From: Emiliania huxleyi CCMP1516
Taxonomy: Eukaryota
Reading direction: 5' to 3'
Assembly (NCBI RefSeq): GCF_000372725.1
Contig: NW_005201154.1
Coordinates: forward strand, 271,904 to 335,903
Length of the DNA: 64,000 bases
Shown here one piece after another: positions 1 to 64,000 of the stretch. The notes under the pieces were generated by a model. It did not search any database. It saw only the letters and a list, made by a program, of their open reading frames with translations, and was not told the origin of the DNA. Position 1 is the stretch's first letter. Every line of letters starts with the position of its first letter. The position numbers were made by a program, and so were the translations under genes.

Positions 1-104
1 TTGCACGGAGCTCGCTCCGCGCCGGGTGGCTCATCGACCGAGCTCTCACGTCCCATTCGGGCTACGCGCGGCGCCTCGCGTGCCTCTCGCCACTCACCTC
101 GGCT
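1..104 (+). repeat. Left arm of an inverted repeat paired with 2776-2879
   Basis: Gapless reverse-complement match to 2776-2879, 12 mismatches in 104 nt by hand count. May extend left of the window. Confidence 0.9.
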
Positions 105-158
105 CCACCTTCGCCGCCGCCACCTTTCCGCCGTCCCCCAGTTGGCCGGCCGCGAATG

Positions 159-282
159 TCTCGGCGTCTTCAGCGAAAAGCGCCCCATTCCAGAAGGGAC
201 CGCCACCGGCGCCGGCCGCGGGCCTCTCGGCGTCTTCAGCGAAAAGCGCCCCATTCCAGAAGGGACCGCCACCGGCGCCGGC
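159..282 (+). repeat. Direct tandem duplication, 58 bp unit, 66 bp period
   Basis: tctcggcgtcttcagcgaaaagcgccccattccagaagggaccgccaccggcgccggc begins at 159 and again at 225. Confidence 0.92.
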
Positions 283-373
283 ACTCGCGGCGCATGCAAC
301 GCGGGCGCGTATCCGGCCGCGCTCGCACCTACGCCCCCCTCCGTCCGCTCGCTGTCGTCCGTATCTGCCTCTG

Positions 374-484
374 NNNNNNNNNNNNNNNNNNNNNNNNNNN
401 NNNNNNNNNNNNNNNNNNNNNNNNNNNNNNNNNNNNNNNNNNNNNNNNNNNNNNNNNNNNNNNNNNNNNNNNNNNNNNNNNNNN
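374..484. other. Assembly gap (N run)
   Basis: Run of Ns. Confidence 0.99.
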
Positions 485-901
485 CGGCGGCGAGGGAGGA
501 GGCGGCGAGGGAGGAGGTGGTCTGGGAGGAGGCGGGGAGGGAGGAGGCGGGGAGGGCGGAGGCGGAGAGGGCGGAGGCGGAGAGGGCGGCGGCGGCGACG
601 GCGGCGGAGGCGACGGCGGTGGAGGAGAGGGTGGAGGAGGAGAGGGCGGCGGTGGGCTCGGCGGCGGCCTTGAGGGGGGCGGCGGGCTCGGCGGCGGCGG
701 CGAGGGAGGAGGTGGTGATGGGGGAAGCGGCGGCGAGGGCGGCAGCGAGGGTGGGTCAGTGTGACCGGGGTACCAGGGAGGCGGGGGTGAGGGGGGCGCA
801 GATGGCGGTTCGCACGAGAGCTTGGGGCCTCCCCTGCAGCACTGGTTCCAGGTGGCGAACCCGCGCTCGACAACACCTGCAGGGGTGGGGGTGGGGGTGG
901 T

Positions 902-940
<39 letters not shown>

Positions 941-1977
941 CGGGGTGTGTGTTTGGGGGGGGATGGCGATGGGGGGGGCGAGGGGAGGAGGGGAGGGGGA
1001 GCGCAACCGGTCGTGTTCAGCTCGTAGTAAGAAGTGCGTTCGCCAACAATCGTGCTCTCCCCCACCGTCTCGTCGAAGTGACACTTTTCACCCGTTGCCT
1101 CCATGCACCGGGCGTCCGTGACGCTGGGATCCGTCTCGGCAACAAAGGTCCCCCCGCACTGCCGCGTCGATGGGTTAGAGAAGTCCCTGACGTCCTCCTT
1201 GCACGCTGTCACGCGGCCGTGCGTCTCAGACACGAAGTAGAGCTGGTCGCAGCTCAAGCCTTCGTCTCGCCCGCCCTCCGCCGGGTCAGAGGTTGCCCTC
1301 ACGCACCCTGGCGTGAGGCAGCCGATCTTCGCTTCGCCGGGGGCGGTAGGCACATACCACTCGCACGAAGCAGTGCATGCCTCCATCGAGGGAAACCACT
1401 TCACCGTCCGCCCGGAGTAGGGGAAGCGGTTGTTGATGTTGGGCGTGCAGAGCACAAGCCGCGTCCGCGAACTCGCCACACCGTAGCAAGTGAGGGGGTC
1501 GGACGGCGGCGACGGCGGCGACGATGGCGGCGACGGCGGATCGGACGGTTTGGGAGGAGCGCGGGGCGGGGATTGAGGAGGAACCGGCTGCGATGGGAAC
1601 GCTCCGACGATAGGAGTTGCCAAAGCGATCCGCGTGACGAGCGCGGCTGCGCCGCCGCCGCCCATGCCGACGACCGCGAGGAAGGCGATGAAGATGCTGA
1701 GCAGGTGGGGCTGGAGGAGGCGGCCGGGGACGCAGTGATACGAGTCGAGCGAGGGCTTCCTGGCCCGCCTCTGGGGCGAGAGCGGCGTACCCTGAGCAGG
1801 CAGACACGGCCGAGCGAGTGAGTCGGGCGCGGTCTCCGCAGGCGCCGCCTCCGGCAGGGATGGGCAGCGCGCCTCTGCGCCGGCGAGGGCCCCAAAGCTG
1901 TTGGCGCCGCCGATCGGGCTGGCGGCCTTGGAGGAGTACGTCTCGGACTTGACTGGGATCTTGCGCAAGGTCACCAT
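485..1977 (-). CDS. Membrane-anchored Cys-rich / extensin-like (SPPPP)n surface protein; 3' end lost in the gap, start uncertain
   Basis: Hydrophobic segment LLSIFIAFLAVVGMGGGG, Pro-rich linker, Cys-rich ectodomain (LTCYGV...YYELNTTGC). After a (CA)n-containing intron comes a long SPPPP repeat tract (ORF 329..1084). Confidence 0.6.
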
Positions 1978-2775
1978 CCAATCGCGGTGCAAAGCTCGCC
2001 GAGCGCTCGGGTGAGCCGAGGCGTGCACGCGCGAGAGGGAGGAGGGAAGGCTGCGGAGAGAACTTGCCGCCGCGGCGGGCGTCTCTGCCGTAGCTTTGTT
2101 GTCCGCGCGGCGAGCGGTATGGACCTCGGAGCCGCGAGCATCGCAATCAAGGAGACCGTCTGCGATCACCATTGAGATGCGCCTGCGGCAGGGCGGCCAG
2201 GCGAGGGTGAGCGGCGATGAGAGAAGCACGGTCGGTCGTCGGGTGAGGAGTGACGCTCTCGAGGGCGGCGGCGGCGGCGGCGGCGGTGCAGAGGCGAACC
2301 CCGGCGGCCTCCGCTCCGACAACGTCGCGCTTGGGTTGCTGTTTCGAACTCAAGGAAGCAAATAAAAAAAATTCTTCCTTCGGGGACACACGATTCCAGA
2401 AATGGTTGTGTCCCCGCTCCTCGCTCGCCCGGGCGGAGGGCATGGCCGCGGAGGAGGCGAGTGCACGCTGCCAGGCCTTCCGCAGACAGCCTCTTGGGCA
2501 GACTGAGGGTCGGCTTTGCGTGGCGTGGCCCGTACGCTGCGCTGCGCAAAGCTGCGTATGCGGAGGGAGCATCCTGTGCTTCCACCGGGAAGTGCGCACC
2601 TCCTGCAGCTGGTGGAAGGCCGTGCCGCCGCTCGCCTGCTCCGTGGACAGGGCAGGGAGGCGGCGCCGCAGCGCCGCAGCGTCCGCTGCACGCCGGTGCA
2701 GCACTCTGCTGCCTGGTGGGCAGCATGCTGGTGCTGTGCGCGGTGTTTGCGAGGCGGCTTTGGCGTTGTTCTGCC

Positions 2776-2879
2776 AGCCGAGGCGAGTGGCGCGAGGCAC
2801 GCGAGGCGCCGCGCGTGGCCCGGATGGCGCCTGAGAGCGCGCTCGATGAGCCAGCCGGCGCGGCGCGAGCGCCGTGCAA
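2776..2879 (-). repeat. Right arm of the inverted repeat paired with 1-104
   Basis: See 1-104. Confidence 0.9.
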
Positions 2880-3006
2880 GCTGGCACATCGTCTGCATGC
2901 TGCCGTCGATTCTCTGGTCGACGGCGGTCAATCTCACGATTGTCGATCAAAACCGGCGGGCTTTGTGACGCCGTTTACGCAATCGTTTTTTGGCCTCGCT
3001 TTCTCT

Positions 3007-4704
3007 TTGAGCTTAGCCTTCGATGTTATGAAAACAAACGCAAGGCGGACATGGCATATCGCTCTTTCTCTTTTGCTTGGTTTTATTTTGTTTTTTCGTT
3101 TGCGAAGCGACAGAGGGGGGGGCGGGCGGGCGCTAACTATGGGCAACTACATGTCGAAGGTTCGAGGACGACTACTCGCCGCCTGGGTCGTTTGGGGCGC
3201 GCACCTTGTGATTTTTGGGTCAAAATCGTCCCGATTTCATAATGTTCGTTCGTACGTGCATCCGCGGCGCCCAGCGCGGTGCCAGCGGCTCCCATACCTC
3301 TAAGAGGCCACCCACCTCCGTATAGACCCTTATATCCGCGGTTTACGCCCAATAGAGGCAGCTGCAAGAGGGCCCGGACGGGCACTGCGGCACACACTGC
3401 TCGCTGCTCGGCCATGCGGTAGCGTCTGGTGATGCCGCCCCTGCGCGGGCGGGGGCGTCTCGCTCGGCAGCAACTGCGCCGCGCAGCGCAGGTTCGAGGG
3501 TCGCGGTGGGTGGGTGCACTGGAAGACGTAGCGGTCGAGAAAGCGCTCAGCGACCGCTACGTCTCGAGGATGGAGCCGTCGCGCGGACCCGACCGGCCGA
3601 CCGGCAGTAGCAGCAGGCGCCGGAGGGCGCGGGAGGCAGCGGCGACACCTCGGGCCAGAAGCGCGAGCCCTAGGCTGGTGAGGGGGCCCGCTCATGCGTA
3701 AACGGCTCTGGGACTTAGCTAAATCGCGCATCGAAATCGGGACGATTTTGCCAGGGCACCGTCACAAGGTGCGGCTCCGTCGAGGACCGGGCGCGCCCCT
3801 TACCCGGCGCGGCGTAGGTCCCACTCTGACGTATAGAGGGGAGGCACGGACAACGGCCCAATTCATCAATTCCACTCATCTTCTGGTGCCTAGCCCCGTG
3901 CAGCGGCGGTCCGGCAGGCTGCCCCCAAGGCCCCCTGGGCCGCTGCGGGTTTTGGAGTTATGCTTTGGCACAGCTTCGGCGATGGCGGCCCCTCTCTGGG
4001 GCTTGCATAGGCGGGGAGTCTCCCCCGCTGGTCTCCTCATTCCCTTTTTTCTTTTTCTTTTGAGAGCAGGACGCCGGGTTTGTCTTGTATGTGCGTGTCG
4101 GGCCGGGGTGTGGGCGAGGGGCAGAAGGGGCGGGGGCGTGCGGGGCAGAGTGCGTGTCGGGCCGGGGTGTGAGCGAGGGGCGGGGGCGTGCGGGGCAGAG
4201 GCCCAACGTCGGGCGGCTTGTCGGGGTCCGGAGCATTCGAGGGGGGAACGAGGAGGGGGGAATGGGCGGTCGGCGATGGAGTATGATGCAACCGGGCGTA
4301 CGGGGTAGCCGTCACTTTCCTGCCTCACAAGGGCGGGGCTGTCCCGGAAAGTGAGAAACGCCGGGCAGCGTGACGCATCAACGAAACCTCCCATACGTGT
4401 CGTGGGGCTCCTCCTTCGCTGTCCCATCTCCTCATCTCTTTCCCGCCTGGGCGGGGCAGCGGGTGGGCGCGCGGTGAGGCGTGGCGTGTGAGTGTGTGCG
4501 ACTGCAACGACGGACCGCTCGCAAGAGACCATTGGGTTTGTACTATTAACAACGAAGGCGCTCAAAAAAAAATACTCGGGCTGTTGCCGTCCCAAACTGT
4601 CACTGCGGGTGTGCGGCGAGTGTGCGGGATGTCTGTGGGCCCGAGAGCGATATGCCATGTCCGCCTTGCGTTTGTTTCGTAACAACATCGAAGGCTAAGC
4701 TCAA
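3007..4704. mobile_element. Putative non-autonomous TIR element with ~58 bp terminal inverted repeats
   Basis: 3007-3064 (ttgagcttagccttcgatgtt...atggcatatcgctc) is a near-perfect reverse complement of 4645-4704. The same terminus recurs at about 25660-25777 and 59732-59785. No transposase ORF recognised. Confidence 0.6.
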
Positions 4705-4738
4705 TAAAAAAGGCAGATCTGCGACTCTGTCCTCGTCC

Positions 4739-4797
4739 CGGGACCCTGTCCTTCTCCCACCCCTTGTTTGGTGTGTCCGTTTTATTTATTTATTTAT
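4739..4797 (+). mobile_element. Severely 5'-truncated non-LTR retrotransposon 3' end with 13 bp TSD
   Basis: Ends gtgtccgttt(tatt)n. Flanked by tctgtcctcgtcc at 4726-4738 and 4798-4810. Homologous to 36608-36662. Confidence 0.8.
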
Positions 4798-5703
4798 TCT
4801 GTCCTCGTCCGATTGTATCTTTTTTCTTTCTTTCTTAAAAGGGAATGTACTTAAGAGCTACATACACTGAAAAGACAAACAAAAACACTCTCTCTCTCTG
4901 AAAAGTGGCCCGACGGCCGCCCCAAATGACGTGTGAGTGCTAGAGTTGTTTGGTATTGCTAAATAAAAATCTCCGCCCCGACGCTTTCGAGGCGCTCTAC
5001 GACGGGGGCTCGGGCTCGTGTGGTACGGGTGGGATTCCTTTTCGGGGGGCGGCGCCTTCTTCTAGGCGCTCTTGACACAACAAGAGGGGTGTAGCAGTGT
5101 AGGTAGGGTAGAAAGGTGAAGAACAGCCCCCCCCGCAAGGCGCGCGATACACAAGAACAGCCAGGCTCGGACTGGACACCAACGCGGTATGGGTGGACGC
5201 AAGACAGATGATGACGACACGCACGAGCGACACACAGACACAAATAAGCTCAAATTGTGTGGTGCTTGACATGAAATAATAAATAAAAAAGCCGCGCACA
5301 CAACTCAGCCTCTCGGCCGCATGCACAGGCGCCTCTCACTCCGCCGCTCGCGCCGCCAAGCGCGAAGAGACGTGCAGAGAACTGAGCAGCGAGCGCGAAG
5401 GTGTCTCAAAGTGGTCTCAAGTGTCTCCAAAGTGACAAAAAAACTCTCCTCTCTCCAAAGTGTCTCAAACTCGAATCGTCGACCCAACGCGGCCAAAGGA
5501 TATCCACCTCGAGAACCTCGAGAGAGAGAATCGTCGATCGAATCATGTGTATTTCACACACCACACACGCCAGCGCGATGCGCCGCACCAGTCCTCCAGG
5601 CAAGAAATTGAGCACGCTGCCTCGAATCGAGTCCTCGACCGTCGGCCTCGATAGCATCGAGGCTGCCGCCGATGCGGAGCATCGAGCGGCGGCTCGGCGC
5701 GAG

Positions 5704-6900
5704 ATGCCGGGCGGACCTGCGTGGAGGGAGGCAGCGGAGCGCGCGTCGGCGGGCGGGAGCTGCGAGTTGGCCCTCATCGAACGCGGGCTCGACGACGCCG
5801 ACGTCATCGCACTCGTCGCTTCGCTGCAGCGGGAGGCGGCCGGCTCCGCTCTGACTGGCAGTCGGCCCATCAACAACGTCACGTCGCTCGACCTGCGAGG
5901 GAACGCCATCGGCGACGCCGGCGCGGCCGCCCTCTCCGGCCTGCTGCGCGGCGAGGGATGCGCCATCTGCACCCTCCGACTGTGGGGGAATCGGATCGGC
6001 GACGAGGGTGAGCGAGACACCTCTCCCGCGGCTCCGAACCGTTGCATGTCTCACTGTGTGTGGCGGGGTCGGGGTCACGCGCGTGTGGGACTTCCGACAG
6101 CACACTTCCCTCCCTCTGCGACTGCCTCTTCTGCCGTGTGCTCTCCCGCGTCTCTGAGCTGCCTCTTCTGCCGTCCTCTCCAGGCGGTGCCGCGCTGGTG
6201 TCTGCTCTCGCCCGTCCAAACTCGAGCCTGACCAGCCTCGACCTCGGCAAGCAAGGCCAGCCGGTGGGAGATGCGGTCGCCGCCGCACTCGCCTCCTCGC
6301 TGCCGCGCTGCGCGTGCCGCTGCAGCCGCGAAACCTCTCCCACAGCTTGTCGGATCAGCACCCACAGCGGCCCTGCACAGGTGCGTGCCCGCTGCAGACG
6401 CTTGACCTTCGCTACTGCGGCATGACGGACAAGGGCGCGCTGCCCCTCGCCGCCGCCTTGCCACGGCGCCGCGCCCTCCGGGCCCCTTCGACGAGGACAC
6501 CGCCATCTCTCGGCCAACCTCGGGCCAGCTCGAGCCAGCGAACCTAGGTGCCGCGCCCTCCGCTTCCTCGACGTGCGCTACAACGCGATCGGCGCGACCG
6601 GCGCCACGGCGCTCGCCGTCGCCCTCGGCCGGGCAGACAGCGCGCTGCGTGTCTGGGTCACGTCGAACGCGTACAATGACCAGGACGCCGCCGACCTCTG
6701 ACCTGAGATAGCCCGAGATGGCCCGAGATGACCCGAGATTACAATGACCAGGACGCCGCCGACCTCGCCGCGCTGCTGTCTGTCGACCCGACGACGGCGC
6801 CGCTCGCCGAGAGGGGCGAGATGACTCGAGACCACACGAGAGACCACCCGAGATGACCTGAGGTTAGGCGCCGCTCGCCGAGGGCCAAGAGCGGCTCTGG
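5704..6900 (+). CDS. RNI-like leucine-rich repeat protein, multi-exon, 3' end approximate
   Basis: LRR units LDLRGNAIGDAGAAAL, LRLWGNRIGDEG, LTSLDLG, LDLRYCGMTDKGA, LDVRYNAIGATGA. Introns at about 6008-6183, 6306-6380, 6466-6547 and 6684-6751. Confidence 0.8.
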
Positions 6901-7691
6901 TTTTAGGCTGCGCCCCAGCCGGGCAACAGGCCAGGTAGGGGGGGGCAACCTCGACAGGTTGCCCCTGCGTTCCCCCTCTTTACGTTTGACTAGTGTTCAT
7001 GTCCGCGCCACTGAGCACTGTCTCTCTGGAGTACACATGACAGAGGTAGAGTAACTTGTACGTGGTGACGCGTCGCGACAGTATGTGCCATGCAGTATAG
7101 TCGCAATCATCGCATGTTTAATGTAATGAATGTTTTTATTGTGACGGCTGACGGAGGTCGCGGGGCGCTAGCGGCTAGCCGTAAAGTCTAAGAAGAGGTC
7201 GGCTGCTCGATCGACGAGCAAGCACTGAACCGACCGACCGATCGTGGCGTACGTAGCTAGCGATCGCGCGCCCTGCAAGAGGGGGGGGTCAGCGACGGCC
7301 GACGCGTGCCGGATGGAGTCCGGCCGCGGGTGACTAGGGAAGTTCGCTCAGGATGTGTGGGGCAGCCCCGTTGGCTGAGTGTCTTGTCTTGTGGTTCTGT
7401 GTGTCGCTCCTGTGTGACCGTCACCGCCCGTCCCGCGTCCACCCATACCGCGTTGGTGTCCCAGTCGTTGGTCGGACTGTGTTTCGCCTTCCTATTCGGG
7501 GGGGTCGCGAGTCGCGGGATTCCTGTATCTCCCAATGGAGCACGGCGGCGATATGTGTATGGCGTCGGTTCATTAGAGATAATGAATATCATCCATCCAA
7601 AACATAGAGGATCACAACGTTGCTGTCTGGATCTCGCCGACACCGCCGTCGCGGTCACCCCCGCTGTGGCGGCGCTCTGCGGCGGTGGCCG

Positions 7692-8309
7692 ATGCGGTTT
7701 TGTGCCCCCGCCCGTGCCGTCCTCAGCCTGCTCATGACTATGCCAGTGTACTCGACGGCAGGCGTAGTACCAGCCGCAGACCCGACCCGGGAGGAAGGCG
7801 GCAGCCATGTGCGTTCACTGCAGTCGAGACCGTGTCGCAGGCATTGCCCTTGGGAACAAGAACCCTGGTCCACAAAATGCGATTGGGTAGGCTGCAGCGG
7901 CTGCTCGGAATGCAGCACGACTCTGCCATCCCCTATACCGCCACTGCTCTTGCCGCCCTCGTCCTCGCCAGTCTGTAGACAGACGTGCATTATGGCCCTA
8001 AAGTTTTCTTGGTCCACCAAGTGCGAGTGGCCAGATTGCAGCGGCTGCTCAGAATGCCGCATACCGCCGCCGGCCCCGCCATCTCCAATGCCGCCACCGC
8101 TACCATTGCCGCCACCCTCGCCGCCGCCACTGCCTCCGCCTCTCATTTGTGTCACACCACGCGGAACGCATCTCCATCGCTTCGGTGAAGGGGGTGAACC
8201 GTGCCATCCTCGATCGCCGTGCAAAGCTCGCTTCCGAGCTCTCACGCCGCGCGTAGTTAGGGGCCTAGAGAACACAACCCCCTCTCTCTTGTCTCCCAGT
8301 ATGCAGTAA
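7692..8309 (+). CDS. Small secreted protein with two Cys-rich modules and Pro-rich linkers
   Basis: Signal-like MRFCAPARAVLSLLMTMPVYSTA. Modules CRRHCPWEQEPWSTKCDWVGCSGCSEC and CRQTCIMALKFSWSTKCEWPDCSGCSEC. The C-terminal tail runs into a dispersed repeat. Confidence 0.55.
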   Translation: MRFCAPARAVLSLLMTMPVYSTAGVVPAADPTREEGGSHVRSLQSRPCRRHCPWEQEPWSTKCDWVGCSGCSECSTTLPSPIPPLLLPPSSSPVCRQTCIMALKFSWSTKCEWPDCSGCSECRIPPPAPPSPMPPPLPLPPPSPPPLPPPLICVTPRGTHLHRFGEGGEPCHPRSPCKARFRALTPRVVRGLENTTPSLLSPSMQ

Positions 8310-8320
8310 GCTAAAAGTAC
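8204..8320 (-). repeat. Dispersed repeat, copy of 28165-28277
   Basis: Reverse complement matches 28165-28277. Partial copies at about 39470-39650, 1974-2008, 16505-16530 and 46361-46390. Confidence 0.8.
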
Positions 8321-8410
8321 CCCCGGGCACGGGGGGACAGGCGCGCCTCGTGCATTTCCAAATAGTCGTGCGTCCCATCACATCGGCCAAGCGGGGCGCC
8401 CGTGGAATTC

Positions 8411-9368
8411 ATGTTGACCGCGGAAAAGGGTCGCGGGCCTCGTCGCGGCGCCACGGCGCTCCTTGTGGGCGCAGGCCTCGTCACTGGCGCCGTGCTCTCC
8501 TCCGCCCCTGTCCCCAAGCCGGCAATCATTGAGTACTTTGCGCGCGCGCTTGGCCTCGAGCCGTTTGGCCCGCAGTGCACCTCAAGGATGCCCCCCCTGT
8601 ACGAGCCACACGCAATGCCCAGCATAAACCTCGAGGCCGAGTCGAAAGCGCCCGACTTTAGCCTCTCATCTCTCCACGACGACGGCCTCGTCTCGCTCTC
8701 CGAGCTCCTCAAGACAAAGCCGGTGGTCCTCGAGCTCGGATCCGCCACCTGACCCTTCACGGTGCCGACGCTGCCGTACGTGAGCGAGCTGCGAGCCGAG
8801 TACGGGGACGCGTTCTGGTGCGCCCGAGTCAACGGCGCATGTGTCCAGAGACTGCTCACCCGTGCGCCTCCAACGGCAGGTACGTCTTTGTGTATATCCC
8901 AGAGGTGCACCCGATGTGGGGCGTGCACCCCTACGTGGGCGAGATCCTGCCCGCCGAGCAGGAGTACCCGGGCGGCATCCTCGCCCAGGCGCTGACCATG
9001 GAGGAGCGCAAGGTGGCGGCGAAGACGCTGGAGGCAATGGAGCCCGGCGCCTTTGACTATATCTTGATGGACTCCCTCCCGGCCGTGGGCGAGGAAGGCC
9101 TGGACAAGGCGGGCACCTACAACCCCACCTGGTGCTCGTATGGCACCGCCCCCAACCCGGGGTGGGTGATCTCGATGGACGGAACGGTCCCGCTCGCAGC
9201 AGCTCCAAGCAAGAGAAAGCCGCATTCGGATCAGCTCGTTTATTCCGGTTGCCATAGGTCGAGATCGCCCAGCTCTTCTTTGGGCACGGCATGCCAGATG
9301 TGCCCTTTGAGGAGGGCATGGCGGCACTGAAGGCGGCAATGGATCCGCTCGTCGGTCGGCCCTTTTAG
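8411..9368 (+). CDS. Iodothyronine deiodinase-like selenoprotein (Sec at TGA 8750-8752); exons 8411-8817, 8880-9186, 9258-9368
   Basis: APDFSL...KPVVLELGSAT-TGA-PF matches the deiodinase motif RPLVLNFGS[CA]TUP. Followed by YVFVYIPEVHP (cf. VYIxEAHP), EERKVAA, ILMDS and YGTAPNPGWVI. Both introns are GT-AG and keep frame; TAG at 9366-9368. Confidence 0.88.
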
Positions 9369-9406
9369 GCATCTAGCCCTGGATGCTCTCGCACGCGGCT
9401 CCCAGC

Positions 9407-9491
9407 TCGCGACGGAAGCGCATGATCGCTGCTGCCCAATGCCGCGGCCGCGCGGATGGCAGCGCAGCGTGAGGTCTCTTCTCCGTCGTGG
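9407..9491 (+). promoter_or_regulatory. SECIS element (eukaryotic type II)
   Basis: Helix I: cgacgga (9410-9416) pairs with tccgtcg (9482-9488). Core ATGA at 9422-9425 opposite GA at 9471-9472. Helix II: cgctgctgcc / ggcagcgcagcg. Unpaired AA at 9438-9439, ministem ccgcg-gccg-cgcgg. Lies ~40 nt after the stop. Confidence 0.82.
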
Positions 9492-9838
9492 GTGCGTGCC
9501 GTGCCCTGAGCTCAGCCAGCTAGCATGGGAGAAAGAATGTGTAGCGAGCGCCTTCATGTATGTGAAGATCGATCAGACTCACGGCACAAGTCACGGCACA
9601 CGGCGGGGGGGGACAACTGTCAACTCGAGAGAGACGGAGGACATGTGGGAACCGATGTGCGGCTTGCGTACAACGGAAACTGCGGCGGCGGCGGCGGTTG
9701 CCTGGCGACAGAGGCGGCGCAACCGGATTATCAACCTCGAGACCTCTCGAGAGCCCTCCAATCCAATGTGCCCCGCCCGCCGCTAGCAGCCACCAGGGTA
9801 CAGCGCCGGCTAGGACAGGCACACCAGGGTACACCCCT

Positions 9839-12800
9839 ATGAGCGCTCATCTCTCTGGCATCGTAGAGCTACTGTCCGCTGACGCTCCGGCGCCATTCGG
9901 GTCCACATCCCCAGTCCTCGGGACAACGGACGGCCGACGCTCTCCCGTCCTCTCTGAGCGCTCCTCAGATCTCGGCGGCGGCTCCTCCAAGCCGGGCTCG
10001 CCACGGCCGCCGCCGCTCAAAGCGCTGGCGCAGCCGCTGCTTGAGCGAGCAGAGGAGGGCCATATCGGGCCGGCGCCCGCCACCACATCCGCAGACGGCG
10101 GAGGCGGCGAGGAGGAGTCTCGCTCAGTCGCGGTGACAAAGGCGCTCATCTACGGGTGCATCAACGCGGTGGTCTGCGCGCCGGTGATGATCTCGTTCGC
10201 GTCCATCATCTTTCGCCACCCCACCTTCCACCGAGACGCCGCCACCTACGCCCGGCTCGTCAAGCTGGTCCTCTTTTCGTCGGCGGTGCATCAGACCGTC
10301 TTTGTGACGACCTCGTCGCTCGTCTTTGCCGTCGGGCAGGTGCAGGACGCGGGCCTCATCTTCCTCTCCTCGATGGCCAACCAGGTCGTCGAGGCGCTCG
10401 AGAAGCGCCAGGCGAGAGTAGCGGAGACGAGACGAGCCGAGGTTAGCCGAGACGACCCGAGGTTAGCCGAGAGGAGCCGAGAGGAGCCGAGAGGAGCCGA
10501 GAGGAGCCGAGAGGAGCCGAGAGGAGCCGAGAGGAGCCGAGATGGGGTGATCGCCACCGCTGTCACAGAGGCGCTCTTCACAGCACCGCCGCGCCACAGG
10601 CTCCGTACGACGAGGTGATCGCCACCGCCCTCGTCGCGCTCGCCTCCTCCACCACCCTGCTCGGCCTCGCCCTCGTGCTGACCGGCAAGCTCCGCCTCGC
10701 CGGGCTGGTGCAGTACCTCCCCCTTCCGGTGGTGGGAGGCTACCTCGCCTACATCGGCCTCTACTGCTTCGAGGCAGGCCTCTCCCTCATGTCTGGCACG
10801 GAGGTCACCTCGGTGGCGCAGATGGTGTCGCTGGCTGGCGGCGCCGGCATCTTGCCCTGCTTGCCCGGCGTTGCCTGCGGCGTCGGCATCATCCTCGCCC
10901 TCCAGCGGTGGCACCACTTCCTCGTCCTCCCCTCCCTCCTCCTCGCCATCCCCGTCCTCTTCTACGCCGCCGCCTTCGCCGCCGGGCTCGACTTGCCTGC
11001 TCTCCGCGCCGCCGGCTACCTGTCCGAGGCGGAGCAGCCGGCGTCGTGCCTCGAGACCTGGTCCTCCTTCCGCCCCTCCCTGGTGCACTGGGACGTGCTG
11101 CCCTCGCTGCTGCCCACGTGGCTCGCAATGTACACGGTCGTCGCCTTCTCGTCCTCTCTCGACGTGGCGGCAATCCAGATGGACATGGGCAAGCAGCTCG
11201 ACTTCAACCACGAGCTCATCACGGTTGGCCTCTCCAACGCTGCCTCGGGCCTCTGCGGAGGCTTCACCGGCTCGTACATCTTCTCGACCACGATCTTCAC
11301 CTACCGAACCGGCACCCGCCTCCGCCTCTGTGGCGCCGTGGTGATCGCCGCCGAGCTACTCCTCTTTGCGTCGCCGGTCACCGTGGGTGCGTACGTGCCG
11401 AAGCTCTTCTTTGGCGCCGTCCTCACCTTCATCGCCGCGGACCTCCTCGTCGACTGGCTCTGGGCCGCGCGCCACAAGGTGCACCCGACCGAGTATGCAA
11501 TCATCCTCCTCACCTTCGGCGCCATCAACTGCTTCGGCCTCGAGGTTGGCATGTGCGGCGGCGTGCTCATCGCCATGTGCCACTTCATCATCGACTACGC
11601 CTCCGCCCCCGTCGTCCGACGGATCGACGTGCGTTCGACTGTGCTGCGCTCCTTTGCGCACTCGCGCGCCCTCGCCGGCGAGCAGACCCGACTCATCTCT
11701 CTCCGCTGCCGCGGGTACATCTTCTTCGGCTCGACTCTCCGCATCATGGAGGACGTCCTCTCCGCCGTCTCCGTGCCGCCGCACCTCGAGCCCACCCTCG
11801 GCAGACCCCCCTCCAAGCAGCGCCCCTCGGCTCAGCCTGCGCCGCCCACCCGCTTCGTCCTCTTCGACTTCGCCGCCGTCACCGGCCTCGACGCGACCGC
11901 CGCCCGCGCGTGCTTCCTCAACCTCACGCGCACCCTCGCGCCGCTCGGGATCGAGGTTGTGTTCGGCGGCCTCCCGGCCGGCGGTCGGATCGCCAAACTC
12001 CTCACCGGGCACGGGATCCTCACTGACTCGCCTTCGCTCGCCTCGGCGCGCCGCGTCTCCGCTGCGGACGAGATCGACCCGAGATCGACACGAGATCGGC
12101 CCGAGATCGACACGAGATCGGCCCGAGATCCACCCCGAGATTGGCCGACGGCTAGGCGCGCCGCTTTTCCGCCGTCGACGAGGCGCTCGAGTACTGCGAG
12201 GAGAAGCTGCTCGAGGAGGTGTCGGGCCGCAGAGCAGCCCCTCTCCTCGGCCACTGGTGCTCTGATCCTCCCGGAGCCTGCTTGCCCTTCCTTAGGCGAC
12301 GCGCAAGCAGCCCATCGGCACGCGCGAGTTCGACTCGTCCCCCTTCGTCGCGCGCGCCGCCACACAGTCCGCGCCCGACTTGGCGCACCTGGCCGCCCTC
12401 GCCGGCGAGCCTGGCGGGGGGGGAGGGGGGGTGGTGGGCGGCGGCAGCGGGGGCAGCTGGCTGGCGAGGTCTGTCCAGCGCGTGCTGGCGCCGCCCGTCG
12501 ACTCGCACGACGCCGGCGCGCTGTGAGCGGCGCCTCTTCATGGCGGGCTGGCTGTGAACAGGCGCCGCTCGTCGACTCGTACCACGCCGGCATGCTGGAC
12601 GGGCTCGCGCCGTACTTTGAGGAGGAGAGCCGCGGGCAGAGGGCCGGTGCAGGACACGTCCAAGACGTGTCCGAGACGTGTCTGCGACACGTCCCGTAGG
12701 AGAGCCACGGGCCGGGCCGGCGAATCTTTGCGGCGGGCGAGGAGGCGGGCGCGCTCTACTTCATCGCCGAGGGGCAGGCGGGGCCGAGCGAGGAGGAGGC

Positions 12801-13229
12801 TCGGGCGAGCTGTGCAGGGCGCCTCCTCACCCCCCCCCCCCCCCCCCCCCCGCGCGCGCCGTACCGCAGGTGGAGCTGTGGGAGGAGCGAGCCTCCGGCA
12901 AGAGAGGCGCCGACAGGGAGCAGGTCCGCATCGCCAGGTACGCGCACGGCGGCATCTTCGGCGAGCTCGACTTCTTCCTGCACAACCGGCGCTCGTTCCG
13001 CGCCGAGGCGGGAGGCGGCGGCACCTCGCTCCTCACCCTGACCCGCGGCAGGCTGCGCGACATGCAGTCCGAGGCGCCTCACCTCGCCGCGGCGCTCGAG
13101 CACGCGCTGCTGCGCTACCTCTGCTTCCAGGTCAACGCCAAGCTCGGGCTCGTCGACGGCGTGAGCGACGTGACAGACCCGTTTGCGCGGGCCTCGCAGC
13201 CCCTCTCGACGAGGGCAAATCCCCCCTGA
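9839..13229 (+). CDS. SulP/SLC26-family transporter with STAS and C-terminal cNMP-binding domain (yeast Vsb1/YGR125W-like architecture), multi-exon
   Basis: AVGQVQDAGLIF, LVQYLPLPVVGGYLAYIG, FGSTL...FDFAAVTGLDATA (STAS), FSAVDEALEYCEEKLL, RRIFAAGEEAGALYFIAEG...GGIFGELDF (cNMP). Introns at 10412-10599, 12046-12155, 12488-12561, 12625-12699 and others. Confidence 0.9.
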
Positions 13230-13340
13230 CCGAGGCGGACTGGGCTGGAGTCTGCGCGAGGCCGCGCGCGCCCGACTCGAGCCGACCAGCGACCGAGGTC
13301 CCGTGGGGAGGTCGAGGAGGCGGGCGAGTGGGGCGGACAT
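13230..13340 (-). pseudogene. Fragment of the 5' end of an F-box gene
   Basis: tttctcgcgATGTCC context and MSAPLARLLDLP match the starts of the F-box-RCC1 paralogs (tttctcgcgATGTCC, ARLLDLP). Similarity is lost afterwards. Confidence 0.5.
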
Positions 13341-13654
13341 CGCGAGAAAAAGAAACAATTGGGCCCCAGAGGAAAGGAGAACGGAAAAAAGATACCATGC
13401 GCCACGCCCACCGCCTGAGGGCCTGACTCGCCGGCACGGCGCGCGGGCCGCCGGGGCGGAGCCTATCTTTCCACTGACTTGCTTTTTTTCGCTGCAGTCC
13501 CACCTGCGGATCTTTGATCACATATAAAAACGCACAACCCCGGGGGCCCGTTGATCACACTCCAAGGGGCTGCTAAAGCCGTATATGGTGTCACCTCGAG
13601 AACCTCGAGAACCATGAACGGCGCGCGTCAGTGTCAGAATCACCCCCCCCCCCC

Positions 13655-13843
13655 CCAAGAGCGGCCGCTCGCTGCTCGGTACCCCCCCTGCGCAACTAAG
13701 CTCATGGCCGACCCCCCCCAGCAGCAGCGCTCTGCTGCTGGGGGGGTCGGGACCCCCCCCCCCCAGCAGGAGCGCTCTGCTGCTGGGGGGGGTCAGACCC
13801 CCCCCCTAGCAGCAGGGATGAGCTTAGTTGTGCAGGGGGGGTC
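13655..13843. mobile_element. Foldback/MITE-like palindromic element
   Basis: Arm 13682-13705 (ccccccctgcgcaactaagctcat) pairs with 13818-13841. Internal hairpins cagcagcagcgctctgctgctg. Second partial copy at about 19156-19258. Confidence 0.65.
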
Positions 13844-13937
13844 CCTCATGTATCGTAGTCTTTGTTAGTATCGAGGCGACTCAGCGGCGAGCCGAGCCAG
13901 GCCACGGCGCTCGGCCTGCTGAGAGAAGACCTTCCCC

Positions 13938-14269
13938 GACGGCAGTGACAATTTACCCGACATCAATCGTCGACGGCAAGCTCGAGAACTGCGCCTCCAA
14001 AGTCGCCCAGATTCGCCTCTCGCGGCGCGCTGAGTTAGTATCGCCGGTGCGCCAGCCAGCTCTGCTCCACAGCAGGGCATGACCGACTGGCTCCTGCTGG
14101 CCGTGCGTCCTGGTGGCATCCATTGCCAGCTCAGGTAGCCTCAGGAGGTCGCCTCGCGCACGACTCGGCGCCGCACAGCACCGCTCCGCGTTACTACCGA
14201 GTTAGTATCGTCGACCCACAGAGACTGCTCTTCTGTAGGTGGAGACGACAAACGCCGGCCGGGTCGGCC
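13938..14269 (+). repeat. Dispersed repeat of ~330 bp, near-identical to 45912-46251
   Basis: Direct match with a few substitutions and one 8 bp indel. Confidence 0.92.
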
Positions 14270-14981
14270 GCCCCCATCGCCGCCGCCGGGGCGGCGGCGG
14301 CCTCGGCGGACCATCCGGCGCGCCGCGCGCCCGACGGGGAGGCGTTCACCACCCCTGGCTCCTCACCCCGCCACGCCTTCGTGCAGACGCCGTGGCACCC
14401 ACCTCAGGCGCCGCTCAGACTCGGTTGTCGGCCGCACAAGTGCTTGGCTCGTGCCCAGCCGACCGGCAGGCGATGCCCACTCGCTGCTAGGCTAATCCCG
14501 GGCTGTCAAGCGGCGGTGTGGTGCCGTGAAGGGCAGCGGTGCCAAAACTACGACTATTAGTACCGTGCGGGGGCAGTGCATTTAACTCTGTCAAAAATCG
14601 AAATGTGCTCCGTGGGACGTATTGGGCTAGGACCATACGTCCGGGAGGGCCCCCATGCGTGCCGCAACGACCCACAGTCTGGTACCACTCTGTTCACGTT
14701 CACAGCTCTTAAGGTTCTCCGGGCCACTTTCGGGGGGCAAACCCTGCCCGCCCCCTAGAACCCCGGGTAAGGCCCAGGTGTGGCCTAGGGCATCAGAAGG
14801 GACCAAGAGGAGTCCAGTCTGAGCCATAGAGCCCATGTCTTTGCCCCCGAAGGTCGTGTTCAAAATGCCCGGAACGGACGTACAGTGGTGTCCGGCCCCC
14901 CCCCGGGCCCCCGGGCCGGCGCGATCACCGAGCTGTGACGCTCAGGGAAGCTGAGCGGCCGCTCCAATCGGTGCTCTCTCG

Positions 14982-16425
14982 ATGCCACATCGGCGGCCGC
15001 TGACTCAGCAGGAGGGCTGGCTCGCACCGCACTCGAGGTTTCGCTCTGCGTCGCCCGACGTGTACGCGGAGTACATCGTGAGCACTTGCCGCAGCGGCTG
15101 GCGCGCCGCCGACATGCCGCTGTGTTTTCGGCAGCGGTCGTGCCCGCACAGCTTCCTCTCTCAAATGCTGCACTCGGCGCCGAGCGGCGGCGAGTCATGC
15201 TCCACGCGGCTGCGGAGAGCCGGATGCGTCGACTTGCCGACCCACTTGACTTCCCATCGCGACGGCGCCACTGTAATGTTCCGCAAGTTGTGCGGCTGGC
15301 TCGCGCCGCGTGACGGCTGCTCTTGCCTCCCGTGCTTCACCGAGTGCCGCCGGTCCGAGCTGTGCCCACCTCCCTCCGCCAACTCCGCCGTCGCACCTCC
15401 ACTGCCCAGCGGCAGTCCGAACGGGAGCTTTGCCTTTGCCTTCAGCCTCCGTCTTCCGGCAGCCAAGAGCATCGAAGCCAGTCAGGCCGCGCACGCGAAG
15501 AAGCTGGCCGTGCTCCGCGAGCTGCTCCGCGCGGTGGTCTCTCTCGTGTGGACCAAGACGCGGCACAGCATCGTGCTGCTCAGCGACGGCGTGCCTGCCC
15601 CGGACCTCGCCCCGTTCCGGCGGCTCGGCGTGCGGCTCGTGCGGCTCGCGCCTCCACCAGAGGGCCTCGACAAGGCGCACAAGCGGCACGTGACTTTCGC
15701 AAAGGCGTGCGGCACCGGCGTGCCCTCGCTCTCGCCCTCGCCCTTCCCGTGATACCACCCACACCGACTGAAACGGGCGCGATGATTTTCATGATACCCA
15801 CCCACACTGCCTTTCCGGCTCGCCCTTCCGGCTCACCGCTCAGACACCACACTGCCTCGCTGTCCAGCTCGACGCGTGGAGCCTCGAGTACGACAAGGTC
15901 GTCTCCTTGGACACGGACATCGTCGTGCGGCGCAACATCGACCACCTCTTCAGCGTCAGCACGCCGGCCGCGGCACTAGACTCAAAATGGGGCTTCAACG
16001 CTTTAAGGCGCACCGCGGCGACGCGCGGCGGCCGGTGGCGGGTCGCCGAGCCGGACTTTCCCTCGAGCTCGCCCCGCTACTGGCCCCCGAACGCGAGCAC
16101 CGCCGACGGGATGCTGCCCTTCAACTCCGGAGTGCTCGTGCTCACGCCGAGCCGCGACGTATACGAGGCGATGCGCCGCGCGGCGGCCTTTACGCGCTCT
16201 TACGACGGCGGGGACCAGGGCTTCCTCGCCGCCTTCTTCGCCTCCCGCAACGTGGCCTGGTACGAGCTGCCGCGCCGGTACCACCTCGGCTGGTGCGTCC
16301 AGCCCGACGAGGTGCAGGAGGCGTACATCTGGCACCTCTTCCTGCGACACCCCTTCCGGCAGATCCACGCGCTCGAGGATGAGGTCGAAAAGAGGATGAG
16401 GGACGCGGGCCTCGTTGGGGAGTAG
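14982..16425 (+). CDS. Glycosyltransferase family 8 (glycogenin-like); GC-AG intron 15705-15867; start uncertain
   Basis: TFAK|LDAWSLEYDKVVSLDTDIVVRRNIDHLF (DxD motif), FNSGVLVLTPS, YDGGDQGFLAAFF. Confidence 0.85.
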
Positions 16426-16876
16426 AGAAAAAGAAAGAAAGAAAACAGACAACCCAAGGGAGGGATGGGAGGACGGCACGCCGCCACCACACAGGGATTT
16501 TAAGGAGAGGGGTGTGATGCGCTAGAGCCCTATCCCTGGGGTCTGGCCGGTTCTTTTCATCAGATTGACGTGCTATCTGGGGCGATCCAGATCAATCCAG
16601 CTATCTCGTTCTATCTCGTGCGATCTCGCGGCGTTCTCGCCTATTCGAGCCGTTTTTCTTTTCTTCTTCGCGCTGCGCGCGCATAGACGCTCCTTCCCGC
16701 CAGCTCTATATGGGTCGCAGCCGCAGCCGCAGCCGCGACCGCGGCCGCGGCCGCGACCGCAGCCTTTCCTCCTCCTCCTCGTCGTCCTCGGAGGATTCGG
16801 CGGAGCGCGAGGAGCGCATGCAGCGCGAACGCGATGAGGGCGTCGCTCCACCACGGTGCCGGAGGCAGCTCGACCG

Positions 16877-18403
16877 TCATTTGCGCGGCGCGGCCGCGGC
16901 CGCCTGGCCCTCGATGCTGCGCGCGGTGCTCCGGATCACGAGCTCCTCCTCTTGCGAGACGTCCGCAAAGCCGCCGGGACGCCGCTCGCGCAGGAGGCGG
17001 CGCGCCTGCGAGTAGATGGCCTCGCGCGTGATGGTGCCACCGACGAGCACGCGGTCGCTCGAGGCGAGCCCGCCCGCCCGCCCGTGCAGCACGCGCCAGT
17101 TGTTCATGAGGAAGAACTTGCCCTTGTGCATCGGCACGGGCCTCTCGTACTCGGCCGAGTGGACGAGCTCGACGAAGCGGTTGAAGGCCTTGTACCACTT
17201 GGGGAAGACGTCGAAGGGCAGCGTGAGCGGCGTGCGGAAGACCTCGTTGTACTGGATGCGCTGGAGCGCGCCGGTGTCGTCGAGCTGCAGCAGCTTCGGC
17301 TGCGTGCTCACGATGAGGCCGCGATTGTACTCCTGCGGCGAGTCGACGCGCGACGCCACGAAGTCGCGCTCGGCGTCGTAGCCGTACGTGGCGAGCAGAC
17401 GGTAGCCCTCCGGGTCCTCGGCCTCGAGCTGGCGCGCCACGGCGAAGCCGTCGGTGAAGGTGTTCGTGCCCGTCCCCTCCTCGTAGTGCATGAGCAAGCA
17501 GAGCGCCGGCACGCCGTGCGGCGGGATGCTCGAGTCGGTGTGCTGGTTGAGGCGCTTGAGGTGGTCGTACGAGACGGACGTGGCGCCCTCCTTGCGGACG
17601 ATCCGCCAGTTGGCAATGTCGCGCGTCGGGTCCTTTTGCAGGCCGCCGAAGGCGTCGTCCGCGAGGCGGCGCAGCGCCACCTCGCCGGGCTCCTCGCAGC
17701 CCTCGATCATCGCGCCGCCGTGGTAGAGCACCGACTCGATGCAGTTTAGGTTGGCGTCCGAGGCGGGGTCGAGCACCTCATGGAAGTCGAACGTGGGCAC
17801 GGCGAAGTCCGCCGCCTTCCAGAGCCGCATCTCCTCCGCCTTGGGCGCCCGCGCGCTCGGAAATCCAGAGTAGGGTGTCAGGAACGCGAGGTCCTCGTGC
17901 ACCGCCGAGCTGCTGCGAGCTCCCGCGGCGAGCTTCTCTCCGACGACCTCGGCATACATTCGTAGGAAGTCCGTGCGAAACCGGGACACACGCGGCGGAT
18001 CGGCCGCCATCTCGTGTGGGCCCAGCGAGGCGTCATTCCATGTGACGTGCAGACCACCATTGGCACCGACTTCTGCAGAAGCTGCACGCACGTTCTCAGC
18101 CGACACGCCCGATGGCCCCACCGGAGTCGCAGTCAAGTAGCGTTCGCCAGCGCCGCCTACGACGTGCTCCTCATCGCGGCACGCGTCGCGCAGCCAGAGT
18201 GAGTGGAAGCGATAGGCGGCTCCGTCGTCAAAGTGCACCTCGACGTATTTGCCAGCAGCGACGGCATCTACGATCGCAGGCTGGGAAGCGGTGGTCATGG
18301 TCGACATTGCCAACGCACGCTTGAAGAACGGTGTGAGCGTCGTGGTCGAGGATGCCGTCGGAGTGATCCATGCGGTGGTTGACAGAAGCGATAGGGATAG
18401 CAT
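16877..18403 (-). CDS. Gamma-butyrobetaine hydroxylase / TauD-family Fe(II)/2-oxoglutarate dioxygenase, intronless
   Basis: N-terminal FHSLWLRDACRD (GBBH-like), HTD iron motif, FTDGFAVA, FFLMNNWRVLHGR. N-terminal targeting-peptide-like extension. Confidence 0.88.
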   Translation of the reverse strand: MLSLSLLSTTAWITPTASSTTTLTPFFKRALAMSTMTTASQPAIVDAVAAGKYVEVHFDDGAAYRFHSLWLRDACRDEEHVVGGAGERYLTATPVGPSGVSAENVRAASAEVGANGGLHVTWNDASLGPHEMAADPPRVSRFRTDFLRMYAEVVGEKLAAGARSSSAVHEDLAFLTPYSGFPSARAPKAEEMRLWKAADFAVPTFDFHEVLDPASDANLNCIESVLYHGGAMIEGCEEPGEVALRRLADDAFGGLQKDPTRDIANWRIVRKEGATSVSYDHLKRLNQHTDSSIPPHGVPALCLLMHYEEGTGTNTFTDGFAVARQLEAEDPEGYRLLATYGYDAERDFVASRVDSPQEYNRGLIVSTQPKLLQLDDTGALQRIQYNEVFRTPLTLPFDVFPKWYKAFNRFVELVHSAEYERPVPMHKGKFFLMNNWRVLHGRAGGLASSDRVLVGGTITREAIYSQARRLLRERRPGGFADVSQEEELVIRSTARSIEGQAAAAAPRK

Positions 18404-19653
18404 GGGCTTCTGTGGCGCGCGCGGCGGCTAGTGGTGTCGGCGCGATGTCGCTTGGAAGGTCGCGCGTCGAGTCGGAAGACGACATGCCTGAAAAAGACGG
18501 AGTTACGTGGGCTGTGGGTTTACACACCATAAGTCTCTCTCACAGCAGACAGGCTCGACACAGGTGCGAACTGGCGCGTGCTAGTACTACCACAGGCACA
18601 CGAAGAAAAGAATTTACGGCCTTCCGCAGCCCCCCTCCGTATCGTGGTCAAAGAAATTCCGTCGCCAAAGAATTGTGCATGCCGCGATCAGCGAAAACAC
18701 TGCTCAGACCGGAAAAGAAATCTACCCTTATAAGTCTCTCGTGTCGGCGCCGACGCTCTTGGTTTATATAAAATGAACTCGGGGGCACGGGACGCGGCAC
18801 AAACGGGGCACAAACTCCAGGCTACAATGAATACATGCATGCACATGTACATGTGGAGCGGCATGCTGACCGTGCCGATCGGCTGGTGATCGATATGGTC
18901 ATCACCGTCGCCACGTCCTGGTGATCTGTGGCGACGGCGCACCAGAGCCATGAGGAAGAGAGGTTGGTGGGTCAGCCACGAGTACTCACTCGGCTGCACC
19001 GTGCGGCCCCAGTAAATCGCGAGCGCCTGAGGCGTTCGGGGTGCTCGCAATGCGGTTAAGGCGCGGTGAACACAACCGCCTCGAGCGTACCGCTCAGACA
19101 CGAGCCGAGGGTGGAGGGGGGGGCGGCGGCGAAGAGGCGGGAGAGCTGGGTCCGTGCGCTCTGCTGCTGGGAGGGTCAGACCCCCCCCCCCCCCCCTAGC
19201 AGCAGGGATGGCTTTAGATGTGCAGGGGAGGTACCGAGCAATGTGCGGCCGCTCTTGGTCGGCTGACTCGTTACGAGAGAATCTGATGACTCAGAGCTCG
19301 GCCTCGGCGGAGAGGTGCGTGCAGGCTGCAGCATACAGTGTACCTTGCCAGTGCGCGCCAGTCCCACCTTGGTTTCTTGTAAAAATTCTCTGTTAGTGCA
19401 ACCAAGTACAGATGTGGCTGCAGAGTCATCGATAAATTCAAAAACAAAATCGAAATACTTAACAGAAAAACTCTTGTTTCCTCCGAACTATCTGTGAGAT
19501 CCATCGTTGCAGAATGCAGGGGAGTCATAGCGACCCCTTCCCTCCCGTGTTATGGCCCTGCGACCGCGCATCCCCCAGGGTTAGGGCTTGTAGCCCGATG
19601 AAGATCTCATCCGACGGCTGGGGGTGACGGGTGTCGCCCGCTCACCGCGCACT

Positions 19654-20742
19654 CTACTTCGCGTCGCCGATCTTGCGCTTGAGCGGCGCGTGCCGCGAGC
19701 CTCGCTCGCGCACCGCCACCTCGCACAAGCCAGCGTGCCCGTCGGGCCTCACGCAGCCTCCAGTGCCGCAGAGCTTCGGCCCCCTCCCCGCGAAGACTCG
19801 AGGCACTGTACCACTCCGCCCCGGCGCCACCTTCCCAACCTTTGCCTCAACCTCCGGCGCAGAGCTGCTGCTCGGCGAAGCGGCGGCGCGCGCAGAGGGC
19901 CCGCCGGCGACCGCCGCTAGTGCTCGCCCGCAGGTGTGCGCGCGGTGCCTTCCCTGGCACGCATGGCACTTTGCGGCCGCCGCCGCCGCCGCCGCCGCCG
20001 CCGCGGCTCCCGCCGCCGCCGCCGCCGCCGCCGAGCCGCGCGTGGTGTGAACGTCTCCTGTTGGGCCGACGTAGCGCCAGTGCCCGTGCTTGAGGGCGGC
20101 CTGGGAGGGCGCGCGCACACGCCACCCGGCGGCAAACGCGCCGTCCCAAAGCTTGCGGTCCACGGCCGCGCTGTCGCACTCCAGAGGCGGCTCCTCGCCC
20201 TCGCCCTCCCCCTCGCCCTCCCCCTCGCCCTCGCCCTCGCCCTCGCCCTCGCCCTCGCCCTCCTCCTCCTCGCCCTCGCCCTCCTCCTCCTCCCCCTCGC
20301 CCTCGCCCTCCTCCTCCTCCCCCTCGCCCTCCTCCTCGCCCTCCTCCTCCTTCCACGCTGCGGCCGCCTCGCCGCGCGTGCGGTGGCCTCTTCCCCCCGG
20401 GTCCACGTACCTATTGCAATACAGCCGAGACGTAGCCGAGAGATGGCCGAGACCAGAGATGGCGGCGGCGGAGGGCGATCGGCTGCCACGCTTGCTCGCG
20501 CCGGGGCATCTCGGGGCATCTCGGGGCATCTCGGGGCATCTCGGGGCATCTCGGGGCATCTCGGGTCATCTCGGAGGGTCTCGGGTGATCGCGTGTGATC
20601 GCGTGTGATCTCGGGTGATCTCGGGTGATCTCGGGTGATCTCGGGTGTCCTCGGGTGTCCTCGGGTGATCTCGCCTCCAGTTGCCGTGCTTGCTCGCGCC
20701 CAGGTACGCCTCCCGCACCCGCCAGCCGGCGGCGAAGGCCCC
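19654..20742 (-). CDS. C-terminal part of a chromatin-type protein: two MBD-like repeats and two small Cys/His fingers
   Basis: AFAAGWRVR...KHG[NH]WRYV.P.G..H.TRG occurs twice; CHACQGRHRAHTC; CGTGGCVRPDGHAGLC. Probably continues the 21867-24359 gene across the gap. Confidence 0.6.
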
Positions 20743-21663
20743 NNNNNNNNNNNNNNNNNNNNNNNNNNNNNNNNNNNNNNNNNNNNNNNNNNNNNNNNNN
20801 NNNNNNNNNNNNNNNNNNNNNNNNNNNNNNNNNNNNNNNNNNNNNNNNNNNNNNNNNNNNNNNNNNNNNNNNNNNNNNNNNNNNNNNNNNNNNNNNNNNN
20901 NNNNNNNNNNNNNNNNNNNNNNNNNNNNNNNNNNNNNNNNNNNNNNNNNNNNNNNNNNNNNNNNNNNNNNNNNNNNNNNNNNNNNNNNNNNNNNNNNNNN
21001 NNNNNNNNNNNNNNNNNNNNNNNNNNNNNNNNNNNNNNNNNNNNNNNNNNNNNNNNNNNNNNNNNNNNNNNNNNNNNNNNNNNNNNNNNNNNNNNNNNNN
21101 NNNNNNNNNNNNNNNNNNNNNNNNNNNNNNNNNNNNNNNNNNNNNNNNNNNNNNNNNNNNNNNNNNNNNNNNNNNNNNNNNNNNNNNNNNNNNNNNNNNN
21201 NNNNNNNNNNNNNNNNNNNNNNNNNNNNNNNNNNNNNNNNNNNNNNNNNNNNNNNNNNNNNNNNNNNNNNNNNNNNNNNNNNNNNNNNNNNNNNNNNNNN
21301 NNNNNNNNNNNNNNNNNNNNNNNNNNNNNNNNNNNNNNNNNNNNNNNNNNNNNNNNNNNNNNNNNNNNNNNNNNNNNNNNNNNNNNNNNNNNNNNNNNNN
21401 NNNNNNNNNNNNNNNNNNNNNNNNNNNNNNNNNNNNNNNNNNNNNNNNNNNNNNNNNNNNNNNNNNNNNNNNNNNNNNNNNNNNNNNNNNNNNNNNNNNN
21501 NNNNNNNNNNNNNNNNNNNNNNNNNNNNNNNNNNNNNNNNNNNNNNNNNNNNNNNNNNNNNNNNNNNNNNNNNNNNNNNNNNNNNNNNNNNNNNNNNNNN
21601 NNNNNNNNNNNNNNNNNNNNNNNNNNNNNNNNNNNNNNNNNNNNNNNNNNNNNNNNNNNNNNN
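20743..21663. other. Assembly gap (N run)
   Basis: Run of Ns. Confidence 0.99.
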
Positions 21664-21866
21664 GTAAGTGGGAATGAGGATTCCCCCCCCCCCCCCATCT
21701 TTTCCTATCCGAACAAGCGTTCGCGCCCGTACGTGATCCGCCAGAAGAAGGAGGAGGCAGTGAGCGCTGCGCTGTCGGAGGATGACGCGGAGCCCGTAGT
21801 GGGTACGAGGGGGGGCTGCGAGCTGAACTGAGGGCCGCAGGAAGGCGGCCGAACACGGCGGAGAGC

Positions 21867-24359
21867 GTGTCCTCTCGAGCGCTGGACTGGTGGACTAGAG
21901 CCCGTCTAGATACGTCTCGCCGCCTTCTAGATAATCCTTCTAGAGCGCCTCGCCCCTCCTCGGAGGCCGGCTGTGGCGAGATCTGGGGAGATCCGGGGAG
22001 ATCTGGGGAGATATGCCCCTCCTCGGAGGCCGACCCGCACAGCGAGCTGCCGCCTCCCCAGCCGCCCCCTCGCGCCCCTCGCGCCCCTCCTCCTCCCCGC
22101 CCCCCTCCTCCCCCTCCTCCTCCTCCTCCCCCTCCTCCGCCGCCGCCGCCGCCGCCGCCGCCGCAGCGCCGCGCGCGCTTCTCCGGGCCACGGAAGAGGG
22201 GGCGCCCGAGATTGCCCGAGATTGCCCGAGATTCGGCGAGGTTGGGGAGGGAGGAGCTGCGCGCAGCGAGAGGCGCACGGCCGCCCCTGCGCGGGGGAAG
22301 AGGTATGGGGGAGATTGGGGAGGCATGGGGAGGGACGGGGAGAGATGGGAGAGATATTGGGGGAGGGAGGTATGATCTGTGGGGGAGGTATGGGGGAGGT
22401 ATGATCTGGGGGAGGTCGCACGTGCGCACCTACGCGCGGGGGAGAGTGATCTGGGGAGAGTGATCTGGGGAGTGTGATCGGGGGAGAGTGATCTGGGGAG
22501 AGTGATCGGGGGAGTGTGCGCCCCCCCCCGGCGGCACGCTGAGAACCGCGGCTGCACCTTCGGGTGGATCTCGGCTGCACCTCGGCGCACCTCGGCTAGA
22601 CCTCGGCTGCATCTCGGCTAGATCTCGGCTGCATCTCGGCTAGATCTCGGCTAGACCCTCGCCGTCCCAGATCAGTGCGACCACAACCCGCGCCGTCTCG
22701 ACGCAACGCCCCGCCGCCGCGCCGCCGCCGCCCTCTGCGCGCGCCTCCCCCTCCTCCTCCGGCCGCCCCCTCGCACCGGCCCTCGCCTTGCGCCGCTGCA
22801 GCCGATGGAAGCGGTTGCGCACGGAGTGCTCCGACCGCCCGCGCAGCTGGCTCGCGACCGCCGCCCACCTGGCGAAGAAGGTATATGGTTCCGGGGAGAG
22901 ATGTGGGGGAGATATGGGTGGAGACATGGGGAGATATGGGTGGAGACATGGGGAGATATGGGTGGAGACATGGGGAGATATGGGTGGAGACATTGGGAGA
23001 TAGGGGGGGAGGAGCAGCCCACCTGGTGGAGAAGGGACTGTGTGAGGGGCAGCGACGGGCTACTACCTACTTCCATTCTACGATGGGCAGGAACAAGCGA
23101 TGCAGAGTGACTGAGAGGGCTGCACGCCCACCTGGTGAAGAAGGAAAGGGCGCACTGCACTCGACGGCAACTCACTCGGGGCTCGCAGACTCGCGACCGC
23201 CGCCCAGCCTGATCACTCGTCCCTCCGCCGGTCAACTCACCCGTCGGCTGCTGAGGCAGGGGAGCGCGCTCTGACTCGCGGCCGGCCGCCCGCCTGAGGA
23301 GGACGAGTGCATCACGATCAGATAGATGCGTTGCCTTGACCGCGTCTCGTCGAGGCTCACTCTCGCCGCCCGCCCGCACACACCTGCTCTCGCGGTCTCC
23401 TGCCGCCGCCGGGCCTGCGGCGCCGCTCGCGCGGGCGAGCTCCTGTTCACAGCTGGAGGTGTGAAGAGACGCTGCGCACAGCTCGCCTACTCCGAAGTCG
23501 GCGAGCTCCAGCAAAGCGGCATCCTCCTCCGCGGACCTTGGGCGTGGGGGACGAGGTCAGATCTGGGGACAGATCTGGGGACAGGTGGCTGACTAGGGGC
23601 CACCTTCCTGGTGGGCAGGGCTCCAGTGATGTGGTAGTGCTGCAGCGGTAGATGAGTGGAGAAGCAGTGCTGCAGCGGTAGATGAGTGTGAAGTGGTGCA
23701 GCGGCGGTAGATGAGTGTGAAGTGCTGCAGCAGCGGTAGATGAGTGGAGAAGTAGAACTTGAACAAATCTCCTCCGCGGACCAAAACGAAGCCTGGTGCC
23801 GCACGGGCGCCTCGGCATCCTCGCCGGCCGCCTCCTCGGTCTGATGAGCTGCTGCCGCCTTGGCCGCCTTGGCCGCCGCCTCGGCCGCCGCCGCGGTCTC
23901 GGCCTTCGCCGCCGCCGCCGCGTCCTCCGCACTTGCCGCCGTGTCCGCCGCCACCTCTTTTGCGGCTCGCGCCACATTCGCTGCCAGCGCCGCCGCCGCG
24001 TCGGCCGCCGCCGCCGAGGGCGCCGCGGCAGCGGCAGCTGCTGCCTTAGCGGCTGCTTTCGCACACTCGTCTGCAAAAGCTCGCTGGCAGAAGGTGCTAT
24101 CCGGCGGCTCGTACCGCCACGGAACCGTCGGGCAGAGGGCTCGCCCGAACGCTCCCGCACTCTCCGGCGCCGGCGCGAGGCTGCTCTCTCGGAACACGGC
24201 CTCCGATTCGCCACGGTGCTTGCGCCACGCCTCTGGAACGGATTTGGCGATATGCCCGTCCGGGCCGTGGAAAACATTGTACGCTCGAGTCAGGCCCTGT
24301 CGTTGCCGCAGCTCGAAGCTCCAACCCGGCGGAAGGCTCGACAGGGTGTGGGCGCTCAT
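21867..24359 (-). CDS. MBD-like + Myb/SANT domain protein (N-terminal part, multi-exon, 3' boundary uncertain)
   Basis: LPPGWSFELRQRQG...YNVFHGPDGHIAKSVPEA (MBD-like). Myb repeat split by introns: WSAEEDAALLELA...WAAVASQLRGRSEHSVRNRFHRL. Confidence 0.7.
23630..23752. repeat. Intronic minisatellite, ~28 bp unit x4
   Basis: Variants of gtgctgcagcggtagatgagtg..gaag. Confidence 0.85.
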
Positions 24360-25382
24360 TATCTCCTCTCTCTGACCGATGGCCTGCTTCTGACCGATGA
24401 ACGGCGGGTTTTCTTTTTTCGGGATGAACTGCTAGATTGAATTCAATTGTGCTGCTCTCAAATCTAGTCTGGTTCCAAACGGCTTCAGCAATCCCGAGAA
24501 ATTAAGACTTCCGGGAAGAACAAGCCTCTCTCACAGCACACTGGCACGACAAGGGCGCGGACTGGCGCGGACTGGCACACACACGGGAAGGACCATTAGA
24601 CGTCACCGCACACCCGTCGCCCCCGCCCCCGCCCGGGAGAAAGCGACAGTTTGGGACGGCGGCAAGGTATCTTGCACTCCAGCGCTCCATGTGCAAGAAC
24701 GCAGAGAAAGGACCGTGGGTGGTCCGGCGCACAAGTCCAACTCCCCCGTGCTGGACTGGCCCGGGGAAACGGCTTTATATGAAAAAGAAAACATCGGCGG
24801 GCACGTCGCACCGCATGGCGGCCGCGCTGCACCGCCCGCTGCTGGCGCGCGGCTGATCGCGGCGCCGACCCCGCGGCGGCGCCATCTCGCGCGGCGGGGC
24901 GCGGCGCTGCGTCGGCGCCAAAACGGAGGCGAGCTCGCGGCGCGGCCGCTGCGGCAAAACATCAACATCCTTCTCCTTCTCTTCTCGTCTCGTCTCGTCT
25001 TGTCGCGGGCGCGCACGTGCGCGAGGCGCGCCAAGGTCGCCGCGTTCGCTCCGCGAAGGCCGCGATTCGAACCCGGAGCCACCCGGCGCGGCGATAGCGC
25101 GCGGCGGCAAAAGGTGCGGGAAGCCCTCTTCTGAGGGAGTGCGGGGATAGGAGGAACGGGGTGCCCTTAGTCACAGCTTCCCCCGGGACATGTCCACGCT
25201 GGACGTCCCGGGACATGGCGATGGACGACCGGCCCTCGCGGGCCGGCGTGGGTGGGGCGGCGCGCGAGCCGCGCGCCTGCCCCGGGGGGGAGGACGCCTG
25301 CTGCGTCGCCTCCTTCCCTAAACCTGCCGACCAGTCCGCTTTTTGAGCAGGTGTGCCGCTGCGCGGCGCTCGCGCGGCGGCG

Positions 25383-25384
<2 letters not shown>

Positions 25385-25434
<50 letters not shown>
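25385..25434. repeat. (GT)n microsatellite
   Basis: Direct observation; others at about 904-937 and 29672-29689. Confidence 0.95.
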
Positions 25435-25439
<5 letters not shown>

Positions 25440-25885
25440 CTCCGAGATCGCCCGAGATAGCGCGGCGCGGCCCCGAGATCGCCCGAGATAGCGCGAGATC
25501 GCCCGAGATTGCGCGGCGCGGCCCGAGGCGAGGTGGATGGGTTGGGAGCGAGGGGGCAGAAGTGATCAGTGCGGTAGATCGGTCAGTCGGGGCGCGTGAG
25601 CCGGACTTGTGAGCCGGACGGCTTTCATTTCTCTCTGCGTTGTTGAGCCAGGACTCAACATACTCGTTCTGTTGCCGTCCCAAACTGTCAGGGGTGGGGC
25701 GCGCGCGGGGGCGGCGGGTGTGCGGGATGTCTCTTGCGTTTGTTTTCATAACATCGAAGGCTAAGCTCAAAAGAAAAACAGAACCGCCGCTTTTGGCGTC
25801 GGGTGTCCGTACGTCCCAGGTACGTCCCAGAGGGGTGCAGTTTCCCTCACGTGGGCTGCCTTACAGACCAACTGGTCCACACTTG

Positions 25886-28066
25886 ATGGGGAGGCCGGAC
25901 GAAATGGGCGCTGGCGGTGGCCCTCCCGCCTTGCACGACACGGGGGCTGGCGGCGTCCCTCCCGCCTCGCATGAAATGGGAGCTGGCGCCGAGGCAGTCT
26001 CCCGCAAGCGACAGCGCCCCTCGAAGCAGTGCTGGGGCCACGAGTTCTCCGGCAGCGCCTGCGAGCCGGTAGAGCCGCAGAGCGGTGCCTTTCGAGAGCA
26101 CTTCTGCGCCGCCTGCCGAAACCGCGGCCTCTCGATCCCTGCGGACCGCATCTGGGCGGCCGTCACTGCGGAGGCGGCCAGCCAGAAGAACCGGCAGAGT
26201 GGCGGAGCGTGGAATGTCTCGGACGGCGGCCTCTTCTCCTCCTCCGCCTGGCCGGCACACCGCATCGTCAACCAAACGATGGGATGCGACGGGCCGCCGC
26301 TCGTGATCCTGCGCGAGCGGACGCCGCAGTGCCTGCCCGGCCTCTCGCGGCTCCCGCTCCCCGCCGGCTGCCAATCGGTCCACTTCAAGGTGCGATAGAA
26401 GGAGTAGCAGCAACCTCAATCCAAAGATCTGACCCCTATCCACGCCCAAGGTGCGAGGCACGCTCATCCCGACCTCGCCGGCCATACCTTGGCCCGCCCT
26501 GCTCGCCGCAGCGGCCACGCACGACGGAGAGCAGGCATCTCACGAGCCCGCACTCCGACATGACGCTCGACCCTTCCAACCCTGTTCACTTGCGGCCCCT
26601 CCCAACGGCTGCTGCTCTGCCCGCGCACCCTTGCGGCCCCTCCCGCACAAGGCGCGGCCTTCGCGGCGGCTGCTCGCGTCGCATGTGCTGGGCGCGTCGG
26701 CGGCGCCCCTCGCACATGCGGCACGGCCCGCGGCCTGGACGGGGACAGGTGCAGGTACCGCCCGACCCCCCTCCCGCCCCCGCCCCCCCCTTTTTGCTTC
26801 GCAGCTGCTCGCGCCCCCTGGGCCCTTGGCCCGTGCCCTCGCCCCCCCCCCCCCTCTCCCCCCCCCGCCCCTCTCCCCGCCTGCCTCGACCCTCCTCCTC
26901 CTCCTCCGCTTCCTCGCGCAGCTCAGCTTCGCCCGCTCCCGCATCGGCCGGCCAGTCCTCTTCCTCGGCCGGCGGCGATGGCATGGCCGTGGTCGGAGAT
27001 CCTAGAAGCTGTCGGTGCCAGTGCGCGCCAGTCCCGTGCCCAGTCTGTCCCTAGATGCTGCAGATTGTCTTTGCATCCCGACTAGCGCACTCGAGAGGTC
27101 ACGCACACCGTACTCCGCCGTTATCCGCCGTATTCCGGCGTGTACGCTGTGCTCACAGCCCGTGTACTCACGCGGTGCTCCGAGCACACTCCGCGAGACC
27201 GCACTCCCGCCCTAACGTCGGTGTGCTCCGAGCACACTGCAGGACGGGGCCCTCCGACCTGCCCTCGTCGCACGACACGCAAGAGCTGCCGCTCGCGATC
27301 GTCCAGTTTGCGGAGGAGGTGGCGCCAGCCCATCCTAGCAGCCCTCCACCCCCGCCGCCACCGCCGCCGTCGCCCGTAGTTTCCTCCACTCTCCGCGGCA
27401 AGCCCCCCTCACCCCCCCGCCCTCCAGCTGCATATCACCCCCCAACTGCCACCCACCGGGCTCCTTGCCTGTCCGGGTGTGGAGATGCGAGAGGGTTACC
27501 CGGCCCTTGACCCACCACTCTCTGCGTGTGGAGAAGCTGACCTTCCCTTCCCTTCCCACCAGGCGCGCTCCAACATGCAGCAACGCTGGTCCAACCTGCT
27601 CCTCCGAGACGGCGGCGCCGCAGCCACGGCAGGCGGCGCCGATGCCGGCGGTACGCCCGCGGCGCAAGGGACGGACGCGCAGCTGCAGTCTGCCATGTGC
27701 TCCGCTTTAGAGCCGACGGTGCTGCCGGCTCCGGCCGCCATCCCCGCCGCCACCGCGGCCGCCCCAGCTACCAACCCGGCCGCCGCCCCCGCGGCCTCCC
27801 CGGCCCACTTCACGTCTGTCTACGACCAAGCCGCCTCCGCCATCGCCGCAACCTCGCGTGCGGAGGGCGGGAGGCTCACGGCCCGCGACGGCCCCGCGGC
27901 GGCGCGCGGCGGCCTCGTCCCGGAGGCGCTCGGGCCGGCGCTCGGCCCGCTCGTGGCGCGCGCTGCCCTCGCACTGGAGCGCGACGCCTCCGTGTCGCTG
28001 TCGCCGCTCGACGGGCTCTCGGCGGAGGAGTCAGCTCTCAGTCTGCAGCAGAGTCTCTGCGTTTGA
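25886..28066 (+). CDS. Hypothetical protein with a Cys-containing globular domain; downstream exons uncertain
   Basis: ORF 25640..26398 has CWG...C...FREHFCAACR...RIVNQTMGCDGPPLVI after a basic RKRQR motif. Probable splice HFK|VRGTLIP. Confidence 0.45.
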
Positions 28067-28164
28067 ACAGGCAGCGAGATGGGGGCAGCGGATGGGGGCA
28101 GCGAGCTTTTCTTTTTTGTCTTTTTCTTCTTTCTACCACGGAAGGGCTTCTTGTCTAGTAAGTA

Positions 28165-28277
28165 GTACTTTTAGCTTACTGGGAGAAAAGAGAGAGGGGG
28201 GTGTTCTCTAGGCCCCTAAGGGCCCTACGCGCGGCGTGAGAGCTCGGAAGCGAGCTTTGCACGGCGATCGAGGATGG
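28165..28277 (+). repeat. Dispersed repeat (copy of 8204-8320) overlapping the GTPase start codon
   Basis: Ends ...gcgagctttgcacggcgatcgaggATGG, where the ATG is 28274. Confidence 0.8.
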
Positions 28278-29641
28278 TAGTGCGTGACCTGCTAACATGC
28301 TCTGGACCAGCCGCCCTGCCTGAGCCCATACGCTCTGGCGACTGGCTCTGTGACGCTGCCGCCGCCCTCCTTGTTGGCGCGTGCGAGCTCGTCACGGAGG
28401 ATGCCGCGAAGCTCATCAAGGCGGCGCGCTGGGTCTGGGAGCACGCGGCCCAAAGCCGGCTGCTTCGCAACGGCCATCCGTGGCAGCTCTTACTTCTGCA
28501 CAGCATGCAGCGCGCCGCCGACCGCATCGAGGTGCTTGACGCTCGATCGGCGAAGAGCCACGAACATGACTGCCTCCTGCGACTCGTTCGTGGCGCAATG
28601 TCGGTGGCCGAGGTGGCGATTGAGCACTGCTGCTCGGCCGACGCGGTGGACTCAGAACCCGCCCGCGTTCTGAGCGAGCTTCGCAGCCGGGAGCGCGCGC
28701 TGGTGAACGAGAGGTTTGAGCTCATGGTCTACGGTGTGTATAACGCTGGCAAGAGCAGCCTGCTGAAGACGGGCTACCCGTCGCTGGAGCACATGCTGCC
28801 CATCTCCTCGAAGGAGTGCACTGCGCACCTTATCAAAATCGACGTCGGCGGCGGCACCAAGGGCGCAGACGTGCATTTCCACTGGAGCGCCGTCGCTGAA
28901 TCGGACTCGACGCTGCGCGACTTGCTCCCGGAGAAGGCACGCGACTTCCTCGACGAGAAGACCATCGCCTTCGCCAGGGAATACGTCGCCGCTGGCTGCA
29001 CGCTTTGGCCGGAAGGGAGCGAGCAGGAGTCGCCTCCGACGCTGCCACTTTCAGAGGAGGAGGTCAGCGCGTGGACTCGCGCAGATGGCGGCGGTCTCCC
29101 CGCCAAGAGCGTCAAACCCCTCGCCAGCGTTGTTGATCACATCTCGGTCAAGGTCGATGCCGGCGAGGATGACGACGGAGCGCTGCGTGTGCAGCGCCAG
29201 CCGTACAACATCATCGACGCTCCTGGGCTCGGGGCCGATGAGAGTCGACGAGACATTGCGGAGCGCCACCTGCGCAAGTGCGATGTGCCCATCGTCGTCG
29301 CCACCTTCGAGACACTCAGCCTCGCGGAGCTGCAGAAGGCGTTGCAGCGAATCAAAGATAGCGGCCACCAGCCAATAATCGTCATCACCAAGCTCGACGA
29401 GCAGATCCAGCGGCTCAGACGGGATCACCGTGGCCAGCACCTGCCTACCCTCGTGGAGACAAGCAAAGCAGAGGCGCGTGAGACGTTTATACAAGCTGGT
29501 TTCAACGGCGGGGACGTGCATTTCGTGTCGGCAGAATGGTACCAGCTCTCCCACGACGCAGGCGTCGACGAGATCCGTGCTGAGCTTGCGAGAGCGGGTC
29601 TGCCTCCCGACGCGGATGAGCGAAGAGTGGAGCGACCATGA
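28274..29641 (+). CDS. Dynamin-like (Dynamin_N / bacterial DLP / mitofusin-type) GTPase, possibly C-terminally truncated
   Basis: G1 GVYNAGKSSL, G2 LPISSKECTA, G3 IIDAPG, G4 ITKLD, then VHFVSA. Confidence 0.8.
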   Translation: MVVRDLLTCSGPAALPEPIRSGDWLCDAAAALLVGACELVTEDAAKLIKAARWVWEHAAQSRLLRNGHPWQLLLLHSMQRAADRIEVLDARSAKSHEHDCLLRLVRGAMSVAEVAIEHCCSADAVDSEPARVLSELRSRERALVNERFELMVYGVYNAGKSSLLKTGYPSLEHMLPISSKECTAHLIKIDVGGGTKGADVHFHWSAVAESDSTLRDLLPEKARDFLDEKTIAFAREYVAAGCTLWPEGSEQESPPTLPLSEEEVSAWTRADGGGLPAKSVKPLASVVDHISVKVDAGEDDDGALRVQRQPYNIIDAPGLGADESRRDIAERHLRKCDVPIVVATFETLSLAELQKALQRIKDSGHQPIIVITKLDEQIQRLRRDHRGQHLPTLVETSKAEARETFIQAGFNGGDVHFVSAEWYQLSHDAGVDEIRAELARAGLPPDADERRVERP

Positions 29642-29802
29642 TGTTGATGAGTAGAGCGGCAACTGTGAGAAGTGTGTGTGTGTGTGTGTTGGGGGGGGGG
29701 GGGGACTGGTGTGACTGCCAGCGGTGACCTCACTGACACTGCTCAAGACTGGTCTCGCGCGTGGCGCGTCCCGCTCGCGGTGGTGCCGAAGCAAGGCGCG
29801 GC

Positions 29803-30135
29803 AAATAAATAAATAAAAACGGACACCTCTCTACTGTGAGATGGGTAAAAAGGAACAGGCCCCCGCCCTTGCGATCTTTGTGCAGGGTTCTTTGTGGGTG
29901 TGGTCGGCGACTAGCCGGGGTCGTCCTCCCGATGGGGGACTAGCACTAGCCGTCTTCCACATGGTCCCTCGGGTCCCTGCTGCTCCTAATCTCTTCGTAC
30001 ATCCTCCTGCTGATCTCCGCAAAGTCCTGCTCCCTCCCTCGTCTCGCCCTGCGCGTCTGCTCCGCCTCACCGTCTTCTGCCCTGCGTCGTCTGGCGACGG
30101 GTCCTCCATAGTCGGTCGAGGTCGCCGCCCTCCTC
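29803..30135 (-). mobile_element. 5'-truncated LINE copy, 7 bp TSD
   Basis: (TTTA)n tail; nearly identical to 54858-55186; gcgcggc at 29796-29802 and 30136-30142. Confidence 0.85.
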
Positions 30136-30303
30136 GCGCGGCCGCAAGTGGCGGACGTTTATCGTTTTTTTATCACGCACACATTGTCGGGGACTTGTGT
30201 GTGCAACGGCCAACCCGTGAGATCTGGTGCTCTTATTATCTGGGTAGGTGGGTTTACCGGGACACCCGACGGACGGTCACAACGCTTCTCCAGCACAATG
30301 AAT

Positions 30304-31444
30304 TCACGAGCCGCCGCCCCCCCTTCCCACGTCCGCCCCCCGCACGGCCGCCGCGATCGCCTCGTCGAGCGCCTCCTCGGACGCGGGCGTCGCGAGCTTT
30401 GAGGCCAGCTTCGCATCGCCGCCGCGCACCACGTGCACGGCCACCTCGCCCCCGCGCGCAACCGCCGCCTCGCTCGCCGCCCGCACCGCACCGAGGTCGC
30501 AGTGCGGGTCCGCGTCGCCTACGGCTCCGCGGGAGCACGGCCTGACGCCCCTCGGTCCTTCAAGCAGGGCCGCGGGTGCGGGACGTCCGAGCTGCCGCAT
30601 ACGAGCAGGAGAGGGGGCGACTTGCCGCCCAGCGCGCGGATCGGAGCGTCGCGGACCTGCTACAACGCAGTTCGTGATCGAGGTGTGTGTTCCATTCCTA
30701 GTCACGAATCAATCGGGCGGGTTCGCGGACCTCGTATGCCCCGCCGCCCGCCGCCCGCCGCAGCAGCGGGTAGCCGAGCGCCACAACGCCGCAGATCGCC
30801 CGCCGAACGTGCGGAGGCAACACGTCTGCAGCAGCGTCTGCAGCGGCGTCTGCAGCGGCGTCTGCAGCGGCGTCTGCGGCGTCTGCAGCGGCGTCTGCAG
30901 CAGCGTCCGAGGGACAAGGCAGTTGCCGCGGCTCCGCGCCCGCGCGCCCCTCCCCGCCTGCGCCCGTCTCTCCTTCCGCCAGCAGCCCGGTCACCAAGTG
31001 AAGCGCCACCCGCGCCCCCAGCCCAGCTCCAACAAGCACAACGCGCTGGTGGCCTGCGGCGACGGCGGCGGCCGCCTCGGCGGCGTACGCCTCGACGAGG
31101 CGGGCAAAGTCGGTCGACGGCCGCGGGAAGTCGAAGGCGAGGACCGCGTCGCACCACGGTGCGAGCCGCTCCCGCCAGGCTCGCATCGACGCGTGAGAGG
31201 ACGAGCCGCCCGCGCCGTGCGCGAGGACGACTGCGGTCCCGACGGTCGCCTCGCGCGGCTGGTCGGTCTCCACCTCCTCGCGCTCAAAGGCGGAGCGGGT
31301 CGGCTGCTGCGCCTTGAGCGCGGCGACGCGCTTCCGGCTCTTGTCACGCGCCTTCTCCACGCGCATGCTCTTGCCGGCCCGCTTCTTTGCCTTCTTCGGG
31401 CCGCCGGTCCGGTTCTTATTGCCGCCGCGCCGGTCCTTGGACAT
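30304..31444 (-). CDS. Alpha/beta-hydrolase-fold protein (Tex30/KANSL3-like), multi-exon
   Basis: VVLAHGAGGSSSH, LAFDF, VVLVGAGLGARVA, GVVALGYPL, PLLLVCG..GDADPHC, VHVVRGGDAKL. Confidence 0.75.
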
Positions 31445-31653
31445 GACGCTGGGAGAGGCTGGAGGAGCCAGAGGCCGCTGCGAGGCTGGGGTGGTGTGGG
31501 CGCAAGTGGCGCGAGCAGCGGGAGCGAGCCAGCTGGCTCGCTGTGGTGGAGCGTGGAGCGTGGGGGGGCACGTAATTCTTTTTGTTAGCGCGCCAGTGTG
31601 GCGAACAGGCACGCGCGGTAACACAGAGGCTTGCACCCTTTTCGCCCTTCTCA

Positions 31654-33079
31654 TCACTGCCCCGGCGCCCACTCCTCGACCTTCTTGGGCACCAACTGGT
31701 TCGACAGGTCCTCCCCATGGCCTAGGCAGCCGTGGGCGCCCTGACCCCACGAAAGGACGGCGCCGCTGGCGGTGACGGCGAGGCTGTGCATGGCCTCAGC
31801 CGAGACAGCGACGACGCACTGACCAGCGAAGGCCTCGATCTTCTTGGGCAGCGGTTGCTCCTGCGCGTCGCCGTGGCCCAGCTTGCCATAGGCTCCATTG
31901 CCCCAGCTCAGGACGGTGCCGTCGGCGGTGAGGGCGAGGTTGTGGCCGGCTCCAGCAGACACAGCGATGACGCGCCGCCCAGCCAAGGCCTCGACCTTCT
32001 TCGGCAGCAGCTGGTTCTGCCCGTCGCCGTGGCCCAACCGGCCGTCGCCTCCCAAGCCCCAGCTCCAGACGGCGCCGTCGGCGGCGACGGCGAGGCTGTG
32101 GAATCCTCCAGCCAACACGGCGACGACGCGCTGCCCCCCCAACGCCTCGACCTTCTTCGGCAGCAGCTGGGACTGCCCGTCGCCGTGGCCCAGCCGGCCA
32201 AAGTATCCATCGCCCCAACTCCAGACGCTGCCGTCGGCGGCGAGGGCGAGGCTGTGGTACGCTCCAGCCGACACAGCGACGACACGCTGCCCGGCGAAGG
32301 CCTCAACCTTCTTTGGCAGCAGCTGGTCCTGCGCGTCGCCGTGGCCCAATCGGCCATCACCTCCATAGCCCCAGCTCCAGACGGCGCCGCTGCTGGTGAG
32401 GGCGAGGCTGTGGTGGAGTCCAGCCGACACAGCGACGACGCGCCGGCCCGCCAAGGCCTCCATCTTCTTCGGCTGCAGCTGGATCCCCCCGTCGCCGTGG
32501 CCCAACTGTCCCCCACCTCCACCGCCCCAGCTCCAGACGGCGCCGTCGGCGGTGATTGCGAGGTTGTGGCAGTCTCCAGCCGACACGCTCACGGCACGCT
32601 CGTCGCCCAGCGTAGAGGAGAGGCGGGTCGGTGTGTTGAGCCCCGTCACGCCCTCGCCGTGGCCGAGTAGCCCTGGGCTGAACCACGGCGCAGAGCCGCA
32701 CGACGAGAGCCGCCCCTCGCCGTCAATGAAGACGCTGTGCTGTCGGCCGCTGCCCTCGCCGGCAGGTTGGACTCGCGCAGCAGCGCAGAATAGCACAGCC
32801 ACCGCACGGCGCAGCTCTCGTCCTCTGGCTGCGCTGGCAGCTCGAAGCCGCGCTCTTGCGCCCACAAGCGGATGCCCTGCTCCGCGCGAGCGAGTGAAAG
32901 AGCAGCGAGACGGCCGCGGCGCGAGCGATGTCGACGGGGCTGTCGCAGCGAGAGAGGGCGCGCTCGAGGAGCTCCCTGGGGAGGTCGAGGAGGCGGGCGG
33001 GCGGCGGCGCGTCTGGCGAGGGAGCGGCGGCGGCGGCGGAGGCGAGGGTGCGCGAGCGGCGGCGCGGCGGGGTGGACAT
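31654..33079 (-). pseudogene. F-box + RCC1-repeat gene with two frameshifts
   Basis: Homology to the 37979 paralog is spread over all three frames (ORFs 32723..33118, 32646..33203, 31654..32865). About 7 HSLA..ADGAVWSWG...GQLGHGD repeats. Confidence 0.8.
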
Positions 33080-33110
33080 CGCGAAGAAAAGAATTTTCAA
33101 GCCTCTCTCG

Positions 33111-33146
33111 CACGACACTGGGCACGGGACTGGCGCGCACTGGCAC
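33111..33146 (+). repeat. Conserved ~35 bp dispersed motif
   Basis: cacgacactgggcacgggactggcgcgcactggcac. Copies at 33450-33478, reverse-complement at 19346-19365, 27015-27044 and 59934-59972, degenerate at about 24540-24578. Confidence 0.85.
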
Positions 33147-33749
33147 TAACACAGGTACACCACGGGAGCCGCCTAAACGACTCCTGCGAGGACGGCGAGG
33201 CACTTAGCTCCGTGCACTCGACCGCCCCCGCCACAGGCAAGCTCATTCACAATCTGCTCTGCGATTGCCGTGTGAAGAACGACTGAGATACGCTGCTTCT
33301 GCAGCCCCAGCCAGCGCTTGGTGGCCAAGTCACCTCATCGAGGTGCTGGGCCCGCGTCAGCTTGTTCTGCAGCACGTTCGCCGCCATCCAGAGGATCTCG
33401 CCAACCAACCCCCTTCCCGAACCCACCGAAAAACAATTCAGCAATTTCTCGCACGACGCTAGGCACGGGACTGGCGCGAGGAAAAGTAAATTACGCGCTA
33501 GGCTAGACATCGTATGGCGGATAAAAAACGCGTACGCGCGAGAAATGGGTATCAGGCGGTACGTCGCTGGCTTTGCGGGGCTGCAAATAGAAATTTATAA
33601 TAGACACCCGCTCGGTGCAGCCCCTGCCAAGAATCCAGCCCGGCAGCCCGAGGCGAGAGATATGCTGGCCGAGAGCCGAACGCCGATGTACAATCTCGCG
33701 CTCTCTCTGCGCGAGCGTGAGCTCTTCGGTGCAACCTTGATCAACCGGC

Positions 33750-36330
33750 TTACCGGCGGCCGGTGTGGAAGAAGTGAAGCACCAGGGCGAAGCAGGCTTG
33801 GAAGAAGAGGCCAAAGCCAATGAGGGCGCCGAGGTCGCGACCGACGTCCACCTTGTCGAAGGAGTAGAACTTGAGCAGCTCGTGCCCGGAGGCAAAGGGC
33901 GCGCTGTCGTCGAACTCCTTGATCGGCTCGAACTCGTTGTACATGAAGACGCGGTACGAGTACGAGTGGAAGCCGATGTGGTACACCCAAATGAACCAGG
34001 GCGGGATGTCGTCCTTGACCTAGCAGGAGTCGATAGCAACCCCAGTTCCAAAGATCGCCCCCCCCCACACACACACACGCCCGAGCGACTAGCACAAGCG
34101 ACGTGACCTTGAAGGCGCCCTCGCACAGCATGAAGAAGCCATAGACGCCCGCGCCGAGAGCGATGCCGATGATGTAATGCGGCACCAGCGCGCCTATGTG
34201 TGTTGGTGCCGAGGTAACAGGCAGCACCGCCCGGCGTCAACAGAGCAGGCAAACAGAAGCCGCGCGCCAACGAGGCACATGAACCCCTCGGCGGCGACGA
34301 GCGAGCAGAAGAGCGCGGCGAAGAAGGTGCCGAAGCCGTTCAAGCCGGCCAGCGGCACCACGCACGCCGTCGACAGGATCGAGATGAGGGCGAGGCCGGG
34401 CAGCGAGCAGAGGAAGTTGGCCGAGACCCAAGAGACGACGCCGTAGGCGCCGTTGGATCGCTCGCGAAGGAACGAGGAGCGCTCCATCATGAAGAAGGGG
34501 AGGACGGCGACCGACATGAAGACGAGAAAGGCGGCGATGTAGAAGAGCATCGAGGTGCGCGAGTTGATGGACGAGTAGTCGTACTCGTCGCCTAATCTCG
34601 GGGTCGTCTCGGGTCGTCTCGAGTCATCTCGAGTTGAGACGGCGCGCAGTCGTGCTCGTCGCCGAGGCCGATGTACATCAGGCCGATCATCAAGCAGAGC
34701 ATGACGTACATGACGAGCCGCACCCAGTAGATGCCTATTGCACGAAATCAGTACGAGTGAACGGAAAGTCGATGAGTGACGACGAGTCGCGCCCGGCAGT
34801 GCCCGGATTCTTGGCGTTGTTGAGGCTGAAGCGGTGGCAGAGCGTCAAGAAGGAGCTGAGCGGGGACACCTGTTAGCACTCACTTGACGAGTCATGACCG
34901 CTAATGACGCCACGAAGGAGCTGAGCGAGGGCACCTTCGAGCTGCCGGCCGGCGCCTTCTTGCTGCCTGCCATCGCCTCGGCGACCTATTCACAGCTTGA
35001 GGTGTGAAGAGGCGCTGTTCACAGTCTTGCTGCTTGCCATCGCCTCGGCGACCTTCGCGACGACCGTGGCGCGCTCTGCGCTGTCGCCGTACTTGAGCAC
35101 GAGCGCCGCGTCGTAGCGCTCGGGGAAGTCCGAGTTGACCTGTTCACAGCTCGAGGTGTGAAGAGACGCTCTTCACAGTCTGAAGTTCACGGGGAAGTCC
35201 GAGTTGACCAGCTGGAGCATGAAGTCGGCCGGGTTGTACATCGGCGGACACGCGTGGCCGTGAGCGGCAAGGTAGGAGGGGATCTCGGCGGCCTTGCCGT
35301 AGAAGACGGTGTGGCCGCCTGCGGGAAGGTTCCGAGAAGGCTCCCCGCGAGTCTCCGTGTGAAGATGCCTTGCCACAGAGCGTGGCCGCCTAATCACACA
35401 ATTCAAGCCGCTCCGTCATTGATTGGCGGTCTCTCCTCGCCGCCGAAGGGCGGTGTGGCCGCCCGAGAGCAGCAGGACGTTGTCAAAGAGGGCCCAGAGC
35501 TCGCTGCTCGGCTGGTGGATGGTGAGCGCAATGGCGTGCCCGGCGCGCGCCATCGCCTTGAGCCGCTGCATCACGCCAAAGGCGGAGGCCGAGTCGAGGC
35601 CTGACGTGGGCTCGTCGAGGAGGAGGATGGCGGGCCGCTTGACCAGCTCCACCGCCAGCGAGAGGCGGCGCCTGTGGGACGTCTCGGAAGTGTCGTGGAC
35701 GTGTCCTGGACATGACCAGCTCCACCAGCGAGCCACGGCGCCGCTGCCCCCCGCTCAGTCCCTTGCGGAAGATGTCGCCGACGATGGTGTCGCGGCACGA
35801 CTCGAGGCCGACGAGCCTCAGCGTCTCCTCCTCGAGTGCGCGCGTCTCCTCGGCGCTGGCGCCGTAGCCTGCGCAATGGGGGTGGTGGTGAGCTCTGGAT
35901 GAGCGTGGCGACAGGGACGCGGCATTTGAGCTGGGAGCGCGCCGTGGTAGAAGCGGACGGCGAATCGCAGCGACTCTGCAACGGTGAATACGCCGAGGAG
36001 CGAGTCCTCTTGACCAACGTAAGAGAGCACGCGGCTGCGCTGTGCGAACGAGACTTGCGTGTGGCCGTTGAAGGAGACGGTGCCGCTGAGCTTGTGCGAT
36101 CTGGTCCGGCCAGACACCGCATCGAGCAGAGTAGTCTTGCCACAACCCGAGGGTCCCATCACGGCGAGCATGTCGCCCGAGCTGAGCATGCCGTCTGTCG
36201 GCTGGAGCACGGTCTTGCCCTTTACCGTCACGCTGAGGCTGGACCACTCGACGCTGGTGGCACTCGCGATCGTGCTGCTGGTGCGTTCGAGCGGGCGAAC
36301 GCCGGCCTCGGGGTCCATTTCCATCGCCAT
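33750..36330 (-). CDS. ABCG (White-family) half transporter, many introns
   Basis: Walker [18 protein letters not shown], signature LSGGQRRR, Walker [28 protein letters not shown]2 membrane domain with [14 protein letters not shown]. Confidence 0.93.
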
Positions 36331-36607
36331 GAGCCGTCCTGCACCTTGGGGTTGGTCAGGAGAGAGACGCCGCCCTACCTTGTCTTTGGTCAGCAGAGAG
36401 TCGCTGCGAAAGCAAGCAGATGTCACGGCGCTGCGTTTCTTTTTTGATGTGGTTTGGGTTCTCCTCCTCTGGTCGCTTCCGAGGATTCTTGCCACCGGGT
36501 TGGGCTACAAAGAGCCGCCGCGAAAGCAAGCAGATGTGTCCAGACGCGTTTCTTTTTATGCGCGTTGCATAACACGTGCCTCCAACCTGTTCGTACTCTT
36601 AGGTCCA

Positions 36608-36662
36608 TAAATAAATAAATAAAACGGGCACGCCAAACGAGGGTGGGAGAAGGACAGGGTCC
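36608..36662 (-). mobile_element. Non-LTR retrotransposon 3' end (same subfamily as 4739-4797)
   Basis: Reverse complement reads ggaccctgtccttctcccaccc..gtttgg.gtg.ccgttt(tatt)n. 5' boundary and TSD not identified. Confidence 0.7.
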
Positions 36663-36727
36663 CCACCTGCACGAGCAGGATCTTGTAAGGACGATCAGGG
36701 ACACAGGGGAACAAAACAAATCTCTCT

Positions 36728-36779
36728 CTTGAGCACTTGAGCACTGGATAGGGCCGATTCCGCGTGGTACGGGACCCCT
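36728..36779 (+). repeat. 52 bp dispersed repeat, copy at 54729-54780
   Basis: Three mismatches by hand count. Confidence 0.9.
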
Positions 36780-37249
36780 CGATCGTCTCGCCCTCCCTCA
36801 CTGGTGTGTTCATTGGGGGGGGTCATAACAAACACGGTACAGGATCGAGGTGCACGCCGCCGAAGCAGTGTCGTCCCCCCTCTCCCCGACGGCGATGGCG
36901 GTGTGACCGATCGAGCTACAAGAGGAGCTTGTTCAGCAGGATCCGGGGTAGTCAGATGCACTACCTCACTGGGCCTGAGATCATCGTACGACGCCTCCCA
37001 TCACCGTCTCGGGTTTGTGTGGAGTCGAACCACTCCGGGGTGGGCAGGCCCACCAATTTTCGTTTCGTATCTTCCCTGCACCTGCAGGAGAGGGCGAGAG
37101 AGGGATGAGTGGAGCTGGGACGGAGGGGAGAGGAGGAAAGGAGGGGGGGGGGGGCTCAGCCGTGCAAAAAGCATCAATTAACAATAGTAAGGAAGACATA
37201 TTGCCCGGCCGTTCATGAAGTCCGTCTCGATTTTGGTTTTTTCCCCACA

Positions 37250-37380
37250 GACCACTCGGGCAACTTTTACGAGAGGCAAAGCTTTACTTGACCACTCGAC
37301 CACTCGGGCAACTTTTACGAAAGGCAAAGTTTTACTTGACCACTCGGGCAGATTCGATTGCATTTTACCACTCGGGCAAA
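37250..37380 (+). repeat. Iterated ACCACTCGGGCA motif array
   Basis: Motif at 37251, 37299, 37339 and 37367. The first two spacers are nearly identical. Confidence 0.85.
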
Positions 37381-37978
37381 CTCGATGAAACGGACGGAAA
37401 AGCGCGTTTGCGACGGCTCGCCGGAGAGCATGCATGGAGCGGCCGGTGCGCCGCCGCAGCGCACCGATGGAGCCTGCGTCGCGGTTCAATCCACTGACGC
37501 CGCAGCACCGCGACACATTCTCCAAGCACGGCCTCTGGCATTGTGATTGCACAGAGAGCGAGCAATAGGCGCCAAAAGCACAGATCTGTGTGCAGTGGCT
37601 CTCCATGTCGGTCGCGCCCAGCGAGAGGACAACCACGGGCCTCGGATGCTCGCCCGGACGCGAGCCCACCGTGCGAGTTGCGGACCCGGAGGCGGCCGGC
37701 CCAGCTCACCCCCAGAGAGGCATGCCCAGGGTCAGGCAAAAAAGGGGGGGTGTTTTCCGTCCGTCCAATCTAGCTCATCTCTCTCTCACAGGGGAACGGG
37801 AGCGGGTGGGAGCGCATCGCGACACGGAGGGGGGCTGGGCAGGGTTCACCCACACGACAGGGTCCCAGGGATTCCCCTCTCGTATAGGACAGGTTGCACC
37901 CGGCCACGGGGGCAGGCGCGGGCCTCCTACTGGGTAGGTCCTCAGCAATGTAGGGGCAGGCGTTTTTCTTTTCTCGCG

Positions 37979-39388
37979 ATGTCCACCCCGCCGCGCCGCC
38001 GCTCGCGCCGCCTCGCCTCCGCCGCCACCGCCGCTCCCTCGCCACGCACGCCGCCGCCCGCCCGCCTCCTCGACCTCCCCAGGGAGCTCCTCGAGCGCGC
38101 CCTCTCTCGCTGCGACCCCGCCGACATCGCTCGCGCCGCGGCCGTCTCGCTCCTCTTTCACTCGCTCGCGGAGCAGGGCATCCGCTTGTGGGCGCAAGAG
38201 CGCGGCTTCGAGCTGCCGGCGCAGCCAGAGAGTGAGAGCTGCGCTGTGCGGTGGCTGTGCTATTCGGCGCTGCTGTGCGAGTCCAACCCGCCTGCGAGGG
38301 CGGCAGCAGGAAAGCAGCACAGCGTCTTCATTGACGGCGAGGGGCGGCTCTCATTGTGCGGCAGTGAGGCAGGCTTTCCAGGGCTACTCGGTCACGGCGA
38401 GGGCGTGACGCGGCTCAACAAGCCGACCCGCCTCCCATCGCTGGGTGAGCGTGTCGTGAGCGTGTCGGCTGGTGTCGGCCATAGCCTCGCCCTGACCGCC
38501 GACGGCGCTGTCTGGAGCTGGGGCCATGGAGCCTGGGGCCAGCTGGGCCACGGTGACGCGCAGGAGCAGTGGCAGCCCAAGAAGCTCGAGGCCTTTGCTG
38601 GACAGCGCGTCGTCGCTTTGTCGGCTGGAGTTGGCCACAGCCTCGCCATCACCGCCGACGGGGCTGTCTGGAGCTGGGGCGTTGGAGACTTTGGCAACTT
38701 GGGCCACGGCGACGAGCAGCGGCAGCTGCTGCCAACGAAGGTCGAGTTCTTGGCGGGGCGGTCCGTCGTTGCCGTGTCTGCTGGATCCCGCCACAGCCTC
38801 GCCCTCACCGCCGACGGCGCCGTCTGGAGCTGGGGCTGGGGATGGGAAGGCAAGCTGGGCCACGGCGACGAGCAGGACCAGCTGCTGCCCAAGAAGGTCG
38901 AGGCCTTGACTGACCAGCGCGTCATCACCGTGGCGGCTGGAGGGGCTCACAGCCTCGCCATCACTGCCGACGGCAGCGTCTGGAGCTGGGGCAGTGGAGC
39001 CTTCGGCCAGTTGGGCCACGGCGACCGGTAGAGCCAGCCGCTGCCCGAGAAGGTCGAGGCCTTGGCTGGCCAGCGCGTCGTCGCTGTGTCGGCTGGAATT
39101 GCCCACAGCCTCGCCATCACCGCCGACGAGGCCGTCTGGAGCTGGGGCGGTGGAGGCTTAGGCAAGCTGGGCCACGGCGACACGCAGTACCAGCCGCTGC
39201 CCAAGAAGGTCGAGGGCTTTCCTGGCCATCACATCGTCGCTGTCTCGGCGGGAGTCTACCACAGCCTCGCCCTCACCGCCGACGGCGCTGTCTGGAGCTG
39301 GGGCGGTGGAGCCTCCGGCAGTCTGGGCCACGGCGAGGACCTGTCGAACCAGCTGCTGCCCAAGAAGGTCGAGGAGCAGGGAGGGTGA
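37979..39388 (+). pseudogene. F-box + RCC1-repeat gene with one in-frame TAG (39029-39031)
   Basis: RLLDLPRELLERALSRCD (F-box-like) followed by RCC1 repeats. ORFs 37547..39031 and 39062..39388 share a frame. Confidence 0.82.
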
Positions 39389-40022
39389 GCGCGAAGGCCC
39401 AAGGTATGAGTTCTGACGTGTTATGAGTCGTCTCGGTCCTTTTGATCAACAAAACACGGTCGGGAGAATAGGGAGAGGGGTGTTGTGTTCTCTAAGCCCC
39501 TAAAAAGGCCCTATAGACGCGTGGCCGTGGGCGTGTGAGCTGTTGAGGCTTTGAGCGAGCTCGGAAGCGAGCATAAGTATTACTCTAGCTGGAGCTTTGC
39601 ATATGTCGATTGAGCCATCTCGAGGATGGGGCGCGCGGGTTCACCCCCTGTAGACCACCCAGCTGGTCGTGACTTCCCACGAATAGCCAGCTCCACGGCC
39701 AATGTTTACCGCCATATCGAGAGCAAGGCCGGGCCTACTTGATATGAGATCAGCAAACTTATGTTTTGCAGCGAAGGAAGGAGAACGACATAGGCAGAGC
39801 GACAGGGAGAGAGAAGAGAGAGAGAACGTACGTACAGGAACGCCTGGGATTGGAGGATCCGCAGCGGATCCCAATCGATCGCAACGAGTTTCTGCCTTGC
39901 GGCTGCGACGTGCGTGCTTGCGTCCCAGAGTGCCCTCGCGCAGAACCAACGCATCTCCCACAACGCATCAGCACGTGCTCGAGTCCCTACGAATATCGAG
40001 TCGGTCGCCCATTTGCCGCGGC

Positions 40023-41266
40023 ATGGAAACCCTCACAAAGGAGAACGGCGCGGCTGGCGCTCGGAAGAGCTTGAGGGCGTGCAGGCGCACCTCAGTCATC
40101 ATCGAACCTCACGCAGCACCGAATCGGCCCCTCGGGCTGGCCATTGGAGTCGGAGGAATGCTCTTGGGGACGCCAGATGCTATGGCACTTCGCTTTCAGG
40201 AGCAATACGGTGGCACCGATGAGACCATTGGGTTCTGGCGCTTCATCGTGTCTGCCGCTCTCACACTCGTTTTTGGTATCGTGACAGCTGGCGGAGTATC
40301 GAAGCTATTCTCCACCCTTGCTTCATCAGCTTGCGGTCTGGCGGTTGCCTCTGCGCTAGGCATCTGCACCCAGTCTGGCTTCTACTACTCGCTAATGCTT
40401 CTCGACCCAGCCAAGGCATTCCTCTTCATCTCGCTCTCCCCTGTCTGGGCTGCCATTCAGGGCAAGCTGCTCTTGGACGACGACCTACCCCAACGAACCG
40501 TCGTGACCATGATTGTCGCCCTGATTTCCGTCCTCGTCGCGATGGTACCGGACCTCTTGAGGCTTTTCGAGCATGGCTGGGAGGCTGCAGACGGCTCGGA
40601 GCGAGTACTGTTGCTGATCCCCTTCATGACGGGATTTGCGATGGCCACGCTCACATCATGGGCGCGCTACTGCGGGACAAGATGGCCCGAGACCGACCTA
40701 ACCACAACCGGATTCTTCGCATCCCTCGGCAGCTGCGCCCTCTTCTACGCTTCCCTTCACCGCCGCGATGGGCCCGAAATCGACTTGACAGGCGGGCTTC
40801 AGCTTGGCTTTTGGGGATGGCTCATCCTCAGCAAGGCTGGGACCACCGCGTTCGATGTCTCTATGTTTCACGCCGCACGACACCTCAAGGGGGCTGAGGT
40901 ATGGGCTGCTAGGACGAAAGCATCGCGGCGCCGGCCACCCCGATTTCTCTCGCTCCTGATAGGTTGAGCTGATTATGCTCGGCGAGGTGCGAGAACCGCG
41001 TTTGAGGCCGAGTCAAGCCCCTGCCCACTCCCTACGCTCTAAGAAACCCTCAACACCGCAGGCAGCCTTTTCGCCGCTGTGGGTCTTCTTGGCGTTCGGG
41101 GAGACGCCTACAGCTTGGACGCTTGCCGCCCTGGGGCTGTTGTTACTAGCTCTCGCTGGTCACGAGGTGTGTTACGCGCCCGTCTGCGCGCGGGTTGGGG
41201 TGGTGCGTGACGGAGGCTGAACGCCCTGCGCTGTAGGTTGCGGGAATGCACGCTCAACAGGCATGA
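40023..41266 (+). CDS. EamA/DMT-family membrane transporter
   Basis: Multiple TM helices; FISLSPVWAAIQGKLLL; HLKGAE|VELIMLGE|AAFSPLWVFLAFGETP. GT-AG introns near 40900, 40988 and 41167. Confidence 0.82.
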
Positions 41267-41460
41267 ACGAAAGGTGCGAGACGGATTGGAGCCCATTCCT
41301 CTGGAGCGTGCAGTGGGTGGGAGACCGCCACTTCAAGAGGCTTCCGCTGGGACCACGTTGCTCGTTGGCCGATCCGTGTGTTTTCAGCCTGGGGCTGGGC
41401 CTTGCGCGTCTCGAGAGAAGAAACACGAAAGTCGAAGACGTCGGCGAGCAGGAGAGCAGA

Positions 41461-41594
41461 TCCCCCATCGGGAGGACGACCCCGGCTAGTCGCCGACCAC
41501 ACCCACAAAGAACCCTGCACAAAGATCGCAAGGGCGGGGACCTGTTCCTTTTTACCCATCTCCTAGTAGAGGTGTCCGTTTTATTTATTTATTT
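41461..41594 (+). mobile_element. 5'-truncated LINE copy, 11 bp TSD
   Basis: Same 3' end as the 29803 and 54858 copies; aggagagcaga at 41450-41460 and 41595-41605. Confidence 0.88.
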
Positions 41595-41791
41595 AGGAGA
41601 GCAGAGCATGCCGGCCGCGAGGCGCGAGCGCCGCGCCGGCTTCATTCTCACCTCAAGAATATTTGCACTTTATGCTTCATTTTTATGCAAGCACCCATGA
41701 TTTAAGTTGAGAAAAAAAAGAACGCGCGCTGGCCGCTGCGGCCTGCGCGGGCACCAGCGACGGCAGCTGCCGCCGGACGGTACGCGCTCTC

Positions 41792-44700
41792 TCAGCACAC
41801 CCACCAGCGGCCGCCGCCCGACGGCGCCTCCTCCGGCGGCATGGCCGCCGAACAGACCACCGCGCGCTGCCCCGTCGCCCCTCCGCCGCTGGCGCTGCGG
41901 CCCACACGCACGCGCGCGGGCACAGCCCGCATGTCGGCCGCCCTGCCGCGCACGCCCCCAGACGGCGAGCCGGCGTCGACGGTCACCGGCGGCGTGGAGA
42001 GGAGGTGTGCGTGGTCCGCCCAGACGTGGAGCCCCGCCCCGAGCCCGTACCGAGAGCCGTCGGCGTCCCAGACCTAGCGAAGCCACAGCCGGGAGCCAGC
42101 CGAGAGTCAGCCCCGTGGCAGAGCAGCGTGCCTTCTCGAGCGCTCGTTGAGAGACAGGGGGGGGAGATGGCTGTTGTGCATCGTGTTTTGCATCGCGATG
42201 CAGCATCTGCGCTCTCGCGTACCACGTCGAGCGCGAAGCCCTTGACACGAGCGCCCGTGACGGCCCAGTGGCGCAGCGTCGTGAGCGGACGCACCTCGAA
42301 TGAATTCGTAGAGGCTTATGGTTGGTGACTCCACTCGCCCCCCCCCCCCCGTGGCTGCCCGGTGGCGCGACGTCGTGGGCGGAGGCACCTCGACGAACTC
42401 GGCCCCTGCGCGGAGGCCCGCGACGCCTCCGAGCACGAGGTCGGTGAAGGAGGAGTGGAAGTAGTGGTCGCCTGCTCACCAGTCGACCAGCCGGGAGTCA
42501 CTAGCCAGAGCGGTCGGCCAAGGAGGAGTGGAAGTGGCGGTCGCCACGCTCGGGTCATCTCGGGCCATCTCGGCTCATCTCGGCTCATCTCGGCTCATCT
42601 CGGAAGTAGCGGTCGCCACGCTTCGCGAGCCAGTCGCGCCCGTTGGAGGCTCCAAGCCCGCCCGCGCCCGCCCAAGGCCGCACGCCGTGCAGCTTGCGCC
42701 TCGTGATCCAGTAGCCGTCGTCGGGAGATATGCGGAGATATGGGGAGATGTGCAGCTTGCGCCTCGTGATCCAGTAGCCGTCGTCGGGAGATATGGGGAG
42801 ATATGGGGAGATGTGCAGCTTGCGCCTCGTGATCCAGTAGCCGCCGTCGGGAGATAGGGGGAGATATGGGGAGATATGGGGAGATATGCAGCTTGCGCCT
42901 CGTGATTCAGTAGCCGCCGTCGGGAGATAGGGGGAGATATGGGGAGATATGGGGAGATATGCAGCTTGCGCCTCGTGATTCAGTAGCCGCCGTCGGGAGA
43001 TAGGGGGAGATATGGGGAGATATGGGGAGATATGCAGCTTGCGCCTCGTGATCCAGTAGCCGTCCTCGGGGTGCAAGTCCTCGTCCACGTGCGGAGGCGC
43101 CCTCCCCTCGGCACGCGCGCGGGTGTGCGCGCGTGCGTAGGTCAGCATCAGCGCCTCCCATGCGGCGATGCCGGCGTGGGGCTGCGGCGGGTGAGTCTGC
43201 AGCAGCTCCGCGAGCGCGGTGGCGGCCTTGGACACCTCAAACGGCCACACGGGGCCGTTCCAGTTGCACTGTGCGGCGTTGGAGAAGTTGTAGCATTGCG
43301 AGCGCCGCTCGGTCGTCCTCGGACCCCACGGGGAGGCGAAGCCCTTCGCGTCGTGCAGCTGCGCCCTGAGGAGGAGGAAGAATCACACGGTCAACCAGCT
43401 AGCGATGGAGGAGGCCCTTCGGGTCCTGCAGCTGCGACCAGGCGGTGGCGAACTTGCGCGACCGGCCGGCTGGGGCGGCGGGGACCGCGCCGAAGTACCA
43501 CGGCGAAGTGAGTGCCGACAGCTCGCGGACCGGGACCAGCTTGCCGACCTGGGGTAGTCGTGAATGGTGTGAGTCGACAAGGGGCCTCCGGCTCGCGGGC
43601 AGGGGACAGAGCTTTGCCGACCGGCCACCCTCGCTCCGGCGGGCAGGCGCGTCCCCGCGGGCAGGCGAGGCAGCCTATTCACAGCTCTTCTGCTCACACC
43701 TCTCCTGTTCACAGCTCCTCGCGGGCAGGCGAGGCAGCCGAAGTAGGTCTGCACGGACTGGCTGTTGCCCTTGGTCGGCGAGTCTTTCCTGCCGCCACGG
43801 CCAAGTGCGTGAACGGCGTCTCTTCACAGCCGCTGCCCCCTCGGCCGGCGACCCCTTCCTGCGGTACCACGTGATCTCGGCGTGCAGCGATTTGGGCGGC
43901 GGCTGCGCGAGGGTGGTGAAGAAGGAGAGGTCCTATTCCGATTCCATTCTCGTTATGATTCGGGCGGGGCGGTTGCGCGAGGGTGTTTGACAAGGGGAGG
44001 TCCTCCGACCATAGCCGCTCCAGCACCACCCCCCTCCACCTCGCGGCCTCCTCCTCAAACTGCGCCGACAGCGTTGCGTTGCCCGCGGCGGCGGCGGCGG
44101 CGGCGATGGCCGTCGCTTCGGCGAACATGACAGCGTTGATGGTGGGGCGACAACCTACCATTACGCCTCATTTCTCGGTCGCGTCTGGCTCCATCGCTAC
44201 TGACCGCGTCGACGGTGGGGGCGGCACGCCGTCGAGCGTCGCCGAGTTCTCTTGCCCGTCGGCGTGGCAGCTCTGGAACATGCAGCGCGCGCCTGGGGGG
44301 GTGGGGTGGGGGGGGGTGGGGGGGGGGGGGGCAGGCTCGGCCAGCCTCGGGCTCGGGCGATCTCGCAGGTCTGGAGTGTGCGGCGCGCGCCCGTGTGGTA
44401 GTGGGTGCGCACCCAGTCGCGGTAGTTTGCCTCGAGTGCGGGCAGCAGCTCGTGCGCTAGCGAGCCGGCCGCCCCTGAGTCACGGTGGCGAGCTCATCAC
44501 GCTTGATTGCGTCTTTTTCTTTTTTTCTAGCCTCGAGCCGGGCGGACCAGGCCGCGCATCGACGAGCAGCGAGTGCCTCCACACCGAGTGGGCGGGCCTA
44601 GAGGGGCGGAGGCCGAACACTCTGTGGTTTCGTCAGTCGTCACGAGCGACTTACCTGCAGGGGTGAGCCAGCCAAAAGGTGTACTGCTTCCTCCAGCCGG

Positions 44701-45386
44701 CGCCGCGCAGCCAGAAGCGCGCGTAGTCGCCCGCGTACCTGGGAACAGCGTCTATTCACACCGCCTGGCTGTGAACAGGCCCTCTCCGCGCGTAGTCGCC
44801 CGCGTACCTAACAATATATTATTCTTCATAAAGAGCTGCGCGTATTGATTAATGATTCGCGCAGTCGCCCGCGCACCGGCCGTCCTTGACCCAGCGAGCC
44901 TCCGCAAAGTGGTGTCCAGCCGGGCAGACGATGGTGTTGGCGGGCCCGCTCCACGGAACCTGTGAACCAGGCAGCGAGTCGAAGAGGAGTCTCACGTTCC
45001 TTCTTGCGGAGCTTTCCTGGCGGCGTCTCGGAATCGTCTCGGAAGTGTCTCGGAAGTGTCTCGGAAGTCACGACACCTTCTTGAGGAACTCGGTGATGAC
45101 GTGGCAGCCCTTTGGGTCGCAGCCGGGTGTGCGCTGGCTCTTCGGCGCGCGAGCGAGGTGTAGGTGGAAGACGCGCCTGTCGACGGCGCGTCACAGAGTG
45201 AAGGTGGGGCGCAACCGAGAGATGACGTGCGAGGTGGAGGCGGCGCCAGCGGTACCAGTAGGCGGTGTTGAGGTCCTCGTCAGAGCTGTGGAAATAGGGG
45301 ACGTGCTGCTCCACCCACGCCCGCGACTCGTTTAGGACAAAAGCGAAGGGCGCAGTCTCGATTTGCGGAGGTCGCAGGCGCGGCGA

Positions 45387-45422
<36 letters not shown>

Positions 45423-45695
45423 GCGCAGGCGCGGCGGCGGCGGCGGAGGAGGTGGAGGCGGAGGAGGATTTGGAGGTGGTGGCGGCGGCGACTGCCGCAT
45501 TAACTTCACGGCAAGCAGGATCCGGCCCGCTGCAGCTGGCGCAAAGGTCGCGCTGCAGAGCGTGAGTGCGACCACGGTGGCGAGACGCAGCGGCCAGATG
45601 CTTGATGCTCGCTCTGGGCGCGGTCGAGCGTTGGGTGAAGAGGGGTCCAGCGGCGCGTACTCGCCGGCTGGGTCAGCCCAGAGTAGACCGGCCAT
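41792..45695 (-). CDS. MGH1/GH63-like (alpha/alpha)6 glycoside hydrolase with N-terminal TM and Pro-rich stalk, many introns; 3' end approximate
   Basis: WVEQHVPYFHSSDEDLNTAYWYRWR, HVITEFL, IVCPAGHHFAEARW, RPTINAVMFAEA, WNGPVWPFEVSK, HVDEDLHPEDGYW, YFHSSFTDLVLGGVAGLR. Confidence 0.8.
42688..43062. repeat. Six tandem copies of a ~30 nt exon segment separated by (GGAGATATGG)n
   Basis: tgcagcttgcgcctcgtgat[c/t]cagtagccg at about 42688, 42751, 42814, 42887, 42960 and 43033. Confidence 0.92.
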
Positions 45696-45911
45696 GATAA
45701 GTGGCTGATGACACACAGGGCGTCGGAGGATTTCTTCCTTTTCGTTGCTGTGAGAGAGGCTTGTCTCTTAAGAATTCTTCCTTGACGTTCCATCAATCAA
45801 TCAGTGACGCTGCGAGATGCCTTTCGGGGCCCAGAGATAAAACTTCTGATGCCATGCGTGACCTAGTAGTGTCCCCAGCTATGGGCGGCAGTGACAATTT
45901 AGGTCATCCCG

Positions 45912-46251
45912 GACGGCAGTGACAATTTACCCGACGTCAATCGTCGACGGCAAGCTCGAGAACTGCGCCTCCAAAGTCGCCCAGATTCGCCTCTCGCGGC
46001 GCGCTGAGTTAGTATCGCCGGTGCGCCAGCCAGCTCTGCTCCACAGCAGGGCATGCCTGACTGGCTCCTGCTAGCCGTGCGTCCTGGTGGCATCCAAAGA
46101 TCCATTGCCAGCTCAGGTAGCCTCAGGAGGTCGCCTCGCGCACGACTCGGCGCCGCACAGCACCGCTCCGCGTTACTACCGAGTTAGTATCGTCGACCCA
46201 CAGAGACTGCTCTTCTGTAGGTGGAGCCGACAAACGCCGGCCGGGTCGGCC
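45912..46251 (+). repeat. Second copy of the ~330 bp dispersed repeat
   Basis: Matches 13938-14269. Confidence 0.92.
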
Positions 46252-46468
46252 CCGCCGCCCCCATCGCCGCCGCCGGGGCCCCCTTTTTTTTTCCAGGACC
46301 AGGTCCGGGCGGGGATTTCTCTCTTTGCGGACAAAATCACATACATTCGTCTTTCCACCTGTTCTCTAGGCCCCTCTAGAGGCCCTCCGCCTCTCTCTCC
46401 CTCCCTCCCTCCCTCCCTCCCTCCCTCCCTCCCTCCCTTGCGGAAACTTGCGGGGGACGTCCAAAAAC

Positions 46469-47560
46469 ATGGGCGGCCGCTACCGGACAATGACGTGCAG
46501 CAACCAGCCGCAGGACGGTCCAACCACGTGCTGCCTGGCAGATCTGCCGCAGGATGCCCTGCTGCTCGTGTTTGACGCCGTGGCTGACCCGCTCCACCCC
46601 GCGACCGCCTGCCACTTCATGGCCTCTTGCAAAGCTGTGCTCGGTGCCGTCAGGGCTAGCGGTGACAGTTGCTCAAAGGCGGCCGGGCTTCCAAGTGCTC
46701 CAAGCGCACTCCAACTATTTCGGCACTGGTCGGAGAGGGCGGCGGTGCTATGCGAGGCAAACGGCACGACGCGGGCGCAGCTAAGAACGGCGACTGAGTT
46801 CTACCCACGTTCCCACCCAAGCGAGCGCTTTGGCCCTGCCGTTCGCGACGCGTTGTCTCTCTGCCATCTGCTCGCCTGTGGCTCGCTCCGCGGGCTCCGC
46901 GACCTCGACCTGGGCGACATGGAGTGGAGCCGCTTCGTCGCCAAGCTGCACGGCAGCAAGGACACCGTGGTCTTGCCCATTCTCCACGCACTGGCCGGCG
47001 GGGCGCTGCCACAGTTGCGGCGGCTAAACCTCTACCGTTGCAGCCTCGGTGATGGGTTCTTCATGGCGCTCTCGGCGACGCTCGCGGCCAGCCCAAAGCG
47101 CGTTCTCCCCGCCCTAGAGACGCTCTACCTCGACGCCAACAACATCACCAGCCAAGGTGCGTGCGCCCTGGCGGGTGCCCTGGCTAGAGGCGCGCTGCCG
47201 CAGCTGAAGGAGCTCTACCTGTGGAACAATGACATCGACGGCGCCGGCGTCGCCGCATTGGCGAGGGTGGGGAGGGAGGGACGCTTGCAGGCGCTGGAGA
47301 AGCTCGATCTCCAGGGCAACGACGGCATCTCTGCCGCTAGCCAAGAAGTGCTGGCCGCGGCCGTGAGCGACGGCGCCTTCCCCTCTCTGCGGGAGTTGTG
47401 GCTTCCGGCGAAGGCCGAATGCGAGCCCGAGCACGCGCGCAGCGTCGCAGCGTGCGAGGCGCGGAACGTGAAGGTCACGCTGTGCTTCTTCACGTACTGC
47501 GACGGCGAGTCGGAGCAGGACGGCATGTCCGAGGACGAGCTGGAAGAGGATGGGGACTAG
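46469..47560 (+). CDS. F-box-like + RNI-type LRR protein, intronless
   Basis: LADLPQDALLLVF; LRRLNLYRCSLGD, LETLYLDANNITSQG, LKELYLWNNDIDGAG, LEKLDLQGND. Confidence 0.82.
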   Translation: MGGRYRTMTCSNQPQDGPTTCCLADLPQDALLLVFDAVADPLHPATACHFMASCKAVLGAVRASGDSCSKAAGLPSAPSALQLFRHWSERAAVLCEANGTTRAQLRTATEFYPRSHPSERFGPAVRDALSLCHLLACGSLRGLRDLDLGDMEWSRFVAKLHGSKDTVVLPILHALAGGALPQLRRLNLYRCSLGDGFFMALSATLAASPKRVLPALETLYLDANNITSQGACALAGALARGALPQLKELYLWNNDIDGAGVAALARVGREGRLQALEKLDLQGNDGISAASQEVLAAAVSDGAFPSLRELWLPAKAECEPEHARSVAACEARNVKVTLCFFTYCDGESEQDGMSEDELEEDGD

Positions 47561-47889
47561 ACGCCTTGAGATCTGAACTGGCACAGCGCGATGCACAACG
47601 CGAGACAATCACGTGTGAAAGAACAGACTCGCACTCGATCACAGGTTCACAGCGAGAGGGGTGACTTTGTGTTGGTATGTAAGTGTTGTGCGGGACGCAA
47701 GGAGCAAGAGGAGGCCCCTGGGGGGCAGCGATCACAGACCACACTCCACGATCGTACACATTGTAGGGTGCGCGATCGGTTGCTTGATTTCGTGGACCGA
47801 ACGTGTTCACAACCGACCCGCACGTCGGACTGCAGGCTTATCGATCAGTCGGTCCTCGGGGTCGCTGCTGCATCACCCTGTCGCTATCC

Positions 47890-48395
47890 ATGCCAAATCT
47901 GCAGCCGGAGAAATACTTTCGCGAGTCGGCCCGCAAGACCTTCACGCGCAGGAAGTCCGCCGCTGAGGAGGAGTCGCGACTCTCGCGCAGGTCCTCTGGC
48001 CCGAGGAGCCCGGTGACGGCCGGTGCTGTGGCAGGCGGTGAGGTAGATGCAGTCGCGCTCCAGTGTGACATCGACTGCGTGTTCGAGACGGCTGCAATCA
48101 AGCGGCGCGCTGTCGGACCGAAAGACGTCCAGATCGACGTCAAATACTGTGGCGTCTGCCACTCTGATCTCACGTTTGCGGTGCGTGTATCCCGTGGCCG
48201 TGGCACCACCTGAGCCATGATACTGTCTTGTCTTGTCTATGGCCCCAGCAGCTCGCTACACCTCTCGGCACCTCCACTTCCCCCTTTTCCCCCTATCCCC
48301 CACCTGCAGGTCGGTGCGACCAAGGACCTCGGCATCCCGCAGCACTGGCCGGTGGTGCCGGGACACGAGGTGGCGGGTGTGGTGGTCGCCGTTGG
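47890..48395 (+). pseudogene. Truncated Zn-dependent (cinnamyl-type) alcohol dehydrogenase, N-terminus only
   Basis: DVQIDVKYCGVCHSD, intron 48181-48309, then WPVVPGHEVAGVVVAVG. No later MDR motifs before the next gene. Confidence 0.75.
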
Positions 48396-48623
48396 CTGGG
48401 CTCGATCGAGACACACTCGGGGGCGTGGCAGGGCTCTACATACATTCCCGAGAGCTACGTTCACAGCTTCGGTCCTTTATATGAGGGTGCTCGAGAGTTG
48501 CCAACGCTGGAAAATATATTTCGCGTGAGCTCGGGTGGCGCGCATCCCGTGATCCCGGCGTAATCGCATCTTACGAGAACTCCGCCGGCGCTCCCCAAAA
48601 CGCAAAGCGATCAGCGCACGCCG

Positions 48624-49313
48624 ATGGCTGCGAGCCCCCAAACCAAGTCAAATTTCCCCAGTGATGCGAATGACAATCGCACGCCGACGGCTGCCAATCT
48701 CTGCACCGCCGCATACCGTTGCGATCTTCCTCTGCTCATGACGCTGCTAGAGGCGGGTGCTGACCCAAACGCATATGCCAAGTGTAGTGCGGTGAACGGA
48801 TACACGGCGCTCACTGCTGCGTGCGGGTTCGCAAAGGACTCGACTGTGGTTCGGGCAATGATTGACCACCTCCTCAATTGCGGCGCGTCGATCGACCATC
48901 CCAACCATTACGGTCGCACGCCTCTCATGAGCGCGGTCATCAACTCCAACGCGGCCACTTGCGACATCCTCCTGCAGCGCGGGGCACTCCTCGACCTGCG
49001 GCACAAAAATGGGATGACGGCTGTGGCGTACGGGCTAAAGGCCGTGAACGAGAGCCGCTCCGACGAGGAGCGTGTCAGCAGTCGCGCAGTCGCTCGCACC
49101 CTGTTGTACTGGCGGGCGAGGAGGCGGTGGCAAAAATGCGCGCGCTACGTGCGAATCCATTTACTTGTGGCGCAGCGCTGGCGCAGGATGCTCCTGGCGC
49201 TGTTTCGCGACGTTCACTACCGCCCCGGAGGCCTCGGCGAAGCAACCTGTCGCGCAAGGTTCAAAGAGAATTGCGCTCTGCTTCGCGAGAGCTCGTGCTC
49301 AGGGCTCGCCTGA
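48624..49313 (+). CDS. Ankyrin-repeat protein
   Basis: LLEAGADPN, GYTALTAA, GRTPLMSA, GMTAVAYG. Confidence 0.82.
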   Translation: MAASPQTKSNFPSDANDNRTPTAANLCTAAYRCDLPLLMTLLEAGADPNAYAKCSAVNGYTALTAACGFAKDSTVVRAMIDHLLNCGASIDHPNHYGRTPLMSAVINSNAATCDILLQRGALLDLRHKNGMTAVAYGLKAVNESRSDEERVSSRAVARTLLYWRARRRWQKCARYVRIHLLVAQRWRRMLLALFRDVHYRPGGLGEATCRARFKENCALLRESSCSGLA

Positions 49314-49936
49314 GAGCGACGCCATCGCAGAGCTATTTCTGCAAGGGAGCCAGGGCGAGCGTGAACTCAAAGATAACTGATTGTACCGGTCGTGCGGATG
49401 AGGCTGCCGTGCTGAACAGGCACTCCAAGTGCTCTCCGCATGACCATGCACTTTAGACTCTCCTGCCCGGCGGCGAGGCCCGGCGGCGAGGGCGGAGGGA
49501 TCAGAGCAACGAGAGAACAACAATCAACACCCACCTATAGAGGTTAGAGGATAGAGCCGCGGCGGCCCGGCCCCGCCGCTCGCCGCCGGGCCTCGCGGTT
49601 GCGCCGCGTCTAGGGTCTAGCCCGTCGCTGCTCTCCGGAGATGCAGATGGGAACTCATCTGGTCATCAGAATGTGGAGAGGAGAGGCTGATGTATCGGTG
49701 CGCGTGTCTACAAGGTTGACAAAGACACAAACAAAATCGCGCGCTGCATGTCGCGCGTCAGCGCACCACCAACAAGAACAAGTGACCGCGATAATATCAA
49801 GCCACGCAAGAACGGCACACAACCACAGTGCACAGAACAGCAAACGTGGGATCCCCGACTCCACCAACTAGCCTCGCGCACACGCTACTGTAGGATGCGG
49901 TCGTCGACTCCACTCGCCGCCTGGCTCGCGCCTCTA

Positions 49937-50842
49937 TCAAAGCGAGTACTTCGGGAGCACCACAACGCGGCGCTGTGCCACGGCAGGAGAAGCTGCAACC
50001 GCCGGCCCCGCAACCGCAGCGGATGCGTCACTGTGGGCCCGGGCCCACTCTCCGGCCCAAGCGGCGTACCCGGCGCCGGCGTCCGCATTGGCACCGGCGC
50101 TGGCGCCGCCGGCACTGGCGCCACCTGCGCTGGTCCCAGTTGGCACCACAACACCGACCAAAGCTGCACCGGGGGCAGCAAGGGCCGCGGCGGCGACGGC
50201 GGATTCGGGCGGCTCGGGCGGCTCGGCGGAAGGGAGGCCGACGGCGGTGGGCGTGCGGAGGCGCGTGATCCACCGCCCCGCCGCGAGTGCGGTCCGCAGC
50301 CGCAGCAGCGCCGCACGGTAGCGCAGGCGGCCGAGCGCCTTCTTTGCACTCTCGCGCGCCCACCACACCGCCCAGCCGGCGTCCTCGCAGGCCGCGCGGG
50401 CGGCGGTGCGGCCGTGGGCGAGGCAGAGGCGGAGGCTGTGGAGGAAGGGGAGACCGCGGTAGGAAGACGAGCCGTGCCGAAGCGCAGTCTCAAGGGCGTC
50501 CCTCTCGGCCACCACCCGGGAGAGCGCGAGCTTTGCCGCCGCCGACTCAAAGGCGCGCATACGCTCGCTCTCGCGCAGTGCCACGGCGAGCCGCTCGGCA
50601 ATCGGCGGACGCGCAGAGGAGTGGAGACCGACGGTCGCCGCCGCGAGAGCTGTCGTGTCAGTCAATGAGACTGAAACCGCCTCGGCCTTTGCCGGCGCCT
50701 GGAGCAGCTCGATCCACGAGGTGGTCTCCTCGGCAATATAGAGGGAGACGCGAGAGCGGCCGCCAGCGTGGCGTGCCAGCGGAAGCGGCGAGGCCACAAA
50801 GGCGGCCGAGAGCGGCGAGAGGAGGGCGAGCGAAGTCACCAT
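49937..50842 (-). CDS. Hypothetical protein, possibly plastid-targeted
   Basis: MVTSLALLSPLSAA-FVASPL resembles a bipartite signal with an ASAFAP-type cleavage site. No recognised domain. Confidence 0.4.
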   Translation of the reverse strand: MVTSLALLSPLSAAFVASPLPLARHAGGRSRVSLYIAEETTSWIELLQAPAKAEAVSVSLTDTTALAAATVGLHSSARPPIAERLAVALRESERMRAFESAAAKLALSRVVAERDALETALRHGSSSYRGLPFLHSLRLCLAHGRTAARAACEDAGWAVWWARESAKKALGRLRYRAALLRLRTALAAGRWITRLRTPTAVGLPSAEPPEPPESAVAAAALAAPGAALVGVVVPTGTSAGGASAGGASAGANADAGAGYAAWAGEWARAHSDASAAVAGPAVAASPAVAQRRVVVLPKYSL

Positions 50843-51229
50843 TGGTGTTCGCGTGTCTGAATCAGAGTATCGAAGATGGGTGGAGAATTCTCGATGCAAG
50901 AAAGAATTCGCGGATCGTGGTTGGATTTCTTGACCTCCCTTGGTTTTTGTTTTTATTTCTTTTTTCTTGACCTCCCATCCCTCCTTTGAACCTGTGTGTT
51001 TTCTTTCTTTCTTTCTTCTACTTGAAAAAGAAAACTATCGTTTCTTCTAGCTAGAGTGGCACACCCACCACTGCTAAGGTCCAAAAAATGGCGCCACTCA
51101 GCCCAACTCGCCCACATGCTCACCGCACCGCCTCCCCCGCGCGAGCTGGCTTCAACAAGCTCCTGTGGTGCAGCTACGCCGCTATAAACGCCCGGCCGGC
51201 CGTACAGAGTGACTCCGCGATACCTCGCT

Positions 51230-52172
51230 TCCCCAGCGCCCACGCCTCGACCTTCTTGGGCAGCAGCTGGTTCGACAGGTCCTCTCCGTGGCCTAGGCAG
51301 CCGCGATTGCCCTGGCCCCACGCGAAGAGGGCTCCGTCGGCGGTGCGGGCGAGGCTGTGGCAATCTCCAGCGGACACAACGACGACGCTGGCCCGTGAAG
51401 GCCTCGACCTTCTTTGGCAGCAGCTGGCGCTGCTCGTCGCCGTGGCCCAGCTGGCCAAAACCTCCATAGCCCCAGCTCCAGACGGCGCCGTCGGCGGTGA
51501 GGGCGAAGCTGTGACTGCCTCCAGCCGACACAGCAACGACACGGTGCCCCCCCAAGGCCTCGACCTTCTTCGGCAGCAGCTGGTTCTGCATGTCGCTGTG
51601 GAACCGGCCTGCCCCTCCATAGCCCCAGCTCCAGACGCTGCCGTCGGCGGTGACGGCGATGCTGTGGAATACTCCAGCCGACACAGCGACGATGCGCTGG
51701 TTAGCCAAGGCCTCAATCTTCTTGGGCAGCAGCTGGCGCTGCTGGTCGCCGTGGCCCAGGCGGCCTTGCCCTCCACTGCCCCAGCTCCAGATGCTGCCGT
51801 CAGCGGTGATGGCGAGGCTGTGACCATCTCCAGCCGAGACAGCGACGACGCGCTGGCCAGCAAAGGTCTCGAGCTTCTTGGGCAGCAGCTGGTCCTGCTG
51901 GTCACCGTGGCCACCGCCCCAGCTCCAGACGGCGCCGTCGGCGGTGGTGGCGAGGCTGTGGCTGCCTCCAACCGACGCGGCTGCTCCGCGAGCGAGTGAA
52001 AGAGCAGCGAGACGGCCGCGGCGCGAGCGATGTCGACGGGGCTGTCGCAGCGAGAGAGGGCGCGGTCGAGGAGCTCCCTGGGGAGGTCGAGGAGCCGGGC
52101 GGGCGGCGGCGTGTCTGCCGAGGGGGCGGCGGTGGAGGCGGAGGCCGAGCGGCGCGAGCGGCGGCGCGGCAT
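51230..52172 (-). pseudogene. Degenerate F-box + RCC1-repeat paralog (internal deletions, frameshifts)
   Basis: Same F-box N-terminus. After FHSLAEQ it jumps out of frame into RCC1 repeats and ends GHGEDLSNQLLPKKVEAW. Confidence 0.8.
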
Positions 52173-52370
52173 CGCGAGAAAAGAATTGCCCCGCACTAGC
52201 TTACTGAGTGCACTCCAAGTGCTCCAAGTGGTGCGTGAGTGTGAGTGTGTGAGCTCACTCACTCACAATTGCTGGTGCGATGCGGGACGGGCAACAAAGC
52301 AAATAAAAGAAATGCGCGAAATTTCGGCGTATTTGTGGGCACCAAGTTGGCTCATCAAAGCCACAGAGTG

Positions 52371-53748
52371 ATGGCTGGCCGGACTGGCTTCGACATCGAC
52401 GGCATCCGCGAGGACAGCAGCGACGAGGAGAACGAAGACGTGTGGGACGCGCACCAGGTTCCGCTGCCACCGGAAATCTCGTTCCTCGAGCGACTCTCGC
52501 TCCGCTAGTGTGTGCGCCTCTCTCACCACGACCCTCACCACGACCCTCTCACTCATGCCTTCAGATCGTCTCTGGGCTGTTCATTGGCGGCATCGGCTGC
52601 CTCGGAGACCGCTCGGCCCTCGCCGAACACAACATCCAATTTGTCCTCTCGCTGCACGAGGAGCAAGCCGAGCCACCCGTCGCTGGCGCCGGCGCAGCAA
52701 AGGAGCGGCCGATCGAGTGGCTCAAGCGGAGCATTACCGACAGGGCGGACAGCGATTTGCTTTCGTTCATCGACAAGCTGTGTGACGCGATCGAGTTGGC
52801 GCGCTCACACAAAAATGCTCCCCCACCCCCTCGCCAAACCCGCTGCCCCCCCCTACCCGAGGCGCTAGCGGGCGGCGGCGGCGTCCTCGTCGCGTGCCTC
52901 GCCGGCGCCTCCCCCTCCGCCGCCGTCGTCGCAGCCTACCTCGTCAAGCACCGCCGCATGTCCCTCCGCGCCGCGACGGAGCGGCTGAGCGCCGCCCGCG
53001 CAGAGGCGGCGGGGAGCCGAGAGGAGAGGAGATGGAGAGGAGATGGAGAGGAGATGGGAGGAGATGAGCAGAGATGAGAAGAGGTGAGGAGAGAGGAGCA
53101 GAGACGAGCCGTGATGGGAAGAGATGAGCCGAGATGGGAAGAGTTGTGACGAGATGAGCCGAGGCTGGACAAGGTTGGACTGGGCTCATCTCGTCTCATC
53201 TCGTCTCATCTCGGCTCATCTCGGCTCGTCTCGCACAGGCGGTGCCCAATCGCGGCTTCTGGCGGCAGCTGGTCGCCTTCGAGCTGGTGCAGCGTGGGTG
53301 CGCCTCGTGGCACAAGGGGGGGGGGGGGGGGGTCTGCTTGGAGCGCGGGCCTCACGCCTTCCCTGCGCCGCTCCGACTGCAGGTGCGCCTCCTTCACCGA
53401 GGAGGAGCTGACCGGCTCGGTCATGTTCTGGGAAGTGTCTAGGAAGTGTCTGGGAAATGTCTGGGAAGTGTCTAGGAGCTGCCCGGCTCGGTCATGTTCG
53501 AGCAGGAGCTGCTCGACAAGTGCATCGGCGAGTACCTGCAAAAGGCGAAGCGCCGCCGCCCCGCCGCCGGCGAGGAGGAGGAGGAGGAGGAGGAGGGGCT
53601 GGTGCGGCCCCTCTTCGAGGACGACGAGGAGGAGGGTGTGGGTGTGGCTGCCTCCCCCTTAAAGCGGACGAGGCTTGACGAACCCCCCGCTCCCTGGCCC
53701 ATCCTCCTCAGGAGGACCAACGGACCGCTCGCCATCATCGATGAATAG
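52371..53748 (+). CDS. Dual-specificity-phosphatase-fold protein with a degenerate active site, multi-exon
   Basis: IVSGLFIGG, NIQFVLS, ITDRADSDL, GVLVACLAGASPSAAVVAAYL, PNRGFWRQLVAFE. Confidence 0.8.
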
Positions 53749-54857
53749 GCTGGAGGACCCCCCCATCCTATTGGAGGACGCCGGCCGCCCCGCCTCCATT
53801 GAGGGGTGAGGGGGGGGGGATTTGCCTTCCCCCCCCCCCTTTTGCCCCCCCCCCCCCCCTCTGCCCCCACCCGCCCCCCTTTCTGTCGCCCGCCTCGTAG
53901 CGAGGAGGGCCTCCGCATGAATGTGCTTCCGAGTGGACACCAGGGGGGGAGGCGACCAAGCACTAACAATCGCATGAGTGATGGTGTCTGTGCACGAGCA
54001 TTGCCGCTGCTGGAGCAGGGTTGATAGATCTAGAGATCGAGCGTGAGATGTCCCGATGAGATGAACGAAATAAGGACTCGTGTCGCATGTGTTGCTGTTG
54101 GGGCGTGCCGGGTTTCTCCCTAGAGAGGGGGAAAGTTTAACACGGGGTGTGCGGACCCTGAGTTGACCAGGGGTTGTGCGCTGGGCCCTCCTGCTCGGCT
54201 CCAGCCAGTAGACAAGTCTTGTCATCAACAGAGTAGAAGGATCTGACCTCGGGGCCGATGTGACCAAGCGCTGGTAGCGTGGTTTTACCTCACACCCATG
54301 GTCTCACAGTGTGCCGGCAGTCGCCGAGCAGTGTCGCTCACACAAGCCGCAGCACAAGTGACTGAGGGCCAGTGAGGGCGAGCCCATCGCTGTCACAGCT
54401 GTGGCAGCCGCACAGTAGGCTGTGTCAACTGTGCAGAGTGTGTGAGCAATAGAGGAGCTGCTCTCCAGGCTTCTGTCGCAAAGAGCTGCATGCCACCGTG
54501 GGCGCTGTCGAGGTTCGCCGAGCGCGGCGCAGGTTGGAGGACACCGTCACCGACGAGCGCATTGGAGTATTCACTCCGGACAAAGACAGTGGCACGCACG
54601 AGCTGCGGCCGTGCCACTGTCATAGCGGCGAGGCGCGGGACCGTCTGGGCGAAGTGGGTCGCGTCCTCCGATTTCCTCAACAGGTCAACAACAGGTCAAC
54701 TCACGTGAGTCACGGTCCACACCCTTTACTTGAGCACTTGAGCACTGAATAGGGTCGATTCCGCATGGTACGGGACCCCTACCAGAGCCGTAGCCCGTAC
54801 TCGGTTATGTTAAATGCGCTCTCTCTACTTACTCTCTAGACGAAGACGGGAAAGGGA

Positions 54858-56147
54858 AATAAATAAATAAAACGGACACCTCTACTAGGAGATGGGTAAA
54901 AAGGAACAGGTCCCCGCCCTGCGGTCTTTGTGCAGGGTTCTTTGTGGGTGTGGTCGGCGGCTAGCCGGGGTCGTCCTCCCGATGGGGGACTAGCACTAGC
55001 CGTCTTCCACATGGTCCCTCGGGTCCCTGCTGCTCCTAATCTCTTCGTACATCCTCCTGCTGATCTCCGCAACGTCCTGCTCCCTCCCTCGTCTCGCCCT
55101 GCGCGACTGCTCCGCCTCACCGTCGTCCGCCCTGCGTCGTCTGGTGACGGGTCCTCCATAGTCGGTTGAGGTCGCCGCCCTCCTCGTGCCTCTTCCCAAC
55201 GTTCCCTCGGCGGTCGATGCCGTCTGGTCCGCCTCCGCCGTCCCCGGGTCTGCCCTGCCCTCGTCTGCACTAGCTTCTGTTTCGTCATCACTGGCGCCTC
55301 TCCTCTTCTTTCTCCTCTTCTTGTATGCTTTGTACATCGCGTCGATTCCTTTTCGCGTGAGCACCATCCTGAAGCTCGCCCAGCAGCGGAACCGCTCCCT
55401 AAGTCGAAGGAGCATCATCAGTCTCACCCACTTCGCTCTCTGCCCACCGTCTCCGCTCCCTCCCGCTTGAGCCGCCGTCGCGGCCCTCGTTCGTCCCACT
55501 GGCTGTTGGCCTGTCTGCACGTTGCCTCCGTTATCCCTCCTCCTCCGCGACTCCCTCAAGGCCGGGCGGGCCTCCTTCCACCCAGCGAAGAGCTTCCTCA
55601 GCCACTCGATGTGTTCCTCTCTCTTCATTATGCGCGCCGTTGCTTCGTCATTGAGCTGTATCCACCTCTGCACCGCTCCCGTCGCCGCCTCGGCCACGAC
55701 TTGCAAGTTCCTCGTGACCCCGGTGCCAAGGTCCCTTCGGCTCTTCTCCGAGAGGTCATCTACCAGTGCTGGCAACACCCCCCCGACTGCGGGGGCCAGT
55801 GTATCGTACCCGTCCTCGTCCAGCACCCTGTAGCGTGAGCCCTTCAGCGCAGCGACATGCGCCATCCTCAGCGTCTTCAGCGTCTCCTTGGAGTCGGGTG
55901 CCGCCTGTGCCACTTTGCTGATCGCCGTCCCTGTCTGCGCTCGCGCTACTCTGAGGAACCATCTGGCCTGCTCCCTATTCCCCAGGCAGGCGCCGCTAAG
56001 CACGTGCGCCATTGTCGCTCTAGGCGGGTTCTCATCTTCCTCGGTCCATTGCTGCGCGGCTTTCCGCACGATCGGACACAGCGGGTCCCGCTTTAGTGCT
56101 GCCCTCCTCGCCGCGTCCCTCGCGGCCTTACAGACGAGGCAGCCCCT
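54858..56147 (-). mobile_element. 5'-truncated LINE (1.3 kb) with ORF C-terminus and 13 bp TSD
   Basis: (TTTA)n tail. gacgggaaaggga at 54845-54857 versus gacgggaaaagga at 56148-56160. Frame open to the 5' break, encoding CLVC...ATMAHVLSGAC (CCHC-knuckle-like). Confidence 0.85.
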
Positions 56148-56709
56148 GACGGGAAAAGGATGAAAACGCGCTCACATTCTTTTATCGGGGCGGGCCTGCG
56201 GGCCTCCCCGGCCCTGGATGTGAGGTTAATGACTGCACTCCAAGTGCTCCAAGTGCTCCCTCATGGCTCATGCCCAAGTAGCCGCGCTCTGCCAGACTTT
56301 CCGACGCCACGGCCCACGGCGCGGCCCCCTCCCCCGCGCGCAGCTTTTTCTTTTTCGATTTCGTTCGGCCCGTCCGAGAAAAAAATTGCTTTTTGGGGTT
56401 ATGTTCGTGCTGCAGGGGGGAGAGCTACCACACACACGCTCTCCCGGAGCCGCACGGCGCTCCACACCGCCTCTAACTCTATCTCGTCCATCGCACGTGC
56501 CACTGACGTGCCACAGTCCGGTGTCAGTCCGGTGTGCAACAACGGCCCTCTCTCGGCGCCTCGCGGGCAGGCGCAGAGGGCGGAGCTGCCGCCCTCACGC
56601 GGCGCGGCGAGGGGCGGCGCCGAGGCTGGAGAGCCGCAAAGGCAGCGGGGCAGCACCGGCGCTTCTCTCCCTCTCGCCCTGAGCGGGCAGGCCTCATAGG
56701 CACCGCGTC

Positions 56710-59679
56710 TCAGCCTATGCGGATGTCAGACGGCCCGGCGGGCGGCAAGAGCTGCTCGAGCCCAGCTGCGAGCTCCGCGTCGAGGGTGGGCGGGAAGTCG
56801 ACCTGCGGGCCGCGAGGGCGAGGGGGCGGTCGAGGGCCCGGGCGGCTAGTTGGTCCAGTGGCGTGGGAGGAGGTTCGGCAACGGCTCGGGGGGGGGGCAG
56901 CGTGGAGGAGGGCTTGGAGGCAGATGGGAGGAGGCAGAGGAGGCAGATGGGAGGAGGGAGAGGAGGCAGATGGGAGGAGGGAGGGGGGAGAAGGGGGGGG
57001 GGGGGGGGGGCCGGGAACCCCCCCCGAAGGGGAAAACCAAATCTCCCAAATCCGAAAAAAACCCCGGGTTGGGGACCCCCCCCCCCTTGAACCTGAAGCT
57101 CTGCCTGTTCCCCACTAAAGGGGTGAGGGGGGGCTTTTTACGGCCTCCGGGCCCAAAAAAACCCCCTTTTCCCCGGGTTGGTCACCCCCCTCCTCTTGGT
57201 GGGGACCTGTTCCCCCCTAAAGGGGTGAAAAAAACCTTTTTACAGCCTCTGGACCCCCCTCCTTTTGGGGGGGACCCTGGGGCCCTCCAGGTGCGTGAAA
57301 GAGGTTTTTAAACCGAAAAACGCCTATTTTTGGGGCCTTTTGGGGCCTTTCGGGGCCTTTTGGGGCCTCTCGAGGTCTCCAAACCCAAAAACCCCCCCCG
57401 GAGGGGGATCCCCCTCTTCTTTGAAAGCGTTTCTCGGCTGCGCTTGAAGAACTTGTGCGCCACCTGGAGGGGAGGGGGAGAGCCGGAGATGCGACAAGAG
57501 GGCGCGACTGCGCGCAGGAACGAGCACGGCGCACCGCCACACCCTCGGCCACATCTGGGCCACATCTGGGCCACATCTAGGCTGTATCTGGGCTGTATCT
57601 GGGCTGTATCTGGGCTGTATCTGGGCTGTATCTGGGCCACATCTCGGCAGTCTCTCCCCATCGGCTTCAGCTTGAAGACGACGTCGCCCGGTATCTGCCC
57701 ATCTCTCCCCATCTCTCCCCATATCTCCCCATCTCTCCCCACCGGCTTCAGCTTGAAGACGACGTCGCCCGGTATCTCCCCATATCTCCCCATATCTCCC
57801 CATATCTCCCCACCGGCTTCAGCTTGAAGACGACGTCGCCCGGTATCTGGCCGGGCTTCTGCTCGGACTCGTACTTGAAGGTGATCTGCTCCGAGTCGGG
57901 CATCCCCTTCTCTATCGTCGCCTGGCAAGTGGCGGGAGAGAATGGCACGGAGGTGAGCGGGCATGGTCCGGCACCCCCCCCCCCCCCCCCACCCCCTTTT
58001 TTTTCTCGTCCGCCTTGAGCGACTTCTCCTCGCGCTTGCACTTCTCCTTCGACTCCACCATCACCTGCGCAGGACGTGTCGCGGACGTGTCGCGGGCGTG
58101 TCGCGGGCGTGTCGCGGACGTGTCCACTCGGCGATCGCCTCCTGCTGCACGACCATGCCCGGCCATCTCTCGGCCGCATCTCGATCTCTCGGCCTTCTCT
58201 CGGCTCTCTCTCGGCTCTACTCGACCCTCACCTCCTGCTGCACTATCATGCCCGGCCCCGCACGCCGGTGGACCATCTTCTTCTCCTTTGGACAGGCGCC
58301 GCACCCTTGGCAGCGCGGCACGTTCGGCTTCTTTTTGCAGTTTCGGCAGACGATCCGCCGCTTGATGGTGGCTGACTTTTCGTTGCCCATGTACCTGCCG
58401 CCCGGGGGGGGGGGGGGGGGGGCGGGGGGGGCAACAACCTCAAAACGTCCCTCACGGCAGGACTACTTTTGGGCTTGGGCAAAGGAGGGGGTGAGGGGGC
58501 AGCAATATGCGAGCGGCAGGCCACCGCGGGCCTCAGCCTAGCTGCAGAGGGCCGCTCCCCTTTCTCGGGCGCCCTCTCGGCCGCCTCTCTCGGCCGCATC
58601 TCTCGGCTCCCTCTCGGGTCCCTCTCGGGTCCCTCTCGGCTCCCTCTCGGGCGCATCTCTCGGGTCCCTCTCGGGTCCCTCTCGGCTCCCTCTCGGCTCC
58701 CTCTCGGCCGCATCTCTCGGCTCCCTCTCGGCTCCCTCTCGGCTCCCTCTCGGCTCCCTCTCGGCTCCCTCTCGGCTCCCTCTCGCGCACAAGTCCTCCA
58801 GCGTCACCGGCAAGTCAATCTCGGTGTTTCGGCCACGGTTCGACTGCTCCCTCCCGCCGCCGCCCCCGAAGAACATGTCGAAGGGCGAGCCGCCCCCCTC
58901 CTGCTCCTGCGCCCCCTTGCGCGCGGCGCCGATGCCGCCAAAGTCGTACAGCACGCGCCTCTCCTTGTCAGCCAAGATCTCATACGCCTCGGTCACCTGC
59001 GGCAAGGCCGACCGGACCGTGGCTCAGAGAGGCTCAGAGGCTCAGTGCAGAGAATCTCGGTCACCGGCGGGAGCGCGGCGCCGCGGGTCGAGGAGCGCCG
59101 CGGGGGGGCGCAGGTGCGGTGAGACTGGCGGCGGCGGCAGCGGCGATGGCGGCAGCGGTGGCAGCGGCGGCGGCGGCGGCAGCGGCGGCGGCAGCGGCGG
59201 CAGCGGCGGCAGCTGGCAGCGGGTGGGCAGGCATCGCCAGAGAGGTGTGCGATGCGCGGCGGCGGGGCGGCTGACAGGGTGGTAGCGGCGCGCGGCGGCG
59301 CCGCCGCTGGCGGCCACGCTATCGGGAGCGGCGGTGCGGCCCACACCTCGCGGAAGCGGCCCAGTGTCGAGCCGTCGGGATTCTTGTCCGGGTGGAGCTG
59401 GACAGAGAGCTTGCGGTAGGCGCTCTTGATCTCGCGGTCGGTCGCCTCGGGCTGGATGCCCAGCCGCTCGTACAGGTCCACCTCCTCCTCCTCCTCTTCC
59501 TGCGGGAGCTCCTCGTACCCGCCTCGGCCGCCGCCGCCGTGGTGGCCGCCGCCACCGCCGCCGCCAAATGCGCCACCCATCAGGTCCTCGAGATTGATGC
59601 CACCCTGCTGGAACTGGAAGAACTGCGCGCTCGCGCCGCCGCACAGCGCGAGCAGCAGCAGCAGCGCAGGCCCGGACAT
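56710..59679 (-). CDS. ER-type Hsp40 (ERdj3/DNAJB11-like), multi-exon; 56985-57420 is poor-quality sequence
   Basis: Signal peptide; J-domain with HPDKNP; PFDMFFGGG; VTLEDL|YMG; CRNC/CQGC; IEKGM; PGDVVFKL; final exon VDFPPTL. Confidence 0.88.
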
Positions 59680-60052
59680 CGAAGCCTATGACTCAGCCAC
59701 CTTCCGTGTAGTGATTTGTTTTTTTCTGAGCAAGGCTTCGATGTCATGAAACAACGCAAGGCGGACACACACATGGCACATCGCTGCTCTCAGGCCCACA
59801 GATTTTTTTACGTTCACAAAACACAGACCGAAGCAACAGCGGCAAAAGCGAAAAGGAAGAATTCCCAGGATTATTTCTTTTTCCGGAGTCGCTCTCGTGT
59901 CTCGAGGGACGAGGCTCCCGCAATGTATTTTGTGTGCCAGTGCGCGCCAGCCCCGTGCCCAGTGTTGTGCGAAGAAGAAAAGGGAAAGGGTCAGACAAAA
60001 AACGAAGCAGGACACGTAACACGCTCGTAAACCAACTCCAGAACCGTCGCAG

Positions 60053-61965
60053 TCATCGCACCACCACCCTAGGCAGCACAAATTCGCGCCAGAGGTCCAC
60101 CAGCCCCGGCGCCGCCCCCTCACCCTGCTCAAACCGCTCCTCGTCCCAAGCGATCAAATAGCCCAGCCGCATCACCTCGACCGCCCACCTGCGAGCCGCC
60201 TCCGGGAAGAGCTCGTGCGACTGCGGCGACCACTCCGCCGCCTTGAGGATGAGCCTGCCAACCTCCACCGCCTCGGTCGCTGGCTCCAGGTTGGCCGGCC
60301 TGGGGGAAGGCAGAGGCGAGGAGTGTTCAAAGAGAACATCCGGCGAGTGGGGGGAGAGACCATTGCACAGCGTGCCTCAGTGCGAGTGCCTTGGCCTCGC
60401 CCGCCACGCGCACGCCGAAGCGGCCCGTCGAAGCGCTCGCGGAGACAACGACACCGACCTTGCCATTCATCGACGGCCGCGAGACGAGAGAGCGGATCTC
60501 GACTGTGGAACCGACGGCCGCAGCGGTCGGATCCGACTCGCTCCACGAGCAGAGGACGCGCGCCCGCTCGAGGGCCGAAGGCTCGCCGGCTGAAGAGTCC
60601 GCGCCGCCGCGCAGCAGCGCCCGCGCCCGCTCTACGGTGAGCGCCTGCGAAAGAGAACAATGCGCGTGAGGACAATGCTCTCACGCGTCTTCAGCCGCTA
60701 GTCTCGGGGCACGCCTCGAGGTGCTGGAGCGGCGTCCAGCCGCGGCTGGCGACCAGCCAGGCGGCGAGGTCGGCGTGGCCGCGGCGGTTTGCGACCTCCC
60801 CGGGCGTGCCAAAGGGCGTTGCGGCGCGGGAGGCGCCGTAGGAGGAGAGGAGCTTGGCGACCTCGAGGTGGCCGTAGTGGCACGCGGCGAACAGCGGCGT
60901 GGCGCCGTCATCCTTGGCTTGGTTGGGCGCAGCACCAGCCTCGAGGAGCAGCCGGACCGTCTCGAGGTGGCCGTCCTGGCACGCAATGAACAGCGGTGTG
61001 GCGCCCTGCTCATTGGCTTGGTCGATCGCTGCGCCGGCCTCGAGGAGCAGCCGGGCGACCTCGGTCTGGCCGAACTCGCTCGCGATGAACAGCGGCGGAG
61101 TACCATCGTTCAACGCTTGGTGGATGTCAGAGCCAGCGTCGCGTAGTTGCCGGGCGCACTCGAGGTGGCCCTTCTGGCACGCGATGAGCAGCGGCGTGGC
61201 GCCGTCATCAGCAGCTTGGTCTACCGCCGCGCCAGCCTCGATGAGCAGCCGAACGATATCGAGGTGGCCCTTCTGGCACGCCATGAACAGCGGCGTGGCA
61301 CCGTCATCGGCTTGGTTGACCGACGCGCCAGCCTCGAGGAGCAGTCGGATACACTCGGGCTGGCCCTCCTGGCACGCGATGAACAGCGGCGTGGAGCCAC
61401 CATTCGCGGCTTGATTGACCGCCGCGCCCGCCTCAAGGAGCTGCCGAGCGCACTCAAGGTGGCCCTCCTGGCACGCGACGTACAGCGGCGTGCGGCATTC
61501 AGAATCTGCTTGGTTCACCGCCGCGCCAGCCTCGAGGAGCAGCCGGACGCACTCAAGGCGCCCCTGCTCGCACGCGACGTACAGCGGAGTGAAGCCGCCA
61601 TGCTCAGCTTGGTTGGCCGCAGCGCCGGCGGAGAGGAGCAGTCGGGCGCACTCGAGGCATCCCTTCCAGCACGCAAGGAGGAGAGCGGAAGCGCCGCCGC
61701 CAGTGGTCGTCCCAACACTCGCGCCGGCTTCGAGCAGCAGCCGCGCCGCTTCGGCCCGTCCGTGCTTAGCGGCCCAGGTGAGCAGTGTGTCCTGCCCCTG
61801 TGTCTCGAGCCGCGCGTCGAGCAGGGCCGCGAGCGACGTGCCGCCGCGAGTCCGCTGCCCGGAGAGGAAGGCGTGCAGCGAGGCCAGGTCGTTGCCCTGA
61901 GCCATGTCGACGAGCAGAGCTGGGCTGGCGCCGCTCATGCCGCCGCGATTCCTGGCGCCTGCCAT
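60053..61965 (-). CDS. Ankyrin-repeat protein (~10 repeats) with an extra C-terminal region
   Basis: Repeated GATPLFIACQ.GH.E.VRLLLEAGA. Then WTPLQHLE|ALTVERARALLRGG, VEIRSLVSRPSMNGKVGVV and WSPQSHELFP. Confidence 0.88.
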
Positions 61966-63452
61966 ACACACACACACACATATCAATCGCCGATACGGGT
62001 TTCTCTCGGCGTTCGCCTTTCGCCCTGCTGCAGCATCCGTTCCCATCTCTGGCTGCCGTTCGCCGAGCGCCTCCTCAAAGCATGCGAGAATCTCGTCGCT
62101 CTGAAGGTCACCCTCGAGCACGTCGTCGGCAGCGCGGATGCTCGCCCGGCCGGTCGGCCCTCGATACCTCGCAGTGGCGGCCGCCTCTGACAGCGGCGGC
62201 AGCCTCCCAAGCTGGCCACGCATCATGCTGCGCTTCGCGGCAATCGCGTAACGGGAGGCTCGCTGGGTTTTTGTGGCTTTTTGGACGGCTTTTTTGGGTT
62301 CTCCCGCCCTCCAACCCCTCTCTTGGGTTTTTTTTTCGCCGGAATTCTTTTGACCGCGCAAGATAAAAGGGTGGCTAAGGGCTCTGCCCGCAAGGCGCCC
62401 GCGTCGCAGACGCGGTACCATTGACAAATCTGCGATATACCCCCACACGAGCAAATAGCAAAATCCGAATACCGTGCACGAATCCGGCGATGTGGGACCC
62501 AAGCCTTCAGCTGGTGCCAAGACGTAAAGTTGAAAGCAGAACGTCCGCCAAATCCGTGCTTTCGGAGCAACTGAGGGAAAGCTCCTGATCGAGCCCAGCG
62601 TGCCCGCGGCCGCCTCCCGCGCAGCACCGCCGCTGCGGAATCGGATCGAGCCCATGGAGGAGGAGGGCGCAGTCGGCCAGCGCAGCAGGCGGAGTCCCTC
62701 CCCGCGCCGGAGCCCCCCTGCAGTCGAGGGAGTCCTCGTTGGCGATGAAGGTGGCGACATCGAATCGCGGCCGACACACGTCACGGGAGGAATGGGCGAT
62801 GAGCGGGAACGATGCGCGCTACGACGCCGACTCCGCCGTGCTCGTGGCCGCAGAAAGCCGCGCTCCAGGAGCACGCCAAGATGCAATGGCTCGCTTGCTT
62901 CGATTCAGCTCTCTCGGCAGCAGAAGTGGGGCTGGAGCGGGTGGGGGTGGATGCCGATTGAGGGGGAGCGTCTCCAGCTGCGCCCTGTGGCAGCTGCGCC
63001 CTGTGGCAGCTAGTCGAGGGACTTGGTAGTTGTGACCCCCCTGAGTGAGGACAGGAGAGAGAGAGCGTTTTGTGGTGTTGGTGTACGCAATAACGGGACA
63101 GGGTGGTTGTTCTCTATATCTCCTCTTCTAGCTCTTAGCATGAGCTGCGCCCGGTGTCCGACCCCTTTTGCGCAGCGACACCTTAAACTTTTAGGCCCTC
63201 CAAATTCGGGTCGGAGCGTAGCGGAGTGGGCCCCGAGTTTGAAAAGGGCGACGGACGCTTGCGTCCTAGCCTCCAACAACGCCTCCCCGGCGCAGAGGGG
63301 CCCCCGGAGGGATGCACAACCGCTCCACGCCACGCCGCTTGCGGCGGTCCTCTTCCCAGCTCCGCTGAGCGCCCGTGCGTTATTTACTGCCTATTCCTTC
63401 GCCGCTTGCCTGGCTGCTCATCTCTTCTCCTCCTCTTCAGCCCGCCGCGCCG

Positions 63453-63911
63453 ATGGCGCTCAACATCAGCACCGAGCTCGGCGTGATCCGGCTGCGGCTC
63501 CGGCCCGACGCCGCGCCCGAGACGGCCTCGTACATCTCGCGGGCCGCCGCCGCGGGTGCATACGATGGCACCAGCTTCTACCGCAGCGACTTTGTGATCC
63601 AGTGCGGCCTCCACGGCTCGGGCAAGCCCAACCCGCTCGGCGTCGACCTCAAGGTCAACGAGACGGCTCTGCACCAGCGCGTGAGCAACGCGCGCGGCAC
63701 CGCCGCCGTGGCACACTGGGACGTGCCAGACTGCGGCAACACCGAGTTCTTCATCAACCTCGGCGCCAACTCGCACCTCGACGCGGCCTACGGCGGCTAC
63801 TGCGTCTTTGCCTGCGTCGAGGACGACGCCTCGTTCGCGGTCGTCGATCAGATCGCTGAGGCAGTGAAGCAGCGCAGCAAGGTCGCCATCCAGTCGATCA
63901 CCGTGAGCTAG
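63453..63911 (+). CDS. Cyclophilin-type peptidyl-prolyl isomerase
   Basis: TELGVIRLRL..DAAPETA, YDGTSFYR..FVIQCG, NARGTAAVA, EFFINLGANSHLD, YCVFA. Confidence 0.9.
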   Translation: MALNISTELGVIRLRLRPDAAPETASYISRAAAAGAYDGTSFYRSDFVIQCGLHGSGKPNPLGVDLKVNETALHQRVSNARGTAAVAHWDVPDCGNTEFFINLGANSHLDAAYGGYCVFACVEDDASFAVVDQIAEAVKQRSKVAIQSITVS

Positions 63912-64000
63912 CTAGCGGCTGCAGGGGTGTGGGAGTCGGCCGGCGTGTTTGACTTAAGGGTTGGCGCCGCTGCGGATCGGAATCGGGGACGGCAGATCGC

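Follow-up and report, generated by a model that had tools for sequence, protein, structure and literature searches.

Introns of Emiliania huxleyi whose 5′ end is a decaying repeat of the following exon start

Introduction

The origin of new spliceosomal introns has long been debated, and in most gains the traces of the event have been lost. In Emiliania huxleyi 84–87% of intron positions have no counterpart in other groups (PMC3174169 supplement). The window analysed here is a 64,000-nucleotide stretch of the E. huxleyi CCMP1516 genome (contig NW_005201154.1), in which a first-pass annotation had noticed ten introns whose 5′ end copies the start of the next exon. It had read them as ongoing intron gain by staggered cut and fill-in. 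The question raised by this locus is what these copies, here called echoes, represent, and whether the introns that contain them arose together with them.

Extent of the echo signal

The direct repeat is real in all ten flagged intervals, four on the forward and six on the reverse strand, each of which is a G..AG segment whose start recurs immediately after the segment end. To describe the signal we used the 32 introns of three genes, encoding an ABCG transporter, an SLC26/SulP-cNMP protein and an MGH1-like glycoside hydrolase (Table 1). A significant 5′ echo is present in 24 of these introns, and in 9 of the 14 with RNA-fixed borders, while the mirror pattern, a copy of the upstream exon end, is found in 3 of the 32. 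Ungapped identity over positions 3–20 was 0.62 against 0.31 in permutations (p<5e-5) for all 32 introns, including four (10412, 12219, 12488 and 43789) whose borders were not chosen blind to the echo. For the 14 RNA-fixed introns it was 0.60 against 0.32 (p<5e-5), so that chance is ruled out, and mirror identity in this set was at background (0.27 versus 0.26). Base composition and donor consensus were rejected as causes by the permutations and by nulls built from G|G sites. The aligned echoes have a median length of 28 nt (range 12–41), longer than first estimated. The proposal that echoes occur in many genes holds for these three, but they are not universal, as only 5 of 19 provisional introns in genes that had not been flagged contain one. 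In several E. huxleyi genes, the first 28 or so bases of most introns are a decaying repeat of the start of the following exon.

Table 1. Echo introns and the genes containing them, with positions counted from the first base of the window.
Feature	Position	Strand	Description
LRR gene, four echo introns	6307–6380, 6466–6547, 6684–6751, 6797–6867 (6307..6867)	+	provisional borders
SLC26/SulP-cNMP gene	9839..13229	+	6 introns, 4 with strong echo
Internal echo, SLC26/SulP-cNMP gene	10412–10599	+	
Strong-echo introns, SLC26/SulP-cNMP gene	12046–12155, 12488–12561, 12625–12699, 12778–12869	+	
Putative Myb-like gene (23443..23781), two echo introns	23537–23781, 23443–23508	-	provisional; label from motif, no Pfam match
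ABCG transporter gene	33749..36330	-	10 introns, 7 with strong echo; RNA joints
Echo intron	34592..34662	-	echo 26/33, GC donor, 10-mer repeat filler; RNA
Echo intron	34870..34934	-	echo 23/27, unique filler; RNA
Young echo intron	34986..35052	-	27/28 copy of next exon start, directly followed by 39-nt hairpin filler; RNA
Echo intron	35140..35208	-	19 perfect bases, 12 poor matches, then hairpin filler; RNA
Stacked intron	35319..35462	-	two echo + filler units, 73 and 71 nt, no intervening exon
MGH1-like glycoside hydrolase gene	41790..45695	-	16 introns, 13 with strong echo; PF22422 in homologues
Stacked intron	42472..42616	-	added unit duplicates 21-nt stretch across donor
Array of ~5.5 units	42700..43044	-	unit is 32-nt exon copy + 10-mer filler
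Echo intron	43675..43738	-	echo 22/23, diverged hairpin filler; protein-homology junction
Stacked intron	44739..44876	-	first unit eroded echo, AT-rich filler, AG; second unit perfect echo, inverted hairpin filler, AG
Eight foreign bases past inverted hairpin's own AG	44779..44786	+	start GC, exon-start-like
Echo intron, dual-specificity phosphatase gene	53405..53475	+	GA donor, 11-mer filler; not flagged in first pass
Mirror cases, DnaJ gene	57464..58257	-	upstream-exon-end copies within introns, 10-mer fillers between

These are spliceosomal introns: they have G[T/C/A]..AG ends, 15 joints across two genes are spliced in RNA contigs, and their removal leaves three full open reading frames intact. 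The spliced ABCG product is identical to P0001 at 595 of 596 residues. The earlier claim that removing each flagged segment restores the protein was borne out to different degrees. RNA contigs (X11, partly X10) skip the introns at 34592–34662, 34870–34934, 34986–35052 and 35140–35208 at the lengths given, and 12046–12155, 12625–12699 and 43675–43738 ranked top in a junction search that used protein homology only. The spliced product of 12488–12561 aligns to a homologous protein but was not top in that search, and for 6466–6547 and 23537–23781 the sole evidence is the reading frame.

The introns are also present in genomic-type contigs of five other samples, which together with RNA splicing refutes an assembly artefact, one of the possibilities that the first-pass annotation had named as fatal to its own reading. 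Among the joints displayed, no intron-less allele was found in the five genomic-type runs, and the mean echo age is approximately 0.18 substitutions per site; neither lends support to gain that is still ongoing. No haptophyte orthologue was seen among 80 distant loci from a metagenome scan with the ABCG alignment (1/64 parts).

Donor sites and decay of the echo

The donor dinucleotide is the same as the exon-start dinucleotide in 27 of the 32 introns, and all three exons starting with GA are paired with GA donors. The suggestion that the donor is whatever G-x starts the duplicated sequence is correct for these introns but goes too far: GG donors do not occur, the two exons that start with GG are paired with GT donors, and three further donors differ from their exon. 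A G precedes every one of the 32 donors and follows every one of the 32 acceptors. An A at position -2 occurs in 8/24 against 82/446 (p=0.06), so targeting to an AG|G sequence is not established. The human-type branch motif is enriched in the intron ends (14/32 against 53/279, p=0.003) and is lacking in 18 of the 32.

Exon and echo differ at 94 positions, of which 77 would alter the protein if read in the exon, so the decaying copy is the one in the intron, as expected of a target duplication. Within the echoes AT>GC changes (53/181) exceed GC>AT changes (18/407), a direction that agrees with the GC-biased mutation spectrum measured for E. huxleyi (PMC7486954). The decay is neutral with an AT-to-GC bias. 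The echoes supply a neutral substitution spectrum and could allow the evolution of newborn donors to be read directly, with the exon as the ancestral and the echo as the derived state. GC donors have been reported at 56–65% in E. huxleyi and ascribed to GC content (PMC4028052); an origin from duplicated exon starts would account for the unusual GC and GA donors and offers a mechanistic cause for this proportion.

Fillers and stacked units

Behind the echo lies a filler, which belongs to one of several unrelated families: a 39-nt hairpin element, 10–11-mer repeats or unique sequence. The same kind of echo accompanies all of them. Echo and filler form a unit of approximately 70 nt, and 20 of the 32 introns are 64–77 nt long. 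Where the echo is nearly perfect (27/28) it switches abruptly to the multicopy filler, and in this intron (34986–35052) the repeat permits an alternative G..AG cut at a distance of 9 nt. At its ends the hairpin has inverted repeats of 4 nt and direct repeats of 10 nt; its 5′ end is fairly fixed, and it shows very high summed depth from other loci. Without its first two bases it is a 37-nt GT..AG string of 51–59% GC. Among the contigs displayed, twelve from other loci contain pairs of hairpins 27–40 bases apart (median 29.5). The hairpin and 11-mer fillers produce similar introns at unrelated loci, as introners do, and the unique fillers do not. Fillers match other introns, with overlaps of 1–3 nt at some junctions.

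The units stack. In at least five introns (35319, 44739, 44960, 10412 and 58997) a unit sits at an acceptor that was already there. The intron at 35319–35462 restores the reading frame when removed whole, and its 3′ unit is skipped alone in one X11 contig, the short side of which is only 20 nt; that at 44739–44876 is excised in RNA as a single 138-nt piece. Such units resemble recursive, zero-length-exon splicing in having an internal AG|G site. Some duplications span a donor or repeat the end of an exon, as would be expected of a general insertion process filtered by selection.

Origin of the echo introns

The echoes are probably duplications born of insertion, and it is likely that such target-duplicating insertions created these introns within the last few million years. 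We think it reasonably probable, taking the explanation as a whole, that each duplication was made when filler was inserted at a staggered break, giving a new intron that spliced cleanly. Two nicks about 27–34 bp apart would open the target, repair synthesis would copy 35–45 bases from elsewhere in the genome, in most cases from the 3′ portion of a different intron, and the two ends would be filled in. An exonic insertion would survive only if the duplication begins G|G[C/T/A] and serves as donor, the filler ends in AG and serves as acceptor, and the unit is at least about 63 nt. The intron copy would then decay neutrally, and further insertions at the borders and unequal exchange between copies would stack units. 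We infer these steps; what was observed is that the introns are spliced, that the repeat exists and is polarised, which dinucleotides serve as donors, that the intron copy decays neutrally, and that the fillers fall into families and the units stack.

Break repair as the route of insertion is a tentative choice. Staggered breaks are known to give rise to both tandem duplications and templated insertions (PMC11081867). One case supports a DNA template, the inverted hairpin filler with eight extra bases at 44779..44786, which we infer were likely brought along from the source locus. Counting against break repair, the fairly fixed ends of the hairpin resemble a mobile element more than random filler. 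The duplication length of 27–34 bp is accounted for by nothing that we tested.

We favour break repair with templated filler over target-primed reverse transcription (TPRT), in which a non-LTR retrotransposon enzyme acting in trans would nick the target, copy short RNAs, such as the 3′ ends of introns or a very small SINE-like RNA, and leave a long duplication, with selection filtering the products in the same way. Long duplications of variable length are typical of some non-LTR clades, and the duplications here do vary in length. Seven of the eight hairpin copies in the window lie in the sense orientation, so that the acceptor is formed by the hairpin's 3′ end, and 82% of published E. huxleyi introners are genic, where 40% would be expected (PMC9860276 supplement). 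However, no poly(A) tail was found at the junctions, although the 10-mer arrays could be tails, both the repeat fillers and the hairpin occur in either orientation, and the single inverted hairpin continues past its AG for eight bases that would be missing from an excised intron RNA. A Pfam scan of 74 of the 130 open reading frames in the window gave no match to a reverse transcriptase or transposase, which weighs little since the enzyme can lie elsewhere. We consider TPRT unlikely.

It is improbable that the introns are old and have been renewed, with the echo written later by conversion from the adjoining exon or cDNA, or with a new unit added at an existing acceptor and the old one lost between two repeats. 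The units at existing acceptors would fit this, as would the ability of repeats to delete or double precisely: the array at 42700–43044 corresponds in P0074 to a single 21-residue unit. Against this, most E. huxleyi intron positions are lineage-specific, and stacking at an acceptor in four of about 28 events can be explained without targeting, given that there are 32 acceptors to 446 G|G sites in exons and that insertions at acceptors survive more easily. In addition, a synonymous exon variant at 35134 (X5, X10), a single case, is not listed in the echo copy.

Tandem duplication of a 65–75 nt exon segment of the type described by Rogers, with the 3′ part later overwritten by repeats or intron conversion, is an established route (PMC3443670). 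It shares with 42700–43044 the derivation of both splice sites from duplicated sequence, and duplicated sequence lies on both sides of the junction there and in 6684–6751 and 42295–42388. As a general origin it is very improbable, as near-perfect echoes break off sharply after about 28 nt, the RNA-fixed introns show only background mirror identity, and most echo introns hold foreign filler, with no full-length duplicate found.

A cut-and-paste MITE or introner with an ordinary short duplication, suggested by the 4-nt inverted ends of the hairpin, its two orientations and the listing of E. huxleyi among species with introners, is scarcely credible, as is an assembly artefact of a structure that independent samples and RNA reproduce: the echoes are 3–10 times longer than the reported 3–9 bp, accompany unrelated fillers, and come with no terminal inverted repeats of at least 6 nt in the hairpin and none at all in other fillers.

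Comparison with known systems

Introners (Gozashti 2022, PMC9860276) and the introner-like elements (ILEs) of Polarella and Symbiodinium (bioRxiv 2020.10.14.339549) share with echo introns a donor derived from the duplicated exon start and an acceptor supplied by the inserted sequence, as well as the use of GC/GA donors, a bias towards genes and insertion in either orientation. Their duplications are reported to be 3–9 bp and family-specific, whereas echoes are about 28 bp, variable and common to unrelated fillers. Of the published E. huxleyi families, three average 37 nt with 54–57% GC and two average 70 nt, and one from 2025 is annotated as "10bp terminal direct repeats, co-opt 5' carry 3'" (PMC9860276 Table 6; PMC12130899 dataset). 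Target duplication in these families is scored "?", "N", NA, 2 or 4, compared with the echo of about 28 nt, and RNA gives introns of 67 and 69 nt here rather than 37. Matched by length and GC, the published 37-nt introners are probably only the filler half. We found no long target duplication at E. huxleyi introns in the published literature.

Neointrons of Daphnia pulex (PMC4202315) also have direct repeats of adjoining exon bases, unrelated fillers and recurrent events per site, and are attributed to staggered double-strand breaks. Their repeats are 4–12 bp in 33 cases and their presence is polymorphic, while the echoes measure about 28 bp, lie preferentially at the 5′ end and are fixed in the samples examined. 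Stwintrons (PMC8469720) resemble the stacked units in their internal AG|G site and the removal of one unit alone; they differ in lacking a flanking duplication, the units here being 70 nt and each opening with an exon copy.

Because an echo intron preserves the sequence into which it was inserted, a single genome could provide dates for thousands of gains. It is possible, although we hold this with some doubt, that such duplicate-and-fill, combining ~30-bp duplications with acceptor ends from existing introns, rebuilt much of the intron complement within a few million years. With acceptor ends copied from existing introns, introns would seed introns without being transposons; the 70-nt units could stack and be spliced in steps, their own repeats would permit exact doubling or deletion, and every such intron would contain a built-in clock.

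Pattern scans for the hairpin gave one match in viral contigs, outside any echo-intron context, and 12 in prokaryote genomes, which we took as chance; those for the 10-mer repeats gave 0 and 1. E. huxleyi gene models that contain introns of 37 nt or a short peptide in duplicate are probably mis-annotated.

Echoes at intron 5' ends

Copies of the next exon's start at the 5' ends of introns, here called echoes, were analysed in 32 introns of three genes chosen by the first-pass annotation, which encode an ABCG protein, an MGH1-like glycoside hydrolase and an SLC26/SulP protein. The borders are fixed by RNA for 14 introns and come from a homology-only junction search for most of the others, with the exception of 10412, 12219, 12488 and 43789, where frame, an existing model or the echo itself guided the choice. 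With other G|G sites as the null, a significant 5' echo (p<=0.013) is present in 24 of the 32 introns and in 9 of the 14 with RNA-fixed borders (11/14 at p<=0.05), and in 3/32 the end of the intron matches the end of the exon before it (the mirror pattern, p<=0.05). A comparison of intron start with next exon like the one that had been proposed, run on these 32 introns, gave an identity over positions 3-20 of 0.62 versus 0.31 permuted (p<5e-5), and the RNA set gave 0.60 versus 0.32 (p<5e-5).

With borders taken from frame only, echoes are present in 6 of 8 introns of two other flagged genes but pass in only 5 of 19 introns of unflagged genes, which is why the genome-wide share is placed only broadly, probably at anything from a quarter to three quarters. 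A window scan blind to orientation yielded 36 direct repeats at spacings of 50-130 nt, whereas four shuffles gave 0-3; of the 36, 23 have spacings of 63-74 nt and several lie within tandem arrays.

The introns are genomic

The window has a GC content of 65% and two N gaps. The ABCG product, spliced by coordinates, is identical at 595 of 596 residues to an E. huxleyi CCMP1516 protein (NCBI), and an SLC26 exon matches a second CCMP1516 protein at 100%. All three genes yield full ORFs that align to homologues once their 32 introns are removed. The ten echo intervals originally listed are all correct, six of them in minus-strand genes. In RNA contigs ten segments of the ABCG gene and five of the glycoside hydrolase gene are missing, and all of these can be placed on G[T/C]..AG borders. 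Contigs of five other sequencing runs (X2, X4, X5, X8 and X9), the nature of which is guessed or unrecorded, read through the introns, and no intron skip or empty site is seen in them among the joints listed. The structure is therefore genomic and common to samples, which disposes of the concern over an assembly artefact.

Anatomy of the units

Each unit is composed of an echo followed by filler. Aligned echoes are 12-41 nt long (median 28) and 20 of the 32 introns measure 64-77 nt. A G precedes the donor and starts the next exon in all 32. The donor had been proposed to be whatever G-x begins the duplicated exon; this holds in 27/32 introns, including all three GA cases, but fails for GG, since GG is never a donor (0/32) and the two exons that begin with GG follow introns with GT donors. 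Fillers comprise a 39-40-nt hairpin family, arrays of 10-11-mers and unique sequence. The hairpin has eight copies, all at intron 3' ends and one inverted, and a profile search seeded by those same eight found no further full copy. Contigs from other loci carry pairs of hairpins with 27-40 bases between them (median 29.5 for 12 of 33 rows, among the matches listed), and we take the intervening bases to be echoes that separate stacked units, units with no exon between them. One intron (53020-53235) holds a 10-mer array followed by its own reverse complement and could form a long hairpin.

Stacked, displaced and read-through structures in the window
Feature	Position	Observation
Stacked intron, two units with unrelated fillers	44739-44876	Excised as one 138-nt piece (RNA)
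Stacked intron, double	35319-35462	One RNA contig skips only the 3' unit; short side 20 nt
Copy of spliced junction inside intron	44960-45076	
Internal echoes	10412-10599 and 58997-59346	66-68 nt upstream of acceptor
Duplication straddling donor	42530/42602	
Duplication straddling acceptor	23017/23126	
Duplication copying exon end	58138/58231	
Intron read-through, X5	34058-35133	
Intron read-through, X4	34099-35051	
Intron read-through, X2/X8/X9	about 44345-45050	

The lone skip of a 3' unit (35319-35389) is a possible intermediate of stepwise, recursive-like splicing, a weak case because the short side is so brief. At 42700-43044 the array comprises about 5.5 units versus one in P0074, a protein from another sample, which fits unequal exchange between repeats. 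At 43789-43858 (minus strand) the echo-based border produces a five-residue insertion relative to four homologues; homology instead favours an intron of 85 nt whose donor is GG.

Decay and age of the echoes

Echo and exon show 94 differences, 77 of which would alter the protein; the intron copy is therefore the drifting one. Among 181 A/T sites 53 have become G/C in the echoes, and among 407 G/C sites 18 have become A/T, the same direction as the measured GC-biased mutation spectrum, although the implied equilibrium of 0.87 exceeds the published 0.72 (PMC7486954). At the published rate, the mean echo divergence of 0.18 takes about 3e8 divisions; with 365-100 divisions assumed per year this amounts to 0.9-3.2 million years, an age that alignment trimming biases low. 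As first described, some echoes are perfect and others barely visible, so that the process forming them is recent and prolonged and may still be active. At 12046-12075 the window echo encodes Ser, where P0081, an ORF of another sample that is left unspliced, has Pro; this implies that a T-to-C change segregates in the echo.

Comparison with known introners and possible mechanism

Introners are known to recruit a donor from the target duplication, the duplications reported for them being 3-9 bp (PMC9860276; bioRxiv 2020.10.14.339549). Repeats are 3-5 nt in Amoebophrya (PMC7789003) and 4-12 bp in Daphnia (PMC4202315); PMC3443670, PMC8379373 and PMC8469720 are further comparison literature. For E. 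huxleyi, a 2022 survey lists five small introner families of 37 or 70 nt with target duplications entered as '?' or 'N' (PMC9860276), and a 2025 survey gives three families (PMC12130899). Trimmed by two bases, the hairpin becomes a 37-nt GT..AG sequence with matching GC; judging by length and GC, the published families are probably the hairpin filler half. In the full texts searched, mostly outside subscription journals, haptophyte introns are nowhere described as carrying long duplications of an exon start. The echo is a real and strong feature, apparently undescribed; it represents a variant form of intron gain by duplication that stands out for the length of the duplication, the diversity of the fillers and how prevalent it is locally.

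The mixed fillers, orientations and placements indicate one general process, in which insertion with duplication of about 30 bp would be followed by a splicing filter. In E. huxleyi donors are reported as flexible and acceptors as strict (PMC4028052), so that an exon-like 5' end is tolerated and the acceptor must come from filler, which alone would yield the 5' polarity of the echoes. As the enzymatic route we tentatively entertain break repair, a close to even prospect, while target-primed reverse transcription is rather unlikely. Duplications of 27-34 bp resemble, speculatively, the patch size of nucleotide excision. That the intron positions are new is taken from the literature, where 84-87% of 353 E. 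huxleyi positions are unshared with other groups (PMC3174169; one haptophyte, on a very long branch). A metagenome scan with the ABCG alignment, covering 1 of 64 parts, gave no haptophyte orthologue.

Patchiness and other features of the window

A 1.4-kb exon without introns (10600-12045) adjoins five introns within 830 bases, and the TauD, dynamin-like and RCC1 genes are apparently intron-free; intron gain therefore appears patchy. The EamA gene (40899-41236) has lower GC and a significant echo in none of its three introns, which are possibly an older class. Three F-box-like/RCC1-repeat paralogues with 156-nt repeats lie at 31657-33096, 37970-39390 and 50956-52200, and a stop or frameshift apparently disrupts the copies near 39030 and 51390. 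Another repeat, dispersed and with the same ends in each copy, is present three times (29800-30120, 41465-41600 and 54860-55200), and no Pfam family matches its ORF at 54999-56171. At 8750-8755 (plus strand) a thioredoxin-like reading frame has a ..GSAT motif with an in-frame TGA directly after it; this is possibly a selenocysteine codon, given a resemblance to deiodinase-like selenoproteins.

What the first reader, a model, noticed from the sequence alone, without database searches (positions are those of the whole stretch)
34958..35208. Introner-like ~39 bp cassette shared by introns of unrelated genes
Seen: two adjacent ABCG introns (34986-35052, 35140-35208) end, in gene orientation, with ctgtgaacagcgcctcttcacacctcaagctgtgaatag and ctgtgaagagcgtctcttcacacctcgagctgtgaacag (35/39 identical). 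The cassette also ends introns in the Myb gene (23443-23481, 35/39 to the second), SulP (12521-12561) and the glycosidase (44739-44778; 43675-43714 shares only the ends). In each case it follows a 9-30 nt duplication of the next exon's start. Known: introner elements in Micromonas and Aureococcus create introns by co-opting one splice site from a TSD, but those TSDs are short and of fixed length. Inference: this is a small mobile cassette that supplies the acceptor, while a long, variable TSD supplies the donor, giving precise intron gain. I cannot check whether this family is already described.
Basis: partly seen in the sequence, partly recalled or inferred. Interest (0 to 1): 0.9.

Follow-up and report, generated by a model that had tools for sequence, protein, structure and literature searches.

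The report
Algal introns made by long-duplication insertions
In the alga Emiliania huxleyi, a 39-base cassette ends introns in many unrelated genes, usually behind a 14-39-base copy of the next exon's start, so these introns likely arose by recent copy-and-paste insertion at staggered DNA nicks, with target duplications far longer than those reported for known intron-making transposons.

Summary
Confirmed, and larger than the finding. The window is Emiliania (Gephyrocapsa) huxleyi DNA. Both ABCG units (69 and 67 nt) are removed precisely: two contig-encoded proteins read straight across both junctions. In metagenome contigs, 122 of 127 cassettes are followed by G, and 92 of 127 lie behind a copy of the downstream sequence (mean 26.5 nt, range 14-39; whole unit 68 ± 4 nt). 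The right junction is exact. The left one has microhomology, truncations or foreign filler. Some copies are antisense, including the glycosidase copy. The duplication is not specific to this cassette: 20 of 27 introns checked in three window genes start with one, carrying other fillers (10-mer, 11-mer, AT-rich). Best explanation: target-primed copying into staggered nicks, filtered by the spliceosome (0.5); host repair from a DNA template is the main rival. The cassette is very likely already listed in supplementary tables of introner surveys, as 37-nt families with no long duplication called. I found no description of the long variable duplication. No empty allele and no mobilising enzyme were found.

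The parts
33750..36330 (-). ABCG half-transporter gene, 10 introns, 596 aa
   Evidence: Spliced model is 595/596 identical to E. huxleyi EMIHUDRAFT_363297
35140..35208 (-). 69-nt GT-AG intron = 19-nt duplicate (35190-35208) + 11-nt filler (35179-35189) + cassette
   Evidence: spanned in one block by P0141 and P0145
35140..35178 (-). 39-nt cassette: 10-nt motif, inverted copy, motif again; ends in the acceptor CAG
35121..35139 (-). exon copy of the 19-nt duplication
34986..35052 (-). 67-nt GT-AG intron = 28-nt duplicate (35025-35052, 27/28) + cassette
34986..35024 (-). 39-nt cassette ending in the acceptor TAG
34958..34985 (-). exon copy of the 28-nt duplication
35319..35462 (-). 144-nt intron: two duplication-plus-filler units with different, non-cassette fillers at the same exon start
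34870..34934 (-). 65-nt intron with 21-nt duplicate and a non-cassette filler
34735..34802 (-). 68-nt GC-AG intron with a decayed duplicate
34592..34662 (-). 71-nt GC-AG intron, duplicate plus 10-mer-repeat filler
35672..35741 (-). 70-nt GC-AG intron, duplicate plus 11-mer-repeat filler
12488..12561 (+).
23443..23508 (-). 66-nt unit: 9-nt duplicate with GA start + filler + cassette (23443-23481); gene and splicing not verified
44739..44807 (-). 69-nt unit in a glycoside hydrolase: 21-nt perfect duplicate + 8-nt filler + cassette in reverse (cassette reads + at 44739-44778); follows an AT-rich unit at the same site (44808-44876)
43675..43738 (-). 64-nt intron: 23-nt duplicate + variant with three direct motif copies
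43789..43859 (-). glycosidase intron (limits approximate) holding an antisense, partial cassette head
10547..10614 (+). 68-nt unit with 14-nt duplicate and an antisense partial cassette head; splicing not verified
57105..57245 (-). two degraded cassette-like copies (25-27 of 39) in homopolymer-rich, probably low-quality sequence

Best explanation
The cassette is a dispersed ~39-40-nt non-coding element that is likely copied into exons by DNA synthesis primed at one of two staggered nicks about 14-39 nt apart, so that fill-in would duplicate the start of the next exon and the duplicate plus cassette is spliced out as a precise new intron. Shown: an exact right junction (cassette AG, then G of the exon), a variable left junction (1-9 nt microhomology, truncation or 1-18 foreign bases), a variable duplication, a unit length of 68 ± 4 nt and precise removal in ABCG. 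Inferred: synthesis starts at the cassette's AG end from a diffusible, probably RNA, copy of an existing intron's 3' part, acting in trans. A non-LTR-type endonuclease/reverse transcriptase or a repair polymerase with RT activity would do this. The spliceosome then keeps the events that begin G|GT, G|GC or G|GA and total about 60-75 nt. The same process likely carries other fillers, so the cassette is one passenger family.
For: 122 of 127 cassettes are followed by G, and 92 of 127 have an upstream duplicate above the 99th percentile of shuffled pairs. The 3' copy starts directly at the cassette end in 71 of 92; left-junction overlap is 3 nt or more in 13 of 33 direct joins against 2.3% by chance. 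Left-truncated cassettes pair with longer duplicates. Duplicate 26.5 ± 5.4 nt, insert 41.9 ± 5.8, total 68.4 ± 3.6 in 65 clean cases. Fillers are neither decayed duplicate (0.35 vs 0.37 null) nor locally templated (5.9 vs 5.5), n = 14. Neighbouring cassettes are no more alike than random ones (median difference 8 vs 6), so templates act mostly in trans. Strand calls: 112 sense and 25 antisense of 149 informative. Cassette-type introns sit at different positions in different repeat units of one LRR gene, and other units are empty. In the left arm 51 A-to-G changes keep sense-strand G·U pairing, against 2 G-to-A (weak, since copies are related).
Against: No partner element: no shared sequence upstream of the cassette beyond same-locus copies and other filler families among 104 flanks, and no poly(A) tail. 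Antisense copies carry extra bases beyond the cassette's AG (8 nt at window 44739; 14 nt in L003), which an excised intron cannot supply. L041 holds a partial inverted copy of the cassette 28 nt away, with the same rare spacer and 8 nt of its filler, which suggests local DNA templating. Exact right end, G start and sense bias are also expected from selection for splicing, and my search pattern required an intact right end. 35 of 127 sites had no detectable anchored duplicate. The negative slope between duplicate and insert is partly built in by how filler is defined. No empty allele was seen.
Confidence: 0.5

Rival explanations
1. Host repair of staggered double-strand breaks copies short patches from genomic DNA (polymerase-theta-like templated insertion), from either strand, locally or in trans. 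Only events that happen to splice survive in exons, and abundant, hairpin-forming patches such as this cassette get copied again and again.
For: Local inverted copy in L041; antisense copies with bases beyond the AG; microhomology; several unrelated fillers with short iterative repeats in both orientations; whole duplicate-plus-cassette units found in other contexts (L022, L099, L113). Daphnia neointrons are explained this way (PMC4202315, passages).
Against: Neutral non-coding insertions should be common, yet only 5 of 127 strict and 6 of 164 relaxed copies are followed by a base other than G, and sites score as more coding-like than background (median 3.2 vs 0.4). One antisense copy (L121) has both ends exact though its right end is not the acceptor. 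Daphnia repeats are 4-12 bp, and sources were found for few inserts.
Confidence: 0.27
2. The spliceosome joins an intron's 3' end to the G of a proto-splice site in another transcript (first step of reverse splicing). A cDNA of this chimera recombines through the downstream exon and joins upstream by microhomology about 27 nt further on, which yields the duplicate.
For: Targets look like splice donors (-1 G in 59 of 71 against 29% background); exact AG|G joint; genic, sense bias; different fillers stacked at the same exon start (window 35319-35462 and 44739-44876; L002).
Against: True antisense copies with both splice sites taken from the duplicate (L003, L063, L121), and 10-mer and 11-mer fillers in both orientations.
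Confidence: 0.1
3. A 39-bp MITE with imperfect 11-nt terminal inverted repeats is moved by a cut-and-paste (DDE) transposase.
For: Ends pair as an imperfect inverted repeat at 9 of 11 positions; both orientations occur; the left end lies within 1 nt of the duplicate, or overlaps it, in 49 of 92.
Against: Duplication length ranges over 14-39 nt and is not fixed; left-truncated copies and fillers occur; the first base is G rather than C in 25 of 93, which breaks the terminal pair; fillers without inverted ends share the same architecture.
Confidence: 0.07
4. These are old introns into which the cassette inserted later, or assembly artefacts of a repeat.
For: No empty allele was found; most loci come from two contig sets; chimeric assembly could explain the L099 and L113 units.
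Against: The duplicate starts at the donor itself; 19 of 79 duplicates are perfect and 65 of 79 are at least 90% identical; positions differ between LRR units; one DNA contig spans both ABCG copies; 212 repeat pairs against 1 in shuffled DNA.
Confidence: 0.03

Closest known systems
E. huxleyi introner families in Gozashti et al. 2022 (PMC9860276, Supplementary Tables 5-6) and 2025 (PMC12130899, Dataset S2)
   Same: Same species. Three 2022 families have mean length 37 nt and GC 54.0, 55.4 and 57.2% (138, 30 and 308 copies). The cassette from its internal GT to the AG is 37 nt in 94 of 101 copies, GC 55.4%. The 2025 fam4 (45 copies) spans 113-150, and fam24 (5 copies, about 70 nt) is noted '10bp terminal direct repeats', co-opt 5', carry 3'. 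Very likely the same element; inferred from length and GC, not from sequence.
   Different: Listed only in supplementary rows (no 'Emiliania' in either main text). TSD called '?', 'N', 2 or 4 nt, and fam4 classed as LTR. Here the two ABCG units are removed as 67-69 nt from the duplicate's donor and the duplication is 14-39 nt. Their pipeline needs similarity near both intron ends, so it would miss the true units.
Introner elements of Aureococcus, Micromonas, Symbiodinium and Polarella (MITE-like)
   Same: One splice site carried, the other taken from the target duplication; GT/GC/GA donors; some classes work in both orientations.
   Different: TSDs are 3-9 bp and characteristic of each class. 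Here they are 14-39 nt, variable, with a ragged left junction, and shared by unrelated fillers.
Daphnia pulex neointrons from staggered double-strand-break repair (Li et al. 2014, PMC4202315)
   Same: A direct repeat of the adjacent exon end at the opposite intron end; parallel gains at one site.
   Different: Repeats are 4-12 bp and a source was found for few inserts. Here repeats average 26.5 nt and the insert is a large dispersed family.
Non-LTR retrotransposons and SINEs (target-primed reverse transcription; features recalled)
   Same: Variable TSD, exact 3' end, 5' truncation with microhomology.
   Different: 39 nt, no poly(A), no RNA-gene-derived head (Rfam negative), no partner found, and antisense copies with 3' extra bases.
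Fungal introner-like elements (proposed reverse splicing)
   Same: Bias to genes; family of similar introns.
   Different: Those lack TSDs and are alike end to end. Here the first ~28 nt are site-specific.

Membership tests
Introner (broad: dispersed family that creates introns) | Similar sequence in introns of unrelated genes | tested here: met
   127 strict sites; 164 relaxed hits
Introner (broad: dispersed family that creates introns) | Precise removal by splicing | tested here: met
   P0141 and P0145 span both ABCG junctions; RNA contig arithmetic 395 vs 396 nt; no read-level junction table
Introner (broad: dispersed family that creates introns) | Similarity reaches both intron ends (Gozashti operational rule) | tested here: not met
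   The first 14-39 nt are a site-specific duplicate
Introner (broad: dispersed family that creates introns) | Empty orthologous site in a relative or allele | tested here: inconclusive
   Present in runs X1 and X3; no empty allele among overlapping loci; empty paralogous repeat units in L079
MITE / DDE DNA transposon introner | Terminal inverted repeats | tested here: inconclusive
   9 of 11 positions pair; first base varies in 26 of 93
MITE / DDE DNA transposon introner | Short TSD of fixed length | tested here: not met
   14-39 nt, sd 5.4
MITE / DDE DNA transposon introner | Both ends exact | tested here: not met
   Left end truncated or extended in many copies
Non-LTR retrotransposon / SINE (TPRT) | Variable TSD with exact 3' end | tested here: met
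   (71 of 92 exact; partly selected by splicing and by the search pattern)
Non-LTR retrotransposon / SINE (TPRT) | 5' truncation and microhomology | tested here: met
   13 of 33 with 3 nt or more vs 2.3% null
Non-LTR retrotransposon / SINE (TPRT) | Poly(A) or simple-repeat 3' tail; tRNA/7SL/5S-derived head | tested here: not met
   Exon G follows the AG directly; no significant Rfam match
Non-LTR retrotransposon / SINE (TPRT) | Autonomous partner sharing the 3' end | not testable with these tools
   No whole genome held; no shared upstream sequence in 104 flanks
DSB-repair neointron (Daphnia type) | Direct repeat of the exon end at the far intron end | tested here: met
   much longer than 4-12 bp
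DSB-repair neointron (Daphnia type) | Insert unique to the site, or templated locally | tested here: not met
   Dispersed family in trans; one local case (L041)
Reverse-splicing introner (fungal ILE) | No TSD, whole-intron identity, sense only | tested here: not met

The most novel reading that the evidence does not exclude
Most E. huxleyi introns are self-propagating intron 3' ends. A dedicated transcription- or spliceosome-coupled machine copies ~40-nt acceptor modules (this cassette, 10-mer, 11-mer and AT-rich families) into exons with ~27-nt duplications. This would be a class of intron-making element distinct from DDE, LTR, helitron and reverse-splicing introners. It would account for the species' GC and GA donors, its narrow 60-75-nt intron peak and its intronic short tandem repeats.
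Probability: 0.3. Interest if true: 0.92.

Novelty: new variant of a known kind. Interest (0 to 1): 0.78.

Why it matters
How new introns arise is a long-standing open question, and most catalogued cases are DNA transposons with 3-9-bp target duplications. Here a cultured alga with many sequenced strains shows young introns (likely thousands), each with a built-in clock (duplicate identity), a readable junction signature and apparently one process behind most of its introns. Insertion mechanism, splicing-length filter and precise loss by recombination between the duplicates become testable from existing genomes. Pipelines that demand end-to-end intron similarity would miss or mis-parse this architecture, so it may exist in other lineages. 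Gene models that use the internal 37-nt GT-AG are probably wrong.

Tried and rejected
No whole genome was available, so no genome-wide count was made. Cassette patterns gave 0 hits in viral contigs and 0 in prokaryote genomes. Rfam over 33000-46000 gave one chance hit, E 0.56. Single-copy folds were not better than shuffles (z -1.6 to +0.2). My first anchored scan had a faulty control, because offsets inside a duplication also match; one search replaced it. Branch point as the left boundary: rejected, A at -15 in only 46 of 127. Filler as decayed duplicate or local template: rejected. Cassette as part of a long 29-nt tandem array: only one extension into a further unit (L094) plus a few 2-5-nt matches. 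Nucleosome-linker link: no CG excess in the duplicate (4.0 vs 3.7-4.9 per 30 nt) and no paper found. Empty sites among overlapping loci: none; only unit copy-number differences such as L009/L111. The short-window codon test gave 51 of 71 sense; the wider one is better, but several 'antisense' calls look like misclassification. Summed contig depth suggests thousands of copies but is not a copy number. Earlier findings of this scan: none. A read-level junction table for the two focal introns and presence/absence in further strains were not obtained. Read et al. 2013 was not held, so its statements on GC donors and 10-11-bp repeats are recalled only.

Full report
Organism and gene. The first ABCG exon is 100% identical over 129 aa to Emiliania huxleyi EMIHUDRAFT_363297. 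A ten-intron model of window 33750-36330 (-) gives 596 aa, 595 identical, without stops. No whole genome was held.

Observation. The two cassettes are where stated and are 35/39 identical; with the 23443 copy they stand far above the window background. Each follows a copy of the next exon's start: 19/19 nt plus 11 nt filler, and 27/28 nt with no filler. The cassette is a 10-nt near-palindromic motif, an inverted copy and the motif again, so the reverse strand also ends in CAG.

Splicing. P0141 (418 aa on a 1487-nt contig) matches model residues 179-596 in one block at 417/418. P0145 matches 172-347 while reading into introns 2 and 7, as a partly spliced transcript would. Both cross the two junctions, so the full 69 and 67 nt are removed. 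That these contigs are transcript-derived is my inference from the missing introns. In RNA run X11 one contig has 396 nt left beyond position 34583 where the spliced exons predict 395, and a variant at 35248 lies 59 nt from a piece end, which is the end of the 19-nt duplicate. The joints table was cut and did not list these two junctions. In the glycosidase, homologues of about 70% identity align only if 44739-44876 is removed; the gene is on the - strand, so that cassette is antisense and its reversed end is the acceptor.

The family. A strict pattern found 125 stretches in a quarter of the metagenome collection (about 510 estimated); 124 loci were on file, mostly from two contig sets. One locus tested matches an E. 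huxleyi protein almost exactly apart from an annotation gap; the others are assigned by GC content and shared repeats only. Of 140 distinct sites, 13 were dropped for short flanks. Of 127, 122 are followed by G (GC 67, GT 47, GA 7, GG 1) and 92 have an upstream duplicate above the 99th percentile of shuffled pairs; units are 59-79 nt. The other 35 had no detectable anchored duplicate. Tandem members are included in these counts. In 65 clean cases the duplicate is 26.5 ± 5.4 nt (14-39), the insert 41.9 ± 5.8 and the total 68.4 ± 3.6. Of 79 duplicates, 19 are perfect and 65 at least 90% identical, so many events are young; -1 is G in 59 of 71 against 29% in coding DNA, and the donor's second base is C in 40, T in 21, A in 8 of 71. 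Summed contig depth over the ABCG cassettes is several hundred times single-copy in two runs that behave as DNA, which suggests thousands of copies but is not a count.

Junctions. The downstream copy starts exactly at the cassette end in 71 of 92 cases; on the left, 13 of 33 direct joins overlap by 3 nt or more, against 2.3% by chance. Left-truncated cassettes occur with longer duplicates. Fillers of 7-17 nt are neither decayed duplicate nor local copies (n = 14). A codon-based strand call (15/16, 16/16 and 17/20 right on known genes) gave 112 sense and 25 antisense of 149 informative sites out of 164; some antisense calls look wrong on inspection. The clear antisense cases take the acceptor from the reversed end or from an AG inside the duplicate (L003, L063, L121, window 44739). 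Neighbouring copies are not more alike than random ones, apart from a local inverted copy in L041. In an LRR gene (L079) cassette-type introns sit at different positions in different repeat units while other units are empty; this is the best evidence for independent gains, since no empty allele was found.

The wider pattern. The duplication is not the cassette's property. Loci plus window hold 212 direct-repeat pairs of period 40-120 against 1 in shuffled DNA, peaking at 66-73 nt. Of 158 pairs of 58-82 nt, 93 have an AG|G boundary (19-48 for control dinucleotides), and 35 of 79 single-strand calls carry other fillers: 10-mer repeats, 11-mer repeats, AT-rich or unclassified. In three window genes 20 of 27 hand-delimited introns start with a copy of the next exon (a few limits were off by 1-2 nt). 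Different fillers stack at one exon start (35319-35462, 44739-44876), and whole units are tandemly repeated or appear in other contexts.

Mechanism. The anatomy fits synthesis primed at one of two staggered nicks, starting at the cassette's AG end and closed by microhomology, followed by a splicing filter on donor and length. I put 0.5 on a diffusible, probably RNA, template, 0.27 on host repair from DNA, 0.1 on partial reverse splicing and 0.07 on a MITE. The enzyme is unidentified. Exact right ends, G starts and sense bias are partly products of selection and of my pattern. What selection alone explains poorly is the scarcity of non-G copies (6 of 164).

Literature. Gozashti 2022 (PMC9860276: passages and supplement rows; preprint passages) lists 653 E. 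huxleyi introners, including families of mean length 37 nt and GC 54-57% with TSD '?' or 'N'. The cassette from its internal GT is 37 nt in 94 of 101 copies with GC 55.4%, so they are very likely the same element read with other boundaries. Gozashti 2025 (PMC12130899: passages, part 3 of the text, supplement rows; file 13 not searched; no sequences in the rows seen) lists three families of 5-45 copies with TSD 2-4 nt or none. Roy 2020 (passages) gives class-specific TSDs of 3-8 nt; Li 2014 (passages) gives 4-12-bp repeats; Rogers and Bendich 2025 (passages) report loose 4-30-bp repeats near 213 introns with no mention of Emiliania; Mikina 2024 was read in part 1 of 5 only; von Dassow 2009, the E. 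huxleyi small-RNA paper and the Pelagomonas paper (passages) add nothing on this. Searches found no description of long variable duplications in Emiliania introns; subscription papers, preprint supplements and the authors' consensus files were not seen. Read et al. 2013 and Huff et al. 2016 are recalled only.

Verdict. A real, young, intron-creating family, probably catalogued but mis-parsed, within a genome-wide long-duplication pattern that I could not find described. New variant of a known kind; interest 0.78.

Noticed in passing
window 42700-43043 (-): One duplicate-plus-10-mer-filler unit is repeated about five times (63-73-nt period) inside the glycosidase; long flanking duplicates seem to let whole introns expand in tandem.
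   Followed up: partly
table 5c; L022:500-730(-), L099:300-400(-), L113:250-400: Whole units (another gene's duplicate plus cassette) occur as arrays, some at about 40-100 times single-copy depth, and in unrelated contexts, including an inverted three-copy array about 350 nt from its apparent source in L022. This could be circle-derived amplification, gene conversion or misassembly.
   Followed up: partly
L057:563-760, L080, L089; window 43675-43714: Fillers built from 10-, 13-, 15- or 16-nt pieces of the cassette repeated head to tail, which suggests iterative copying of the motif.
   Followed up: no
window 12625-12699, 23443-23508, 43933-44002, 53405-53475: Units with a GA start; 8 of 71 metagenome donors are GA as well. 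GA-AG splicing was not verified here.
   Followed up: no
ABCG introns 35672-35741, 35319-35462, 34735-34802: Proteins P0002, P0004 and P0145 read into these GC-donor introns, which suggests frequent intron retention.
   Followed up: partly
window 31654-33096, 38000-39400, 51220-52170; L009, L073, L076: A family of recent paralogues with RCC1-like 52-aa repeats (label recalled) and a shared N-terminal part, with long uninterrupted frames.
   Followed up: no
window 56950-57420: Homopolymer-rich stretch that looks like low-quality sequence, holding two degraded cassette copies; N gaps at 374-484 and 20743-21663.
   Followed up: no
L002:525-662, L044:1314-1451, L064:40-178: A shared ~140-nt intronic repeat (83-87% identical) of another family, ending near repeats of a short pyrimidine-rich motif.
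   Followed up: no
L061:173-805: The annotated E. huxleyi protein P0138 lacks 37 in-frame residues that read as a normal part of the PX domain, probably a false intron call.
   Followed up: no
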